Shown in pieces: positions 1-64,000 of a stretch of DNA of 64,000 nucleotides. The stretch covers positions 558,001 through 622,000 of the forward strand of contig CATNEN010000002.1 in the NCBI GenBank assembly GCA_950097015.1, in the 5' to 3' direction. Below the pieces are notes generated by a model. It ran no database searches. It was not told the DNA's origin and saw only the letters and a program-made list of their open reading frames with translations. This stretch comes from Macrostomum hystrix (taxonomy: Eukaryota; Animalia; Platyhelminthes). A program made the translations under genes and the position numbers. Numbering within the stretch: position 1 is the stretch's first letter; every line of letters begins with the position of its first letter.

Positions 1-596
1 TTTTTATTTTGGCTTGCCTGTAACTCCCGTACGAATACGGCAGTTTTATCAGTCAATTGACTTACTTATCAAACTACTGAATGCAACACTATGCGCTCAC
101 AATCAGCTGTGAGGCTTTCTACGAGCGTAAATTCAAAACAAGGCCTAAACTTTTCTCTCCGTGGCAATGGCTGGCTGGATTAGAATATCTATGGTCTATC
201 ACATAGGGAACCACTCCGATTATTTTTTTGCAAAAATTTCGTCTGTTAAGCCTGCATTGTGCAAACAGACAAAAGACTACAGAACGGGATTTTTATTGCA
301 AGGATACCAGTCTAATACAGCCTTTGTCGAAAAGTCAAACAATCATTTCATTGGGTCTGAGGCAGAGCATGCGTCAACTTACAACCGTCAAAACGGAAAT
401 TAGAAACTAGAAAACTGTTCAACCGACAATCGCATGAACTGATTAGTTGTTAGATAAGCTATTGATAAGCTACGAGCTAGCACTGCCTTTACTCAACTGA
501 ATAATCTATGACGACTCAAAAGCAACACAAATTAAAAAGCGATCGCAATGAGCTTAGCTTAGCATTTCGCATATACAATGTACTTACTTAACTCAC

Positions 597-3500
597 TGCA
601 GTTAATTGAATGCTCTGTTCGATTGAGCACATTCTTGCCAGCTGCAGTTTGATTCACGTGGCAGACTATCCGGACATGGCTTGGAGCTTGGCATTGCTGC
701 AGTGAAATCTTGAGAATCGTACCATTTTCAACTGGTAAAAGTTTCGGCACTGACACACTGGAATCGCTCTGCAAAGTTGGGGTAGCGCTTTGAATTTCGG
801 AATACTTGTGAAGGGATGGACACGTCAGGCACGTCAGAAGCGCATGGATGCTTAAGAATTTGTGAAGAAATAACACGAGCGAAAGTCAGGAAGGAAGCAG
901 AAGACGGAAATTAGGGAGCTCTTCTTAGACGATAGAATATGCTTGTATTGACATTACAAAGCTGATACGAGCGAATCTGACAAGGGCAATGGTGGGATGA
1001 TTGACAAAGTGAACTATTGCATTAGAGTATTTCAATCAATATAAGCAAAACTAGTAGCATGTTAATAATAATAATATTCCAGGAGGGCTGCGGGCAATGG
1101 CACATCATTTAGTGACACTAGACCCGCAGCAACCCCGAAACTTGTAGCGTAAAAGGACAACGAATTTCCAAACCTATATGAAGAAATGGACTCACTAAAT
1201 TCATCGAACACATTTTACTTGGCTTTGGATTCGCTTCCGAAACTGAAACTTCAACAAACGCGTGACTTTGGTTCGGTCCATGAAGCTTGAAGGTAACCTG
1301 AGGCTGATCTACAAAGAAATAAATCAATAGCAGAAACTGGTGATTGGATGATGATGAAAAATTGATGAGAACTATTCTGTATCTCTCACAAAATACGCTG
1401 ACGTTTTGAACAAGCTGATCAGCTCTGCTTGAGCACGGGTGATTGGCGATGCACACCAGTTTGGACCCGTGCATCGATCGACGCGCTGTGATGCGGAACG
1501 CGGACTGGCCGTTCGATTCAGAAATATTTTCTAGTGAGATCTTCTCCTGCAAAGCAGTTTGTTCAGTTATTTTGTGCTTATGTGATTCTTATATGCCAAT
1601 AAAGATATTGAAAAGATACAGATTGGAGTTTAGTCTTGAGCTGCAGCCAGCATTGGTGCTTCACTTGAGGGCTGTCACTGACTGAGCTGACATTGACAGA
1701 AATGACGTCGCCCTCCCAAACACCGACAGTCTGCGTTGCTGTCCATGTGCTTTCTGGCTGCTCTAAAACGGAATAATTGTATCATTAAGAACACTAAACG
1801 TAAACGAATCAGTGCGCAGTGTCATCAGGCGAGACGCTGGGTTGTGTACTATTTTCCGTCAGTCTAATTATTGATTCCGGCTTCCGTTTCGACTACCTCT
1901 TCCACTTCCATCTGTTGCTACCCAAACCTCTTATTGGTCAAATCTCAAAAAATCAATCCGATTGATACAGATTGAAGTCTCGCTGTTTTGCGCTACTAAA
2001 CAGAAAATTTCCGCAACCCAACCACAATGACTCCTGCAAGGCTTTGAAAGCAGCCGACATGTGCTCAATGGAGCTCATTCACAGTGCATGCGAATCTTTT
2101 CCTAAGTTCTCTGAGTGCAATAGTTCGACACACTAGCGGATACTTTTCACCTGCTCCCAAGGCATACGATCAAAATTATTAGGACACGGCCAATGCCGCA
2201 CGTCGCAACGAATACATACAGCACTATCGAGCTGTTTTGGCCGGGGTCGGTGGCAGAGCGGTAAACGCATTTGACTCTCGCACCAAGGTCCCTAAGTTCA
2301 ATTCCACGGCGAGGCCACATTTATTTGGGTCGCAGACGCAGAGAGAAGGCTTGGGGTGTAACGCACTGAAACACTAAGTGCACTAAAACGCATATGGTGG
2401 GATTGGCTACATCTCAGGGGCTTGTAAAATGCACAATCAATGACAATTCACACCATTGAGGGCCGACCTCCAAGGCACAGTGAAGGGTACACTGCTTGAC
2501 GATGAGAAAGTCAGGGCAGATGTACACACCTGTTTGGGCGTATGTCTGCGTACGGTATTTGTGTGCGCGTTTGCTCAGAAGTCAGCGAATTGCCTCTTTG
2601 CCGGTTGCGGGTCTAGTGTCACCAAATGATGTGCCACTGCCCGCAGCCCTCCCGCAATTCTTATTTTTCTAATCAGATGTTTTGACTTACAATTCAACCC
2701 ATGCAGTCGCAACATACAATTCAGGCTTAACTTGTTTCTGTTCATTCCAAATATAATATGTTTGCATGTATAAAGTCAAACAGAAGCTCAAGTTTCTCTA
2801 ACAGTGTGGGCATGTCAGAGCAATGAACGAGAAGTACTCACTTTGCAGGTTAATTATGCTGCTGTTAAACTCTGCCGCATCGGCACCCGATAAATTTTGC
2901 TTCATTCTGCAGCTAATCACCTTCCCACTGTCCTCCAATGTCACGTTGAAACTGAAGGCAAAGCCACCCTGGACCACTTTCTGCAAAAATGTAACCATGG
3001 TATCTTAAGACTTCGCTTTAAGCAATCCCAGTCACATATGGGATAGCTGATGTCGGGGCTAAAGTGATTTAAGCATTTTGTACTTGGCCTCACATTGCGT
3101 GACTCTGAAAATGTGCCAGCGAAAGTGCAGCTGACAAATGAGGCTTCAGGATTTCCAAGGTCGGTCACATTGAGGCGGAAATGTGCAGTGAAGCCGTGAC
3201 ACAAGACTGGGGACAGCTGCTGTACTGTTGCAGCTGGCCGGTCTACAATGGAATAACATTCGTATTTAGCTTGTGTATGACACTTGCAATCTGTTCTACA
3301 CAGCTTATTTTGAAAGACAGAATGCCAGTTTAAACTTTTCGGTAAATTCAGGGAGGAAAAACCTCAGTAAAAACGGAGACTATTGACCAAGTCCGAGGGC
3401 ATTGAGTAGATATACTCTAGGAATATACATCTAGAAGTGTTAGTTGGACTCAGAGTCAGAGTCTGAAATTTAATAAAGAATTTGAATAGTGTCTGTATAT

Positions 3501-6500
3501 ACTCGCATGCGCATTGACCGCTAACACAAACTGCTCAGAAACAGTTTTTCTTACGTTGAATGGCTTCTTGGTAAGTCACGTGACTGGGACACGTCACTTG
3601 TACCACTCATGCGGAGGGTAGGAAATTAACATTCTTGGGGTTCGCTTCCAGCCCAGTTGCTATGCCAAATATCCATTAGCAACCAGCTAAGGGAAAGAGA
3701 AATTAGAAGTACAGAAGCAAATAAAGCAGAGAATGGAGCATCATCATGAGACAAGGGACAGCAGAAAGGGGAGGGACAGGAGATGATAAGAAATAATTGT
3801 GCAAACAAACAATATTTCCAAAATGGAATTCTCTAGCAATCTACAAGCCTTTGGGTTTCCATGAAACTGATCAGCTTCTTCCAACCACAGAACAGACCCA
3901 GGCTACTCACAGTACACAGGTGGAGCATTTATAGACTCGTTCCTTTCACAGCCGAGTCCCGGCTGGCTCACAGAGCACCGGATGCGGGCTGAAGAACCCC
4001 ATCGTCTGGATGCGTGTCCGGTGAAAGACTCGCTTGCGACTGACTTCTGCAGAAATGAAGCCGATAAATCAGCGACCATTTCTCATGAAAGTAGCTCAAA
4101 ATGTCCAACTAAAGAAGGCATGTGACTTCAAATCTCCCATTATTTCTTAGAAAGCTGCTTGCGATAGAATTATTAGACATTCTAAAATATTTTATAAACT
4201 ACTTACAGAGAGGCTTCTCATTGTTTCTTCTCCTTGCTGGGTGAGCACTGAGCAATGATAGCTGGTGTGAAACGGCCAGTTGCTGCTTGTTGAGTTCACT
4301 GTGACACTGACGACTGATCCTTCCAGCCAGTAGCTGCCGGGTGACAGTGAGATGCGAGCCTCACAGGGGTCTGAAGTGCACGCAGGGTGTAAGCAAAGAT
4401 AATGATTCGCTTGTCACACGTGCTTCAAATATTTCTATCTAAGATTTTGTAGCATATCAGCTTACAAACTAACGGAGGAATTTTCAGTGTTTGCTTTGTA
4501 GTTTCAGATTTGGTATTGTACGCAGAGTGGCTCTCATTTGAACTTAATTCTTGTCCACAAGAGATACAGCTGTTCTCGAGGGATGAGCTCACATCCAACC
4601 TGAACTCGTAGACCACGTTTAGACAGAAGTGGCACGAGCTGGTGCTTTTGGTTTCCAATTTCTGAAAATGTCGGCAATTGCTTGTTTAGTCCGACTCATT
4701 GCCAAATATGACTGCCATGTGCTAGCTGTCTTACATTCACTCACCACGAGTTTCCTTTTTATTTCGTATGTTGAGTAGTTCTGACATTTGTAAGTAACTT
4801 GTTGTTCTCCAAGTCCAATTTTCTGCTCCAAGCAGTTGCAAACTCTACAGGCAATCAATGTCACAGGAAATCCGCCATCACTGGTGACGCTGAAGTTGAC
4901 GGATCTTCCTTCTACCCAGAACTGGCGCCCACCGATTTGAAGACCGGAATCATTGAAGTTTAATTGCAAGTCCTTGGGTTTCACTGAGTGAAATGTGGGC
5001 ATTCATTTATTATATAATTCTGTTTACGGCAAGCACAGACAACAAGATAATCATATTATTTAAAAAATTATATTATTTTGTTTTAGTATTCAGAGGGATG
5101 CAATCGGCTGCCATTGCGCAACCGTCAGTCAAATTGACCCGAACCTAGCTGGGCCGCAGCATGAAAAATGTAGTGAGAATGGATCTGGACCCTTGATGTG
5201 TGAGTCTCATCAGATATCCTAATACGGTGGAATGCCAGACTGCATGATCGCACAGCTGACACTGTTGAAGGCAGCTAATCTGAGAGCTCTCTGATTCGGA
5301 GAGCTAATCTGAGGTGAGCAACGATTTGATCCGCTGAGTTCATTCAATCTCTCTTGTTTTCATCATGAGTAAAGTAAAAAAATCAGAAAAAAGTATATCG
5401 AAGTACCATCGAGTTGCAGCCTTGTCGAGGCACTGCGGGTTGAGTTGTGGCAGCTGAATTCGCACAGGAGAACCCAATCGAACAGACTGTTCATTGGTTT
5501 GAGTTCCAGCAAAAAGTTCCATGCCTCAGGCTTCAAAACTGTCTGGAATAAGAAAAAATCACCACTTCGTGCTTGCTCACAGGCAAAACTGATCAACCAA
5601 GGTGAAAGGTCAGCTCAGGACTCACCAAGTTCCCATTCCACTGCTCGCCAGCCTGAGATGTGATCCTGCAGCTGGGCTGTCTGCCGGAATCCATTGGGCA
5701 CAGCAGAGACACGTTCACAAGGACTGAATCACCGAGTTTCAAATGTTTCAGCCCAGGTTTGCATCGCTCAGTCTTGCTCGAGGCGGCGGCACAAGTAGAA
5801 AAATAAGCATGGTTTGCTTCTGCACAGGAGTGAGAGATGCCCAGTGTTTTAGAGAGAGTAGAACAAGTCCATATTACAAGTCCAAAAATATTCAGTTCGG
5901 AATATTACGAGCGCATAGCAATTTTAAGGCTCAATGAGATCAATGAGATACGAAAGCTCACCTTCTGTGATATCCAAGCCGTTGAAGGATGAGAATGAAC
6001 TCCCTGGACGCTGCCGAATAAGAATGTGCTCAGTCGGCTGCAATGTGAGTTGTGATGCATGAGCTTAGAACAGTCATCTGATCAATCTGGACTCTCAGTC
6101 GAGTCAGTGGAGAGTGCAGTTACCAGTGGAATGGCGGTCCTGTTGCACTGCACGAAGAACTCCGCAGTCGAGCCGGCTGAGACGCCTGCCCAGCCACAGG
6201 AGGACAGAGTGGTCGAGTTGTGTCTGAGCACGGCGCGGCAGTTCGAGTCAGCCGCGAACGCTTCGGGTGGCAACCAGCTGCCGAGGAGAACCTGCAAGCC
6301 GCTGCCTCCAGCTGAAATTGCAAAGCGGCTGGCTTGACAACAACGAACTGACTCTGAGCTCAGCTGCGACTCACCTGCGTGCACAGTGACAGACAGCACT
6401 CGGACTTCTCTGACCAGCTTCAGCAGCAGCCAGTGGAAGCCGTCAGAGTCAGCGACTCTCCCGAGGCTCCAGGGCTGCTCGCTGAACTGGGACTCGCTGA

Positions 6501-7078
6501 CGCAGCTCGAAGAACTGGCTCCGCCGGACTGCCAAGCGGCAGCCACGTCCGCGATGGAGACGCGGAACGTCCGGCTGTCAGCCGCGCCTGCCAGTAGGCC
6601 TGAGGGTGGTGGGATTGGGTCGAATTATGTAGAAAAAACATGCAGAAATGTAGCAGGCAGTCACGGTATATTAATGGTCATTTTGGAGTGATAAAAACGG
6701 CTCCGGTCTGAAATCTCCTCTCCAAAGATTTTATGCGACCGATTGAATAAATACAGAATTGAACTCACTGCCAACTGAAATGGCTGTGACAGCTGACGCA
6801 ATACGAGCTATTAGGTTAGGGAATTTGAAGTTTGCAAGAAGACCAAATTTTTATTTAGTTTTTTTCTAGAATTTTTAAGAATACATAGCTGTTTAATAAA
6901 CCATTGAACAAGTTACTGGTTCGTAAGTCTGTTAGGTTGCCGTTCGTTTCTTGATTGAGCATTTGTGATCGAGGATTGAGTTCAGTATCGCAGCATTCTT
7001 ACCACACAAGCAGCAGCAGCAGCAGAGCCAGGACCACAAGAAGCTCTGCCAAGAAGACAGTTGACAGAAGCTCGGCAT
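597..7078 (-). CDS. Multi-exon Ig-superfamily-like single-pass receptor, copy 0 (5' exons; TM exon lies left of the window)
   Basis: Phase-consistent GT-AG exons read by hand: 7078-7003 (signal peptide MPSFCQLSSWQSFLWSWLCCCCCLC), ~6599-6380, ~6337-6120, ~5590-5370, 4983-4745, 4661-4466, 4370-4207, 4046-3911, 3242-3094, 2980-2842, 1762-1620, 1546-1390, ~755-597. Domains are encoded as phase 1-0-1 exon pairs with Ig-like motifs (WxEG..V, GxP, D.G..xC). Many N-glycosylation sequons. Confidence 0.78.
2239..2317 (+). repeat. tRNA-derived SINE-like head (intronic)
   Basis: A-box-like TGGCAGAGCGGT and B-box-like GTTCAATTCC, GGCC...GGCCA ends; does not fold as an intact tRNA. Copies at 41169-41247 and 54192-54270 have a different downstream body. 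Confidence 0.5.
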
Positions 7079-8122
7079 TTTTTGTTGCAGCTAATGAAAG
7101 TGGTACTCGAGCTTCTGCTGCTAATTAAGAAATTCGGGTTTGTGTTTCAGTCAAGCTGCCTTTTATATATTGATCCGCCAAGGGTCGGGAATAGAAAGCA
7201 GCCCTGTCAGCTGTTGCTGCTAAATACCGATTTGGTCCATCGGTGTGCCGATTTTGGCAGTTTTAATGCACTGTGGATAGAGCTAGCGTGCATTGTAAAC
7301 AATGATTCTGCCAGCAACGAGGCGCAGCACCTCAACAGAAATCAGCTGCATCGAAGCTTTGCGTTCGGCCTCTCAAAGCCATTTTTCTTTGTGCTGAAAC
7401 AGGACAGAGAAATAAGAAATGCAGGAAGAGACAATGCAAAGACTGAAACACATCCTTGCTGATGTATATTTCATTTAGCGATTCATAAAGTATTCTTGTC
7501 TTTCCTTTTTGCCTAAAATTATTCACTCTAACAATTCCTGTGTAAGCAAACAGGCAAACATAAACATCACTGATTCAACTTTAACTAAGAATAAGCTATA
7601 CAAATTAAATACATTGAATTGCTGATTGTAGTGTTTGCACTAGCCAAATATAGAATGCGCCTGACACTTTACCAGCGACCATCTAGTAAAATTAAATACT
7701 CACTGATTAACCAGATAATTATTCATCTGCTATCAGACTCGGATAAAGTTTCATCCAACAACTGAATGGTTATTGACAAGTTTAAATTGGAATTTTACAT
7801 GGCTTAGGACTAGGACCAGTGGAATAGCGGTCCTGTTGCACTGCACGAAGAACTCCGCAGTCGAGCCGTCTGAGACGTTCAGTGTTCAGTCATCGCGAGA
7901 GTGCCATGAGTCAAGCTTAGACTGGTGTCTGTATCTTCTGACACCTTTTAACTCTGACCTGTCAACTAGTTTTTTTGTTAAAAGACACGACGCGAAAAGA
8001 CACGACGATAGAAACAAAATGACAACGCAATAGTCAGTTATATAGTCAAGCGCCCGCCCCAGCTCTCATCAAAGCCTGGCTGCCGTCCGCGCCGCTTGTT
8101 CTTCTGCCAGGTCGACCCTGCC

Positions 8123-8326
8123 AGTAGTAGGAGTTATGTTCACTCTGCCGCAGGATTTTCCGTGGAAAAGCCACGGGGCTCAGTGTGTAAACATAGGCGC
8201 CCATGTAAATGCATTGGTGGATTCTGCCGCAGGGAAAGCCGTGGCAGTTCCGGGGAGGCCCAGGCGGATTTGCTAAAAATAGAAACAAGGGAAGTGTACA
8301 TTACTGACCTACTTTTACAAAGCATG
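8123..8326 (+). repeat. Polinton left terminal inverted repeat
   Basis: Reverse complement of 32622-32824 with 3 substitutions and a 1-bp indel. Confidence 0.95.
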
Positions 8327-8639
8327 GAATTCTCAAATAATCAATACCAAATAAGCTTACTCCTATTATTCATTTGCTGAGTACCGGTGCGCTTGAACTT
8401 AAGCGGTTAAAGGTGTTAAGTGGTGATCGCGCACGGGGCCCAGGAGTTGTTGCTTTGTGGTGAACGAACTATAGAGCATAGGAGAGATAATAAATTATGT
8501 CCAAAGTTTCCTGCACAACACTACGGCACAACAACAACATTTTCAAGCGATAAAGCTGGGATGCTTGTAGCAGTCGGCAATTTTCTCTGATGTTATCTAC
8601 TTGGAATTAGTGTATGTACATAAGCAAGCTGTAAACATA

Positions 8640-8680
8640 GGCGGGAGTGGATATAGGCGGAGGGATTGGATATAAAGACT
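8640..8680 (+). promoter_or_regulatory. Candidate promoter (duplicated GGCGG-GGATATA, ATTGG, TATAAA) of first Polinton ORF
   Basis: ggcgggagtggatata-ggcggagggattggatataaag lies ~50 nt upstream of ATG 8724. Confidence 0.35.
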
Positions 8681-8723
8681 CGGATTTTCAATAGTAATGT
8701 TGTTATTGGGAAATTATTTAAAC

Positions 8724-9704
8724 ATGAGCAGGTACCACTGCCCTTCATACATACACGAGGTGTGCATCAATTGCAATATTTGCTCACTCGGAAAATTGAG
8801 ACATCACGTTACGCGCGAAGGCTGTACTGTCAGTCGCTGGCTCGTTTGCCATGAATGCAATTCAGCTGAGCCTTTTACCATCCGCGGACAAATTCGACGA
8901 CACAAAAATCATGCTGTTGTCAACTGGGGCTCTGCTGAAGACCTCGAGCGAGCCCGACAAACAGCATTGGAATCCGCACGCCAGCAAGAGGCATTTCAAG
9001 CGCTTGAGCGTATTCGCCAGCCTGAGAGCGCTCTTAGTCAGATCATCTCCAACGTCTGTGGTAGATCATCTTCAAACGATCATCCTGTTGCTGGTGTAGC
9101 TCCCATCCTCGCTGCCGTGCCGGCTTTGCTGCCCGATGCTACAGAAAATCTTCCGGTCGGCAGACAAGCTAACGACATCGAAATCGTAAATGCGATAGAT
9201 GCTGAAGTCATTGAGCTGGACACTGCATTTATCGAAGAGCTTCATTTTGAGGGCCAAATTAATCATCAGGATCGACCCCAACATCAGGTACTCCAACAGC
9301 TGCTGCAGCGGGAGGATTCAGAGCCTCATCAACAGCAGCAGCAGCAGCAGCAGCAGACTGGGCTGGAGCAGCATCAGCAGCAGCTGCCAGAGGAGGAGCA
9401 GGAGCAGCATCAACAGCGCCGAGCCATTCCCGCAGTTGCAGGAAAAAATATCGAGCGAGCAAGGATGCTGGCAGAAACCAACGCCCTAACTGAAATTCTC
9501 CGTGAGTTAGAGTCTGACTCTGACCCTGCTCCAGCCGCACCACCAACAGCGGCGCCGGCACAAGCAGTGGCTGATCAGGCTCCACCTGTTGTTGAAGGAC
9601 AGTTGTATCCTATTAGCATTCAATTTGTTCTGCCCAGCAGTATTACTGGTCAATATTGTATTGACTTTGGGGGAAACTTTCAAATTCAACTTAGCAACTT
9701 TTAA
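8724..9704 (+). CDS. Polinton accessory protein: N-terminal Cys/His (zinc-binding-like) region with LxCxE, then acidic and poly-Gln regions
   Basis: Open 326-codon frame from the first ATG. CxxC...HH and CxxC...HxxH clusters, LVCHE at 8841-8855, poly-Q near 9330-9360. Confidence 0.65.
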   Translation: MSRYHCPSYIHEVCINCNICSLGKLRHHVTREGCTVSRWLVCHECNSAEPFTIRGQIRRHKNHAVVNWGSAEDLERARQTALESARQQEAFQALERIRQPESALSQIISNVCGRSSSNDHPVAGVAPILAAVPALLPDATENLPVGRQANDIEIVNAIDAEVIELDTAFIEELHFEGQINHQDRPQHQVLQQLLQREDSEPHQQQQQQQQQTGLEQHQQQLPEEEQEQHQQRRAIPAVAGKNIERARMLAETNALTEILRELESDSDPAPAAPPTAAPAQAVADQAPPVVEGQLYPISIQFVLPSSITGQYCIDFGGNFQIQLSNF

Positions 9705-10588
9705 TTAAAAATCACTATCCGTTTTTCCATTTAGTCACATTATTTTTTAATAATTTCATCTCTTTTGGCAGTGGCTTTTTAAATAAGGAATAGCACAAAC
9801 AATAAAATCTACAAAGCTGGTTTAGCACATATCTCTTCCAACTTTGTTTGGCTACACATTTCAAAATAGTTTTATTACAATTTGTAGATATTTAACCTGC
9901 GTGCTGCTTTTTGTGTGTGTTGTAGGTGTGACATCATCTGAGTTACATACATTGAAAATAAATTGACGAGACAGGTTATGGATTAAATAAATTTCAAAAA
10001 AAGTTTTCTTGGATTTCAGATTTTCTTTTGAAAATGAAAGGCTGCTTACTTTTTACGATACGTAGATAATAAAGTGCTAAGAAATATAGTGTGATAATCA
10101 TTTGAATAAAATATGTTTCTGATATTTGTCACTAGACTTACTATTATTGTAATTATAATAATAATTATTATTATTAATCTACTTAATAATTTTCTTTCAG
10201 TCACTGAAAATAATTCATGAATAAGTATGGCCGTCTCAAACGGAGGCTTAAATTATTTCGAGTCAAGCAATTCAAGCGAGTCATTTTATTCTTCTGATAG
10301 ATATGGTGAGAATTATCATTATAGTTTTTATTTGATCGCAAACTATGTTCAAGTTTCCGAAATAATTTCAGAAATAAACGTATTTGAAAAGTCGCTACGG
10401 TTATTAGAAAAACAAATATTGCAAATCACTGCATAAATTGAATGCCGATTTGTGTTTTATATAAAGAATTTATAAATTTAGGAATATTCTCTGACTGAAA
10501 TTTAATGATATAAGCAAGCTTTCTCAAATTCGTATTCACCTGCCAAATCGGGAAAATTAATTTATATAGGACTACAGTAACTGAAAAT

Positions 10589-13500
10589 TTGGGTGCTTTT
10601 AATTGGTTAGATACTAAACTATTACGAGGCTACATAAATTGCTTCCTTATCCTTTTAATTCTATTACGAGGCTACAAACTTCCTTTCTTATCCATTAAAT
10701 TTGCAGGAATCCCATTCCGATCTTCCATCATATCAGCTGCACACGATCATGTCCTTGAAGTGCTGCGTTTTATTCCGACAGTTCAGTGCGATCCGTTTGA
10801 ATTTCTTCATGTGACTAAAGAAGCCGTTCGACAAGCGCTTGAAATACGACTCGACTCTTCTGATGGTCAGTCTATTCGCGCACAACTCAAGCTCAACGTT
10901 CGCATGATCAGGCTAGCTGCAATTTAGATGTTTTGCCTGTTCATACCGAAATCAAGTATGTCGCGCACCACTTGGTATGTCTGAATGCCATATGTGAGTT
11001 TGAAAACTGGTGGATGCAGCAATTCACTGAACTTGAGCGCAAAATTGATACTTACAATTCCAATGGTAGTGGCTGGGTCGTTAATGGTCTGAATCACTTG
11101 GATCTGTGCAGTACTCTATCTGATCGGATTCGTTACTATTCCGGTAGATGCAGCGAATTTAATTTGCCTATTGAGCTACTCAACAAGAAGGCTCTCATCA
11201 ACCCTCCCAGTAATGGAAATGACTGTTTCCGTTTTGCCTGCTTGGCCTATCTTCATCGCGATGATCCTGCAGTGAAAAAATCTGGTCATAGATTATCAAC
11301 TTACAAAAACTGGGAGGCAGAAATTGATTTAACAGGCATTAATTTCCCCATCTCAATTAGCGACCTCGATGAAGTCGAGCAGAGAAACGCTGAAATATGT
11401 TTTACCGTTTTAACATGGGAGAATTCGAAGCCTTCAGTGATTCGTCAACCTAGCACTGTAATTAGCAACATCGCGAAATATTGTTCTACTTATGTTAGTC
11501 CAGCCATGTAATCTTCGCAAGGACTCATCCGATATCGACATTGGTGATAATATATGTGACAATCTTGGCCACTGGTGTGCTGTTAGCAGCCTTGATAGGC
11601 TCTTCAATAGCAAACTAGGCTTTCGGAATCGAAAGTGGTGTGAGCGATGTTTGAGTAATTTTCGTACTGAAATTGATCTTCACTCTCACCAGGTGCATTG
11701 CAATCTTCAACAATCGACATCCATCAAGGAGAATATGCCAGAGCCAGAAAGCTTCATGCGCTTCACATCCTGGGAAAAGACGCTGAGTCCTCCTTTTGTT
11801 GTCTACGCCGACTTCGAGGCATTTAATGTCCCAACTGCTTCAGTTGATGATTATGATACATCAGCAATCATCAGGCTGACTGAGCACGTGCCCGCTGCTG
11901 CTGGCTACATCACAATCGCCCGAGAGGGGATTAGTCAGTTGTGTAGGCCTAGTGAGGAGGTAGCACTCTTTTGTGATTCTGATGCACACACCTGTGTCAA
12001 AGAATTCTTGATGTCACTAGAAAAGCTGGCTAGGAAAGTTTATGGTTGGAATAAAGAGTTCAGCCACAAACCTGCACTCAAGCATAATGAAGACATTCGA
12101 AAATTCCACGAATCTGTGTGCTGCCACTATTGTGGAGAAGTTATTTCATCTTCTAGTGAGAAGCACTGGGACCACGATCACTTGACTGGCGCATTCCGCG
12201 GCGCTGCCTGCAGCTCGTGTAACAAGCTAGCTAGACTTAAGCGTCGCTTTCTACCAATTGTCATGCATAACTTGCGTAACTATGACCTGCACCTCATCTT
12301 CTCTACCGCCCTTGGCAACATGCCTGGCTGGAAAATCAGCGTCATCCCACAAACAGCCGAGGCATACCTATCAATGCGAGTTGAGTTCAAAATCGATTAG
12401 TATGAAAAGGATGGCAGGATGATCCCACTGAGCTTCACACTTCAGTTTATTGATAGCTTCCTGTTTCTACACAGTAGCATTGCACAGCTTATTGCGAATT
12501 TGTCGGAAGATGAATGCAAAGTGACGTCTCGGATGCAGGAGCATTACCCAAATGTGAGCGATGAAGTCCTTTTTTCAAAAGGTGTATTCCCATATGACTA
12601 TCTATCTGGTAGTCATGTACTCTATGATACACAACTGCCTAGCCGAGAGCATTTTTTTAATCGATTAAACAACTGCGAATGCAGCACAAATGATTATGTG
12701 CATGTTCAAAGAGCGTGGCGCGAATTCGATGTAGCCAATTTGCGTCACTACATGCTCTGTTACCTTGAGTTAGATGTCCGTCAACTTGCGGATATTTTTG
12801 AAAATTTCCGTCGACTCAGCCTCCGAGAAGATGGTCTGGATCCGGTTCATTTTGTTTCAACACCGGGGCTTTCGTTTGCTTCAGCAATTAAGTCGCTTTC
12901 TGGCATTGCAAAAGTAGGCATCCAGCTTTTGAGCGACAATGAAATGTATCGGACCTTCGAGCGAGGAATCCGTGGTGGCATGTGCTTTGTCAACGTCCAT
13001 CATGTTCGAGCGAGTGCGACTGACATCACTGAAGCCGAAACTGATAAACAACCAACCAAAAGTTTGCTAGCAATCGATGCGAACAATCTATATGGCCATG
13101 CTCTCACAATGCCACTCCCCGTCAGAGACTTCCGTTGGCTCAGTGAGGGGGAAGTCATCGTCTGGACGGAAGAGAGATTTTTGTGCCTGGATGAAAATGG
13201 TCCCGTTGGCTATCTTGTTGAGGCCGACCTTCACTATCCCATAGAGATTCATGATTACACTGCTGATCTGCCGTTTGCACCCGAAAGGCAAAAACCTAGT
13301 TTCGATGAATTCCCGCCGCACATGAAGCACCTATGGAATTTGTTGCATCAAGAAAATCAACAGCAGCACCAGCAGCAGCACCAGCAGCAAAGACAACAGC
13401 AGCAACAACATGAACCCGCTAAATCAAGTAACTGTGGGAAGGAATATTGTGGTGTTGAAAAACTACTCCTGACCTGCAAGAACAAACTGGCCTACGTGCT

Positions 13501-14542
13501 GCACTCTTCTGCGCTAAAGTTCTATCTGGCACATGGCTTAAAGTTGACTAAAGTGCACAGAATGATTGAGTTCCGCCAAGAGCCAGTTTTTGCCTCATAC
13601 ATCAACAAGAATAGTGAGAAGCGATCGAATGCAAAGAATGCATTCGAAAAAGATTTCTACATATTCAAGAACAACAGTGTATTTGGCAAGGTAATGGAAA
13701 ATGTACGCAAGCGACGTGACATTAGAATTATCAATTCAACCGACAAAGCCAGGATCTATGCTGCCAATCCAAATTTAAAGTCCTTCACAATAGTTACAGA
13801 AAATCTAAGCATATTTGAGCTACAGAGGACAGAAGTCACTCTGGATCGTCCAATTCAAATGGGACAATGCGTCCTGGACCTATCAAAGATCGTTATGTAC
13901 GAGCTGCTCTACGACAAGTTGAAGCCATTACTTGAGCGTGATGGTGGGTGTGTTCGTGTCTGTGGCGGGGACACTGATTCGTTTTTTCTCTGCCTGGAAA
14001 ACATCGATGCTCAAAAGGAAGCTCTGCCTTTAATGGCTTTTCATGATCTGCTTGACACGTCCAACTTCCCAAAGGATGATGTACTTCACTCCGATCGCTT
14101 GAAGGCTAGGCTGGGATGTATTAAGGATGAGTCTACCGGTGTACTGAATGAAGAATGGGTCCTGCTGCGACCAAAATTGTATTCCTTCTTGACGACCAAG
14201 TCATCAGCCGACAAGAAGAAGGCGAAGGGCATTCAAGCATGCGTTGTCAAGCGGACTTTAACCCATGAAGACTAATTGCGAGTTTACAAGGACTCAACAC
14301 AGCTGTCACTCACTGTCCGTCGCATTGGAAGCATCAATCACCGATTGTTTACACTCAAACAGCAGAAGCTGGCTCTAAGCATCTGGGAGGATAAACGAGC
14401 CTGGATAGGTCCAAACTCAAGCCTCCCTTTCGGACACATTCGGCTTTTGCAACTGCAGGAGCAATGCGTTCTAGATGAAGAATCCCAGCTGACTGTTGAA
14501 CTCAATGAAAGGCCAAGGAAGCGAATGCTGTTACGACCTTAG
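10589..14542 (+). pseudogene. pPolB: Protein-primed family B DNA polymerase (pPolB), disrupted
   Basis: Motifs YADFE, EndoVII/HNH-like CxxC..WDHDHLTGAFRGAACSSCN, HNLRNYD, FIDS, KGVFPYDY, RGG, DANNLYG, NNSVFGK, DTDS, RPKLY, KAKG. Frameshifts near 10925 and 11490-11510; in-frame stops at 12398-12400 and 14273-14275. True start uncertain. Confidence 0.95.
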
Positions 14543-15357
14543 TCAGGTTGCTGCGACAACTGTCTTTTAATGGTCACTAGAAGTTATTAGTAGTTGATCT
14601 TTTTTGTGAGCATTTCTGTTTAATGAAGAGCAAATCGAATAAGAATAATTTGAATTCTACCGTTAAATCACAGCTTTGCTTTAAAGATGATTACTTCTAG
14701 TGGCCAGTCTTGTTTTTGTTTGACAGCATTTGTTGACAATTAGACTGTGCACAGCAGGACTAGTGCTTGTATTCTAACAGCCGTTATTGCTATCACTATA
14801 TTCTTTATTAATTCAGCTACCAATTATCTGCTTCTAATTAGTTTTGCATTGCAGCAAATTCAGCAACGAGAACTATTTTCATAGCTGACTATGAACTTTC
14901 TTTACAGTCTGGTAATATTTGTATTTTTATGGTTCTCATACAACTAATTTTATTGGCTGGTGGTGGTTGTGATCTATCTTTGATCATTTTGTTTAATTCG
15001 TTTTGTATGCTGCTTCGAATTTATATTTTGAGCGTAGCATATTTTGCTGTTATTTCTGGTGAATGATTTACTCATGCGATGCGATGCTTTGTTTCTCTGT
15101 TTGGTCTTTATTTTAACTTTCCATTTATTTCACAAAATGTTTATTTCCTTATGCATCATGTGTGTGTGTACTTATTTTCAATTACATCCAGCGCATCACG
15201 TTTGCCCGTCAAATGTAAAAAGCGTTGTTAATATCAGTCTAAAACCAGATTTTTTCGTGCAAAATAAATCAGACGGTTGAAGGCTTGAGGCATTTCATAT
15301 CAGCAAACATCCAAACGGGTTTAAATATGTCATTGATTTCTTAGTTTATTTATTTAT

Positions 15358-15724
15358 TTATTTGCGTACAGCCGTCAGCAAGCCTGCTAGTAAGGATAGG
15401 TCCGATTGTAGCATATATTCTGACTTTGCCCCGCTGAGCACAAATGAGCCATTGTGAAAAAGCATGCATTTACAGTATTCGAGCTGACACACTAATGCAG
15501 AAAAGCTTTCAGGTTCATATCTAGCATTCGGTAGCACATCATTGAGGCTTGTCAAGCATTGGGGGTTAGGCAAGTCAATCTTTCCATGTGCACTAATAGT
15601 TTTAATTCGTACACAAATGGACTGATGAGGCAGCAGTTGAGCAGGCACTCTGCGATGCAGCATAGCCACGAAGCGACGGGCAGCCCTGACTGAGTCCGAG
15701 TAGCTCCGGGCGCCACAGATGCTC
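15358..15724 (-). pseudogene. TBP-like gene, 3' part (codons 70-191)
   Basis: SICGARSYSDSVRAARRF..VRIKTISAHGKI..ARYEPESFSAL..MLFHNGSFVLSGAKS aligns with TBP VCTGAKSEEQSRLAARKY..FKIQNMVGS..SSYEPELFPGL..LIFVSGKVVLTGAK. Confidence 0.8.
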
Positions 15725-15732
15725 GGTTCTCT

Positions 15733-15793
15733 GTGGAAGCGTGCTGGGCCCATAACCCAGAGGTCCGTGGATCGAAACCACGCTCTGCTACCA
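15733..15793 (+). other. 61-nt DNA copy of the 3' part of initiator tRNA-Met including CCA (captured RT primer)
   Basis: GTGGAAGCGTGCTGGGCCCATAACCCAGAGGTCCGTGGATCGAAACCACGCTCTGCTACCA has the CAT anticodon and iMet-type GATCGAAA T-loop. First ~14 nt are absent; it lies 2 nt from the LTR end. Confidence 0.93.
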
Positions 15794-15795
15794 CT

Positions 15796-16046
15796 TGTGG
15801 CTCTTAGCCAAAACAAATTAAGCTAAGGCGGTGAACTTGTATTTCTCTTAGCAGGGTTAAGAAGGGGAGCCTTGGCCCCCGTGGTCGGCTTTATTTAATT
15901 GAGCTGGTACAGTTAATCTATGGGAAAAAGGGAAGGCTAGTATCCTAGTATTCTTGGTGGAACAAGTGGGGTTGTCTATGGAAATAAAAGAAAGTTAGAG
16001 TCGTAACTAAGTCTGAAATAAAAGTTCGTTTTAGACGCTACAAACA
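15796..16046 (-). repeat. Gypsy LTR (~250 bp)
   Basis: Starts TG directly after the PPT (alternatively at 16042), contains AATAAA, ends ...GCCACA, followed by AG and the PBS-like TGGTAGCAGAG. Confidence 0.8.
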
Positions 16047-16054
16047 CTCCCCCC

Positions 16055-17761
16055 TCAACGAGTAAGAACAGTTACATTGTCATTAAAATGGACGCGTTTT
16101 ATGGGGCGTTGTTGCACTTGAAAAACTGGGCTTATAACAGGGTTTGAATTGGTCATTGAGCGCGTCTGGGGTGCAGGATCTGGCAGACGTGCCGGTTTGA
16201 TGCGTTCGATTGATACCACTTGAGGTTTGCCCTTGATATCCAGGGTCATTGTGTCAGCGGAACGGTGGACGACCTTGAAAGGGCCCTGATATGGTGCTTC
16301 CAATGGTTTTCTCACGCGATCTAATCGAAGCCAAGCAAATTCACAGGTTGATAGGTCGGATGGAAGGTGAACTGGTCGATGCTGCGTCCGTGGCAGTCGG
16401 TACGGGAAGAATAAACTGTGAAGGCTTTGTGCGATTTTTCGATTGTTGGAATCGTCAGTAACGACTGGCGGAACAAGTGGTTGTTCGCCGGTTACGGTAG
16501 AAAAGGGAGAGTTACCAGTGTCATCCGGATGAATGCGCAGACCAAAAAGAACGACATTCAGTTGAGATAGCCATGAACGACCTCGTGCGCGAAGACTGGC
16601 TTTGAGAGAGCGATGAGAGCGTTCTATCATTCCGTTAGCTTTCGGATTGTAAGCTGAGGTGCGGATGTGGTGAACACCGAGAAGGGTCACCAGGTCGGCC
16701 ATCAGCTCTGAGCGAAACTGTGTCCCTTGATCAGTAACCAGGGTTAATGGTGGTCCAAAGCGACAGACCCAATGGTCGACAAAAGCACGTGCGACTGCAG
16801 CAGCCGAAATGGTTTGCAGCGGAACGGCTTCAATCCAGCGAGTAAATGAATCTATTACGGTAAGAAGGTAGCGGGGCTGCGGTGTTGATAAGTCGTCGGG
16901 CTCCGGAGGTGGAAGTGGTCCCACTAAATCCATGTGGACAGTCGTAAAACGCTGTGTGGGGCACGGTAGGAAATGAAGTGGGCGTTGAATGTGGCGCCCA
17001 ACTTTGGCGGCTTGGCACTGGAGACATGAAGCTGTCCAATTCTGTACGTCGGATTTCATACATGGCCAAAAAAAACGATGGGCAACTAGGCGTAGTGTGG
17101 CCTTGACTCCAGCATGTGAAATTTCGTGAAGAGCTAGGACGATCTGCCGACGTAGACTCTCCGGAACGAAAGGGCGAGGATTGGGTTGTGACGTCTCGCA
17201 GTAGAGTGGACAGTCAAGTAGACCAATGTCAAAAGGACTAAACTGGTCACCAGTTATTCCCATTTCTTTTTGTGCTCGCGCGATTGCCGGGAGGTCGGCA
17301 GGTAGTTGAATGATTGGGTTGTCTGCGTCTTCAATTACATTGACGGCGTATGTATCGGTGACATCGCGGGACAGAGTGTCAGCAACGACGTTTTTGGTGC
17401 CCGGGATATGTACAATTTCCGTGACGTATTCCGTGATGGTGGATAATTGGCGTTGCTGTCGATCCGAGAGGCGTTCTTTGGTACTATGGAACGCGCCTAT
17501 CAGTGGTTTGTGGTCGCAAAACACAGTTGTCGGATGACCATGAATGAGATGGCGCCAGGTTTTTACTGCAGCGAACACAGCCAGGAGCTCACGGTCGAAG
17601 GCGCTGTATGAGCATTCGGTAGTTGTTAGCTTACGTGAGAAAAACGCTATCGGTGAGGAGTTTCCTTCAACTACCTGATGAAGACTGGCACCAATCGCAA
17701 AAGAACTGGCGTCGGACGTTATGGTGAAAGTAGCTGTAGGATCAGGAAAGGCGAGGGTAAC
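16055..17761 (-). pseudogene. pol: Gypsy pol, RNase H C-part and integrase
   Basis: ORF 16055-17578: CDHKPL, LHEISH..CLQC, HMDLVGP, TDQGTQF, NGMIERSHR, APYQGPF. Confidence 0.93.
17414..17761. repeat. 348-bp direct repeat (second copy 21554-21901) flanking the LINE insertion
   Basis: AATTTCCGTGACG...GCGAGGGTAAC appears identical on both sides of 17762-21553. Confidence 0.95.
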
Positions 17762-20700
17762 TTGACTTACTTGACTTAGCGGCAGGGGGCCTCCATGACG
17801 GACGCAGCGAGGAGGCGGCTGTTGCCGCCCATATCGCTAACCCCTGGCAGCCAGACGGCCTCCAGCGAGGCGGTGCCGCTCAGGGTGGTCCGTCGGTCGG
17901 TTCCGCCGCGCGATCTTCCTCGCCATAGGCTGGGAAGAAATCAGCTCGGCCGGTATCCCGGAGGAAGTGGGCGAGCTGAGGGATGTTCTCGGGCGAGCAG
18001 GCTTCGGCAAGAGTCGGTGCCGGCCCGAGGTGTTTTAGCCTAGCCCGGGTGAAGGCCGGGCAGTGGCAAATGAAATGCTCGGCGTTTTCACGGCCGGAGC
18101 AGCAGAAAGGACACGTTTCCTCAGGCACGTGGCCTTGGAGGTAGCGGTGTCTGGTGAAGCAGCCATGTCCCGAAAGGGCCATGGTGACTGCTCTCAGGTC
18201 TCTGCGGTTTAGCCTGAGTAAGGCCTTACGCAGGTTACTAGAGGGGGTTGGCACCGCAGCCCTGGACTGGCGACAGTTCAGGGTGCTGGACCACCTCCTC
18301 CGGTGCTGGGTCTCCATCCAGTGGTTGATGCTGGAGTTGACAACGGAGGCGGGGATCGGGGATTCCGGGCCCGGGCCCATCAGGGAGCTGGCTGCTCCAG
18401 CCTTTGCAAGCTCGTCCGCCATCTCATTCCCTGTGAGCCCGGCGTGCCCAGGGATCCACATCAGCTCCACCTTGTTAGACTGCGCCAAACCGTTTAACTG
18501 GGTGTTGCAGTCCAAGGTGGTTCTGGAGCGAGAGGTGCAGCGACTGAGGGCCTTGAGGGCTGCTTGACTGTCGGAGTGAAAAAAGATCCTCCGACCAGCC
18601 AGCTGCCTCTGGCGCAGCTCAGCCGCACAGAAGCTGATGGCGAGCATTTCGTTTTGGAAAACGCTTGAGCTCTTGCCACAGTGTTGGGAGTGGGTCCAGA
18701 GGACCTCGCCACCCGAGGCGACGCACACCCCGAATCCCGATTTACCGTTCATCAGGGAGCCGTCAGTGTAACAGTGGACTGCGGGGTCATCCCAGCAGTC
18801 CTTTACCTCATTACGAGGGAAGATGCTGACTTTGTACCTGTGGCTCCGGAGTAAAGTGGCCGGGGCCCCGTCCGAAAGGATGGTGAGCCCTCCGCACTCG
18901 CCCAGAGTTTTCAGGCAGAGGTCAGAGTGGGGCAGAAGGGAGCGCTTCGAGAAGGCTCGCGAATTCTGGAAGGATACACCCGCATCAAGGAGACGACGGG
19001 TGGACTTTGCCGCTTCCCCCTTAACAAAAATTGTCAATGGGTGTAGCGTTGAGGAAAGCGTTCATGCCTTCAAAGGGAGTGGAGGGTGGGGCGCCCAGCG
19101 TCATGCGACAGGCTCTGCCCTGCACCCTATAAAGCGCCTCCAGGTTTTTCTGGATGCTCATGGCACTGGCCCAGATGAGGCCAGCGTAAGCGACTGACGG
19201 TCTAATGATCGCCGTGTAAATCCACCAAAGGTTTTTGGGGGTTAGCCCCCAAGTGGTGCCCACGGCTCGCCTGACTTGCGCCAGAATGGCCAGGGCCCTC
19301 TTGGCCTTTGTGGTAATGTGCGGGGTCCAGTTAAGCCTATGGTCTAGCAGGATACCAAGGCACCGGACCTGCTTTTCCATGGCAATATTCTTGCCATAGA
19401 GAGTCAGAGGCTCAATGGTCCAGCGCAGCCTGCTGGTAAACATAACCGCAACGGTCTTGGACTCAGAGAGTCGGAGCCCGCATTGGTCCGCCCAGCGCAC
19501 CGCCCTGTTGATAAAGCCCTGAATGAGGTCCCTGGTGGTTTCCGCCGAGGGGCCCGCGCAGATGGCGGTCACATCGTCGGCATATCCCACCTTCAGGACT
19601 GGGTCAGGCCGAGTGCTTTTTAGCAGCTCATCCATGACGAGATTCCACAGCAGTGGGGTGAGGACGCCACCTTGGGGCCCTCCTTTTAGGACAGGTGCCG
19701 AGAGCACCCTGCCTTCGAGGTGGGCCACCACGTGGCGATTCCGGATCATGTACATGACCCAACGGACGAGGTGGGGGTGAGTGGCCCTGGAAACCAGGGC
19801 CTTCTCAAAGGCTTCGAAAATAACGTTATCGAAGGCCCCCTCAATATCAAGGAAAACAGCCAGGGCAAAACCGCTGCCCAGCACTGCCTTCTCGAGAGTC
19901 TCCACAATGCAGTGGAGGGCGCTCTCCGTGGACCGGCCCGCCCGAAAGGCGTGCTGGTTTGGTGAGAGCGGGGCCCGCCCTAGCTCTACAGTAAGAAGGC
20001 GCCAGAGCACCAGTCTTTCCATGAGCTTGAGGCAGGTGGAAGTCAAGCTTATCGGGCGATAAGACTTGACCGAGCGATAGTCGCCTTTGGCGGGCTTCGG
20101 GATGAAGACGACCCGGGCTTCATGCCACCGCGCTGGTACGTAGCCCAGCACGATGCAGGCCCGTAGAAGTCTGCAGAGGAGATGGAGGAAGCGGCCATTT
20201 TTAACCGCTTCATGCAGAAAGGCCGGATATATACCATCTGGCCCAGGTGCTTTAAAAGGATTGAATGACTTAGCCGCGCGAACGATGCGGTCATTCGTAA
20301 CGAGTGACTGAGCCAGGCCCTGACCTCCACGCGAGTGGTCGTCTGGGCCGAAGTGCGCCGGTACACTCGGGAAGAAATGCCCTAGCATAAGCTCGAGCGT
20401 TTCCTCCGGGCGCTCAGTGATCGAGCCGTCCGGCTTTTTAATCGATGAGAGCTTGGAGAAGCGGTCGTTGGTGAGCGCCTTTACCACGCGGGCCGTGGGC
20501 CGCGAGCCCTCAAGCCCTTCGCAGTATTGTCGCCACTTGTCCGCTTTTGCCCTTCTGACCCGGCCCTTAAACTCATGGATGGCGCGAGTATAGGCCTCTT
20601 TGTCATCAGGGTCGTGCGAGGTTTTCAGCTTCCTCTGGAGAGCCTTAGCTCGGCGTCTTAGGACTCCGAGCTCGGGGTTCCACCAGGGGGCCGATTTTTT

Positions 20701-21553
20701 GCCTTTGTAGGCTTTGAGCGGGCAAGCCATTTCGTAGGCCTCTGTGATGGCGCCGCCCAGCAGGGCAGCCACTCCATCCAGGTCCTGCGTGGTTTCCATG
20801 GCCATGGAGGGGTCAGAATCCCGAAGGCCCTCATGCAGCTTTTGGCTGAACGCGGGCCAGTCGGTATTTCTGACATTACGCCTCCAAATAGGCTTTTGCT
20901 TCTTATCGGGGGTGCCGATGTTGAAACGGATGAAACGGTGGTCCGAGAGCGAGCTTTCGGTCTCCCACACCTCCCACCCCAGCACCCTTGGGAGGATGCC
21001 GGGTGAGGCCAGGGTGACGTCAAGCACCTCAGCCCACCGCCCATTGTCGAAAGTGGGCGTGTTGCCCACATTGCAGAAGTTTAGAGGCGTGCCGCTGACG
21101 AAGGCCAGGAGCTCTTCGCCGCGGTCATTGATTTTTGAGCTACCCCAGTGGGTGTGATGCGAGTTTACATCTCCCGCGAGGAGCAGCTCGAAGTTTCGTG
21201 CCCTGGCGAATTCACAGAGGGCGACGAGGGTATCGCTAACCACGGGGGCGTCGCCTGCCAGGTAGGCGGATGCCACGAGGGTCAACTTGTTAGGCACAAT
21301 GTGTGCAGATTGGATGACGCAGATGTCCCCGTTAGAGAGATCGGGTCTCATCCACGCATTTAAGGCTTTTGCGGCATAGATCAGTGATCTAGGGCGGACA
21401 GAGTCTGCCATGCAGAAGCAGTCATAGCCAGCAGGAATGTTGCTTGGCTTGTTCTTTGATAGCCAGGGCTCCTGCACAAGTACAAGGCCCGGCATCATGC
21501 GCTCTGTCGTGCGCATCAGATTGACTGATGCTGCCACGCAGTGCTGGGTGTTA
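17762..21553 (-). mobile_element. Non-LTR retrotransposon (LOA/I-group-like), ORF2 plus 3' UTR, 5'-truncated at the APE start
   Basis: APE (QEP, GDVN, DVTL, SDH), RT (FLDIEGAFD, GPQGG, YADD), RNase H (YTDGS, SDSQ, WIPGH, GNEMAD), C-terminal CCHC. Tail (TAAGTCAAG)x2. Confidence 0.92.
17880..21552 (-). pseudogene. LINE ORF2 (APE-RT-RNase H-CCHC) with one +1 frameshift
   Basis: ORFs 19021-21537 and 17880-19037 join if one T is removed from the T run near 19026-19030 (IDNF-VKGE). Confidence 0.9.
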
Positions 21554-23200
21554 AATTTCCGTGACGTATTCCGTGATGGTGGATAATTGGCGTTGCTGTC
21601 GATCCGAGAGGCGTTCTTTGGTACTATGGAACGCGCCTATCAGTGGTTTGTGGTCGCAAAACACAGTTGTCGGATGACCATGAATGAGATGGCGCCAGGT
21701 TTTTACTGCAGCGAACACAGCCAGGAGCTCACGGTCGAAGGCGCTGTATGAGCATTCGGTAGTTGTTAGCTTACGTGAGAAAAACGCTATCGGTGAGGAG
21801 TTTCCTTCAACTACCTGATGAAGACTGGCACCAATCGCAAAAGAACTGGCGTCGGACGTTATGGTGAAAGTAGCTGTAGGATCAGGAAAGGCGAGGGTAA
21901 CAGCGGAGGATAAACTATCCTTAAGTTTCTGGAAAGCTGCATCGTGGTGAGCAGTCCACTCGTAGGAGTCATCACTCAATGATCGAAGAGGTTGAATAAT
22001 GTGGGCGTAGTTTGGAATGTGACGTTGATAGAAACCAAACATACCCAGTATTCTCTGTAGACTCTTGAAATCGCGCGGAGGTGAGAGTTTGCGAAGTGCG
22101 TCTAGACGAGATGGAATTGGTTGAATGCCTTGGGCAGAGATTAGGTGACCGAGGAATTCAATTTCCTTTTGAAAAAATTGACATTTTTCAGGATTTACTC
22201 GCAAGCCTTCATGGCGCAGTCTCTGTAAAACGGATTCCACATCCCTGTGGTGCTCCTCCTCCGATTTGCTGTGGATCAGGACGTCGTCAACATACGTGAT
22301 TGCACAATCCAGACCACGGAAAAGGGAGTCGATGAACCGTTGAAATGTACTGCCGGAGTTCCGCAGGCCGAATGGCATCCTCGTGTATTCAAAGGATCCA
22401 AAAGGGGTGCAAATCGCGGTTTTGGCAATGTCCTCCTCAGCCATAGGAATGAAGTGGTATGCCTTGACAAGATCCAGTTTGCTGAAAACATTGCTGCCTC
22501 GTAGGTGGTGATGAAAATGTCGAAGATGAGGCAACGGATATCGGTCGGGAGTTGTTACGCTGTTAAGGGCGCGGTAGTCTCCACACGGTCACCAAGATCC
22601 GTCGGGCTTCTTGACCATGTGGAGCGGTGAGGCCCACGGACTAGAAGACGGGCGAACGATGCCCATTTGCAGGAGCTTGTCAAATTCAGCTTTGGCAACA
22701 GCATACTTAGCAGGAGACAGTGGGCGAGGTTTGCAGAATACTGGTTTTCCAGTGGTGATGATTTGATGAGTCACTGGCGTTGCAGGAAGGACTGAGTAAT
22801 CGGGCGAAGCCGTTAGATCAGGAAACGGCAATAGAACGTGACTAACTGGTGCGGCAGCAACAACATGAACAGAGGGAGGTATAAAACCTTTGGTGTGTTC
22901 AAAACACAGTGGTGCGGAAAGGGAAGTGAGTGGGTCGCGGATGCATCTGGAACCCATGTCGATAAGCAGTTCGTATTGAGTCAAAAAATCCGAGCCGAGT
23001 ATAGGGGCCGTGTTAGCAATAATGAAATTGACACGAAACATACGCCGCAGGCCATTAATGGAGAATGTGACCGACGATTGACCATGCAGATGAATTTCGT
23101 GACCGCTGAGTCCTCGGAGGCGGACGTTACAGGGAGATATGAGGTTGAGCGGAACGAAACTTGGAGGGAGCAGAGATCTGGAAAGAGCAGAGCAGAGCAG
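21554..23200 (-). pseudogene. pol: Gypsy pol, truncated protease, RT and RNase H N-part
   Basis: Starts after the protease catalytic motif; ILGSDFL, SPWASP, stop TGA at 22589-22591 in place of R of DGSWR, LDLVKAY, YVDD. Confidence 0.92.
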
Positions 23201-23409
23201 AGTTGACCGGTGGGATAGAGCAGCAGAGTGACTCCCGGATCCCGCATCCTCTTGATGAGCACTCGGGGCCAAACGGGTCGGTAGATGACATGAGCCATGC
23301 TGAGAGCCAGTTCCCGTAGAGGAAGTTGGGCGCCCCTGCCTCCAGCCAGTCTCAGATCCACGCCACCGACCAGGTTGGTCACTCTCAGAGTTGACAAAGG
23401 TGTACTCAT
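23201..23409 (-). pseudogene. TBP-like gene, 5' part (codons 1-70)
   Basis: LRVTNLVGGVDL..LPLRELALSMAHVIYRPVWPRVLIKRMRDPGVTLLLYPTGQL aligns with TBP [52 protein letters not shown]. Confidence 0.8.
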
Positions 23410-23944
23410 TTCCGATGTTTTTTCTGCTTGCGGTAGTGTAGTTGCTGATTTCGTTGAAAGTGCTGATGCCTTTTGAATGGTGCTGACACACCTCGCTTCT
23501 TAAGCTTATGGAAAACTTGGGCTTCAACCAGCTGTAGTACATTAATGTATTTTTTAATGCGCAGCCGGTATTAGATTGTTCGACTAAAGGTCCTCCCAGG
23601 TCCTCAAGGTTGTACACCTGTTGGCCAAGAAGTTCAGTTAGAAAAGCGGACTTCCTCGCTCCGCTAGTCCAAGTTGGGCCGTAAGAAATTTTGGGAATGT
23701 CAGTTTTTAATTTCTTGTAAGATCGGGTTCCATCGTTCCATTTGAGCCGGTGCAGATTCCTTGAGAGTTTTCTGTAGTGCACTCGCATCTCATGCGAGAT
23801 CATTTCCCATGCATATGGTGAGGAATAAAGATGATGAGTGATATTGTAACTGCCTGCTCGGACTTCAACAACCGCCAGCTCCTTCACAATGAAACCACTA
23901 CTTGATCTCTCACATGGAAAGCCTTGGAAGTCAATATAGTTCAT
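23410..23944 (-). CDS. Polinton accessory protein, DEDD/DnaQ-like exonuclease-fold candidate (3' end uncertain)
   Basis: MNYIDFQGF...FIVKELAV...SPYAW...LHRLKWNDG...VYNLEDLG...CALKN; resembles uncharacterised Maverick ORFs as I recall them. No stop before the TBP-like start. Confidence 0.5.
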
Positions 23945-23987
23945 TATTGGCAATATCGAATATCGAAAGAAAATACAGACAGCCGAT

Positions 23988-24692
23988 TTAATTTCCTTTC
24001 TTAAATAGTTTCTTTCTGCCCAGCTGTAACCAGGCTCTCTCGCTCCCAAGTCCCTTGACTGTATGATGAGCACAGTCTAGAGCTTCCGCCTCTAGAGAGG
24101 CTGCTGGCTTGGAAATAAGCTTTCTCACTGATTTCCCTATCGCTGAAGCTGGAATGTTTAGCTTGCTGTCTTGAAGCAATAAAACAAACTCACTCCAGCC
24201 CACCGGCTCGCTGTCGCATTTTGAATCCCTCACTGCAGTATGAAAGAGATCCATGATGTTTGAGGATGGTATTCTCTGCCCAGCCATTTGCACCTCGCCG
24301 TTTTCGAACACCTGGATGAGGGAGGGATTATCAGATAGGATGGCCCATAGACTGCGAGCCCTGGTTTTGAATTTCTGGGGCACGGACTGGACAATCTTTT
24401 CAGCCCAGCTGCTCGGCAGCATCTCTGCTTTCTGTTTCTTTGCCGCTTCACTCTCTCCTGCTACACTCTCCTTTCCAACTTGCTTGTGCTTGGACAACAA
24501 ACTTTTCATAGCGTTCTGGTACATGGCTGTCTTCACATTGTCTGGGCAATCGTCGGCATACAATATATCATCACATTTAATCTGTGCCTGCTTTACCGCA
24601 ATGTCTCCTGCAGACTCATTGGGTTTCACATTAATCATTAGCATGTCATACTCAGACTTGGGAATCAGAACCATCTCAGAGAACTTGTTCAT
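23988..24692 (-). CDS. Conserved uncharacterised Polinton protein (PZ-like, tentative)
   Basis: MVLIP..Y start and NGEV..G..IPSSNIMDL...PVGW.EF...L...NIP pattern typical of Maverick core ORFs; position within the morphogenesis cluster. Confidence 0.6.
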   Translation of the reverse strand: MNKFSEMVLIPKSEYDMLMINVKPNESAGDIAVKQAQIKCDDILYADDCPDNVKTAMYQNAMKSLLSKHKQVGKESVAGESEAAKKQKAEMLPSSWAEKIVQSVPQKFKTRARSLWAILSDNPSLIQVFENGEVQMAGQRIPSSNIMDLFHTAVRDSKCDSEPVGWSEFVLLLQDSKLNIPASAIGKSVRKLISKPAASLEAEALDCAHHTVKGLGSERAWLQLGRKKLFKKGN

Positions 24693-24999
24693 TTTCCTTC
24701 TTTCTTCTATGCACAAGCTTCAGCAGAGTGGGGAGAATTTTTATGAAATTATGATTTAGCAAGTCAGCTTCTTTTCTTTGAGCTGGGATTTTTCGAATAA
24801 TCTGCTTGGACTTTGCCAGCTCAGCCTTTTCAATAAGAGAGAAAGTCAGGTTGTTTTCCAATAGGTTGTAACAGGCTTCAACAAGGAATTTTCGCACTTC
24901 TTTCGGACCGTGCTTGATTAGCAAGCGCTTGAAGCTGACAGTGTATTTCGCTGATGCAAGAATTGCAAAGATGCTTTCATGAAAACAAAGCGTGTCCAT
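24676..24999 (-). CDS. Small conserved Polinton protein (PW-like, tentative)
   Basis: 107 aa, EACYNLLENNL..L.K.K..IRK pattern; lies next to the ATPase. Confidence 0.6.
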   Translation of the reverse strand: MDTLCFHESIFAILASAKYTVSFKRLLIKHGPKEVRKFLVEACYNLLENNLTFSLIEKAELAKSKQIIRKIPAQRKEADLLNHNFIKILPTLLKLVHRRKKENEQVL

Positions 25000-25038
25000 T
25001 GTTGAGTATAGATATGGAAAACAGCGTATTTGCCATTC

Positions 25039-25728
25039 TTAGGTATAAACCAGGTGGGGGCGCTGGTTGGGCAGGATCCGCGCTCGCACTCGCAGCTCAT
25101 CGGGAGTGGATGGGTGGAAATCCAGAAGCAGGTAAGCTCCCCTGCCTTGAGCGGTCACATGCTTAAACACAGACAGCAGAAAGCCGGGCTTCTCTGCAAA
25201 GCACTGCCTGCCCAGTGCTGCAATCTGCAGCTGGTCTCTGGGGTTCTTCATGATGACAAAGTACATCGCATTCAGACTCATCGTTCGCAACTCTTTTCCT
25301 TTAAAAAATACATTCTGGGTCAGCATTACCAGAAAGCAGGGTAAGTTATGAGCGATTCCGGTGAATACATTTCGCATCGCAGCAGAGCTAGAAGTCTCAT
25401 CAATCAAATCATCAAAAACAATCAGGTCATTGGGTCTTAGAGCCGCCTCAATGTTGCTGGGGAATCCCTGCTGCATGTGCACTCCCAGGCTGCTCAGCTC
25501 AGAGTGCACTGTCTGCGAAACCCCATAGTACCACAGGACTCTCTCAGGCATCGTATCAAACATAACATCCCTGTACTGAATTAGCTGCTTCACGAAGGTT
25601 GTCTTGCCAGCATTGGTTGGCCCGCTGACAATCATGCAGCTTCCCTGCCGCAGGCGGGCATCATAGCAGGTTCTATTCGCACTGGTTTCCATAGTCGGCT
25701 TTAGCCAATTTGTAGAGCTGACTTTCAT
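25039..25728 (-). CDS. FtsK/HerA (A32-like) packaging ATPase
   Basis: Walker A GPTNAGKT, Walker B LIVFDD, LTQN, RTMSLN..Y, KNPRD; intact. Confidence 0.93.
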   Translation of the reverse strand: MKVSSTNWLKPTMETSANRTCYDARLRQGSCMIVSGPTNAGKTTFVKQLIQYRDVMFDTMPERVLWYYGVSQTVHSELSSLGVHMQQGFPSNIEAALRPNDLIVFDDLIDETSSSAAMRNVFTGIAHNLPCFLVMLTQNVFFKGKELRTMSLNAMYFVIMKNPRDQLQIAALGRQCFAEKPGFLLSVFKHVTAQGRGAYLLLDFHPSTPDELRVRARILPNQRPHLVYT

Positions 25729-26240
25729 AACTTTCTCTTTCTTAGGCTGGCTTCGAACTGCCGAAGCATTCTGTCATTCAGGTGGCTCTTTTCCTTTGAA
25801 TGCAGTTGTCGCAGAACCCACTTAAATGACCGTTTGAATTGAAACTTCTGATAAGTAAAATAAAGACAGAAGAGACCGCATTTGACAGAGTCACAGCTTT
25901 GAATTCGATCCACATTGCTGCTCAAACGAAGCGGGGAACCCAAGGCTACTTGCAGTAAATCATGAATAATCATTAAAGTTTTCGAGTCCCAGCCAAGGGA
26001 ATTGAAAAGCTCCACAGAATTCCCGTAAGTGACGTCGCAAACCACCCAGTGGCCTGACAAGGAGCTGTGATGCAACAAAAGGAAAATAAATTTGCTCTTA
26101 TATGTTTTCTCATTCAGGTAACTCCGCAAATGAAATTCTAATTCAGCATTATTAGAACTATTCAAATTTAGAGACACTATAAAAGCGTTTCTAATGGGCA
26201 AAAAGCTTCTGGCAAGTTTAAACATCTGAAAAGTGTTCAT
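25725..26240 (-). CDS. Adenain-like cysteine protease
   Basis: GHW, FNSLG (D to N versus the usual FDS.G), Q..DS..CG; ATGA overlap with the ATPase. Confidence 0.85.
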   Translation of the reverse strand: MNTFQMFKLARSFLPIRNAFIVSLNLNSSNNAELEFHLRSYLNEKTYKSKFIFLLLHHSSLSGHWVVCDVTYGNSVELFNSLGWDSKTLMIIHDLLQVALGSPLRLSSNVDRIQSCDSVKCGLFCLYFTYQKFQFKRSFKWVLRQLHSKEKSHLNDRMLRQFEASLRKRKL

Positions 26241-26245
26241 AATTA

Positions 26246-26729
26246 TTATGAAAAATCTTGCAAAATTTCCCTATGCTTGGTGACTTCAATCAGAACCGAA
26301 ATCGGAACCGAATCTCCAGCCGCAGGTTTCCCTCTTTCTGTCCGTACCACAAGGCTGCTCCCTCGGGTGTGAGGTCGAACGCTAACACGGTGTTGTCGTT
26401 GGAGAAGATCTGATAGGGGATCCATGGGACCGAGTTGGTGGGGCTGGCAGACTGGCAGCTTTTCAGGTAGTGCAAGTACTCTCGCACAAATGAGTTGTTT
26501 TCGGGTGTGAATGCACCGTGGCACATGGTTTCCCCGCCTTTCTTTAGAGCTAGCTGGCTGAGGTTGAAGATCTAAAAATGGATCCCGCTTTTAGATCCAT
26601 GAATTCGATGGGTGCATTTGCAGCAATTGAGTTCACGGGGTGAATATCGACATAGGAGGATTTGTCAATGGCAGTCTGCAGCGCAGGAGCCTTGAACAAA
26701 TCGAGCCTTGGGTTGAATCCATAAGCCAT
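26246..26729 (-). pseudogene. Major capsid protein (double jelly-roll) remnant with large internal deletion
   Basis: N-terminal LDLFKAPALQTAIDKSSYVDIHPVN...PIEF (26729-26600) is joined to C-terminal ...AFDLTP...GNLRLEIRF and IEVTKHREILQDFS; only 484 bp remain. Confidence 0.85.
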
Positions 26730-26731
26730 TT

Positions 26732-27118
26732 CTACGACAAAGAGTCCAGCACGCGCTTCACCGTTTTCCTGCTGACTTTTCGTTTCCTCTTGCTTACCGT
26801 TTTGCCCTTTGCTTTGCTCTCTCCTTTCTTAGGTTTCTTTCTACCAGAATTTTTCCGTTTTCTTGATTTTTTCCCCTTCTTGCCATTTTGGCGAGGTGTC
26901 TTCTGTATTCTCTTTTTCCTAGAAACTTTAGCATTCAACTGTCTTCTTTTGCTAACGCTTTTGCCAGCCGAGGCCAACTGAGATGCATGTGCTGGTGAAG
27001 TTGCTGGAGGAGGTTGATATGTCATGATCCCTGGAAAACTTCCGCACCCATAGGGCGCAGATTTATCGCTTCCATTTCGAGTTCCAGAGTACTGCCGGAT
27101 CAGCTGCTGATAGTTCAT
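26732..27118 (-). CDS. Lys/Arg-rich putative core (DNA-condensing) protein
   Basis: 128 aa, highly basic C-terminal half, Gly-rich N-terminus; lies between the minor and major capsid genes. Confidence 0.65.
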   Translation of the reverse strand: MNYQQLIRQYSGTRNGSDKSAPYGCGSFPGIMTYQPPPATSPAHASQLASAGKSVSKRRQLNAKVSRKKRIQKTPRQNGKKGKKSRKRKNSGRKKPKKGESKAKGKTVSKRKRKVSRKTVKRVLDSLS

Positions 27119-27921
27119 CGAATAAGTTTCTCCTGGATCTGAATCGTGAGCAAAACAGGACTGCAGCTCTGAGCAGTCAGAGAGTGACCAAATGTATCCA
27201 GCAGTTGAATTCGAATGCTGTGTAGAAAATTTGCTTTCTGGATTGGGAAGAACAATGTTTTCTTAAACACTTTGCTGAAGTAGCAGCCCCATTCAGCATT
27301 AGAACTGATGTTCACAGTTCGCAGCAGGGAGTCCCAGTTGCAGCTTGTTGACTCAACAAGGCTGCAGTGCACATTGACCAGGTTGGTGGGCGGACAGCCG
27401 ATGCAACAGCTTGACACGTGGCGCCCAGGTGGGATTTTGATTGACTGGTTTCCAAATCCCAACCACTGCAGGATTTTGCTTGGAGGAAAATACAACTCTG
27501 CTCGTGCGGTATTGTTGTGCATCACTGTTCTTTGATTCTGAATTTCAAACTTTATCCCAAAATCTTTATTGCTGCGAGCCATCAGGCCCGATTCATCAGC
27601 CTCCATCTCAGACTCTCTATCGCTCATGGCATCAAAGAACAGTGACTCAGAGTTGACTAGTAGCTCGTTCAACCGCTCCACCAGCTCATCCACTCTGTCA
27701 AAGCGTCCGGGTTGAAGAACCAGGGCCTCATGCTCTCTTCCATCTGAGACTGTGAAGCAGTAAGGCTCGTCAACATTGAGCCATGCAGTAGGCAGATGGA
27801 TTTCAGCCAGACCTGCCTCATAATCCACATTTCGATCCAAGTATATAGGTGCAGACAGGCGAAAATTAAAGTCACTAGAAGAACCTTCTGCATGCTCACT
27901 GTTTATTACGATGCTGCTCAT
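27115..27921 (-). CDS. Minor capsid (penton-like) protein
   Basis: SSDF..RLSAPIYL...YEAGLAEI.LP..W.N start and LVNVHCSLV..IRIQL.D C-terminal pattern of Polinton mCP. Confidence 0.8.
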   Translation of the reverse strand: MSSIVINSEHAEGSSSDFNFRLSAPIYLDRNVDYEAGLAEIHLPTAWLNVDEPYCFTVSDGREHEALVLQPGRFDRVDELVERLNELLVNSESLFFDAMSDRESEMEADESGLMARSNKDFGIKFEIQNQRTVMHNNTARAELYFPPSKILQWLGFGNQSIKIPPGRHVSSCCIGCPPTNLVNVHCSLVESTSCNWDSLLRTVNISSNAEWGCYFSKVFKKTLFFPIQKANFLHSIRIQLLDTFGHSLTAQSCSPVLLTIQIQEKLIR

Positions 27922-27963
27922 TCCTCAAAATCAAAATATTAAAATATCGAATAACTTAGATGT

Positions 27964-29061
27964 CTATACCTTTCTTAAGTCCTTCTCATCCACCCAGCCA
28001 GTCGAGTTGTAGTCGGCCCACTTTACGAGATAGCGAATCTTTCCCTTCCGCTTCTCAGTCTTTAGAATCTTTTCAATCACATACAGCCGCTGGGAGTCTG
28101 GAACAGCTTGCAGCTCATGCTCATGAAAGAGGCCTCGAATATCTTCACCCTTCATGTCTCGAATCTGGTACATATACGGATAATGCTTTGGAGCTCTTGA
28201 CACTACAGTATACACTTCTTCACTCCAGTTAGCCATGTATCCCTTTCTGAAGAGTCTGGGAGCATTTGAAATTCGTACAGACTGGTTTTCACTGAACTTC
28301 GGTTTTCTCAGCTTCTTAACTGTCTCAATCGCTTTCCCATCGTAAAGATTCATCCAGATGTCAGTCTCATTTTCTTTGCAAACATTCATTGGTGTAGTCT
28401 TAATGCTTCTGTGGAATGTATTGTTATAGGACTTGACCAGTTTAGGTAGCACATCAAGCCATTGTAGAGTGCTGTTGTGAGTAAAATAACGCCACATCTT
28501 GCTTTTTAAAGTTCGATTCCATCTTTCTATTACGGCAGCTTTGTGCTCACTGTTTGTTGGAAACGCCAGAATCCCGCGGTCTATGCAGAACTGGCGAAAT
28601 ATTGTGTTAAGAAACTCCTTTCCCTGATCCGTGCGGACGGTGCGTGGCTGCCGCTTTGAGCTCTTCAGCATGCTCTCAAACGCTGATTGCACTTCTGCTG
28701 CGCTTTTAGACCTCAGAGCTCTGGCCATAGCGAATTTAGATAAAACATCTATACATGTAAGAATGTATTTATGCCCGCGATTATATTTGGCAAACGGAAT
28801 CATTTCCACCAGATCCAACTCCCACTGATCATCAATGGCTCTTACTATTATTGGCGCCCTTTGAAATCGAACTCTAGCCGGCTTATGTAGAGTATGCACT
28901 GGCTGCTGACTTAGCCATTGCTCAATCCCCTTAATCCCGATGTGATAATCTCTTTTTCTCAGTTCATGTTGAAGCTTTGAAGAACTGCAATAACTCGCTG
29001 GCTGATTCGGGTTAAAGTAAACTTTTTCCTTTTTCAGAAACAAGGAGGCTAAAATTTTCAT
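27964..29061 (-). CDS. Polinton rve-type DDE integrase with C-terminal chromodomain
   Basis: WELDL, IDVLSK, RTDQGKEF, VIERWNRTLK; YVIEKIL...YLVKW chromodomain; intact. Confidence 0.95.
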   Translation of the reverse strand: MKILASLFLKKEKVYFNPNQPASYCSSSKLQHELRKRDYHIGIKGIEQWLSQQPVHTLHKPARVRFQRAPIIVRAIDDQWELDLVEMIPFAKYNRGHKYILTCIDVLSKFAMARALRSKSAAEVQSAFESMLKSSKRQPRTVRTDQGKEFLNTIFRQFCIDRGILAFPTNSEHKAAVIERWNRTLKSKMWRYFTHNSTLQWLDVLPKLVKSYNNTFHRSIKTTPMNVCKENETDIWMNLYDGKAIETVKKLRKPKFSENQSVRISNAPRLFRKGYMANWSEEVYTVVSRAPKHYPYMYQIRDMKGEDIRGLFHEHELQAVPDSQRLYVIEKILKTEKRKGKIRYLVKWADYNSTGWVDEKDLRKV

Positions 29062-29169
29062 AATTTATTTATTCTTAAGATGTTGGAAACGCACAAGCAG
29101 CACATATTTTTTCAAAAATTAGAAAAAGTATGGATAAAAATGTTGCTTTTAGTGTCAGAGGGTCCGCAT

Positions 29170-29937
29170 TCAGTCGAAGCGCAGTTTGGGCAGCTTCATG
29201 GCATCCAATCTACGCAGAGCAAACGACGGCTGCTTGCGCTTCCTAGCATTCTCAGCTGCAGCCGCTTGAGCTCGGAATTGGTACCAGACTGGGTCCTCCT
29301 GTAGATCAGTGTCTTGCTGAGGAATGGCTCCAGCTACAGCCTTTGAAAGTGGCAAAGGCGTTGAAGTGGCGAACTCCGTATCATTTTGCAGATTGGACGA
29401 CATTGCAGCTTCATCAGCAGCAGCAGCACCGTCCGAATCTTCCATCTTCAGGGCAGGTTTGGTTTCGTCTGCGTTGTCACCAGCACCGTCTTCGCCTTTG
29501 ATGCTGTCCGAGGAAGATCCTGGCTCCAGCTCGTACATATCTGACATCTCACGTTGAGCCGATAGCTGCCCGTCAATCCAATCCGCGTACTGCCACAGCT
29601 TCCGCCACAGCGGTGGTGTCAGCGGCACGGTGTTCCGCTTAAGAAACTCTTCGCAGCAGTCCTCGGGCAGTCGCTTTAGCCAGATGATGCTGTCCTTCAC
29701 CTCAATGAATTTATCAAAGCCAAGTTGTACGAATTTCGGCTGGTTGTCCAAGGCAGCCTTGACAAGCGATCTCTTCAGTTCCTTGAGCTTCTGCCATTGC
29801 CGGATGTTCAAATTGAAACCGGGGACTCCAGGTTTCAAACTCGCAGTGCTGCCATGTCGGTAAAATTTTCTGATAGCAATGAATTTCACTCCTTCATATT
29901 CCTGTATTTGCAGCTTATATCCTTCGCAGATGTCCAT
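29170..29937 (-). CDS. PC4/Sub1-like ssDNA-binding protein with two PC4-like repeats and an acidic tail
   Basis: LQIQEYEGVKFIAIRKFY...LKPGVPGFNLNIRQWQKL is the PC4 signature; second degenerate repeat ..VPLTPPLWRKL. TATATAA lies ~75 nt upstream. Confidence 0.8.
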   Translation of the reverse strand: MDICEGYKLQIQEYEGVKFIAIRKFYRHGSTASLKPGVPGFNLNIRQWQKLKELKRSLVKAALDNQPKFVQLGFDKFIEVKDSIIWLKRLPEDCCEEFLKRNTVPLTPPLWRKLWQYADWIDGQLSAQREMSDMYELEPGSSSDSIKGEDGAGDNADETKPALKMEDSDGAAAADEAAMSSNLQNDTEFATSTPLPLSKAVAGAIPQQDTDLQEDPVWYQFRAQAAAAENARKRKQPSFALRRLDAMKLPKLRFD

Positions 29938-30209
29938 GAAAAACTTAAACAGAATTAATTATCTCGTTTAAACAAAATTTCGGCTCTACGTGAATCAATC
30001 AATTTTTTGGTACTTATATAGACTAAACCATTGCCGCAAACATACAGCTATAGTAAAACATGGTCCGCGAGTTCCCACTAACCCACATTTTTTTACAAAT
30101 CAGCCCCGGAACTCCCCACCCCACCCCGGAACTCCCACGGCTTTCCCTGCGGCAGAGCACATCAATGCATTTACATCGGCTCCTATGTTCACTCACTAAC
30201 CCCAAGGTT
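29694..30209. repeat. 516-bp direct repeat (second copy 31995-32510) flanking the LINE 5' fragment; duplicates the PC4-like promoter and 5' end
   Basis: CCTTCACCTCAATG...CCCCAAGGTT appears identical on both sides of 30210-31994. Confidence 0.95.
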
Positions 30210-31994
30210 GCTCGCACCGGCGGGACACAGTGCCTGTGAGGTATGAGTCAGTCCAGGCCCACGGGCTTTGGTCTGCGATGCCTCACACCTGCAGCCGTTT
30301 TTTGAGCAGGCCTGGCAGGAAGGAGACCTGTACCTTCGGGTGCAGGAATCCCTCCAACGCTGTCCCGTCAGCTGACCCATGGGTACACGTCCCGCGAGTG
30401 TTCAAGGCTGACCCTAGGGCAGCCGGACAGAATGGGCAACAGCGCTGGATGACCCATCCAGGGCCTCCGGCCAAACTGGGTACCTCTAGCCCCGGCTGGA
30501 GGGAAAGGTGTCACCCTTTGACCTTAACAGGGTATGTGGCTTGTCCGCAATTTTCGTGCACCTGTGCGTGATCAGGTACCTCTGGCTACGGCCCTGAGGG
30601 ACAGGTGTCACCCTTTGACCTTAACAGGGTTTGCGGCCAGCCCGCAGGCCTCGGCGCCGGCTCAATGGCACCCTCCAATGTCCCAGTGTTGACCGTGCTG
30701 ATGGACGCTTGGCCAGGGAGTAGTCTGGTCTCTTACGGTTCCTCCCGGTGGTCCTGGCATCCCACCCCGGGTTGTAACTTGTCTTTTTTGGCTGCCCCCG
30801 CTCAGTTTTGGGATCGCGGCTGAGCGGGTTATTCCTGCCTGTGTCTACAGGAAGCCCCTCTCTTCATTGCAGCTTTCAATGGCTTCTAGCCCTTCAACTG
30901 CTCCGGCCGAGGACACCATGGTGCCTGAGGCCATACACGCTGCGGCGCCCGGGCTAGCTGGCCCCGCGACCGCCACAAATGCCGCGCTGCCCAACTCGCG
31001 CGATGACCGGGGCGCTAAGCGCTCCACCACCTCTGGAGCGGCAAAACGCCGTAGGCGCATGCTGGCCCACGGCACGTCGGCTCCATTGACCAAGGACCAG
31101 GCCCAGGCCAGAGGGGCCGAAGGGGCTCTGCCTAGGGCGGGGGCTGGGGCGGGGGGCCTTGTGCCTCCTGCCCAGGCTCCTGCACGGGGCGGAGCCCACG
31201 ACGCCCCGAGGCCAGGGTCGCGGGCCAAGGAGGGCCCGGCGCCCATCCGGACGGCTGCCCGGCCCGAAGGAGAAGCGGAGGCGGAGGGCCCTGTGCCCAC
31301 CGCCGACGCAGATCCCGAGGGTGGGGACGCCACCGGACAGGGCCCGGGACCACAAGCTACCTACGCCGCCATCGCACGTAGGCAACCTGCCGTCATCATC
31401 ACCGGCAGAGACGGGAAAAGGCTGAGCAGCGAACAGCTCAGCGACATTTGCCGCAACATAGATGCTATGTTGTGGCAACTTCAACTGAAGGGCGAGCCCC
31501 TGGCGGTCGGCGCAAGCGCTACCAGGGAATCGTGCTTCGTCGTCTGGCCCGGCGATGCGGAATCGGGGCGGCGGCTCCTCGAGTTGCTGCCCACGCAGAG
31601 CTGGGCGGCTGGCCTCGAGTTCCTACGGGAGAACGAGCCACCAAAGACCAAGCGACACCGTATCTTCGTCCCGGCGAAAAGTGTCGTCACCAGCGCTGAG
31701 GACCTCCGCAGGGGCCTCATCGCGATGAACCGGGAGCTGCCGACAGCGGGCCTGATCGTGCACCGCACGATCCTGCGCCCCGACGGCACCGGTTTCACCG
31801 CCATTCTGGGCCTGTCCGAGCAATGGACACGCCGCTACCCAGATGGCGCCAACATTTGCATTGGTCTGTGGAAGACCAAAATCTTCGCCTTCGAGGCGGA
31901 TAAAACCCGAGGTCAGACCGGGCCCACCACCGTACCGGCCAATGAAGGGTCCTCGGACCCCAAGGCTGGGGTCCGAGCCTTGTCCGAGGTGACC
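30210..31994 (+). mobile_element. Non-LTR retrotransposon 5' fragment (5' UTR plus ORF1)
   Basis: GC-rich like the ORF2 piece; 5' UTR has a 28-bp direct repeat (30506-30533, 30603-30630); ORF1-like gene follows. Confidence 0.7.
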
Positions 31995-32009
31995 CCTTCA
32001 CCTCAATGA
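30879..32009 (+). CDS. LINE ORF1 (DUF4780-like, LOA-type), 3' end cut by the junction
   Basis: Low-complexity N-terminus, SGAAKRRRR, TYAAIA, WP.D.ES, R.RIFVP, L...N..L pattern recalled for LOA ORF1; last codons come from the duplicated Polinton DNA. Confidence 0.6.
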   Translation: MASSPSTAPAEDTMVPEAIHAAAPGLAGPATATNAALPNSRDDRGAKRSTTSGAAKRRRRMLAHGTSAPLTKDQAQARGAEGALPRAGAGAGGLVPPAQAPARGGAHDAPRPGSRAKEGPAPIRTAARPEGEAEAEGPVPTADADPEGGDATGQGPGPQATYAAIARRQPAVIITGRDGKRLSSEQLSDICRNIDAMLWQLQLKGEPLAVGASATRESCFVVWPGDAESGRRLLELLPTQSWAAGLEFLRENEPPKTKRHRIFVPAKSVVTSAEDLRRGLIAMNRELPTAGLIVHRTILRPDGTGFTAILGLSEQWTRRYPDGANICIGLWKTKIFAFEADKTRGQTGPTTVPANEGSSDPKAGVRALSEVTPSPQ

Positions 32010-32621
32010 ATTTATCAAAGCCAAGTTGTACGAATTTCGGCTGGTTGTCCAAGGCAGCCTTGACAAGCGATCTCTTCAGTTCCTTGAGCTTCTGCCATTG
32101 CCGGATGTTCAAATTGAAACCGGGGACTCCAGGTTTCAAACTCGCAGTGCTGCCATGTCGGTAAAATTTTCTGATAGCAATGAATTTCACTCCTTCATAT
32201 TCCTGTATTTGCAGCTTATATCCTTCGCAGATGTCCATGAAAAACTTAAACAGAATTAATTATCTCGTTTAAACAAAATTTCGGCTCTACGTGAATCAAT
32301 CAATTTTTTGGTACTTATATAGACTAAACCATTGCCGCAAACATACAGCTATAGTAAAACATGGTCCGCGAGTTCCCACTAACCCACATTTTTTTACAAA
32401 TCAGCCCCGGAACTCCCCACCCCACCCCGGAACTCCCACGGCTTTCCCTGCGGCAGAGCACATCAATGCATTTACATCGGCTCCTATGTTCACTCACTAA
32501 CCCCAAGGTTACTCCAGCCATAGAAACGCACGATATGAAATTTCAGGTCTCTATGCATTAAAATTATTGTGCGGAACGTGAATATACGTGAATATACAGC
32601 GAACAGTGAATATACTTGTGG

Positions 32622-32824
32622 CATGCTTTGTAAAGTGGGTCAGTAATGTACACTTCCCTTGTTTCTATTTTTAGCAAATCCGCCTGGGCCTCCCCGGAAC
32701 TGCCACGGCTTTCCCTGCGGCAGAATCCACCAATGCATTTACATAGGCGCCTATGTTTACACACTGAGCCCCGTGGCTTTTCCACGGAAAATCCTGCGGC
32801 AGAGTGCACATAACTCCTACTACT
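32622..32824 (-). repeat. Polinton right terminal inverted repeat
   Basis: Reverse complement of 8123-8326. Confidence 0.95.
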
Positions 32825-32855
32825 CCTGCCGGTTAGCGAACTGGCTGGAGTCCAG

Positions 32856-33218
32856 TCATCCAACAACTGAATGGTTATTGACAAGTTTAAATCGGAATTT
32901 TATATGGCATAGGACTAGGACCAGTGGAATAGCGGTCCTGTTGCCGGCTGAGAGGTTCAGTGTTCAGTCATCGCGAGAGTGCCATGAGTCAAGCTTAGAC
33001 TGGTGTCTGTATCTTCTGATACCTTTTAATGTGACACCTGTCAACTAGTTTTTTTGTTAAAAGACACGACGCGAAAAGACACGACGATAGAAACAAAATG
33101 ACAACGCAATAGTCAGTTATGTAGTCAAGCGCCCGCCCCAGCCCTCATCAAAGCCTGGGTGCCGGCCGCGCCGCTTGTTCTTCTGCCAGGTCGAACCTGC
33201 CGGTTTAACGAACTGGCT
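32856..33218. repeat. Duplicate of the host segment around the Polinton target (equivalent to ~7751-8122), with an empty site at 33196-33201
   Basis: After the TSD, 17 bp of host sequence and an 8-nt filler, the sequence jumps back ~350 bp and passes the target site uninterrupted. Confidence 0.9.
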
Positions 33219-33391
33219 GCTGATTGTCCCGGCACGTGGTATCGCGCTTAAGTCGGGTCGTATCAAATTGGCTAGCCGCCCTTCTATTAGCTGGGCCCAC
33301 CAGACCGGGGTTAGTCCGATGCCTTGGCTGTAGAGCAGGGTGACCCGCCGGTCGCGTGCATAGGCCTGGCTGGGCGCGCATGTACAAACAA

Positions 33392-35700
33392 CTAACCTAT
33401 AACATACATTATAGCGTCTGACTTCGGGGCGTCCGTTGGAGCTTCAAGCGGCTTGGTCAACGGCTCAACTGTCGACTTGCTTACTTTCTGAGCATCCGAT
33501 AGGGAGGTTCTTGAGATGCCGTCGGCAGCTACAGTGGAAGCAATGCTATCGGCAGCCAAGCCAATGTGCAAGTCAGCTCCCATGGTCTCAGTCGAGGTCT
33601 TTTCGATGGCTAAAATGGTGAGATCGTTCGACAGTCGTTGCATTCACGATCGGATTTGTGATATTTGAGTGCATTCTCTAATTTCCACTCACTGTAGTTT
33701 GCCTGAAACATTTTCGAGTTTCTCGATGGACCGAAAACTCGGTCTCGATCTCCGTGAACTGGCTGAACTTACAGGTGATGCTGACTGCAGCCTGAGGCTC
33801 CAGGAGCCGTTGGAGCAGCTGGGCTCTTCGGACCCAGCCGAGTTGGGACCCAGCCGTTCTGACAAGGGAATAATCTGAAGTAAAATCACAATGCTGTCAA
33901 CATTTATCAACATATTCTTAGAAAAATTCAGCAATACATCACTTGATCCTTTCATCGATATTTAACGTAACCTTTTTGTACGCTCGTAATATAAATCCTT
34001 ATTATGCAATCAGCCCCTCATCCCAACGGGACTGGTTCAGGGTCGATCACCGTCACAGTGTCAATGCTGACAGCTTCTGATGTCAGCGAGCAGTGCAGTT
34101 CAGGCCGAGGGTTTCCCTCCTCCGTCAGCACTGTCAGCACCAGGTCTGAGCTCTGGGCAGCACTGGCAGCTGGAAGAGCGTCCTGCAGCGAACTGAGAGA
34201 GTGTGTCGGTTGAGTAGTGTGACTCAGCTTTCAGCTAACTAAATCCTTATTCAAGTATTGGCTATTCATTCACTGACAGGGCAAGAATTGAAATTATTCT
34301 GAGCCTCATAGAGAAACCGTGGCACCGACAGCTGCCTGGTCAGCGCCACACCTGTGCCTTGCAGCTGGGATTCGCACGAGACGTTCCCGTGCTCGAATTC
34401 AGCACTCACGATCGGTCTGAACTCGGACTGCAGCCTCACGATTGAGCAGACATCTGTGAGGCTGACAGTTCGAGTCGGTGGCCGTTGCTGCTGACCAGCG
34501 AGCAGGAATGCCGCGGTGCGGGCAGGGCGAAGTCCTTACTGTAGCTGAAGTGCGCCGGCTCGCCCACCAGCCAGTGAGCAGCGCCATTCAGGCTGAGCTT
34601 CACCGACCGCGAAGGAACTGCGGGTGTGGAGGCGAGACTAAATTTTTCCTCACTAGCTTCAAACCGTTTCAAAAGAGTGTAGCTTTTCCTTAAGACTGAT
34701 ACTCGAATGAAAACTTCGATCAACCTCATGCTGACAATTTATTAAGATGAAACTGAGCGAAAATCGGATCGCACCAACGAACTCGAGCGTCTCATAGACA
34801 GCCTGGCTTCCGCCGTCCGAGCACCTGTAGCTAAGAGTGAGCACTGCTCCCTGCATCCATAAGTATCCGATCAGCGAGAACCTCAGCTGGTTGTCTGACA
34901 ACTAAAGTGAAAAAAACAAGCTGAAATGTGTTTTCGGCTAAACAGACAGCAAAGAGAAGCGGGATGATTACCCTGTGGAATTCATTGGTCGGGTTCGGTA
35001 GCACTGGAGTGCCGTTCGGAAGCTTCATAGTCAGAGTCACGTGACCTGGCTGTATTGTACAGGGCAGATGCGCCAGCACCGTGACGCCGCGACCATCGGT
35101 GAGAAGCCGCAGGCCGCCATAATGACACTCGGTGGATTCAGATGTGCACACTGAGAACTTTCCAGCCTCTATGGCTGAAAGCGATCAAGTTGCTCTTCAT
35201 CAGGGATAGCGTCTACATAGAAAGTATCATGGATACTAGTATCAGAAAGTAACTGTATCGGAGCTGTCAGTCACTAAAAAAAGATTTATTGAATGATTTG
35301 GCTGTAGGAATGGTGCAAGTTTCTGTATACAATGCCCGAAAATATTACTCAGAATTGCCAAGCCGACGAAGCTCATGTTCGCGTAATGGTCGGCCAGCTT
35401 ACTCAGCAGGATGACGGACGCTCTGGTCTGCAATGCCGGACAGCTCAAATTGGAAATCAATTCTTGGGAGCTAGGAAATCAATATCGAATATTTTTTAAA
35501 TTCTAAATTCCAAAATCAGGACGCCCACCTGACTGACCAGCGAGCAGCAGGAGACTGTGAGCCGCTCCACGACTGCGATCCCCGCAGCCTTGGCGGAGCC
35601 GCACAGTGAGAAGTGCTCTGATGGCTCGGCGCATCTGATGGCAGCGTACAGCTGTTCAGTCCAAGGACTGGGACTCCCCACCCTAAATTACCAAAACTAC
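33392..35700 (-). pseudogene. Second, divergent Ig-like gene or gene remnant (copies ~46981-48720 and ~59989-61830)
   Basis: Exon-like pieces WMQGAVLTLSYRCSDGGS, WLVGEPAHFSYSKDFALPAPRHSCSL and LVLTVLTEEGNPRPELHCSL share the domain pattern of the main gene. No clear start or TM found. Confidence 0.45.
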
Positions 35701-35803
35701 CAATCACCCCAGCTAATATTGCTATCCATTTAACAGCTGGATGAACTGAAGCAGTGCAGATTTTTGTGTTTTTCTAAATGACACAAATTGTGTCATGTCA
35801 CAG

Positions 35804-35873
35804 TGGAGTCGTGAATCGAACCCCCGACCTTCAAGTCGGGAGTCCGACGCTCTAACCACTAGACCACGAGCCC
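35804..35873 (-). repeat. tRNA-like pseudogene or SINE head (copies 48827-48896, 61935-62004)
   Basis: GGGCTCGTGGTCTAGTGGTTAGAGCG...GGTTCGATTCACGACTCCA has A and B boxes and 6/7 acceptor pairs, but the anticodon stem does not pair. Confidence 0.55.
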
Positions 35874-36932
35874 ACTCGGAGTCCAGCAACACCTATAGCT
35901 CTAAGCAAATTTCACTTACAATTCAATGTTTTGTGACCCACAGAGGTGCAGTAGACGGTGATAGCCATGTACTGTAAAATAGGATTTCGGAAATCGGAAC
36001 CTGTGCTACTCATACACTTTATTGCTATATTCATGATAACAAACTTCAAATAAGAAAATACAATAAATGTACGGCCACGTGTTTCTCATACTCTGAGCGT
36101 AAATTTTGTGTATATTAAGTAGTTAGCACATTTATTTAAATGCTTGAATAAATAAGCAAATAAAATGACTATACAATTTTGATAAACATTTTAGCGTAAA
36201 AGTACTGTCAGAAAATAGCTCCGCATATTATAAACTATAAGAAATTTTATAGAAATTAAAAATGTTCATCGCTTTATTAAAAGCTGCAATATTAACACTC
36301 AAAATGTCAGTCAGTTACCATTAAAGATTCTAAAGCTTGAAATAGAATATCTTGCTGTGTAGCTCTTAACAGGAATAAACAACGAGATAACTTCCGGATT
36401 CATTCTAGGCATATGTATAACTTATTCGTGAGCACCGACTGTGGTTCAACCTGTGCTTCACCAGGGCGCAACTCTAAATATAGAGAAACTAAAGTATTGA
36501 TGGATACACTGGAAATTCAATCCTTATATTAAGAATATTTCACAATTTAAACACGGGATTATAAACAAAAAATGTCTAATTATAGCGAGTCATCTAGAAT
36601 AAGTTCTAAACAGGAAGAATTACTGAATATTTACTTTTGATAAATTTCTACAGCTAATAGAATGTGTTTATTAAAAGGAAGACAGCCATCGAGGACGAAC
36701 TCAGCAAGAAGGATAACAGTTTCCTGAACAATTCTTTGAAGTCAAGTCTTGAACGTGAGAACTATTAGCACAATTTCTTACACTGACTACTCTAAAGCAC
36801 TTAGAGCTACATTCAGTGCACTTCAGTATGCTCAGCAACTTCCAGTTGAAATAAAAGCAAGTCCATGTCCGTATTTTATCCATGACTCGTCGATAAACTA
36901 AACTCGACTTTCTAATTTTAAAGCACTCGCCA

Positions 36933-39900
36933 CTACATCTGGCCCTCTTGATGGACACCCTCCATCGAATCAAGTGGCTGGCGTATGACTCGTCCATTGC
37001 AGTCGCAGCTGACAAATGTCCTACCGTCGGTGTCAATGTGACCCACAATGTCTGTGTACAAGGTGAGGCTGCTCTCGGAGAGCTCTGCTGGCGGAAACTG
37101 ACTAGATGCCCCCGGTTCTGGTTTCACCACTTGCAAGTAAACATCACCGGAGTCTGCGTAAGAGGTACCAGGCATGATTAGTGGCAGGGCAGGTGCTACA
37201 GACTTAGCCGCATTGTCATGTGTCGCTAGTGTGCCTGTTTTGCTAGGTATTGCCAGCTTTGTAGATTTGCCATTTGAGCCACATTTGGTTGGCTTAGCAG
37301 TTTTGCTGAGAGAAGCACGTTTAGCATTAGAGGCTCGATCAGATCTGGGGCGCGAGGCGGATTTGGCCGTTGACAGCGGTCGGACTCGTCTCTCAACAGC
37401 CAGTTCAGAGACTCTGCGGCCAGTGGCGTCCGTCGGCTTGCGGCGGCTGCGCACGATGCAGAGAGCCACAATGAGACCCAGGGTGAGCAGCGAGGCCGTT
37501 GTTGCCGAGATGCCAATTCCCACTGATATGAAGAACAGATGGGTGGGCTCAGTTGAAGAGCCTCCTGGAATCGAAGTGGTGGTCCATTGATTTGCAGTAA
37601 CTGAAAGTATACATCGAGCAATGAGTATTTTAAATTTAATTTCAGCTTTTGTATGGCAGAAAAAAAACAGAATACAATCAAAATATATAAAATAAATCAG
37701 CGTCAAATCATTCTAAATGTCGGAAAAAATAGGATACAAATGTAGTGTCAGCTTGTTTGCCCTTCTATCTCCCCGTGTTATTATTCAGTACTTATTTTTA
37801 GACGTGTATTTTGCTAAGAGTTCACCCACGCCAAGCCGGGCCGGACCAGCTGGGGGAACGGACGCCCACCACCCGGCGAGCGCTACCCCTGGGCTACGGT
37901 CCCGGCCAATCAGCGAGCGACCCGGCCTCACTACCTGTCTACCCTCGGCAAGAAGCGACCCCGGGGCTCAGAACGGCGGTCGCAAGTCTACTGCGATTTG
38001 TCGCCTTGGCTCAAGCTACAGCCAGGCATCCACCTCGCCGATCGACCTAATTTGGGGTTAAAATGACTCTATATAACGAAGCGTGTTTTTGTAGTCCAAA
38101 TTATCTTTTTCTTCGCAATTCGCCTCACACTGTGAGAAGCACGTGCAAATTATTGTTCTCCGCAATTCGCCTCACACTGTGAGAAGCACGTGCAAACTAT
38201 AGTCCACTTGTTTTGTCCCTCCCCGCCCGACCACACTCCGCTTGTTCAGTTAGGTAGCTTTCGGCGCTACGCGTCTTGAGAGTGCGCCGCTGACAAGGGT
38301 GGTCTAGATAGGCGCTTGTTGTCGAAGTCAGTACGTGCTCTCTTCGGAGACTCCGCCGTCAGGCAGAAGGAGTGCCAACCGATAGGATCTGTCGGGGCAG
38401 CGCTGAAAGCAGAGACAACTGGAGCCTCTCGGGAAGAGTAGGGCGCGGATGTAGGCCAGTTAAGTAAAAATTGTTATATCCAAATTGTTAGACCAGACTT
38501 GCTTCTCACTGTGAGCGCGCTATAATTTATTTCCGTGTGAACATCTATTCTGTCAGTAAAACTTTTAAGTCAAGTGAACGATATTCAAAGTAATTCCTAT
38601 TCGTATCTGTAATCTTAGTCACAGCCAATTAACTCACTCCTAATCAAATTATTCGAGTCTTCGCGTTCATACTGTGTTATTCTTTTTCATTGGGAGTTTC
38701 GCCGGGCCGGAGGACGACACACTGGTCTTATCGCTTATCTATTCCACTTCGCTCGCTACCGCATTCTCTAACGCTATTTAATTCCAGATTTCCCTGCTGC
38801 TATTGAAACGATTGGTAGGACACCGACCCCGGTGAATAGTGAATAGTCGCTAGCTTCAAATACCTCACGCTCCAGCTAGGACATTCATTTTATTACACAA
38901 AGGATACGTAAATTACTATATGATATAAAGGCTAAGGCAAAAATTAAACATTTTTACTTTGGCTTGCCTGTAACTCCCGTACGAATACGGCAGTTTTATC
39001 AGTCAATTGACTTACTTATCAAACTACTGAATGCAACACTATGCGCTCACAATCAGCTGTGAGGCTTTCTACGAGCGCAAACTCAAAACAAGGCCTAAAC
39101 TTTTCTCTCCGTGGCAATGGCTGGCTGGCTTAGAATATCTATGGTCTATCACATAGGGAACCACTCCGATTATTTTTTCGCTAAAATTTCGTCTGTTAAG
39201 CCTGCATTGTGCAAACAGACAAAAGACTACAGAACGGGATGTTTATTGCAAGGATACCAGTCTAATACAGCCTTTGTCCAAAAGACAAACAATCATTTCA
39301 TTGGGTCTGAGGCAGAGCATGCGTCAACTTACAACCGTCAAAACGGAAATTAGAAACTAGAAAACTGTTCAACCGACAATCGCATGAACTGATTAGTTGT
39401 TAGATAAGCTATTGATAAGCTACGAGCTAGCACTGCCTTTACTCAACTGAATAATCTATGACGACTCAAAAGCAACACAAATTAAAAAGCGATCGCAATG
39501 AGCTTAGCTTAGCATTTCGCATATACAATGTACTTACTTAACTCACTGCAGTTAAATGAATGCTCTGTTCGATTGAGCACATTCTTGCCAGCTGCAGTTT
39601 GATTAACGTGGCAGACTATCCGGACATGGCTTGGAGCTTGGCATTGCTGCAGTGAAATCTTGAGAATCGTACCATTTTCAACTGGTAAAAGTTTCGGCAC
39701 TGACACACTGGAATCGCTCTGCAAAGTTGGGGTAGCGCTTTGAATTTCGGAATACTTGTGAAGGGATGGACACGTCAGGCACGTCAGAAGCGCATGGATG
39801 CTTAAGAATTTGTGAAGAAATAACACGAGCGAAAGTCAGGAAGGAAGCAGAAGACGGAAATTAGGGAGCTCTTCTTAGACGATAGAATATGCTTGTATTG

Positions 39901-42900
39901 ACATTACAAAGCTGATACGAGCGAATCTGACAAGGGCAATGGTGGGATGATTGACAAAGTGAACTATTGCATTAGAGTATTTCAATCAATATAAGCAAAA
40001 CTAGTAGCATGTTAATAATAATAATATTCCAGGAGGGCTGCGGGCAATGGCACATCATTTAGTGACACTAGACCCGCAGCAACCCCGAAACTTGTAGCGT
40101 AAAAGGACAACGAATTTCCAAACCTATATGAAGAAATGGACTCACTAAATTCATCGAACACATTTTACTTGGCTTTGGATTCGCTTCCGAAACTGAAACT
40201 TCAACAAACGCGTGACTTTGGTTCGGTCCATGAAGCTTGAAGGTAACCTGAGGCTGATCTACAAAGAAATAAATCAATAGCAGAAGCTGGTGATTGGATG
40301 ATGATAAAAAATTTATGAGAACTATTCTGTATCTCTCACAAAATACGCTGACGTTTTGAACAAGCTGATCAGCTCTGCTTGAGCACGGGTGATTGGCGAT
40401 GCACACCAGTTTGGACCCGTGCATCGATCGATGCGCTGTGATGCGGAACGTGGACTGGCCGTTTGATTCAGAAATATTTTCTAGTGAGATCTTCTCCTGC
40501 AAAGCAGTTTATTCAGTTATTTTGTGCTTATGCGATTCTTATATGTCAATAAAGAAATTGAAAACATACAGATTGCAGTTTAGTCTTGAGCTGCAGCCAG
40601 CATTGGTGCTTCACTTGAGGGCTATCACTGACTGAGCTGACATTGACAGAAATGACGTCGCCCTCCCAAACACTGACAGTCTGCGTTGCTGTCCATCTGC
40701 TTTCGGGCTGCTCTAAAACGGAATAATTGTATCATTAAGAACGCTAAACGTAAACGAATCAGTGCGCAGTGTCATCAGGCGAGACGCTGGGTTGTGTACT
40801 ATTTTCCGTCAGTCTAATTATTGATTCCGACTTCCGTTTCGACTACCTCTTCCACTTCCATCTGATGCTACCCAAACCTCTTATTGGTCAAATCTCAAAA
40901 AATCAATCCGATTGATACAGATTGAAGTCTCGCTGTTTTGCGCAACCCAACCACAATGACTCCTGCAAGGCTTTGAAAGGTACCGACTTGTGCTCAATGG
41001 AGCTCATTCACTGTGCATGCGAATCTTTTCCTAAGTTCTCTGAGTGCAATAGCTCGACACACTAGCGGATAGTTTTTCACCTGCTCCCAAGGCATACGAT
41101 CAAAGTTATTAGGACACGGCCAATGCCGCATGTCGCAACGAATACATACAGCACTATCGAGCTGTTTTGGCCGGGGTCGGTGGCAGAGCGGTTAACGCTT
41201 TTGACTCTCGCACCAAGGTCCCTAAGTTCAATTCCACGGCGAGGCCACATTTGAAGGGGGCGCAGACGCGGAGGGAGGCTTATGGGTGTAACTACGAGCT
41301 CTCCCGCATCTCATCGCTCCGCTGTCTCATCTTTTCCTGTCTCATCTCTCACGTGTCTCATCTCTCCTCTCGTACAATTCAGGCTAAACTTGTTTCTGTT
41401 CATAAAAAATATAAATGTTTGCATGTATAAAGTCACACACAAGCTTAAGTTTCTCTAACAGTGCGGGCATCTCAGAGCAATCAACGAGAAGTACTCACTT
41501 TGCAGGTTAATTATGCTGCTGTTAAACTCTGCCGCATCGGCACCCGAGAAATTTTGCTTCATTCTGCAGCTAATCACCTTCCCACTGTCCTCCAATGTCA
41601 CGTTGAAACTGAAGGCAAAGCCACCCTGGACCACTTTCTGCAAAAATGTAACCATGGTATCTTAAGACTTCGCTTTAAGCAATCCCAGTCACACATGGGA
41701 TAGCTGATGTCGGGGCTAAAGTGATTTAAGCATTTTGTACTTGGCCTCACATTGCGTGACTCTGAAAATGTGCCAGCGAAAGTGCAGCTGACAAATGAGG
41801 CTTCAGGATTTCCAAGGTCGGTCACATTGAGGCGGAAATGTGCAGTGAAGCCGTGACACAAGACTGGGGACAGCTGCTGTACTGTTGCAGCTGGCCGGTC
41901 TACAATGGAATAACATTCGTATTTAGATTGTGTATGACACTTGCAATCTGTTCTACACTGCTTATTTTGAAAGAGAGAATGCCAGTATGAACTTTTCGGT
42001 AAATTCAGGGAGGAAAAACCTCAGTAAAAACGGAGACTATTGACCAAGTCCGAGGGCATTGAGTAGATATACTCTAGGAATATACATCTAGAAGTGTTAG
42101 TTGGACTCTGTCAGAGTCTGAAATTTAATAAAGAATTCGAATAGTGTCTGTATATACTCGCATGCGCATTGACCGCTAAAACAAACTGCTCAGAAACATT
42201 TTTTCTTACGTTGAATGGCTTCTTTGTAAGTCCCGTGACTGGGACACGTCACTTGTGTACCACTCAGTGGAAAGTAGGAAATTTACATTCTTGGGGTTCG
42301 CTTCCAGCCCAGTTGCTATGCCAAATATCCATTAGCAACCAGCTAAGGCAAAGAGGAATTTGAAGTACAGAAGCAAATAAAGCAGAGAATGGAGCATCAT
42401 CATGAGACAGGGTACAGCAGAAAGGGGAGGGACAGGAGACGATAAGAAATAATTGTGCAAACAAACAATATTTCCAAAATGGAATTTGCTAGCAATCTAC
42501 AAGCCTTTGGGTTTCCATGAAACTGATCAGCTTCTTCCAGCCAGAGAACAGACCCAGGCTACTCACAGTACACAGGTGGAGCATTTATAGACTCGTTCCT
42601 TTCACAGCCGAGTCCCGGCTGGCTCACAGAGCACCGGATGCGGGCTGAAGAACCCCATCGTCTGGATGCGTTTCCGGTGAAAGACTCGCTTGCGACTGAC
42701 TTCTGCAGAAATGAAGCCGAGAAATCAGCGACCATTTCTCATGAAAGTAGCTCAAAATGTCCAACTAATGAAGGCATGTGACTTCAAATCTCCCATTATT
42801 TCTTAGAAAGCTGCTCGTGATAGAATTATTGGACATTCTACAATCTTTCATAAACTACTTACAGAAAGGCTTCTCATTGTTTCTTCTCCTTGCTGGGTGA

Positions 42901-45672
42901 GCACTGAGCAATGATAGCTGGTGTGAAACGGCCAGTTGCTGCTTGTTGAGTTCACTGTGACACTGACGACTGATCCTTCCAGCCAGTAGCTGCCGGGTGA
43001 CAGTGAGATGCGAGCCTCACAGGGGTCTGAAGTGCACGCAGGGTGTAAGCAAGGATAATGATTCGCTTGTCACACGTGCTTCAAATATTTCTATCTAAGA
43101 TTTTGTAGCATATCAGCTTACAAACTAACGGAGGAATTTTCAGTGTTTGCTTTGTAGTTTCAGATTTGGTATTGTACGCAGAGTGGCTCTCATTTGAACT
43201 TAATTCTTGTCCACAAAAGATACAGCTGTTCTCCAGGGATGAGCTCACATCCAACCTGAACTCGTAGACCACGTTTAGACAGAAGTGGCACGAGCTGGTG
43301 CTTTTGGTGCTTTTGGTTTCCAATTTCTGAAAATGTCGGCAACGAGTATGTTTAGTCCGACTCATTGCCAAATATGACTGCCATGTGCTAGCTGTCTTAC
43401 ATTCACTCACCACGAGCTTCCTTTTTATTTCGTATGTTGAGTATTTCTGACATTTGTAAGTAACTTGTTGTTCTCCAGGTCCAATTATCTGCTCCAAGCA
43501 GTTGCAAACTCTACAGGCAATCAATGTCACAGGAAATCCGCCATCACTGGTGACGCTGAAGTTGATGGATCTTCCTTCTACCCAGAACTGGCGCCCACCG
43601 ATTTGAAGACCGGAATCATTGAAGTTAAATAGCAAGTCTTTGGGTGTCACTGAGTGAATTGTGGGCATTCATTTATTATATAATTCAGTTTACGGCATGT
43701 AAAACCAACAAGAGAATCATATTACTTAAAAAATTATAATATTTTGTTATAGTATTCAGAGGGATGCAATCGGCTGCCATTGCGCAACCGTCAGTCAAAT
43801 TGACCCGAACCTAGCGGGGCCGCAGCATGAAAAATGTAGTGAGAATGGATCTGGACCCTTGATGTGTGAGTCTCATCAGATATCATAATACGGTGGAATG
43901 CCAGACTGCATGATCGCACAGCTGACACTGTTGAAGGCAGCTAATCTGAGAGCTCTCTGATTCGGAGAGCTAATCTGAGGTCAGCAACGATTTGATCCGC
44001 TGAGTTCATTCAATCTCTCTTGTTTTCATCGTGAGAAAAGTAAACAAATCAGTAAAATGCATATCGAGTACCATCGAATTGCAGCCTTGTCGAGGCACTG
44101 CGGGTTGAGTTGTGGCAGCTGAATTCGCACAGGAGAACCCAATCGAACAGACTGTTCATTGGTTTGAGTTCCAGCAAAAAGTTCCATGCCTCAGGCTTCA
44201 AAACTTTCTGGAATAAGAAAATATCACCACTCCGTGCTTGCTGACAGGCAAAACTGATCAACCAAGGTGAATGGTCAGCTCAGGACTTACCAATGTCCCA
44301 TTCCACTGCTCGCCAGCCTGAGATGTGATGCTGCAGCTGGGATGTCTGCCGGAATCCACTGGGCACAGCAGAGACACGTTCACATGGATTGAATCACCGA
44401 GTTTCAAATGTTTCAGCCCAGGTTTGCATCGCTCAGTCTTGCTCGAGACGGAGGCACAAGTAGAAAAATAAGCATGGTTTGCTTCTGCAAAGGAGTGATA
44501 GATACCCAGTGTTTTAGAGAGAGTAGAACAAGTCCATATTTCAAGTCCAAAAACATTCAGTTCGGAATATTACAAGCGCATAGCAATTTTAAGGCTCAAT
44601 GAGATAAATGAGATACGAAAGCTCACCTTCTGTGATATCCAAGCCGTTGAAGGATGAGAATGAACTCCCTCGACGCTGCCGAATAAGAATGTGCTCAGTC
44701 GGCTGCAATGTGAGTTGCGATGCATGAGCTTAGAACAGTCATCTGATCAATCTGGACTCTCAGTCGAGTCAGTGGAGAGTGCAGTTACCAGTGGAATGGC
44801 GGTCCTGTTGCACTGCACGAAGAACTCCGCAGTCGAGCCGGCTGAGACGCCTGCCCAGCCGCAGGAGGACAGAGCGGTCGAGTTGTGTCTGAGCACGGCG
44901 CGGCAGTTCGAGTCAGCCGCGAACGCTTCAGGTGGCAACCAGCTGCCGAGGAGAACCTGCAAGCCGCTGCCTCCAGCTGAAATTGCAAAGCGGCTGCCTT
45001 GACAACAACGAACTGACTCTGAGCTCAGCTGCGACTCACCTGCGTGCACAGTGACAGACAGCACTCGGACTTCTCTGACCAGCTTCAGCAGCAGCCAGTG
45101 GTAGCCGTCAGAGTCAGCGACTCTCCCGAGGCTCCAGGGCCGCTCGCTGAACTGGGACTCGCTGACGCAGCTCGGAGAACTGGCTCCGCCGGACTGCCAA
45201 GCGGCAGCCACGTCCGCGATGGAGACGCGGAACGTCCGGCTGTCAGCCGCGCCTGCCAGTAGGCCTGAGGGTGGTGTAATGAGGTCGAATTATGTAGAAA
45301 TAACATGCAGAAATGTAGCAGGCAGTCACGGTACATTAATGGTCATTTTGGAGTGATAAAAATGGCTCCGGTCTGAAATCTCCTCTCCAAAGATTTTATG
45401 CGACCGATTGAATAAATACAGAATTGAACTCACTGCCAACTGAAATGGCTGTGACAGCTGACGCAATACGAGCTATTAGGTTAGGGAATTTCAAGTTTTG
45501 CAAGAAGATCAAATTTTTATTTAGTTTTTTCTTGAATTTTTAAGAATACACAGCTGTTTAATAAATCATTTAACGAGTTGCTGGTTTGTAAGTCTGTTAG
45601 GTTGCCGTTTGTTTCTTGATTGAGCTTTTGTGATCGAGGATTGAGTTCAGTATCGCAGCATTCTTACCACAC

Positions 45673-45716
<44 letters not shown>

Positions 45717-45767
45717 TAAGGACCACAAGAAGCTCTGCCAAGAAGACAGTTGACAAAAGCTCGGCAT
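36933..45767 (-). CDS. Ig-superfamily-like single-pass receptor, copy A (complete within window)
   Basis: Signal exon 45767-45668; Ig exons as in copy 0; phase-1 donor at 39547 splices to the TM/tail exon 37600-36933 (FISVGIGISATTASLLTLGLIVALCIV-RSRRK; DVYLQV, TLYTDI). Confidence 0.78.
37741..38897. mobile_element. Solo LTR (1157 bp) in the last intron
   Basis: TGTAGT...ATTACA ends, 4-bp TSD CAAA, internal 36-bp duplication (38114-38149, 38161-38196); empty site in unit 3. Confidence 0.8.
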
Positions 45768-48700
45768 ATTATGTTGCAGCTAAGGAAAATGGCACTCGAG
45801 CTTCTGCTGCTAATTAAGAAATTCGGGTTTGTGTTTCAGTCAAGCTGCCTTTTATATATTGATCCGCCAAGGGTCGGGAATGGAAAGCAGCCCTGTCAGC
45901 TATTGCTGCTAAATACCGTTTTGGTCCATCGGTGTGCCGATTTTGGCAGTTTTAATGCACTGTGGATAGAGCTAGCGTGCATTGTAAACAATGATTCTGC
46001 CAGCAACGAGGCGCAGCACCTCAACAGAAATCAGCTGCATCGAAGCTTTGCGTTCGGCCTCTCAAAGCCATTTTTCTTTGTGTTGAAACAGGACAGAGAA
46101 ATAAGAAATGCAGGAAGAGACAATGCAAAGACTGAAACACTTCACATCCTTGCTGATGTATATTTCATTTAGCTATTCATAAAGTATTCTTGTCTTTCAT
46201 TTTTGCCTAAAATTATTCACTCTGACAATTCCTGTGTATGCAAACAGGCAAACATCACTGATTCAACTTTAACTAAGAATAAGCTATACAAATTAAATAC
46301 ATTGAATTGGTGATTGTAGTGTTTGCACTAGCCAAATATAGAATGCGCCTGACACTTTACCTGCGTCCATCTTGTAAAATAAATTCTCACTGATTAACCA
46401 GATAATTATTCATCTGCTGTCAGACTCGGATAAAGTTTCATCCAACAACTGAATGGTTATTGACAAGTTTAAATCGGAATTTTATATGGCATAGGACTAG
46501 GACCAGTGGAATAGCGGTCCTGTTGCCGGCTGAGAGGTTCAGTGTTCAGTCATCGCGAGAGTGCCATGAGTCAAGCTTAGACTGGTGTCTGTATCTTCTG
46601 ACACCTTTTAACTCTGACACCTGTCAACTAGTTTTTTTGTTAAAAGACACGACGCGAAAAGACACGACGATAGAAACAAAATGACAACGCAATAGTCAGT
46701 TACATAGTCAAGCGCCCGCCCCAGCCCTCATCAAGGCCTGGGTGCCGGCCGCGCCGCTTGTTCTTCTGCCAGGTCGACCCTGCCGGTTTAACGAACTGGC
46801 TGCTGATTGTCCCGGCACGTGGTATCGTGCTTAAGTCGGGTCGTATCAAATTGGCTAGCCGCCCTTCTATTAGCTGGGCCCACCAGACCGGGGTTAGTCC
46901 GATGCCTTGGCTGTAGAGCAGGGTGACCCGCCGGTCGCGTGCGTAGGCCTGGCGGGGCGCGCTTGTACGAGTATAAACAACTAACCTATAACATACATTA
47001 TAGCGTCTGACTTCGGGGCGTCCGTTGGAGCTTCAAGCGGCTTGGTCAAAGGCTCAACTGTCGACTTGCTTACTTTCTGAGCATCCGATAGGGAGGTTCT
47101 TGAGATGCCGTCGGCAGCTACAGTGGAAGCAATGCTATCGGCGGCAAAGCCAATGTGCAAGTCAGCTCCCGTGGTCTCAGTCGAGGTCTTTTCGATGGCT
47201 AAAATGGTGAGATCGTTCGACAGTCGTTGCATTCACGATCGGAATTGTGATATTTGAGTGTATTCTCTAATTTCCACTCACTGTAGTTTGCCTGAAACAT
47301 TTTCGAGTTTCTCGATGGACCGAAAACTCGGTCTCCATCTCCGTGAACTGGCTGACCTTACAGGTGACGCTTACTGCAGCCTGAGGCTCCAGGAGCCGTT
47401 GGAGCAGCTGGGCTCTTCGGACCCAGCCAGAATTGGAATCAGAACTCGGACTGCAGCCTCACGATTGAGCAGACATCTGTGAGGCTGACAGTTCGAGTCG
47501 GTGGCCGTTGCTGCTGACCAGCGAGCAGGAATGCCGCGGTGCGGGCAGGGCGAAGTCCTTACTGTAGCTGAAGTGCGCCGGCTCGCCCACCAGCCAGTGA
47601 GCAGCGCCATTCAGGCTGAGCTTCACCGACCGCGAAGGAACTGCGGGTGTGGAGGCGAGACTAAATTTTTCCTCACTAGCTTCAAACCGTTTCAAAAGAG
47701 TGTAGCTTTTCCTTAAGACTGATACTCGAATGAAAACTTCGATCAACCTCATGCTGACAATTTATTAAGATGAAACTGAGCGAAAATCGGATCGCACCAA
47801 CGAACTCGAGCGTCTCATAGACAGCCTGGCTTCCGCCGTCCGAGCACCTGTAGCTAAGAGTGAGCACTGCTCCCTGCATCCATAAGTATCCGATCAGCGA
47901 GAACCTCAGCTGGTTGTCTGACAACTAAAGTGAAAAAAACAAGCTGAAATGTGTTTTCGGCTAAACAGACAGCAAAGAGAAGCGGGATGATTACCCTGTG
48001 GAATTCATTGGTCGGGTTCGGTAGCACTGGAGTGCCGTTCGGAAGCTTCATAGTCAGAGTCACGTGACCTGGCTGTATTGTACAGGGCAGATGCGCCAGC
48101 ACCGTGACGCCGCGACCATCGGTGAGAAGCCGCAGGCCGCCATAATGACACTCGGTGGATTCAGATGTGCACACTGAGAACTTTCCAGCCTCTATGGCTG
48201 AAAGCGATCAAGTTGCTCTTCATCAGGGATAGCGTCTACATAGAAAGTATCATGGATACTAGTATCAGAAAGTAACTGTATCGGAGCTGTCAGTCACTAA
48301 AAAAAGATTTATTGAATGATTTGGCTGTAGGAATGGTGCAAGTTTCTGTATACAATGCCCGAAAATATTACTCAGAATTGCCAAGCCGACGAAGCTCATG
48401 TTCGCGTAATGGTCGGCCAGCTTACTCAGCAGGATGACGGACGCTCTGGTCTGCAATGCCGGACAGCTCAAATTGGAAATCAATTCTTGGGAGCTAGGAA
48501 ATCAATATCGAATATTTTTTAAATTCTAAATTCCAAAATCAGGACGCCCACCTGACTGACCAGCGAGCAGCAGGAGACTGTGAGCCGCTCCACGACTGCG
48601 ATCCCCGCAGCCTTGGCGGAGCCGCACAGTGAGAAGTGCTCTGATGGCTCGGCGCATCTGATGGCAGCGTACAGCTGTTCAGTCCAAGGACTGGGACTCC

Positions 48701-51700
48701 CCACCCTAAATTACCAAAACTACCAATCACCCCAGCTAATATTGCTATCCATTTAACAGCTGGATGAACTGAAGCAGTGCAGATTTTTGTGTTTTTCTAA
48801 ATGACACAAATTGTGTCATGTCACAGTGGAGTCGTGAATCGAACCCCCGACCTTCAAGTCGGGAGTCCGACGCTCTAACCACTAGACCACGAGCCCACTC
48901 GGAGTCCAGCAACACCTATAGCTCTAAGCAAATCTCACTTACAATTCAATGTTTTGTGACCCACAGAGGTGCAGTAGACAGTGGTAGCCATGTATTGTAA
49001 AATGGGATTTCGGAAATCGGAACCTGTGCTACTCATACACTTTATTGCTATATTCATGATAACAAACTTCAAATAAGAAAATACAATAAATGTACGGCCA
49101 CGTGTTTCTCATACTCTGAGCGTAAATTTTGTGTATATTAAGTAGTTAGCACATTTATTTAAATGCTTGAATAAATAAGCAAATAAAATGACTATACAAT
49201 TTTGATAAACATTTTAGCGTAAAAGTACTGTCAGAAAATAGCTCCGCATATTATAAACTATAAGAAATTTTATAGAAATTAAAAATGTTCATCGCTTTAT
49301 TAAAAGCTGCAATATTAACACTCAAAATGTCAGTCAGTTACCATTAAAGATTCTAAAGCTTGAAATAGAATATCTTGCTGTGTAGCTCTTAACAGGAATA
49401 AACAACGAGATAACTTCCGGATTCATTCTAGGCATATGTATAACTTATTCGTGAGCACCGACTGTGGTTCAACCTGTGCTTCACCAGGGCGCAACTCTAA
49501 ATATAGAGAAACTAAAGTATTGATGGATACACTGGAAATTCAATCCTTATATTAAGAATATTTCACAATTTAAACACGGGATTATAAACAAAAAATGTCT
49601 AATTATAGCGAGTCATCTAGAATAAGTTCTAAACAGGAAGAATTACTGAATATTTACTTTTGATAAATTTCTACAGCTAATAGAATGTGTTTATTAAAAG
49701 GAAGACAGCCATCGAGGACGAACTCAGCAAGAAGGATAACAGTTTCCTGAACAATTCTTTGAAGTCAAGTCTTGAACGTGAGAACTATTAGCACAATTTC
49801 TTACACTGACTACTCTAAAGCACTTAGAGCTACATTCAGTGCACTTCAGTATGCTCAGCAACTTCCAGTTGAAATAAAAGCAAGTCCATGTCCGTATTTT
49901 ATCCATGACTCGTCGATAAACTAAACTCGACTTTCTAATTTTAAAGCACTCGCCACTACATCTGGCCCTCTTGATGGACACCCTCCATCGAATCAAGTGG
50001 CTGGCGTATGACTCGTCCATTGCAGTCGCAGCTGACAAATGTCCTACCGTCGGTGTCAATGTGACCCACAATGTCTGTGTACAAGGTGAGGCTGCTCTCG
50101 GAGAGCTCTGCTGGCGGAAACTGACTAGATGCCCCCGGTTCTGGTTTCACCACTTGCAAGTAAACATCACCGGAGTCTGCGTAAGAGGTACCAGGCATGA
50201 TTAGTGGCAGGGCAGGTGCTACAGACTTAGCCGCATTGTCATGTGTCGCTAGTGTGCCTGTTTTGCTAGGTATTGCCAGCTTTGTAGATTTGCCATTTGA
50301 GCCACATTTGGTTGGCTTAGCAGTTTTGCTGAGAGAAGCACGTTTAGCATTAGAGGCTCGATCAGATCTGGGGCGCGAGGCGGATTTGGCCGTTGACAGC
50401 GGTCGGACTCGTCTCTCAACAGCCAGTTCAGAGACTCTGCGGCCAGTGGCGTCCGTCGGCTTGCGGCGGCTGCGCACGATGCAGAGAGCCACAATGAGAC
50501 CCAGGGTGAGCAGCGAGGCCGTTGTTGCCGAGATGCCAATTCCCACTGATATGAAGAACAGATGGGTGGGCTCAGTTGAAGAGCCTCCTGGAATCGAAGT
50601 GGTGGTCCATTGATTTGCAGTAACTGAAAGTATACATCGAGCAATGAGTATTTTAAATTTAATTTCAGCTTTTGTATGGCAGAAAAAAAACAGAATACAA
50701 TCAAAATATATAAAATAAATCAGCGTCAAATCATTCTAAATGTCGGAAAAAATAGGATACAAATGTAGTGTCAGCTTGTTTGCCCTTCTATCTCCCCGTG
50801 TTATTATTCAGTACTTATTTTTAGACGTGTATTTTGCTAAGAGTTCACCCACGCCAAGCCGGGCCGGACCAGCTGGGGGAACGGACGCCCACCACCCGGC
50901 GAGCGCTACCCCTGGGCTACGGTCCCGGCCAATCAGCGAGCGACCCGGCCTCACTACCTGTCTACCCTCGGCAAGAAGCGACCCCGGGGCTCAGAACGGC
51001 GGTCGCAAGTCTACTGCGATTTGTCGCCTTGGCTCAAGCTACAGCCAGGCATCCACCTCGCCGATCGACCTAATTTGGGGTTAAAATGACTCTATATAAC
51101 GAAGCGTGTTTTTGTAGTCCAAATTATCTTTTTCTTCGCAATTCGCCTCACACTGTGAGAAGCACGTGCAAATTATTGTTCTCCGCAATTCGCCTCACAC
51201 TGTGAGAAGCACGTGCAAACTATAGTCCACTTGTTTTGTCCCTCCCCGCCCGACCACACTCCGCTTGTTCAGTTAGGTAGCTTTCGGCGCTACGCGTCTT
51301 GAGAGTGCGCCGCTGACAAGGGTGGTCTAGATAGGCGCTTGTTGTCGAAGTCAGTACGTGCTCTCTTCGGAGACTCCGCCGTCAGGCAGAAGGAGTGCCA
51401 ACCGATAGGATCTGTCGGGGCAGCGCTGAAAGCAGAGACAACTGGAGCCTCTCGGGAAGAGTAGGGCGCGGATGTAGGCCAGTTAAGTAAAAATTGTTAT
51501 ATCCAAATTGTTAGACCAGACTTGCTTCTCACTGTGAGCGCGCTATAATTTATTTCCGTGTGAACATCTATTCTGTCAGTAAAACTTTTAAGTCAAGTGA
51601 ACGATATTCAAAGTAATTCCTATTCGTATCTGTAATCTTAGTCACAGCCAATTAACTCACTCCTAATCAAATTATTCGAGTCTTCGCGTTCATACTGTGT

Positions 51701-51973
51701 TATTCTTTTTCATTGGGAGTTTCGCCGGGCCGGAGGACGACACACTGGTCTTATCGCTTATCTATTCCACTTCGCTCGCTACCGCATTCTCTAACGCTAT
51801 TTAATTCCAGATTTCCCTGCTGCTATTGAAACGATTGGTAGGACACCGACCCCGGTGAATAGTGAATAGTCGCTAGCTTCAAATACCTCACGCTCCAGCT
51901 AGGACATTCATTTTATTACACAAAGGATACGTAAATTACTATATGATATAAAGGCTAAGGCAAAAATTAAACA
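38951..51973. repeat. Tandem array unit 2 (13,023 bp)
   Basis: Colinear and near-identical to units 1 and 3 (offset 13023 to the start of unit 3). Confidence 0.95.
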
Positions 51974-54900
51974 TTTTTACTTTGGCTTGCCTGTAACTCC
52001 CGTACGAATACGGCAGTTTTATCAGTCAATTGACTTACTTATCAAACTACTGAATGCAACACTATGCGCTCACAATCAGCTGTGAGGCTTTCTACGAGCG
52101 CAAACTCAAAACAAGGCCTAAACTTTTCTCTCCGTGGCAATGGCTGGCTGGCTTAGAATATCTATGGTCTATCACATAGGGAACCACTCCGATTATTTTT
52201 TCGCTAAAATTTCGTCTGTTAAGCCTGCATTGTGCAAACAGACAAAAGACTACAGAACGGGATGTTTATTGCAAGGATACCAGTCTAATACAGCCTTTGT
52301 CCAAAAGACAAACAATCATTTCATTGGGTCTGAGGCAGAGCATGCGTCAACTTACAACCGTCAAAACGGAAATTAGAAACTAGAAAACTGTTCAACCGAC
52401 AATCGCATGAACTGATTAGTTGTTAGATAAGCTATTGATAAGCTACGAGCTAGCACTGCCTTTACTCAACTGAATAATCTATGACGACTCAAAAGCAACA
52501 CAAATTAAAAAGCGATCGCAATGAGCTTAGCTTAGCATTTCGCATATACAATGTACTTACTTAACTCACTGCAGTTAAATGAATGCTCTGTTCGATTGAG
52601 CACATTCTTGCCAGCTGCAGTTTGATTAACGTGGCAGACTATCCGGACATGGCTTGGAGCTTGGCATTGCTGCAGTGAAATCTTGAGAATCGTACCATTT
52701 TCAACTGGTAAAAGTTTCGGCACTGACACACTGGAATCGCTCTGCAAAGTTGGGGTAGCGCTTTGAATTTCGGAATACTTGTGAAGGGATGGACACGTCA
52801 GGCACGTCAGAAGCGCATAGATGCTTAAGAATTTGTGAAGAAATAACACGAGCGAAAGTCAGGAAGGAAGCAGAAGACGGAAATTAGGGAGCTCTTCTTA
52901 GACGATAGAATATGCTTGTATTGACATAACAAAGCTGATACGAGCGAATCTGACAAGGGCAATGGTGGGATGATTGACAAAGTGAACTATTGCATTAGAG
53001 TATTTCAATCAATATAAGCAAAACTAGTAGCATGTTAATAATAATAATATTCCAGGAGGGCTGCGGGCAATGGCACATCATTTAGTGACACTAGACCCGC
53101 AGCAACCCCGAAACTTGTAGCGTAAAAGGACAACGAATTTCCAAACCTATATGAAGAAATGGACTCACTAAATTCATCGAACACATTTTACTTGGCTTTG
53201 GATTCGCTTCCGAAACTGAAACTTCAACAAACGCGTGACTTTGGTTCGGTCCATGAAGCTTGAAGGTAACCTGAGGCTGATCTACAAAGAAATAAATCAA
53301 TAGCAGAAGCTGGTGATTGGATGATGATAAAAAATTTATGAGAACTATTCTGTATCTCTCACAAAATACGCTGACGTTTTGAACAAGCTGATCAGCTCTG
53401 CTTGAGCACGGGTGATTGGCGATGCACACCAGTTTGGACCCGTGCATCGATCGATGCGCTGTGATGCGGAACGTGGACTGGCCGTTTGATTCAGAAATAT
53501 TTTCTAGTGAGATCTTCTCCTGCAAAGCAGTTTATTCAGTTATTTTGTGCTTATGCGATTCTTATATGTCAATAAAGAAATTGAAAACATACAGATTGCA
53601 GTTTAGTCTTGAGCTGCAGCCAGCATTGGTGCTTCACTTGAGGGCTATCACTGACTGAGCTGACATTGACAGAAATGACGTCGCCCTCCCAAACACTGAC
53701 AGTCTGCGTTGCTGTCCATCTGCTTTCGGGCTGCTCTAAAACGGAATAATTGTATCATTAAGAACGCCAAACGTAAACGAATCAGTGCGCAGTGTCATCA
53801 GGCGAGACGCTGGGTTGTGTACTATTTTCCGTCAGTCTAATTATTGATTCCGACTTCCGTTTCGACTACCTCTTCCACTTCCATCTGATGCTACCCAAAC
53901 CTCTTATTGGTCAAATCTCAAAAAATCAATCCGATTGATACAGATTGAAGTCTCGCTGTTTTGCGCAACCCAACCACAATGACTCCTGCAAGGCTTTGAA
54001 AGGTACCGACTTGTGCTCAATGGAGCTCATTCACTGTGCATGCGAATCTTTTCCTAAGTTCTCTGAGTGCAATAGCTCGACACACTAGCGGATACTTTTT
54101 CACCTGCTCCCAAGGCATACGATCCAAGTTATTAGGACACGGCCAATGCCGCATGTCGCAACGAATACATACAGCACTATCGAGCTGTTTTGGCCGGGGT
54201 CGGTGGCAGAGCGGTAAACGCATTTGACTCTCGCACCAAGGTCCCTAAGTTAAATTCCACGGCGAGGCCACATTTATATGGGGCCCAGACGCGGAGGGAG
54301 GCTTATGGGTGTAACTACGAGCTGTCCCGCATCTCATCGCTCCGCTGTCTCATCTTTTCCTGTCTCATCTCTCACGTGTCTCATCTCTCCTCTCGTACAA
54401 TTCAGGCTAAACTTGTTTCTGTTCATAAAAAATATAAATGTTTGCATGTATAAAGTCACACACAAGCTTAAGTTTCTCTAACAGTGCGGGCATCTCAGAG
54501 CAATCAACGAGAAGTACTCACTTTGCAGGTTAATTATGCTGCTGTTAAACTCTGCCGCATCGGCACCCGAGAAATTTTGCTTCATTCTGCAGCTAATCAC
54601 CTTCCCACTGTCCTCCAATGTCACGTTGAAACTGAAGGCAAAGCCACCCTGGACCACTTTCTGCAAAAATGTAACCATGGTATCTTAAGACTTCGCTTTA
54701 AGCAATCCCAGTCACACATGGGATAGCTGATGTCGGGGCTAAAGTGATTTAAGCATTTTGTACTTGGCCTCACATTGCGTGACTCTGAAAATGTGCCAGC
54801 GAAAGTGCAGCTGACAAATGAGGCTTCAGGATTTCCAAGGTCGGTCACATTGAGGCGGAAATGTGCAGTGAAGCCGTGACACAAGACTGGGGACAGCTGC

Positions 54901-57900
54901 TGTACTGTTGCAGCTGGCCGGTCTACAATGGAATAACATTCGTATTTAGATTGTGTATGACACTTGCAATCTGTTCTACACTGCTTATTTTGAAAGACAG
55001 AATGCCAGTTTAAACTTTTCGGTAAATTCAGGGAGGAAAAACCTCAGTAAAAACGGAGACTATTGACCAAGTCCGAGGGCATTGAGTAGATATACTCTAG
55101 GAATATACATCTAGAAGTGTTAGTTGGACTCTGTCAGAGTCTGAAATTTAATAAAGAATTCGAATAGTGTCTGTATATACTCGCATGCGCATTGACCGCT
55201 AAAACAAACTGCTCAGAAACATTTTTTCTTACGTTGAATGGCTTCTTTGTAAGTCCCGTGACTGGGACACGTCACTTGTGTACCACTCAGTGGAAAGTAG
55301 GAAATTTACATTCTTGGGGTTCGCTTCCAGCCCAGTTGCTATGCCAAATATCCATTAGCAACCAGCTAAGGCAAAGAGGAATTTGAAGTACAGAAGCAAA
55401 TAAAGCAGAGAATGGAGCATCATCATGAGACAGGGTACAGCAGAAAGGGGAGGGACAGGAGACGATAAGAAATAATTGTGCAAACAAACAATATTTCCAA
55501 AATGGAATTTGCTAGCAATCTACAAGCCTTTGGGTTTCCATGAAACTGATCAGCTTCTTCCAGCCAGAGAACAGACCCAGGCTACTCACAGTACACAGGT
55601 GGAGCATTTATAGACTCGTTCCTTTCACAGCCGAGTCCCGGCTGGCTCACAGAGCACCGGATGCGGGCTGAAGAACCCCATCGTCTGGATGCGTTTCCGG
55701 TGAAAGACTCGCTTGCGACTGACTTCTGCAGAAATGAAGCCGAGAAATCAGCGACCATTTCTCATGAAAGTAGCTCAAAATGTCCAACTAATGAAGGCAT
55801 GTGACTTCAAATCTCCCATTATTTCTTAGAAAGCTGCTCGTGATAGAATTATTGGACATTCTACAATCTTTCATAAACTACTTACAGAAAGGCTTCTCAT
55901 TGTTTCTTCTCCTTGCTGGGTGAGCACTGAGCAATGATAGCTGGTGTGAAACGGCCAGTTGCTGCTTGTTGAGTTCACTGTGACACTGACGACTGATCCT
56001 TCCAGCCAGTAGCTGCCGGGTGACAGTGAGATGCGAGCCTCACAGGGGTCTGAAGTGCACGCAGGGTGTAAGCAAGGATAATGATTCGCTTGTCACACGT
56101 GCTTCAAATATTTCTATCTAAGATTTTGTAGCATATCAGCTTACAAACTAACGGAGGAATTTTCAGTGTTTGCTTTGTAGTTTCAGATTTGGTATTATAC
56201 GCAGAGTGGCTAGCATTTGAACTTAATTCTTGTCCACAAGAGATACAGCGGTTCTCCAGGGATGAGCTCACATCCAACCTGAACTCGTAGACCACGTTTA
56301 GACAGAAGTGGCACGAGCTGGTGCTTTTGGTTTCCAATTTCTGAAAATGTCAGCAATTGTTTGTTTAGTCAGACTCATTGCCAAATATGACTGCCATGTG
56401 CTAGCTGTCTTACATTCACTCACCACGAGCTTCCTTTTTATTTCGTATGTTGAGTAGTTCTGACATTTGTAATTAACTTGTTTTTCTCCAGGTCTAATTT
56501 TCTGCTCCAAGCAGTTGCAAACTCTACAGGCAATCAATGTCACAGGAAATCCGCCATCACTGGTGACGCTGAAGATGACGGATCTTCCTTCTACCCAGAA
56601 CTGGCGCCCACCGATTTGTAGACCGGAATCATTGAAGTTTAATTGCAAGTCTATGGGTGTCACTGAGTGAATTGTGGGCATTCATTTATTATATAATTCA
56701 GTTTACGGCATGTAAAAACAACAAGAGAATCATATTACTTAAAAAATTATAATATTTTGTTATAGTATTCAGAGGGATGCAATCGGCTGCCATTGCGCAA
56801 CCGTCAGTCAAATTGACCCGAACCTAGCGGGGCCGCAGCATGAAAAATGTAGTGAGAATAGATCTGGACCCTTGTGAGTCTCATCAGATATCTTAATACG
56901 GTGGAATGCCAGACTGCATGATCGCACAGCTGACACTGTTGAAGGCAGCTAATCTGAGAGCTCTCTGATTCGGAGAGCTAATCTGAGGTCAGCAACGATT
57001 TGATCCGCTGAGTTCATTCAATCTCTCTTGTTTTCATCGTGAGAAAAGTAAACAAATCAGTAAAATGCATATCGAGTACCATCGAATTGCAGCCTTGTCG
57101 AGGCACTGCGGGTTGAGTTGTGGCAGCTGAATTCGCACAGGAGAACCCAATCGAACAGACTGTTCATTGGTTTTAGTTCCAGCAAAAAGTTCCATGCCTC
57201 AGGCTTCAAAACTTTCTGGAATAAGAGAAAATCACCACTCCGTGCTTGCTGACAGGCAAAACTGATCAACCAAGGTGAATGGTCAGCTCAGGACTTACCA
57301 ATGTCCCATTCCACTGCTCGCCAGCCTGAGATGTGATGCTGCAGCTGGGATGTCTGCCGGAATCCATTGGGCACAGCAGAGACACGTTCACATGGATTGA
57401 ATCACCGAGTTTCAAATGTTTCAGCCCAGGTTTGCATCGCTCAGTCTTGCTCGAGACGGAGGCACAAGTAGAAAAATAAGCATGGTTTGCTTCTGCACAG
57501 GAATGAGAGATACCCAGTGTTTTAGAGAGAGTAGAACAAGTCCATATTACAAGTCCAAAAACATTCAGTTCGGAATATTACGAGCGCATAGCAATTTTAA
57601 GGCTCAATGAGATCAATGAGATACGAAAGCTCACCTTCTGTGATATCCAAGCCGTTGAAGGATGAGAATGAACTCCCTCGACGCTGCCGAATAAGAATGT
57701 GCTCAGTCGGCTGCAATGTGAGTTGTGATGCATGAGCTTAGAACAGTCATCTGATCAATCTGGACTCTCAGTCGAGTCAGTGGAGAGTGCAGTTACCAGT
57801 GGAATGGCGGTCCTGTTGCACTGCACGAAGAACTCCGCAGTCGAGCCGGCTGAGACGCCTGCCCAGCCGCAGGAGGACAGAGCGGTCGAGTTGTGTCTGA

Positions 57901-58680
57901 GCACGGCGCGGCAGTTCGAGTCAGCCGCGAACGCTTCGGGTGGCAAACAGCTGCCGAGGAGAACCTGCAAGCCGCTGCCTCCAGCTGAAATTGCAAAGCG
58001 GCTGCCTTGACAACAACGAACTGACTCTGAGCTCAGCTGCGACTCACCTGCGTGCACAGTGACTGACAGCACTCGGACTTCTCTGACCAGCTTCAGCAGC
58101 AGCCAGTGGAAGCCGTCAGAGTCAGCGACTCTCCCGAGGCTCCAGGGCCGCTCGCTGAACTGGGTCTCGCTGACGCAGCTCGGAGAACTGGCTCCGCCGG
58201 ACTGCCAACCGGCAGCCGCGTCCGCGAGGGAGACGCGGAACGTCCGGCTGTCAGCCGCGCCTGCCAGTAGGCCTGAGGTTGGTGTAATTAGGTCGAATTA
58301 TGTATAAAAAACATGCAGAAATGTAGCAGGCAGTCACGGTACATTAATGGTCATTTTGGAGTGATAAAAATGGCTCCGGTCTGAAATCTCCTCTCCAAAG
58401 ATTTTATGCGACCGATTGAATAAATACAGAATTGAACTCACTGCCAACTGAAATGGCTGTGACAGCTGACGCAATACGAGCTATAAGGTTAGGGAATTTC
58501 AAGTTTTGCAAGAAGACCAAATTTTTATTTAGTTTTTTCTAGAATTTTTAAGAATACATAGCTGTTTAATAAATCATTTAACGAGTTTCTGGCTTGTAAG
58601 TCTGTTAGGTTGCCGTTTGTTTCTTGATTGAGCTTTTGTGATCGAGGATTGAGTTCAGTATCGCAGCATTCTTACCACAC

Positions 58681-58724
<44 letters not shown>

Positions 58725-58775
58725 TAAGGACCACAAGAAGCTCTGCCAAGAAGACAGTTGACAGAAGCTCGGCAT
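49956..58775 (-). CDS. Ig-superfamily-like single-pass receptor, copy B (complete within window)
   Basis: Same exon structure as copy A; ATG at 58775, TM exon 50623-49956. Confidence 0.78.
50764..51920. mobile_element. Solo LTR, copy shared with unit 1
   Basis: Appears identical to 37741-38897 with the same CAAA TSD. Confidence 0.8.
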
Positions 58776-60501
58776 ATTTTGTTGCAGCTAATGAAAGTGG
58801 TACTCGAGCTTCTGCTGCTAATTAAGAAATTCGGGTTTGTGTTTCAGTCAAGCTGCCTTTTATACTTTGATCCGCCAAGGGTCGGGAATGGAAAGCAGCC
58901 CTGTCAGCTATTGCTGCTAAATACCGTTTTGGTCCATCGGTGTGCCGATTTTGGCAGTTTTAATGCACAGTGGATAGAGCTAGCGTGCATTGTAAACAAT
59001 GATTCTGCCAGCAACGAGGCGCAGCACCTCAACAGAAATCAGCTGCATCGAAGCTTTGCGTTCGGCCTCTCAAAGCCATTTTTCTTTGTGCTGAAACAGG
59101 ACAGAGAAATAAGAAATGCAGGAAGAGACAATGCAAAGACTGAAACACTTCACATCCTTGCTGATGTATATTTCATTTAGCTATTCATAAAGTATTCTTG
59201 TCTTTCCTTTTTGCCTAAAATTATTCACTCTGACAATTCCTGTGTATGCAAACAGGCAAACATCACTGATTCAACTTTAACTAAGAATAAGCTATACAAA
59301 TTAAATACATTGAATTGCTGATTGTAGTGTTTGCACTAGCCATATATAGAATGCGCCTGACACTTTACCTGCGTCCATCTTGTAAAATAAATTCTCACTG
59401 ATTAACCAAATAATTATTCATCTGCTGTCAGACTCGGATAAAGTTTCATCCAACAACTGAATGGTTATTGACAAGTTTAAATCGGAATTTTATATGGCAT
59501 AGGACTAGGACCAGTGGAATAGCGGTCCTGTTGCCGGCTGAGAGGTTCAGTGTTCAGTCATCGCGAGAGTGCCATGAGTCAAGCTTAGACTGGTGTCTGT
59601 ATCTTCTGACACCTTTTAACTCTGACACCTGTCAACTAGTTTTTTTGTTAAAAGACACGACGCGAAAAGACACGACGATAGAAACAAAATGACAACGCAA
59701 TAGTCAGTTACATAGTCAAGCGCCCGCCCCAGCCCTCATCAAGGCCTGGGTGCCGGCCGCGCCGCTTGTTCTTCTGCCAGGTCGACCCTGCCGGTTTAAC
59801 GAACTGGCTGCTGATTGTCCCGGCACGTGGTATCGTGCTTAAGTCGGGTCGTATCAAATTGGCTAGCCGCCCTTCTATTAGCTGGGCCCACCAGACCGGG
59901 GTTAGTCCGATGCCTTGGCTGTAGAGCAGGGTGACCCGCCGGTCGCGTGCGTAGGCCTGGCGGGGCGCGCTTGTACGAGTATAAACAACTAACCTATAAC
60001 ATACATTATAGCGTCTGACTTCGGGGCGTCCGTTGGAGCTTCAAGCGGCTTGGTCAAAGGCTCAACTGTCGACTTGCTTACTTTCTGAGCATCCGATAGG
60101 GAGGTTCTTGAGATGCCGTCGGCAGCTACAGTGGAAGCAATGCTATCGGCGGCAAAGCCAATGTGCAAGTCAGCTCCCGTGGTCTCAGTCGAGGTCTTTT
60201 CGATGGCTAAAATGGTGAGATCGTTCGACAGTCGTTGCATTCACGATCGGAATTGTGATATTTGAGTGTATTCTCTAATTTCCACTCACTGTAGTTTGCC
60301 TGAAACATTTTCGAGTTTCTCGATGGACCGAAAACTCGGTCTCCATCTCCGTGAACTGGCTGACCTTACAGGTGACGCTTACTGCAGCCTGAGGCTCCAG
60401 GAGCCGTTGGAGCAGCTGGGCTCTTCGGACCCAGCCAGAATTGGAATCAGAACTCGGACTGCAGCCTCACGATTGAGCAGACATCTGTGAGGCTGACAGT
60501 T

Positions 60502-60582
60502 GCCAGGGGTTAGCGATATGGGCGGCTTCAGCCGCCTCCTCGCTGCGTCCGTCATGGAGGCTCCCTGCCGCTAAGTCAAGAA
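60502..60582 (+). mobile_element. 81-bp 5'-truncated copy of the LINE 3' end
   Basis: Matches the reverse complement of ~17770-17850; 13-bp TSD GAGGCTGACAGTT (60489-60501, 60583-60595); absent from units 1 and 2. Confidence 0.92.
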
Positions 60583-63077
60583 GAGGCTGACAGTTCGAGT
60601 CGGTGGCCGTTGCTGCTGACCAGCGAGCAGGAATGCCGCGGTGCGGGCAGGGCGAAGTCCGTACTGTAGCTGAAGTGCGCCGGCTTGCCCACCAGCCAGT
60701 GAGCGGCGCCATTCAGGCTGAGCTTCACCGACCGCGAAGGAACTGCGTCTGCGGGTGTGGAGGCGAGACTAAATTTTTCCTCACTAGCTTCAAACCGTTT
60801 CAAAAGAGTGTAGCTTTTCCTTAAGAATGATACTCGAATGAAAACTTCGATCAACCTCATGCTGACAGTTTATTAAGATGAAACTGAGCGAAAATCGGAT
60901 CGCACCAACGAACTCGAGCGTCTCATAGACAGCCTGGCTTCCGCCGTCCGAGCACCTGTAGCTAAGAGTGAGCACTGCTCCCTGCATCCATAAATATCCG
61001 ATCAGCGAGAACCTCAGCTGGTTGTCTGACAACTAAAGTGAAAAAAACAAGCTGAAATGTGTTTTCGGCTAAACAGACAGCAAAGAGAAGCGGGATGATT
61101 ACCCTGTGGAATTCATTGGTCGGATTCGGTAGCACTGGAGTGCCGTTCGGAAGCTTCATAGTCAGAGTCACGTGACCTGGCTGTATTGTACAGGGCAGAT
61201 GCGCCAGCACCGTGACGCCGCGACCATCGGTGAGAAGCCGCAGGCCGCCATAATGACACTCGGTGGATTCAGATGTGCACACTGAGAACTTTCCAGCCTC
61301 TATGGCTGAAAGCGATCAAGTTGCTCTTCATCAGGGATAGCGTCTACATAGAAAGTATCATGGATACTAGTATCAGAAAGTAACTGGATCGGAGCTGTCA
61401 GTCACTAAAAAAAGATTTATTGAATGATTTGGCTGTAGGAATGGTGCAAGTTTCTGTATACAATGCCCGAAAATATTACTCAGAATTGCCAAGCCGACGA
61501 AGCTCATGTTCGCGTAATGGTCGGCCAGCTTACTCAGCAGGATGACGGACGCTCTGGTCTGCAATGCCGGACAGCTCAAATTGGAAATCAATTCTTGGGA
61601 CCTAGGAAATCAATATCGAATATTTTTTTAATTCTAAATTCCTAAATCAGGACGCCCACCTGACTGGCCAGCGAGCAGCAGGAGACTGTGAGCCGCTCCA
61701 CGACTGCGATCCCCGCAGCCTTGGCGGAGCCGCACAGTGAGAAGTGCTCTGATGGCTCGGCGCATCTGATGGCAGCGTACAGCTGTTCAGTCCAAGGACT
61801 GGGACTCCCCACCCTAAATTACCAAAACTACCAATCACCCCAGCTAATATTGCTATCCATTTAACAGCTGGATGAACTGAAGCAGTGCAGATTTTTGTGT
61901 TTTTCTAAATGACACAAATTGTGTCATGTCACAGTGGAGTCGTGAATCGAACCCCCGACCTTCAAGTCGGGAGTCCGACGCTCTAACCACTAGACCACGA
62001 GCCCACTCGGAGTCCAGCAACACCTATAGCTCTAAGCAAATCTCACTTACAATTCAATGTTTTGTGACCCACAGAGGTGCAGTAGACAGTGGTAGCCATG
62101 TATTGTAAAATGGGATTTCGGAAATCGGAACCTGTGCTACTCATACACTTTATTGCTATATTCATGATAACAAACTTCAAATAAGAAAATACAATAAATG
62201 TACGGCCAAGTTTTTCTCATAACTCTGAGCGTAAATTTTTGTTTATACGCTCGTATTAAGAAGTTAGCACATGTATATAAATGCTTGAATAAATAAGCAA
62301 ATAAAATGACTATACAATTTTGATAAACATTTTAGCGTAAAAGTACTGTCAGAAAATAGCTCCGCATATTATAAACTATAAGAAATTTTATAGGAATTAA
62401 AAATGTTCATCGCTTTATTAAAAGCTGCAATATTAACACTCAAAATGTCAGTCGGTTATCATTAAGGATTCTAAAGCTTGAAATAGAATATCTTGCTGTG
62501 TAGCTCTTAACAAGAATAAACAACGAGATAACTTCCGGATTCATTCTAGGCATATGTATAGATTATTCGTGAGCACCGACTGCGGTTCAACCTGTGCTTC
62601 ACCAGGGCGCAACTCTAAATATAGAGAAACTAAAGTATTGATAGATAGACTGGAAATTCAATCCTTATATTAAGAATATTTCACAATTTAAACACGGGAT
62701 TATAAACAAAAAATGTCTAATTATAGCGAGTCATCTAGAATAAGTTCTAAACAGGAAGAATTACTGAATATTTACTTTTGATAAATTTCTACAGCTAATA
62801 GAATGTGTTTATTAAAAGGAAGACAGCCATCAATGACGAACTCAGCAAGAAGGATAACAGTTTCCTGAACAATTCTTTGAAGTTAAGTCTTCAACGTGAG
62901 AACTATAACACAATTTCTTACACTGACTACTCTAAAGCACTTAGGACTACATTCAGTGCACTTCAGTATGCTCAGCAACTTCCAGTTGAAATAAAAGAAA
63001 GTCCATGTCCGTATTTTATCCATGACTCGTCGATGGATTAAACAAAACTCGACTTTCTAATTTTAAAGCACTCGCCA

Positions 63078-63745
63078 CTACATCTGGCCCTCTTGATGGA
63101 CACCTTCCATCGAATCAAGTGGCTGGCGTATGACTCGTCCGTTGCAGTCGCAGCTGACAAATGTCCTACCGTCGGTGTCAATGTGACCCACAATGTCTGT
63201 GTACAAGGTGAGGCTGCTCTCGGAGAGCTCTGCTGGCGGAAACTGACTAGATGCCCCCGGTTCTGGTTTCACCACTTGCAAGTAAACATCACCGGAGTCT
63301 GCGTAAGAGGTACCAGGCATGATTAGTGGCAGGGCAGGTGCGACAGACTTGGCCGCATTGTCATGCGTCGCTAGTGTGCCTGTTTTGCTAGGTATTGCCA
63401 GCTTTGTAGATTTGTCATTTGAGCCACATTTGGTTGGCTTAGCAGTTTTGCTGAGAGAAGCACGTTTAGCATTAGAGGCTCGATCAGATCTGGGGCGCGA
63501 GGCGGATTTGGCCGTTGACAGCGGTCGGACTCGTCTCCCAACAGCCAGTTCAGAGACTCTGCGGCCAGTGGCGTCCGTCGGCTTGCGGCGGCTGCGCACG
63601 ATGCAGAGAGCCACAATGAGACCCAGGGTGAGCAGCGAGGCCGTTGTTGCCGAGATGCCAATTCCCACTGATATGAAGAACAGATGGGTGGGCTCAGTTG
63701 AAGAGCCTCCTGGAATCGAAGTGGTGGTCCATTGATTTGCAGTAA
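63078..63745 (-). CDS. TM/cytoplasmic exon of Ig-like receptor copy C (upstream exons beyond the window)
   Basis: Same exon as 36933-37600 with a few substitutions. Confidence 0.7.
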
Positions 63746-64000
63746 CTGAAAGTTTACATCGAGCAATGAGTATTTTAAATTTTATTTCAGCTTTTGTATG
63801 GCAGAAAAAAAACTGAATAAAATCAAAATACATAAAATTAATCAGTGTCGAATCATTCTAAATGTTGGAAAAAATAGGATACAAATGATACGTAAATTAC
63901 TGTAAGATATAAAGGCTAAGGCAATAATTAAACATTTTTACTTTGGCTTGCCTGTAACTCCCGTACGAATACGGCAGTTTTATCAGTCAGTTGACTTACT

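Follow-up and report, generated by a model that had tools for sequence, protein, structure and literature searches.

The decayed Polinton/Maverick element at 8123-32824 of the window (the whole 64,000-nucleotide stretch of DNA analysed), probably that of a flatworm of the genus Macrostomum, ends its co-oriented gene cluster with a gene for a TBP homologue, and a single hexamer, TAAGAA, stands before most of the genes in that cluster. We see roughly an even chance that TAAGAA was a private late promoter, read by the TBP of the element and served by host RNA polymerase II (Pol II), with host TBP starting the two terminal genes. The basis for this is the gene, its conservation in a family, its position at the cluster end, the enrichment of the box and the changes in DNA-facing residues, together with a predicted saddle fold, from which we infer the promoter role. 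No account known to us covers the timing and activation of Polinton capsid genes in elements that have no RNA polymerase, and the question bears on whether Polintons count as viruses proper, with an early and a late phase. If the proposal is true, an element of ~15-20 kb re-specifies the most conserved basal transcription factor and offers a natural example of a recoded TBP sequence preference. In the more tentative, fuller version described below, it would also be a natural orthogonal TBP-promoter pair, and no smaller device for late transcription would be known from any DNA virus; it would have arisen independently of herpesviruses.

The element and its decay

Polinton/Maverick elements are defined by terminal inverted repeats (TIRs) starting AGT-AGT and by a 6-bp target duplication, and both are found here. 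The TIR arms (8123-8315 and 32632-32824, within inverted repeats of ~200 nt) are 98% identical over 193 nt, the ends read AGTAGTAG, and CCTGCC flanks the element at 8117-8122 and 32825-32830; with an integrase at 55.8 bits (rve, cut-off 32.6), the Polinton identity given in the original prediction is borne out. The element contains the following features.

8123..32824, no strand: decayed Polinton/Maverick element bounded by TIRs and target duplication and holding two nested insertions
8123..8326, +: left TIR, opening with AGTAGTAG
8671..8676, +: TATAAA box of ORF1, 53 nt upstream of the ATG at 8724
8724..9704, +: ORF1, 326 aa, upstream of the polymerase gene; further in-frame ATG at 8697
10221..14539 (5' end approximate), +: several fragments of a putative protein-primed DNA polymerase B gene that includes an endonuclease VII domain; Endonuclease_7 E 2.9e-9
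~15723-15358, -: TBP-like gene, 3' half; Pfam PF00352 40.9 bits; AATAAA 3 nt past the stop
15724..23196 (ends approximate), -: 5'-truncated gypsy-type LTR retroelement with nested LINE (~17762-21553), splitting the TBP-like gene
23409 to ~23197, -: TBP-like gene, 5' half; PF00352 24.7 bits; TAAGAA at 23502 (-93)
23440..23944 (3' end approximate), -: conserved ORF, presumably exonuclease-like from its motif; 72% to P0013 over 160 aa; TAAGAA at 24003 (-59)
23988..24692, -: conserved ORF, which we take to be PZ-like; matches segments of P0007 and P0012 at 66-70%; no TAAGAA
24676..24999, -: small ORF, presumably PW-like; TAAGAA at 25041 (-42)
25039..25728, -: putative packaging ATPase; P-loop NTPase matches below the Pfam cut-off; TAAGAA at 25744
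25725..26240, -: putative adenain-type maturation protease; Peptidase_C5 E 0.0011, below cut-off; no TAAGAA
26290..26729, -: remnant with internal deletion, assumed from its terminal motifs to be the major capsid protein; 19/20 aa match P0012; TAAGAA at 26831 (-102)
26732..27118, -: K/R-rich, probably core-protein-like; nearest TAAGAA at 27265 (-147)
27115..27921, -: presumably a penton-like minor capsid protein; TAAGAA at 27977 (-56)
27964..29061, -: retroviral-type integrase with chromodomain; rve E 6e-15, Chromo E 1e-4; TAAGAA at 29077 (-16)
29170..29937, -: PC4-like gene, intact, 255 aa; PF02229 31 bits (cut-off 25)
30013..30020, -: TATATAAG box of PC4 (TATATAA), 83 nt upstream of the PC4 ATG
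30214..32514, no strand: GC-rich inserted fragment, LINE-like, then a 520-nt duplicate
32622..32824, -: right TIR

The polymerase gene is broken by stops and frame changes; family B polymerase motifs are recognised in it by direct reading, and its polymerase domain has no Pfam match. Pfam gives no significant match for the exonuclease-like ORF, whose frame continues across the TBP-like 5' half, and neither the capsid remnant nor the penton-like protein has a family match. The retroelement insertion between the TBP-like halves measures 7.5 kb (gypsy plus LINE), and the 520-nt duplicate copies 29694-30213, repeating the 5' end of PC4. This copy is dead: with interruptions in its genes for TBP, capsid and polymerase, it could not run any programme. 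The 21 ORFs scanned include no recognisable RNA polymerase and no TFIIB gene, and ARAGORN and Rfam scans gave no matches. Locus scans with a TBP half or TBP alignment, the ATPase or the PC4 alignment as query returned no relatives, and none of the 84 loci from scans with more distant TBP alignments matches any of 11 element proteins (0/84, tblastn).

A TBP core with altered DNA-facing residues

The predicted TBP-like ORF is real, each half lying above the PF00352 (TBP) cut-off of 22.9 bits, although the gene is split by the gypsy-plus-LINE insertion, which the prediction had missed. The 5' half aligns to residues 1-70 of the intact homologue P0001 (90%) and the 3' half to residues 71-178 (65%); P0001 itself has two TBP repeat stretches (83.1 bits, PF00352). 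Intact homologues are cores of 183-202 aa that are 50-70% identical and keep their frame, and in fused M. lignano gene models TBP follows the same neighbours in three other records (P0007, P0012, and P0013). FastTree (65 rows, 175 columns) groups P0001-P0003 and P0014 (0.93) with P0019 (0.95), among other short divergent TBPs; the long branches make this grouping unsafe, and we name no donor from it. The predicted structure of P0001 is a full TBP saddle of two repeats (pLDDT 96, pTM 0.87; TM ~0.83 and Foldseek E 2e-14 against cellular TBP), a confidence that partly reflects cellular TBPs, since many sat in its alignment. The protein shares with cellular TBP (PF00352) this two-repeat saddle, the repeat-1 Asn, three of four intercalating aromatics and the YEPE glutamates, and differs from it in sequence (~25% identity), in a short insertion after strand 1 and in having no N-terminal tail.

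The four positions of the intercalating Phe residues now hold two Phe, one Tyr and one Pro; the Pro is present in 4/4 close homologues and may weaken DNA binding. One of the two base-reading Asn residues is kept (repeat 1), the other having become Thr (repeat 2), and the C-terminal repeat shows the substitutions Asn to Thr, Val to Thr/Ser, and Pro to Ser. Compared with 17 canonical-like rows, the DNA-facing changes are conserved in all four close homologues and are also found in this copy. Both YEPE stirrup glutamates, which in cellular TBP bind TFIIB and which we take to be yeast E186/E188, are retained in this copy and in the same four homologues. The TFIIB-binding acidic residues of TBP have been named E184 and E188 (PMC12529657).

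Viral TBPs are already known from herpesviruses and giant viruses, as is a TBP label in a Polinton-related virus. Giant-virus (Nucleocytoviricota) TBPs have the same fold (best BFVD E 8.5e-12, Heterosigma akashiwo virus), with 6-19% identity in 47 significant BFVD rows, a weaker resemblance than that to cellular TBP. Most Nucleocytoviricota with TBP homologues encode their own RNA polymerase, unlike the Polinton element. A TBP-labelled gene also appears in the Polinton-related genomes of MELD viruses with an adintovirus-like PolB (Starrett et al., PMC8502044, Fig. 5 legend); the label belongs to the section on non-animal datasets, and the legend gives it no promoter motif or mechanism.

TAAGAA as a candidate late promoter

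In this one decayed copy, with the starts of several genes assumed, TAAGAA ranks first among the hexamers that precede the cluster genes and occurs within 110 nt upstream of 7/10 co-oriented genes, the exceptions being the protease, PZ-like and core genes. Seven of the nine coding-strand sites in the cluster fall in these upstream intervals (naive binomial p 7e-5), and the reverse strand has none there. Synonymous-codon shuffles never reached seven genes (0/5,000, maximum 6), base shuffles never placed TAAGAA before more than five (0/20,000), and any hexamer at all reached seven in 2/3,000 shuffles; the 18 single-base neighbours of TAAGAA attain at most 2/10 genes. All eight upstream sites, that at -147 included, can be read as YYTAAGAA.

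Five of the seven boxes fall within the 3' coding end of the preceding gene; one holds a stop codon (the TAA at 25041 doubles as the ATPase stop) and one, at 29077, overlaps AATAAA at 29073. Such placement would suit a box that arises incidentally from poly(A) signals, stop codons and the lysine-rich ends of genes, with the TBP-like gene a captured passenger that has no promoter role. We consider this very improbable: the protein-preserving shuffles do not reproduce the count, the signal persists when two confounded genes are removed (5/8 genes, spacing 35-110 nt, p ~1e-4), and the TBP-like frame has stayed intact in the diverged homologues.

The terminal genes differ from the cluster. ORF1 and PC4 have a TATA-like box and no TAAGAA, and TATAWA occurs within 130 nt upstream of none of the 10 cluster genes. 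The predicted TATA boxes of the terminal genes are present, at a level weakly above chance (both boxes co-occur in 4.9% of 20,000 shuffles, p ~0.05). The predicted staged programme agrees with these boxes, with TAAGAA before seven cluster genes and with the changed DNA-reading residues of TBP, but it is not one that the copy itself can run.

We suggest that the altered TBP, in place of any host factor, would bind TAAGAA, which would act as a promoter ~30 nt ahead of the start site. The substitutions in the C-terminal repeat would admit TAAG instead of TATA, host TFIIB would dock on the retained YEPE glutamates, and host Pol II would be recruited to the late promoters; host TBP would start ORF1 and PC4 from their TATA-like boxes. 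Several cluster transcripts may end at one common poly(A) signal, that behind the TBP gene; AATAAA is found on the cluster strand at 29073, 27907, and 27570 and next only 3 nt past the TBP stop. The fuller version, a two-stage programme with a one-protein switch in which the re-specified TBP core replaces host TBP on TAAGAA and engages host TFIIB and Pol II, is more tentative and in our estimation falls somewhat short of even. The TBP gene is itself behind TAAGAA, and its first expression therefore needs another route.

Spacing from the box to the start codon ranges from 16 to 102 nt. The integrase box, 16 nt from the first ATG, lies nearer than a -30 element would allow, and the ATPase box, 16 nt upstream of the first ATG and 52 nt upstream of a second in-frame ATG, requires use of the second in a late-promoter view. 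A trans-splicing signal was also considered and dropped; a pyrimidine-rich AG just before the ATG is found in the penton gene only.

TAAG resembles the baculovirus late start motif, and TAAGAA could be a real signal of a different kind, marking start sites or RNA processing for host factors, while the TBP-like protein sequesters TFIIB or binds the element ends. The two boxes 16 nt ahead of a first ATG and the variable spacing would be consistent with this, as would the lack of initiator enrichment at the expected distance (YYANWYY at +20 to +36 of 1/7 upstream boxes, background 14%). A decoy would also require what is seen in the protein, where an intercalating Phe and a base-reading Asn are gone and the YEPE glutamates are kept. 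However, no RNA polymerase is recognisable among the ORFs scanned, and DNA-facing changes fixed across homologues of 50-70% identity suit changed specificity better than loss. On balance we think a host-factor signal unlikely, with perhaps a quarter of the weight.

The late promoter proposed here has a parallel in herpesvirus ORF24 (KSHV, beta/gamma), which reads TATTWAA late promoters (PMC12529657). Like the KSHV system (PMC12529657), the Polinton has a virus-encoded TBP fold whose DNA-facing surface is more polar, a non-TATA box in front of late structural genes, TATA-type earlier genes and, if its TBP has the role we infer, host Pol II. ORF24 as described there is large, with one domain that binds Pol II and further domains that bind DNA; it works with five other viral factors, which it needs, in a six-protein complex and is without the TFIIB-binding acidic residues (PMC12529657). 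The Polinton TBP consists of a core of ~190 aa and nothing more, keeps YEPE and resembles cellular TBP in sequence. The Polinton protein would be at most an analogue, not a member, of the herpesvirus-type system.

ORF1 and the PC4-like gene

The TBP-like, PC4-like and Zn/LxCxE proteins had been proposed to form a self-contained transcription toolkit, with PC4 as coactivator of the element TBP and ORF1 as an Rb-binding activator. Their presence within one element favours joint action, as do the TATA-like boxes and the upstream ACATAGG motif shared by ORF1 and PC4; still, two of the three parts are ordinary or unproven.

ORF1 consists of N-terminal CxxC pairs with an embedded LxCxE (LVCHE, residues 40-44 from the ATG at 8724), followed by an acidic, Q-rich, and P/A-rich low-complexity region. 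The predicted motif is present, but its cysteine also opens a CxxC pair; composition gives an expectation of ~0.06 LxCxE in ORF1, and 7 are observed in all six frames of 8-33 kb. No CK2 site directly follows LxCxE (the nearest match is 26 residues past it), no CR1 motif is present, and no homologue was found among 137 candidates, all of which speaks against a toolkit activator; ORF1 has no Pfam match, and its PDB (best E 0.18) and PHROG matches are at chance level. Like adintovirus Oncoid genes, ORF1 lies upstream of PolB and has LxCxE beside paired CxxC (PMC8502044, section 3.2); unlike the typical Oncoid, it is without the adjacent CK2 site or CR1, which are typical and not obligatory, and its LxCxE shares the cysteine with CxxC (PMC8502044). 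ORF1 probably acted early as an Oncoid-type regulator, its Rb motif being unproven.

The PC4-like protein comprises a PC4 repeat, a possible second repeat, an acidic linker (17 D/E versus 5 K/R), and a conserved C-terminal motif with RKRK. Repeat 1 is secure (E 0.0004-0.002 against human PC4, in addition to the Pfam match), but the predicted tandem is not confirmed. Repeat 2 has no Pfam match, hhalign pairs the repeats with a probability of 0.5%, their HMM ranks are 33, 466, 506, and 612 among 902 reported of 1,004 sequences, and 181-595 of 1,000 shuffles equal their pairwise scores. The structural model is poor (pLDDT 43; no Foldseek match at E 0.001, VIA best Z 3.9) and shows a second strands-plus-helix unit; Atlas places repeat 2 at 0.85-0.88 to PC4-bearing clusters (lead threshold 0.9), with PC4 as 10/10 of the best family matches. 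The second repeat is only a lead.

The N-terminal region of human PC4 is needed for coactivation. In human PC4, 62 residues precede the DNA-binding fold (PMC4350104), whereas the element protein begins directly with that fold and has no N-terminal extension; it fits an ssDNA-binding protein of replication at least as well as a coactivator. Orthologues of PC4 serve as transcription cofactors (PMC4350104), a cofactor of RNA polymerase that binds ssDNA exists in a phage (PMC7145618), and the acidic linker and C-terminal motif could contact partners, but the PC4 homologue of phage T5 is implicated in replication (PMC7549692). With ORF1 fitting the published Oncoid class, the three-part toolkit does not hold up well, and we regard it as improbable. 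A replication role for PC4 is likelier than coactivation; we lean slightly towards an early ssDNA-binding helper in strand-displacement replication. PC4 and the zinc-finger ORF1 are probably outside the TAAGAA switch, although the PC4-like protein might couple the one-protein TBP switch to replicating DNA.

The element protein differs from PC4/Sub1 in its possible second repeat in the same chain, its long acidic tail and the loss of R70, R100, and K101; these are three of the four basic DNA contacts, and their absence from repeat 1 counts against the ssDNA-binding reading. Among the residues of PC4 that contact ssDNA (F77, W89, R70, R86, R100, and K101; PMC4350104), alignment with human PC4 places Tyr at the F77 and W89 positions and shows R86 to be kept, so that aromatics at both stacking positions and R86 are shared with PC4/Sub1 and the phage T5 homologue (PF02229; PMC4350104; PMC7549692).

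The TBP-like gene and its element

The original prediction of a TBP-like gene within a Polinton was borne out. Both halves of the gene exceed the Pfam TBP cut-off, and the gene is interrupted by a retroelement insertion:

8123–32824: Polinton/Maverick, a single element (terminal inverted repeats and target duplication)
23409–23197, minus strand: TBP-like gene, 5′ half (Pfam TBP, above cut-off)
15723–15358, minus strand: TBP-like gene, 3′ half (Pfam TBP, above cut-off)
about 15724–23196: gypsy-type element with nested LINE, splitting the two halves

The terminal inverted repeats of the Polinton are 193 nt long and 98% complementary, both ends read AGTAGTAG, and CCTGCC is duplicated at either flank. 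It carries an integrase with a chromodomain and a family B polymerase gene with an endonuclease VII domain; P-loop ATPase and adenain protease gave weak matches only among its ORFs, and for capsid, PZ, PW and exonuclease we assume the labels from motifs, with no family match. The nearest named proteins are those of Macrostomum lignano, which makes a Macrostomum the likely host. This copy is dead: its polymerase is broken into pieces, the major capsid gene has an internal deletion, and the retroelement insertion splits the TBP-like gene. The Polinton sits within a single unit of a ~13-kb tandem repeat in the host DNA (window 1–8122 and 32825–64000; spacings 13,008–13,122, identity 96–100%). The 5′ region of the polymerase (10221–11100) is divided among three frames with AT-rich gaps, possibly introns, and a plus-strand CTAAGAAA stands at 10078, ~150 nt 5′ of the first candidate ATG. 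Glutamine-rich tracts occur at 13346–13413, inside the polymerase frame, and at 9324–9412, inside ORF1.

The TBP-like halves align to residues 1–70 (5′ half) and 71–178 (3′ half) of P0001, an intact homologue of 190 aa. The family is small (4 matches among 24 candidates in a word-indexed search; 5 of 795 matches at E 1e-30 or better in a full profile-free search), with identity to P0001 down to about 50%, and TBP is placed after the same neighbours in three fused M. lignano gene models (P0007, P0012, P0013). An exonuclease-like frame (23197–23944, minus) continues without a stop across the TBP 5′ half in a different frame; the run-on is also seen in P0013, a conserved overlap.

P0001 is predicted to form a complete TBP saddle (pLDDT 96, from an alignment of 65 rows, many cellular), with a TM of about 0.83 when compared with cellular and archaeal TBP. 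Set against 17 canonical-like rows, the four close homologues retain Asn in repeat 1, Phe at both repeat-2 positions and the two glutamates of YEPE; one repeat-1 Phe has become Tyr and the other Pro, and repeat 2 carries Thr for Asn, Thr or Ser for Val, and Ser for Pro. The copy in the window has the same pattern. In TBP–DNA structures, reading the 5′ half of the box falls to the C-terminal repeat.

The TAAGAA box and the proposed mechanism

TAAGAA is the top hexamer 5′ of the ten co-oriented cluster genes, which run on the minus strand from the integrase to the TBP-like gene. It lies within 110 nt upstream of seven (at 16, 56, 102, 16, 42, 59 and 93 nt) and is absent from that interval in the other three; 7 of the 9 coding-strand sites of the 7-kb cluster fall in these 110-nt windows, and an eighth box is 147 nt 5′ of the core gene. 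For this one Polinton copy, with assumed gene starts, seven genes with TAAGAA were reached in 0 of 5,000 synonymous (protein-preserving) shuffles, the count never exceeded 5 in 20,000 base shuffles, and any hexamer attained seven genes in 2 of 3,000 shuffles. The integrase box overlaps AATAAA and is too near the first ATG for a −30 element, and the PW-like box overlaps a stop codon; with both genes left out and a spacing of 35–110 nt required, the box is found in 5/8 genes (p about 1e-4). That the box is a by-product seems to us very improbable. An initiator match lies 3′ of only one of the seven upstream boxes (background 14%). The cluster strand has no AATAAA from 27570 to the 5′ TBP half, and one occurs 3 nt past the TBP stop, a layout that would fit nested cluster transcripts sharing a 3′ end.

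The most likely mechanism builds on the gene, the box, the residue changes and the layout, and on the predicted TBP fold. Host TBP would start both terminal genes, ORF1 (8724–9704, plus) and the PC4-like gene (29170–29937, minus); later, the element's TBP would bind TAAGAA, recruit host TFIIB via the retained glutamates and drive the cluster genes. We give this binding, timing and recruitment an even chance, and hold a late switch made by one protein to be possible, at somewhat less than even. A rival that we rate as unlikely takes TAAGAA for a start or processing signal read by the host, with the TBP acting as a decoy.

A working precedent for the proposed late switch is KSHV ORF24, described in PMC12529657 as a TBP mimic reading TATTWAA. 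ORF24 is a large protein of a six-factor complex and lacks the TFIIB acidic residues, whereas the element's TBP retains the YEPE glutamates. The TBP folds of giant viruses are more distant, and a TBP gene of MELD viruses is labelled in a figure of Starrett et al. (PMC8502044). A viral TBP, a TBP label in a Polinton-related virus and the Oncoid class are already known. No description of a TBP-specific late box or of PC4 in animal Polintons was found in searches of the Polinton/Maverick and Macrostomum literature, covered without most subscription journals and without Repbase; the one PMC8502044 supplementary file searched gave no match, and this negative is bounded by that paper's figure labels, where animal elements might carry the names TBP or PC4.

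The terminal genes

The regions upstream of ORF1 and the PC4-like gene have no TAAGAA. The TATA boxes first proposed for them are present as TATA-like boxes at −53 (ORF1) and −83 (PC4), but the pair is jointly expected in 4.9% of shuffles. In the PC4 homologue P0161, residues 1–36 are in-frame upstream translation and include a Tyr-Ile-Lys that lies 31 codons ahead of the shared start and would, at the protein level, be compatible with a conserved TATA-like box. An 83-nt inner terminal-repeat segment (8176–8258) recurs at 86% 5′ of PC4 (30121–30203; copy 32422–32504), and an ATAGG(C/A)G motif is shared by the terminal repeats and the regions 5′ of the two terminal genes (8637 and 8653 among the sites); these are candidate early enhancer or origin elements.

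The PC4-like gene is intact, with three homologues among 92 candidates (73–76% identity across the first 135 residues). Of the predicted tandem, repeat 1 is PC4. By the contact residues listed in PMC4350104, according to which many orthologues carry Tyr at position 89, it keeps aromatics at both stacking positions and R86 but lacks R70, R100 and K101. The candidate repeat 2 gave no signal in four sequence tests, but its strand-and-helix order in a poor-quality model and Atlas scores of 0.85–0.88 suggest a second repeat. The protein has no N-terminal extension; towards the C-terminus its linker is acidic and its tail conserved. Protein-primed strand-displacement replication generally requires an SSB. 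A replication role is implicated for the PC4 homologue of phage T5 (PMC7549692). For these two reasons, a putative SSB role is rated somewhat above putative coactivation. One Atlas cluster has 485 members of ~142 aa (PC4 on 36%; 52% viral; commonest host phylum Mollusca); proteins of the PC4-like kind may thus occur widely among DNA viruses of animals or among Polintons.

ORF1 has the proposed LxCxE motif, as LVCHE (40–44), and CxxC pairs (14, 17 and 42), but neither a CK2 site directly after LVCHE nor CR1. Since LVCHE overlaps the CxxC at 42, its cysteine is probably a zinc ligand. There were no homologues among 137 candidates of 179–571 aa. ORF1 fits, in position and motif, the Oncoid class known from adintoviruses (PMC8502044, section 3.2) and is therefore not new as a type; Rb binding is putative. 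A three-part toolkit of TBP-like protein, PC4-like protein and ORF1 is improbable in our judgement. Overall, the original observation is confirmed in part and the transcriptional interpretation supported in part; the lead to pursue is the TBP-and-box pair rather than the three-gene toolkit.

Nested insertions and duplications

The gypsy LTR (about 15797–16046) is followed by ~60 nt (window 15730–15794) that we take to resemble initiator tRNA-Met in its 3′ portion, CCA included; a normal primer-binding site is far shorter. ARAGORN and Rfam made no call there, and the segment folds no better than shuffles. Two direct duplications each flank a GC-rich insertion: 17414–17761 equals 21554–21901 (348 nt, 100%) and 29694–30213 equals 31995–32514 (520 nt, 99.8%). 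One insertion carries an endonuclease–RT–RNase H frame and the other an ORF of 376 aa. Both duplications far exceed the usual target duplication length; they may be a signature of the family or may have arisen as an artefact of assembly.

What the first reader, a model, noticed from the sequence alone, without database searches (positions are those of the whole stretch)
15725..23200. Fossil reverse-transcription intermediate: tRNA-iMet-primed minus-strand Gypsy cDNA captured without integrase
Seen on the + strand: 8-nt filler, 61 nt of tRNA-iMet with CCA, 2 nt, a single LTR, PPT, then IN-RH-RT and a protease cut mid-domain. There is no gag, 5' LTR or TSD, and the target gene rejoins without loss. 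Known: normal provirus PBS copying stops at ~18 nt (m1A58), and Ty1 cDNA fragments can be captured at double-strand breaks. Inference: an incomplete minus-strand cDNA, still linked to its primer, was patched into a break and the primer RNA was copied up to the D-loop.
Basis: partly seen in the sequence, partly recalled or inferred. Interest (0 to 1): 0.75.

Follow-up and report, generated by a model that had tools for sequence, protein, structure and literature searches.

The report
Retrotransposon intermediate fossilised with primer tRNA
A piece of a retrotransposon, carrying a 61-base copy of the initiator tRNA that primes it, interrupts a gene of a large DNA transposon, and is likely an unfinished reverse-transcription product that break repair patched into the chromosome.

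Summary
Observation confirmed, with additions. The + strand reads: 8-nt filler, tRNA-iMet G15-A76 with CCA (61 nt), CT, one 251-bp LTR, PPT, IN-RH-RT, and a protease cut just after its catalytic motif. It splits a TBP-like gene of a Maverick/Polinton with no codons lost. Other copies lack the insertion. The stated refutation fails: the family primer site seen in run X4 is 15 nt, not 61, and contigs from two studies cross the tRNA junction. Best reading (0.8): an unfinished cDNA with its primer over-copied was captured by end joining. Both halves of this mechanism are known from the lab (Ty1 cDNA at breaks; HIV over-extended strong-stop DNA). The scan already found similar fossils on other DNA (e1-7808317 and two more), and I found three more loci in metagenomes. 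Untested extra: the anticodon's complement gives the first ATG after the LTR, in frame with the gene's 3' half, and that segment appears to be transcribed. Not shown: long-read support, a bridged right junction, the host tRNA gene. Interest 0.45.

The parts
8123..32824 (.). Maverick/Polinton-like DNA transposon that holds the target gene: 204-bp terminal inverted repeats, 6-bp target duplication, rve+chromo integrase, adenain-like protease, ATPase, polymerase-B-like ORFs
   Evidence: TIR, TSD; Pfam; protease weak, E 0.003; polymerase motifs read by eye
23201..23944 (-). 5' part of the interrupted TBP-like gene (it has a frame change near 23280 relative to P0121)
   Evidence: P0121 residues 1-241 in two frames; PF00352
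23180..23200 (-). 21-nt filler of repeated CTCTG units, likely copied from the first 20 nt of the insert
   Evidence: X4 record 21 leaves the window at 23179; 11 of 13 match; 23 of 2975 random contexts reach this; 8-nt exact match, 3.6% of random contexts
21554..23179 (-). Ty3/gypsy pol, 5' part: protease cut after the catalytic motif, RT (premature stop at 22589-22591), start of RNase H
17762..21553 (-). Nested 5'-truncated LINE (AP endonuclease, RT, RNase H; TAAG-repeat tail; frameshift near 19030), flanked by a 348-bp exact duplication (17414-17761 = 21554-21901)
   Evidence: (LINE contigs in 4 of 4 runs go on past 21554; X1 record 3 holds the Gypsy sequence without the LINE)
16056..17761 (-). 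Ty3/gypsy pol, 3' part: RNase H and integrase, to the stop codon
   Evidence: PF17917, PF17919, PF17921, PF00665
16047..16055 (-). Polypurine tract abutting the LTR
15796..16046 (-). Single 251-bp LTR, TG...CA; it holds no ATG on the element strand
   Evidence: (X4 contigs with other flanks leave at 15794 and 15796)
15794..15795 (+). 2-nt spacer between CCA and LTR, shared with the family's primer site
15733..15793 (+). tRNA-iMet copy, G15 to A76 including CCA (61 nt); the family primer site covers only 15779-15793
15725..15732 (+). 8-nt filler, no clear template
   Evidence: best match 4 nt, reached by 97% of random contexts; joint 15724 to 23201 in other copies
15358..15724 (-). 3' part of the TBP-like gene; open in frame from the anti-anticodon ATG at 15753 (131 aa)
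15293..15362 (-). Candidate poly(A) region: AATAAA at 15362 and 15354; one X1 contig ends at 15293 with 8 non-genomic T
   Evidence: the RNA nature of the runs is inferred

Best explanation
The insert has the order and polarity of a Ty3/gypsy minus-strand cDNA still joined to its tRNA-iMet primer, and it was likely patched into a double-strand break by end joining rather than by integrase. Shown: the PPT-LTR-spacer-tRNA order; both junctions lie away from the LTR ends; fillers at both junctions; an undamaged target; a 15-nt family primer site. Inferred steps: (1) minus-strand synthesis stopped, or was later trimmed, in the protease. (2) Plus-strand synthesis from the PPT copied the LTR and ran past m1A58 to G15, most likely by the element's own RT on an under-modified primer (I put 60:40 over a host polymerase). 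(3) Such a molecule cannot do the second strand transfer and has no integrase-ready ends. (4) A chromosome end in the TBP-like gene primed repeatedly on the single-stranded cDNA tail, leaving the 21-nt templated filler (polymerase-theta-like), and the tRNA end was joined with 8 nt of filler. (5) The LINE most likely inserted afterwards; its timing is not shown.
For: Family primer site 15 nt in X4, then unrelated sequence. Empty site with no loss in 4 X4 contigs and contiguous alignment to P0121. Family sequence runs on 636 nt past 23179, so the cut is specific to this copy (record 21). The CCA is present; that eukaryotic tRNA genes do not encode it is my own knowledge. Right filler templated from the insert end, 23 of 2975 controls; iterative priming is the published model for such inserts (PMC4032859, passages). 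tRNA junction in contigs of two studies. Precedent for each half: 40 of 56 Ty1 3'-LTR inserts at yeast breaks carry cDNA-only bases (PMC11372161, passages); over-extended plus strands P1 and P5, and loss of transfer or integration (PMC13191261, PMC8599865, passages). Over-long primer copies next to LTR-like or repeat ends in 4 of 6 metagenome hits, 3 independent loci.
Against: No substitution at A58, A37 or G26, so nothing marks an RNA template. The end at G15 is none of the published stops (58, 55, 54, 37, or the 5' end). The host tRNA gene was not seen, so the 5' limit rests on a tRNA gene from another organism (L001). No listed contig bridges the right junction or either LINE junction (the tables were cut, 1421 pieces not shown). 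X4 contigs differ from the window at 15433 and 15542 in all their depth, so this allele was not seen in the one run that looks like deep genomic DNA. The X2 bridging contig has 6 differences and 1 gap in the LTR and may be a mosaic of LTR copies there.
Confidence: 0.8

Rival explanations
1. DNA-only templated insertion. A one-LTR circle or tandem copy gave pol-PPT-LTR-PBS with the CCA, and repair synthesis then switched through the 12-15 nt of primer-site homology onto a genomic tRNA-iMet gene for 46 more bases. No RNA was copied.
For: No misincorporation at normally modified positions and no known stop site. The filler shows that template switching happened at this break.
Against: It needs a rare donor plus an exact second switch, while the primer is already covalently attached in the simpler model. 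Similar over-long copies lie inside LTR elements elsewhere (L004, L006), where RT read-through is the simple cause.
Confidence: 0.1
2. Remnant of an aberrant integrated element or tandem array. An earlier bad second-strand transfer made a subfamily with a long primer site; a tandem or circular form was inserted and later lost both ends.
For: Such LTR / long anti-tRNA / internal-fragment elements exist in other organisms (L004, L006). Contigs drop rare variants, so a rare subfamily is not excluded.
Against: The only primer-site contig listed in X4 is 15 nt (4 loose ends not shown). The target has lost no codon and has no LTR-terminal junction or clean TSD, which two later deletions would hardly give.
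Confidence: 0.06
3. A LINE reverse transcriptase primed at a nick in the target and copied the primer-linked cDNA, including the tRNA; the repeated filler would be slippage at initiation.
For: A LINE family with many copies is present and nested here. Tandem short repeats at the priming junction fit slippage (own knowledge).
Against: No clean target duplication, whereas the short LINE copy at 60501-60580 has a 13-bp one. No LINE tail at the priming junction.
Confidence: 0.03
4. Assembly artefact joining a tRNA, an LTR and a Maverick.
For: The right junction is not bridged in listed contigs and X4 does not show the allele.
Against: The left junction is in contigs of two studies, one with 0 differences over 150 nt. 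CCA, fillers and contiguous target halves are not what mis-assembly gives.
Confidence: 0.01

Closest known systems
Ty1 cDNA replication intermediates captured at induced double-strand breaks in yeast (PMC11372161, passages read)
   Same: Integrase-independent insertion of a retrotransposon fragment with the 3' LTR and bases found only in cDNA; end-joining junctions.
   Different: Natural, inherited, in an animal genome (closest protein relatives are labelled Macrostomum lignano); Ty3/gypsy; 3.3 kb; 61 nt of primer. The passages I saw do not say how much tRNA the yeast inserts carry; I did not open the supplements, which may bear on this.
Over-extended plus-strand strong-stop DNA of HIV-1, products P1 and P5 (PMC13191261, PMC8599865, passages read)
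   Same: Copying of the primer past m1A58, giving a product that cannot complete strand transfer or integrate.
   Different: Ends at G15, between P5 (position 37) and P1 (5' end); fixed in a chromosome together with its minus strand.
Earlier scan findings e1-7808317, e1-9032919, e1-9047610 (AI notes, unchecked)
   Same: LTR joined to an over-long primer copy (51 nt in one note, 39 nt in another); the first also without TSD and read as break capture.
   Different: This one keeps 3.3 kb of pol, has a proven empty site, a measured family primer site and a possible chimeric transcript; it lacks the modification marks reported in e1-9032919.
Cloned retroviral circles with tRNA between the LTRs, and the proposal that tRNA-derived SINEs arose from strong-stop DNA with its primer (both recalled; searches did not retrieve them)
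   Same: A primer tRNA copied into DNA next to an LTR end.
   Different: Not read here, so a lead only. The copy lacks positions 1-14 and so has an incomplete A box; no sign of spreading as a SINE.

Membership tests
Ty3/gypsy LTR retrotransposon (origin of the fragment) | pol order PR-RT-RH-IN | tested here: met
Ty3/gypsy LTR retrotransposon (origin of the fragment) | LTR with TG...CA ends, adjacent PPT, tRNA primer site in the family | tested here: met
Ty3/gypsy LTR retrotransposon (origin of the fragment) | clade placement against named reference elements | not tested
   no named references fetched; best relatives 66% identical and unnamed
Integrase-made provirus or solo LTR | both host junctions at LTR termini, with a 4-6 bp TSD | tested here: not met
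   junctions lie in the protease and in the tRNA; fillers; empty site 15724/23201
Integrase-made provirus or solo LTR | two LTRs and gag (full element) | tested here: not met
   one LTR in the window; pol starts inside the protease
Retrotransposon cDNA captured at a break | sequence arrangement found only in cDNA (PPT-LTR-primer) | tested here: met
Retrotransposon cDNA captured at a break | end-joining scars (filler or microhomology) with little target loss | tested here: met
Retrotransposon cDNA captured at a break | dependence on a break, on RT and on end-joining enzymes | not testable with these tools
   historical event
Over-extended plus-strand strong-stop product | primer copy passes position 58 and includes CCA | tested here: met
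   G15-A76; A58 at 15775
Over-extended plus-strand strong-stop product | ends at a described stop (55, 54, 37 or the 5' end) or shows errors at modified bases | tested here: not met
   ends at 15, no substitutions; trimming could hide the true end
Family with an inherited long primer site | family members carry the 61-nt match after the 5' LTR | tested here: not met
   15-nt match in X4; one run, contigs only
Maverick/Polinton (target) | TIRs, 6-bp TSD, retroviral-like integrase | tested here: met
Maverick/Polinton (target) | protein-primed polymerase B, ATPase, protease, capsid genes | tested here: inconclusive
   polymerase motifs by eye only (no Pfam hit), protease E 0.003, ATPase weak; major capsid not looked for

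The most novel reading that the evidence does not exclude
The captured primer built a new gene. The orphan LTR drives a polyadenylated transcript through the antisense tRNA, whose CAT anticodon reads as the first ATG (context GTTATGG), in frame with the last 117 codons of the TBP-like gene, giving a 131-aa half-TBP protein. The RNA also carries 61 nt antisense to initiator tRNA. Basis: no earlier ATG in the LTR; contigs matching the window allele with 0 differences over 15293-15688 (X1) and 15309-15673 (X8), one with a T8 tail, at several times the depth of the Gypsy interior and with no cover beyond, in 3 of 4 runs laid. The runs' RNA nature, start site and translation are unproven, and the frame has a 1-in-3 chance.
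Probability: 0.25. Interest if true: 0.7.

Novelty: new variant of a known kind. Interest (0 to 1): 0.45.

Why it matters
It is a natural, inherited record of two events known mainly from the bench: reverse transcriptase running past the m1A58 stop, and capture of unfinished retrotransposon cDNA at a break. The empty site and the family primer site are both in hand, so the reading is well constrained. With the three other loci found here and the scan's earlier cases, the ends of such copies could be collected to map in vivo RT stops and tRNA modifications in organisms where these were never measured. If the chimeric transcript is real, it shows a way to make a gene in which a tRNA anticodon supplies the start codon. 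It is one dead copy of a recurring accident, not a new system.

Tried and rejected
No whole genome is held, so full-length members, TSDs, host tRNA genes and other long-primer LTRs could not be counted. ARAGORN found 0 tRNAs in the window and Rfam only a chance snoRNA hit. X4 has no cover at 15730-15759; the host's own tRNA gene is missing there too and the tool drops human-like contigs, so this hole says nothing. The 25-nt pattern gave 0 hits in viral contigs. Of 6 metagenome hits, 2 (L001, L002) are ordinary tRNA genes, and L003 and L005 are the same locus. Three ORFs of L004 had no Pfam hit, so its interior is unclassified. The left filler has no template above chance. The 28-nt loose end of the X2 contig at 16021 is not in the window and is unexplained. 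Contig depth was not used as copy number. Paper searches for natural genomic cases and for the SINE-origin model found no direct description; the library lacks most subscription and older papers, so this is weak. One paper on Ty1 inserts was not held.
Full report
Anatomy. Pfam gives RNase H and integrase for 16058-17836 and RT plus RNase H for 21554-22588. Five full-length relatives (54-62% identical over the pol pieces) carry DTGA or DSGA two residues before the point where the window's protease begins, at 23179. There is a premature stop at 22589-91. The window holds no second LTR.

The tRNA. Counting back from the CCA, the copy spans G15 to A76, with the CAT anticodon at 15751-53 and A58 at 15775. 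A normal stop before A58 would leave 18 nt; the copy is 43 nt longer. It aligns to an ARAGORN-called tRNA-Met(CAT) gene from a metagenome locus (L001) at 94.6% over 56 nt, and its last 52 nt are identical to L003. It has no substitution at A58, A37 or G26. Its identity as initiator tRNA rests on hallmarks I know (U72, three G-C pairs in the anticodon stem, A54/A60). The host's own gene was not available.

First, 17762-21553 is a 5'-truncated LINE (AP endonuclease, RT, RNase H) between two identical 348-bp copies of Gypsy sequence, so the Gypsy fragment is about 3.3 kb. One X1 contig holds the Gypsy sequence without the LINE. Second, the family sequence in X4 leaves the window at 23179 and runs on for 636 nt (record 21), so 23180-23200 is a 21-nt filler. 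It repeats the first bases of the insert: best 13-mer match 11 of 13, reached by 23 of 2975 random contexts; a plainer test, longest exact match, gave 8 nt and 3.6%. Iterative annealing and extension is the published model for such templated inserts (PMC4032859, passages). Third, the target is a TBP-like gene inside a Maverick/Polinton-like element: 204-bp inverted repeats at 8123-8326 and 32622-32824, a 6-bp duplication, and an rve+chromo integrase. Its best relative, P0121, is labelled Macrostomum lignano (79%), so the host is probably a related flatworm.

Target site. P0121 residues 216-241 align to 23277-23200 and 242-358 to 15723-15373, so no codon is lost. Four X4 contigs join 15724 to 23201. 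Three of the first four filler bases equal 23201-04, so a tiny imperfect duplication is possible, but neither junction is at an LTR end, which integrase would need.

Of 14 runs listed (8 with half the words or more, one organism, two studies), I laid 5. Family primer site: in X4 one contig matches from 15779 into the LTR and has 81 unlike letters before it, so the family site is 15 nt. From the bin means its depth is about 876, the same order as the Gypsy interior (644-746); depth is not copy number, and 4 loose ends were not shown. Junctions: X2 record 8 spans 15316-16021 (6 differences and 1 gap; the five listed differences lie in the LTR), and X1 record 2 spans 15659-15808 with none. No listed contig bridges the right junction or the LINE junctions, and X4 does not show this allele at 15433 or 15542.

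Mechanism. In a chromosome, a primer site follows the 5' LTR and a PPT precedes the 3' LTR. Both around one LTR, with the primer extended far into the tRNA and CCA included, is the layout of a minus strand still joined to its primer. In HIV-1, plus-strand synthesis mostly stops before m1A58; minor products stop at 55, 54 or 37, unmodified primer is copied to its end, and products past 54 cannot transfer or integrate (PMC13191261, PMC8599865; passages only). In yeast, 40 of 56 Ty1 3'-LTR inserts at breaks carried cDNA-only bases (PMC11372161 and its preprint PMC10802722; passages only, supplements not opened). I therefore read this as a dead-end intermediate captured by end joining (0.8). The break, the enzyme that copied the tRNA and the RNA template are inferred. 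The clean copy and the end at G15 leave room for a DNA-template rival (0.1).

Generality. An exact 25-nt pattern (past the 18-nt limit, with CCA) hit 6 metagenome loci and 0 viral ones. Two are tRNA genes. L006 has 43 nt of primer between an LTR-like end and an 837-aa Pao-type pol ORF (PF05380, E 5e-48). L004 has about 66 nt, reaching position 10, beside one of two 86%-identical direct repeats. L003 and L005, one locus, have 52 nt at the centre of a long inverted repeat. L004 and L006 look like bad second-strand transfers, a different fate of the same over-run; that is my inference. The scan's notes hold three more cases in other genomes, which I did not check. The accident recurs, which supports the mechanism and lowers the novelty.

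Possible transcript. In X1, X2 and X8 the cover stops at 15293, 15316 and 15309, one contig ends in T8 downstream of AATAAA motifs (61-69 nt away, farther than usual), and nothing covers 14800-15113 or 23278-24200, while X4 covers both. These runs have no library on record; I take them for RNA from their size and this pattern. The first ATG after the LTR start is the complement of the anticodon, at 15753, opening 131 codons in frame with the gene's 3' half. Contigs cannot show strand, start or level, so this stays a hypothesis (0.25).

Verdict. It is a natural variant of known laboratory products, seen before in this scan on other DNA, here with unusually complete controls. Interest 0.45.

Noticed in passing
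window 17414-21901: LINE insertion flanked by a 348-bp exact duplication, whereas an 80-nt copy of the same LINE at 60501-60580 has an ordinary 13-bp duplication. Junctions not bridged in listed contigs.
   Followed up: partly
window 29694-32514: A second insertion in the same Maverick: 1.8 kb with a 435-aa ORF without Pfam hit, flanked by a 520-bp direct repeat (99.8%) that includes sub-terminal Maverick sequence. A second very long duplication or a pair of LTRs.
   Followed up: partly
window 8123-32824: Maverick/Polinton with TBP-like and PC4-like genes, both related to host transcription factors; it sits inside one unit of a tandem array.
   Followed up: partly
window 1-8125 and 32856-64000: Tandem array of about 13.0-13.1 kb units, 95-99% identical; content not examined.
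   Followed up: no
L003:628-1483 (same locus as L005): 52 nt of tRNA-iMet with CCA at the centre of an inverted repeat with arms of about 400 bp, 87% alike; possibly a fold-back product of reverse transcription.
   Followed up: partly
L004:726-1765: Small element with two direct repeats and about 66 nt of primer copy ending at position 10, next to G9, which is usually methylated (recalled).
   Followed up: partly
L006:531-3063: Pao-type element in which 43 nt of primer copy joins directly, in frame, to the RNase H-integrase part of pol.
   Followed up: partly
L001:956-1032 and L002: tRNA clusters with a tRNA-Met(CAT) gene followed by genomic CCA and a further tRNA-like sequence.
   Followed up: no
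window 16021 (run X2): The bridging contig leaves the LTR 25 nt before its end with 28 letters not found in the window; perhaps an LTR variant.
   Followed up: partly

What the first reader, a model, noticed from the sequence alone, without database searches (positions are those of the whole stretch)
36933..58775. Tandem cluster of atypical Ig-like receptors with a non-canonical cysteine pattern and Tyr-motif tail
Seen: at least four gene copies at ~12-13 kb spacing. In four well-resolved domains the B-strand Cys position is Val (FSVTS, VTVNS, LNVTD, VNVSS), a Cys sits where the C-strand Trp is expected (LIAC, YHC, VSC, HQC), and the F-strand Cys is kept. The tail has DVYLQV and TLYTDI (ITSM-like TxYxxI). 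Known: CD4 D2 has a C-F disulfide, and clustered variable IgSF genes underlie invertebrate recognition systems such as Hydractinia Alr. Inference: an undescribed immune, allorecognition or adhesion receptor family.
Basis: partly seen in the sequence, partly recalled or inferred. Interest (0 to 1): 0.75.

Follow-up and report, generated by a model that had tools for sequence, protein, structure and literature searches.

The report
Flatworm lectin-headed Ig receptor gene array
A Macrostomum hystrix flatworm contig carries six tandem, nearly identical copies of an uncharacterised surface-receptor gene; all six of its antibody-like domains lack the usual cysteine-tryptophan core and instead keep a cysteine pair on two strands that are neighbours in an Ig fold. 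The genes look real and the pattern is unusual, but expression and function are untested.

Summary
The window (Macrostomum hystrix, contig 2) contains a tandem array with a period of about 13 kb. Two complete copies lie at 36933-45767 and 49956-58775, both on the minus strand. A third copy loses only its last exon at the window start, and only the last exon of a fourth lies inside the window end. The whole array has six copies, plus one broken copy on another contig.

I built a 15-exon model. All introns are GT-AG, all phases chain, and the reading frame is 1,021 aa. It is intact in five copies.

The cysteine pattern is real and family-wide. Strand C has Cys in 21 of 21 aligned domains, strand F in 16 of 16, and strand B never.

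A confident model of a M. lignano relative's domain matches C2-type Ig domains (Z about 10).

The only relatives found are uncharacterised M. lignano proteins. This scan had already reported the same lectin-Ig-tail family at six or more other clusters in this genome.

Transcription, the disulfide itself, the ligand and any immune or allorecognition role remain untested.

The parts
34416..47438 (.). Tandem repeat unit A (13,023 bp) carrying gene copy UA
   Evidence: Self-BLAST: 99.2% identical to 47439-60501. Placed within the array on contig C2.
47439..60501 (.). Tandem repeat unit B carrying gene copy UB
   Evidence: Identical to unit A over 34416-43100. Differences are concentrated in the part that encodes the head, D1 and D2.
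36933..45767 (-). Gene copy UA: 15 exons, reading frame of 1,021 aa
   Evidence: All introns are GT-AG and all phases are consistent. M. lignano P0005 aligns colinearly, exon by exon.
45668..45767 (-). Exon 0: start codon and signal peptide, including a run of 13 Cys encoded by an (AGC)n microsatellite
   Evidence: The donor is GTAAGA in phase 1. The run length differs between copies in multiples of 3.
44789..45264 (-). Exon 1: most of the lectin-like (F-type lectin / discoidin-like) head
   Evidence: Intact in all 7 copies. It matches the heads of M. lignano P0002 and P0004. Those relatives give weak PF00754 and PF22633 hits. hhalign aligns its core motif with a genuine F-type lectin domain of the same genome, P = 0.005.
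44627..44702 (-). Exon 1b: last strands of the head
   Evidence: Phases 0 to 1 link exon 1 to exon 2. By eye it lines up with the end of the head in M. lignano P0005 (read); no tool alignment covers this exon.
44291..44484 (-). Exon 2: first half of Ig-like domain D1 (HVNVS ... PSC)
   Evidence: D1 is the most variable domain between copies: 23 nonsynonymous against 3 synonymous variable sites.
44072..44207 (-). Exon 2b: second half of D1 (F-strand VLLCE)
43407..43649 (-). Exon 3: whole short Ig-like domain D2 (FSVTS, LIAC, YKC). An alternative phase-1 donor lies 6 nt further on, at 43401.
   Evidence: The AlphaFold model has seven strands but pLDDT 46.5, so it is unreliable.
42863..43026 (-). 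Exon 4: first half of D3 (VTVNS, YHC)
   Evidence: 31.6% identical to M. lignano D3, E = 9e-5.
42567..42702 (-). Exon 4b: second half of D3 (RIRCSV)
41751..41899 (-). Exon 5: first half of D4 (LNVTD, VSC)
41499..41637 (-). Exon 6: second half of D4 (EDSGKVISC, the classic Ig F-strand motif D-x-G-x-[YV]-x-C)
40570..40712 (-). Exon 7: first half of D5 (VNVSS, HQCW)
40340..40496 (-). Exon 8: second half of D5 (SKLVCIA)
   Evidence: Pfam C2-set_2, E = 0.001. The tblastn match to P0005 ends at the exon limits.
40146..40258 (-). Exon 8b: first half of D6 (VEVSVS, KMC)
39547..39718 (-). Exon 9: second half of D6 (RIVCHV)
36933..37600 (-). Exon 10: stalk, transmembrane helix followed by RSRRK, and a 190-aa cytoplasmic tail with SYADS, DVYLQV and TLYTDI, then the stop codon
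   Evidence: pN/pS is 0.34 between copies. The motifs are kept in all copies.
37742..38897 (.). Dispersed repeat of about 1.13 kb inserted in the last intron of UA. The same insertion sits in UB at about 50765-51920. It is absent from the other copies.
   Evidence: Gap in the copy alignment. At least 40 copies genome-wide at 91-98% identity.
49956..58775 (-). Gene copy UB: same 15 exons, intact 1,021-aa frame. Exon limits: 58775-58676, 58272-57797, 57710-57635, 57492-57299, 57215-57080, 56662-56420, 56049-55886, 55725-55590, 54922-54774, 54660-54522, 53735-53593, 53519-53363, 53281-53169, 52741-52570, 50623-49956.
597..7078 (-). Gene copy U1, exons 0 to 9. Its last exon lies just before the window start, at C2:557144-557811.
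   Evidence: The frame is intact (1,013 aa).
63078..63745 (-). Last exon (membrane anchor and tail) of gene copy U4. The rest of U4 lies beyond the window end.

Best explanation
The region holds two complete copies of a 15-exon gene, and the window holds parts of two more. They belong to a recently amplified six-copy tandem array in Macrostomum hystrix.

The gene encodes a type I membrane glycoprotein of about 1,020 aa. It belongs to a receptor family that I found only in the genus Macrostomum. The parts, in order, are:
- a signal peptide;
- a divergent head resembling an F-type lectin or discoidin domain;
- six C2-type Ig-like domains;
- one transmembrane helix;
- a disordered tail with three tyrosines.

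Shown here:
- the gene structure and the intact frames;
- constraint on the four membrane-proximal Ig domains and the tail;
- an Ig fold for the family's D3 domain;
- a family-invariant Cys on strand C, at the position of the canonical Trp, and on strand F, with no Cys on strand B.

Inferred:
- Each Ig domain is pinned by a same-sheet C-F cross-strand disulfide of the CD4 domain 2 type, in place of the usual B-F cross-sheet bond.
- The head plus D1 and D2, which are the variable parts, bind the ligand.
- Ligand binding is relayed through phosphorylation of the tail tyrosines. These are Y-L-Q-V and, 28 residues later, T-L-Y-T-D-I, a spacing like an ITIM/ITSM pair. They would dock SH2-domain proteins.

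The array evolves by unequal crossing-over and gene conversion. What the receptor recognises is unknown.
For: Gene model:
- All introns are GT-AG and the phases chain.
- Splice sites are kept in 7 of 7 copies and the frame is intact in 5.
- Exons of D3-D6 vary in 2.0% of sites against 6.9% for their introns, p = 2e-11. Across D3-D6 plus the tail the nonsynonymous:synonymous count is 21:15, below neutral, p = 0.014.
- M. lignano P0005 aligns colinearly, exon by exon.

Ig fold:
- AlphaFold model of M. lignano P0009 domain D3, pLDDT 84-94.
- VIA-align matches to ICAM-1 D3 (Z 10.6), Necl-4 Ig2 (Z 10.6, rmsd 1.9 over 88 residues), CD22, SYG-2 and Rst.
- Foldseek hits are nearly all IgSF proteins.
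- Pfam C2-set_2: 21.4 bits against a cut-off of 21 in P0005, and E = 0.001 on window exon 8.
- Nectin-4, E = 0.004.
- The nearest Atlas clusters are CD80-like C2-set, score 0.95.

Cysteine pattern:
- Invariant V-x-V, Pro and Cys in the first-half exons, and invariant Cys in the second halves.
- Across the clusters of this genome and M. lignano: 21 of 21 Cys on strand C, 16 of 16 on strand F, none on strand B.
- In the model, Cys70 sits in strand C (66-74) and Cys109 in strand F (106-113).

Head.

Tail: transmembrane helix and motifs; pN/pS 0.34.

Array and mosaicism.
Against:
- The one window domain I could fold by itself, exon 3, gave pLDDT 46.5. The confident Ig model is of a relative only 32-35% identical.
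- No coordinates were available, so the C-F disulfide is inferred from strand assignment and textbook Ig geometry, not measured.
- The head gives no Pfam hit in the window copy. It has no PDB sequence match. It lacks the His and Arg of the fucose-binding motif that align in other family members.
- The tail motifs are short, and the copies are too alike for their conservation to mean much.
- D1 and D2 variation is statistically compatible with neutral drift.
Confidence: 0.65

Rival explanations
1. The gene encodes a cell-cell adhesion molecule of the nectin, SynCAM, Kirre or ICAM type, with homophilic or heterophilic binding in tissue architecture or synapses. It would not be an immune or allorecognition receptor. 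The tail tyrosines would serve endocytosis (YxxPhi) or scaffold binding.
For: - The best structural matches are all adhesion molecules: ICAM-1, ICAM-5, Necl-4, SYG-2, Rst and CD166.
- The Pfam and Atlas neighbours are the CD80-like C2-set and nephrin type.
- YLQV fits the YxxPhi sorting motif.
Against: - Classic adhesion molecules are usually conserved across phyla and low in copy number.
- This family was found only in Macrostomum.
- It sits in several tandem clusters and was amplified very recently.
- Its distal domains are its least constrained part.
Confidence: 0.2
2. It is a reproduction-related recognition protein, acting in sperm-egg contact, sperm-tissue contact or partner recognition. 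It would evolve fast because of sexual selection in a hypodermically inseminating, selfing hermaphrodite.
For: - The family is genus-restricted and turns over quickly.
- The distal domains are variable.
- The M. hystrix genome paper stresses high turnover of reproduction-related genes (PMC10468722).
Against: I have no expression data of any kind for this locus. Tails with tyrosine motifs and lectin-plus-Ig builds are more typical of somatic receptors.
Confidence: 0.1
3. The array is real DNA but is silent or decaying: a recently amplified segment whose open frames persist only because the copies are young. Alternatively, copies UA and UB are two haplotypes or an assembly duplication of a single locus.
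For: - UA and UB are 100% identical over 8.7 kb.
- The copy on contig C31 is broken, with a frameshift in exon 3 and a stop in exon 4.
- The edge copy U0 lacks the tail exon.
- No transcripts were found.
Against: - Copies that differ by 3-5% (U0, U1 and U5 against UA) still keep every splice site, and all but U0 keep the frame.
- Exons are 3.5 times less variable than introns in the D3-D6 region (p = 2e-11), and nonsynonymous sites are depleted there and in the tail. Both indicate purifying selection.
- The segment-by-segment relationships are mosaic, as expected of true paralogues that exchange sequence.
Confidence: 0.1

Closest known systems
Uncharacterised Macrostomum lignano proteins A0A1I8GPA9, A0A1I8H8M2, A0A1I8GMR9, A0A1I8IZW3, A0A1I8J1C7, A0A1I8J119 and A0A1I8HM06 ('Ig-like domain-containing protein')
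   Same: - Same order of parts: signal peptide, lectin-like head, D1-D6; one of them also shows the membrane anchor and a tyrosine tail.
- Same half-domain pattern.
- Same Cys on strands C and F with none on strand B.
- A poly-Cys-coding tract at the 5' end.
   Different: - Only about 29-36% identical in the head and about 32-35% in D3.
- Their tail carries VYYYEEN and EFYVQL instead of DVYLQV and TLYTDI.
- They are closer to other M. hystrix clusters, on contigs C3, C7 and C31, than to this array.
C2-type IgSF adhesion molecules (nectin/Necl, ICAM, SYG-2/nephrin, Rst/Kirre; Pfam C2-set_2)
   Same: The fold of the modelled domain (Z 9.6-10.6, rmsd 1.9-2.6 over 88-93 residues). The G-x-P spacing before strand C. 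The D-x-G-x-[YV]-x-C motif on strand F. A multi-domain type I membrane layout.
   Different: Those families keep the B-strand Cys, the C-strand Trp and the F-strand Cys. Here strand B has Val, Phe, Ile or Leu, and the Trp position is Cys in every domain. They have no lectin-like head. They are conserved across phyla rather than limited to one genus.
CD4 domain 2 (cross-strand C-F disulfide)
   Same: The disulfide partners lie on strands C and F of the same sheet instead of B and F across sheets (CD4: PMC4354306). The strand positions of the two Cys in the model fit this arrangement.
   Different: In CD4 this is one exceptional domain out of four. Here it is the rule in all six domains and throughout a gene family. 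Actual bonding was not tested here.
Siglecs / CD22
   Same: The overall design: a sugar-binding-type head, a stalk of C2-type Ig domains, and a tail with ITIM/ITSM-type tyrosines. CD22 Ig2 is a top structural match (Z 10.2).
   Different: The Siglec head is itself a V-set Ig domain that binds sialic acid. Here the head is a different fold type, resembling an F-type lectin or discoidin domain, and it lacks the aligned His and Arg sugar-binding residues. There is no sequence relationship.
Mollusc FREPs and other 'variable Ig plus lectin' molecules; Hydractinia Alr allorecognition genes
   Same: Lineage-specific, clustered, diversified invertebrate genes that combine Ig-like domains with a lectin-type or other recognition domain (my own knowledge, not tested here).
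   Different: FREPs are secreted, with Ig domains at the N-terminus and the lectin-type domain at the C-terminus. Alr proteins have their own domain types and proven polymorphism. Neither polymorphism nor a recognition function is shown here.

Membership tests
Immunoglobulin superfamily (Ig-like domain) | Two-sheet Greek-key beta-sandwich with strands A, B, E (D) and G, F, C (C') | tested here: met
   For the family's D3 domain in the M. lignano relative: pLDDT 84-94, eight strands, Z up to 10.6 to Ig domains. For the window's own exon 3 domain the model was too weak to judge.
Immunoglobulin superfamily (Ig-like domain) | Canonical core: Cys on strand B, Trp on strand C, Cys on strand F | tested here: not met
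   Strand B never has Cys. The Trp position, six residues after the conserved Pro, is Cys in 21 of 21 domains. The F-strand Cys is kept in 16 of 16. This is a known tolerated deviation (CD4 D2), not an exclusion.
Immunoglobulin superfamily (Ig-like domain) | Detection by curated sequence profiles | tested here: inconclusive
   C2-set_2 scores 21.4 bits against a cut-off of 21 in P0005, and E = 0.001 on window exon 8. No hit on the other nine window exons. Nectin-4 in the PDB, E = 0.004.
F-type lectin / F5/8 type C (galactose-binding-domain-like) head | Match to the Pfam models PF22633 or PF00754 | tested here: inconclusive
   The window head gives no hit at E <= 1. Relatives reach E = 0.004-0.06, below the cut-offs. 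PF22633 finds at least 150 other domains in this genome, but this array is not among the 150 best-scoring places listed. hhalign against one genuine domain gives P = 0.005 and probability 7%, aligned on the core motif W-L-L-L-K-L ... S-V-T-V.
F-type lectin / F5/8 type C (galactose-binding-domain-like) head | Fucose-binding His ... Arg-x-Asp motif | tested here: not met
   Other clusters of the family have F-H-S/T and G-R-T-D at the aligned columns. The window copies have a gap and H-A-G-E-S there.
F-type lectin / F5/8 type C (galactose-binding-domain-like) head | Jelly-roll beta-sandwich fold | not tested
Earlier scan notes call the head lectin-shaped in other clusters; I did not check this.
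ITIM/ITSM-bearing inhibitory receptors | ITSM: T-x-Y-x-x-V/I in the cytoplasmic tail | tested here: met
   TLYTDI is present in all copies. It is a six-residue motif, so chance is not negligible (my rough estimate is about 2% for a tail with three Tyr).
ITIM/ITSM-bearing inhibitory receptors | ITIM: S/I/V/L-x-Y-x-x-I/V/L | tested here: not met
   DVYLQV has Asp at position -2. It fits only the looser YxxV pattern.
ITIM/ITSM-bearing inhibitory receptors | Tyrosine phosphorylation and recruitment of SH2 phosphatases or adaptors | not testable with these tools
   This needs biochemistry.
Macrostomum lectin-Ig-tail receptor family (reported earlier by this scan at other loci) | Lectin-like head, Ig stalk, single transmembrane helix and tyrosine tail, in tandem clusters, found only in the genus | tested here: met
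   Architecture. Head and Ig exons match further clusters on contigs C3, C7 and C31. The only outside relatives are from M. lignano.
Allorecognition systems (Hydractinia Alr, Botryllus FuHC type) | High allelic polymorphism within populations, and control of fusion or rejection | not testable with these tools
   Only one assembly of an inbred, selfing line is available. Differences between paralogues are not alleles.

The most novel reading that the evidence does not exclude
The Macrostomum lectin-Ig receptors would define a new structural subclass of Ig domain. In it the canonical B-F disulfide and the Trp that packs against it have been replaced throughout, in every domain of every family member, by a CD4-D2-type cross-strand C-F disulfide. 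Such bonds are strained and redox-labile. The whole stalk could then act as a redox-switchable or mechanically switchable rod in a diversifying recognition system specific to this genus (immune, self/non-self or mating).
Probability: 0.15. Interest if true: 0.8.

Novelty: new variant of a known kind. Interest (0 to 1): 0.5.

Why it matters
Free-living flatworms have almost no described surface recognition receptors. This gene family is large, clustered and limited to one genus, and it combines a lectin-type head, an Ig stalk and tyrosine tails. That makes it an obvious candidate for pathogen, self or partner recognition in a model genus where RNAi and transgenesis are available.

There is also a structural question. 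If the same-sheet C-F disulfide is confirmed in all six domains, the Ig fold can dispense with its most conserved core (Cys-Trp-Cys) across a whole family, not only in isolated domains such as CD4 D2.

The array is also a clean example of very recent gene amplification. It has 13-kb units up to 99.2% identical, and the copies have exchanged segments in a mosaic fashion.

Tried and rejected
- Pfam on the ten candidate reading-frame segments of the window copy that I had picked out at that stage: only one weak C2-set_2 hit.
- Word-index protein search with the tail exon: nothing found.
- Language-model Atlas search with exon 3: no usable hit.
- AlphaFold of window exon 3 with its six near-identical copies: pLDDT 46.5, so I did not use it for a fold search.
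- Profiles of the first-half and second-half exons against PDB sequences: nothing significant. The second-half profile's top hits, not significant (E about 1), were the E-F strand regions of Ig constant domains.
- Head profile against PDB sequences: no hit.
- Idea from a scan note that the same ectodomain is spliced to a second kind of tail. The edge copy U0 does lack the tail exon, and a different ORF containing a transmembrane segment lies downstream (C2:544156-544590). I found no convincing acceptor site in the right phase, so this is left open.
- Reading exon 1 as two further Ig-like domains, which was my own first guess. I rejected it after the matches to the M. lignano heads and the F5/8-type-C signal.
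- Positive selection on D1 and D2: the counts (23:3 and 12:3) differ from the rest of the gene (p = 0.012) but not from neutrality (p = 0.14 and 0.59), so I do not claim it.
- P0001 and P0003 from the large search are spurious repeat matches.
All searches were exon by exon and by reference. The exons were concatenated only inside scripts, to check the frame and to count substitutions.

Full report
SOURCE. The window is not human. The assembly statistics given by the tools are 220,453,370 bases in 42 contigs, with contig lengths including 13,505,968 and 35,345,953. These equal those published for Macrostomum hystrix (PMC10468722). The window is contig C2:558001-622000.

THE REPEAT. Self-BLAST shows a tandem segmental duplication with a period of 13,023 bp. 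Unit A (34416-47493) is 99.2% identical to unit B (47439-60501). A third unit starts at 60583 and runs off the window. An older copy (95.5-96.9% identical) occupies 1-8122. Between 8.1 and 34.4 kb lies transposable-element-rich DNA, including a fragment of a unit at 32856-33846.

I fetched the flanks and aligned the units. The array has six units on C2: U0, U1, UA, UB, U4 and U5, spanning about 546-642 kb. A seventh copy, 85-94% identical, lies on contig C31.

GENE MODEL. I read the minus strand and found 15 exons whose GT-AG introns chain in phase into one 1,021-aa frame. Five of the Ig-like domains are split into a first-half exon (phase 1 to 0) and a second-half exon (phase 0 to 1). One domain (exon 3) and most of the head (exon 1) are single exons.

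Every acceptor and donor is conserved in all seven copies. Exon lengths are identical in all copies on C2, apart from the microsatellite-bearing first exon and U0's missing last exon. The frame is intact in U1, UA, UB, U4 and U5. U0 lacks the last exon. The C31 copy has a frameshift in exon 3 and a stop in exon 4.

M. lignano protein P0005 aligns to the locus colinearly, and the matches stop at the predicted exon limits.

The spliced protein itself was not submitted to any search or fold tool. All searches used single exons by reference. The exons were joined only inside scripts, to check the frame and count substitutions.

No transcript evidence could be obtained.

THE PROTEIN. It starts with a signal peptide whose hydrophobic core is a run of 13 Cys encoded by an (AGC)n microsatellite. 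A head of about 185 aa follows (exons 1 and 1b), then six Ig-like domains D1-D6. The ectodomain has 20 N-x-S/T sites. After it come a transmembrane helix followed by RSRRK and a Ser/Ala/Lys-rich tail of 190 aa. The tail's three tyrosines lie in SYADS, DVYLQV and TLYTDI.

THE HEAD. I searched 1.84 billion representative proteins with exon 1. Only two true relatives came back, both from M. lignano.

The heads of those relatives and of their paralogues give weak F5/8 type C and NedA-like galactose-binding hits (E = 0.004-0.06). I aligned the head with head exons from other M. hystrix clusters. The shared motifs are W-Q-S-S, one Cys, G-Y-x-W-L-L-L-K-L and S-V-T-V. hhalign places this core on the W-W ... 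S-V-R-I-Y-N-R-x-D-C-C core of a genuine F-type lectin domain from the same genome (P = 0.005, probability only 7%).

Where other family members have F-H-S/T and G-R-T-D, the window copies have neither the His nor the Arg-x-Asp. I therefore call the head lectin-like. I claim neither family membership nor sugar binding.

THE IG-LIKE DOMAINS. The six domains align to each other. Across the first-half exons the invariant residues are V-x-V, one Pro and one Cys. Across the second halves one Cys is invariant.

The Cys of the first half lies six residues after the Pro of the G-x-P turn. In I-set and C2-set domains that position holds the canonical Trp (this is my own knowledge of the spacing). D4 keeps the classic F-strand motif (E-D-S-G-K-V-I-S-C).

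The window's own single-exon domain folded poorly (pLDDT 46.5). I therefore built an alignment of M. lignano P0009, its paralogues, 18 exon fragments from other M. hystrix clusters and the window's exons. MAFFT stacked the repeats on domain D3. AlphaFold then modelled D3 at pLDDT 84-94 as an eight-strand sandwich.

Foldseek hits are almost all IgSF proteins. An all-against-all structural alignment gives ICAM-1 D3 and Necl-4 Ig2 at Z 10.6, then CD22, ICAM-5, SYG-2, Rst and CD166. Weaker supporting evidence is Pfam C2-set_2 at its threshold, nectin-4 and the CD80-like C2-set Atlas neighbours. The refuting condition 'non-Ig fold' is not met.

THE CYSTEINE PATTERN. In the stacked alignment the strand C column is Cys in 21 of 21 sequences. 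The strand F column is Cys in 16 of 16. The three inward-facing strand B columns hold Val, Phe, Ile, Leu or Met and never Cys.

In the model, Cys70 lies in the middle of strand C (66-74) and Cys109 in the middle of strand F (106-113). If the strand ends are aligned, these two residues come out as direct antiparallel partners.

In canonical Ig domains the C-strand Trp and the F-strand Cys are cross-strand neighbours facing the core (established structural knowledge). CD4 domain 2 has exactly such a cross-strand disulfide (PMC4354306). A C-F disulfide in every domain is therefore the natural reading. It remains an inference, because no coordinates or chemistry were available.

EVOLUTION OF THE COPIES.
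- Constraint: in the D3-D6 region the exons are variable at 2.0% of sites and the introns at 6.9% (p = 2e-11). Nonsynonymous changes are depleted in D3-D6 plus the tail (21:15, p = 0.014). These parts are under constraint, which argues against a dead array.
- Variable part: the head, D1 and D2 exons vary about as much as their introns. D1 has 23 nonsynonymous against 3 synonymous variable sites, and D2 has 12 against 3. That differs from the rest of the gene (p = 0.012) but not from neutrality (p = 0.14 and 0.59). Relaxed constraint and diversifying selection cannot be told apart.
- Mosaicism: which copy is closest to which changes from segment to segment. For example, UA matches U4 in D2, matches UB in D3 and the tail, and groups with UB and U4 in D4-D6. 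This indicates unequal crossing-over or gene conversion.
- Age: a 1.13-kb dispersed repeat sits in the last intron of UA and UB only. Their duplication is therefore the youngest event.

FAMILY CONTEXT. The head and Ig exons match further clusters on contigs C3 (about 8.00-8.04 Mb), C7 (537-597 kb) and C31 (several sites). The M. lignano proteins are closer to those clusters than to this array.

Earlier notes of this scan describe the same lectin-Ig-tail family at six or more other loci of this genome, some said to be transcribed. I did not check those claims. None of the notes I retrieved mentions the cysteine pattern.

Two word-index searches and the large search found no relatives outside Macrostomum. 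Literature searches found no paper on the family.

MECHANISM AND LIMITS.
- Shown: a constrained, intact, multi-copy gene for a type I membrane protein with an Ig stalk.
- Inferred: the C-F disulfides, ligand binding by the variable distal part, and signalling through tail tyrosines. TLYTDI fits the ITSM pattern exactly. DVYLQV is only YxxV and is not an ITIM. The two tyrosines are 28 residues apart.
- Unknown: expression, ligand, cell type and any immune or allorecognition role.

The rivals are an adhesion molecule, a reproductive recognition protein, and a silent or mis-assembled array. Each is listed with the result that would settle it.

VERDICT. This is a new variant of a known kind (an IgSF receptor). 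Its systematically non-canonical disulfide pattern is worth structural follow-up.

Noticed in passing
window 45674-45714 and 58682-58722; L003:4841-4924; L004:6647-6730; L005:8498-8572: The (AGC)n microsatellite lies inside the first coding exon and encodes a poly-Cys run in the signal peptide. The run is 13 Cys in UA and UB; exon lengths imply about 8 in U0 and U4 and about 5 in U1 and U5. The C31 copy has 6. M. lignano relatives P0005-P0007 carry a poly-Cys-coding tract just upstream of their start Met.
   Followed up: partly
window 37742-38897 and about 50765-51920: A 1.13-kb dispersed repeat with at least 40 copies in the genome at 91-98% identity, and an internal 47-bp tandem duplication. 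It is inserted in the last intron of UA and UB only, which dates their duplication as the most recent.
   Followed up: partly
G000:C2:540000-546300 (L002), upstream of the window: The edge copy U0 has exons 0-9 but no tail exon. Downstream lie a different ORF containing a transmembrane segment (C2:544156-544590, no Tyr motifs, no convincing acceptor), rearranged unit fragments (540568-542137) and an ORF that looks like a rhodopsin-type GPCR (537665-538702).
   Followed up: partly
L007/L008 (G000:C31:782000-791000): The paralogous copy on contig C31 is broken. Exon 3 carries a 1-nt insertion and a 27-nt deletion (frameshift), and exon 4 has a stop codon. Its head and tail exons remain open.
   Followed up: yes
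whole genome G000 (e.g. C1:8455000-8498000, C1:6621000-6637000, C3:4453000-4462600): PF22633 (F-type-lectin-like domain) gives at least 150 matches in M. hystrix, about 130 of them over the cut-off and many in dense tandem runs. This is a very large lectin-domain expansion, separate from the array studied here.
   Followed up: no
P0008 (M. lignano A0A1I8J1C7) and P0002 (A0A1I8HM06): P0008 begins with the tail of one family member and continues into the head of the next. This looks like a read-through gene model and implies tandem arrays in M. lignano too. P0002 joins the first half of one Ig domain to the second half of the next. The symmetric exon phases allow that, so it may be exon skipping or a misprediction.
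   Followed up: no
window 8123-34415: About 26 kb of transposable-element-rich, partly GC-rich DNA splits the array between U1 and UA. It contains a stray unit fragment (32856-33846) and internal repeats (29694-30213 matching 31995-32514; 17414-17761 matching 21554-21901). Other first-reader notes cover this stretch.
   Followed up: no
G000:C2:642746-642904 (L018): Just beyond the last unit of the array there is an exon of a more distant family member (45% identical to M. lignano D5, E = 1e-5). The array therefore abuts another lectin-Ig gene.
   Followed up: no
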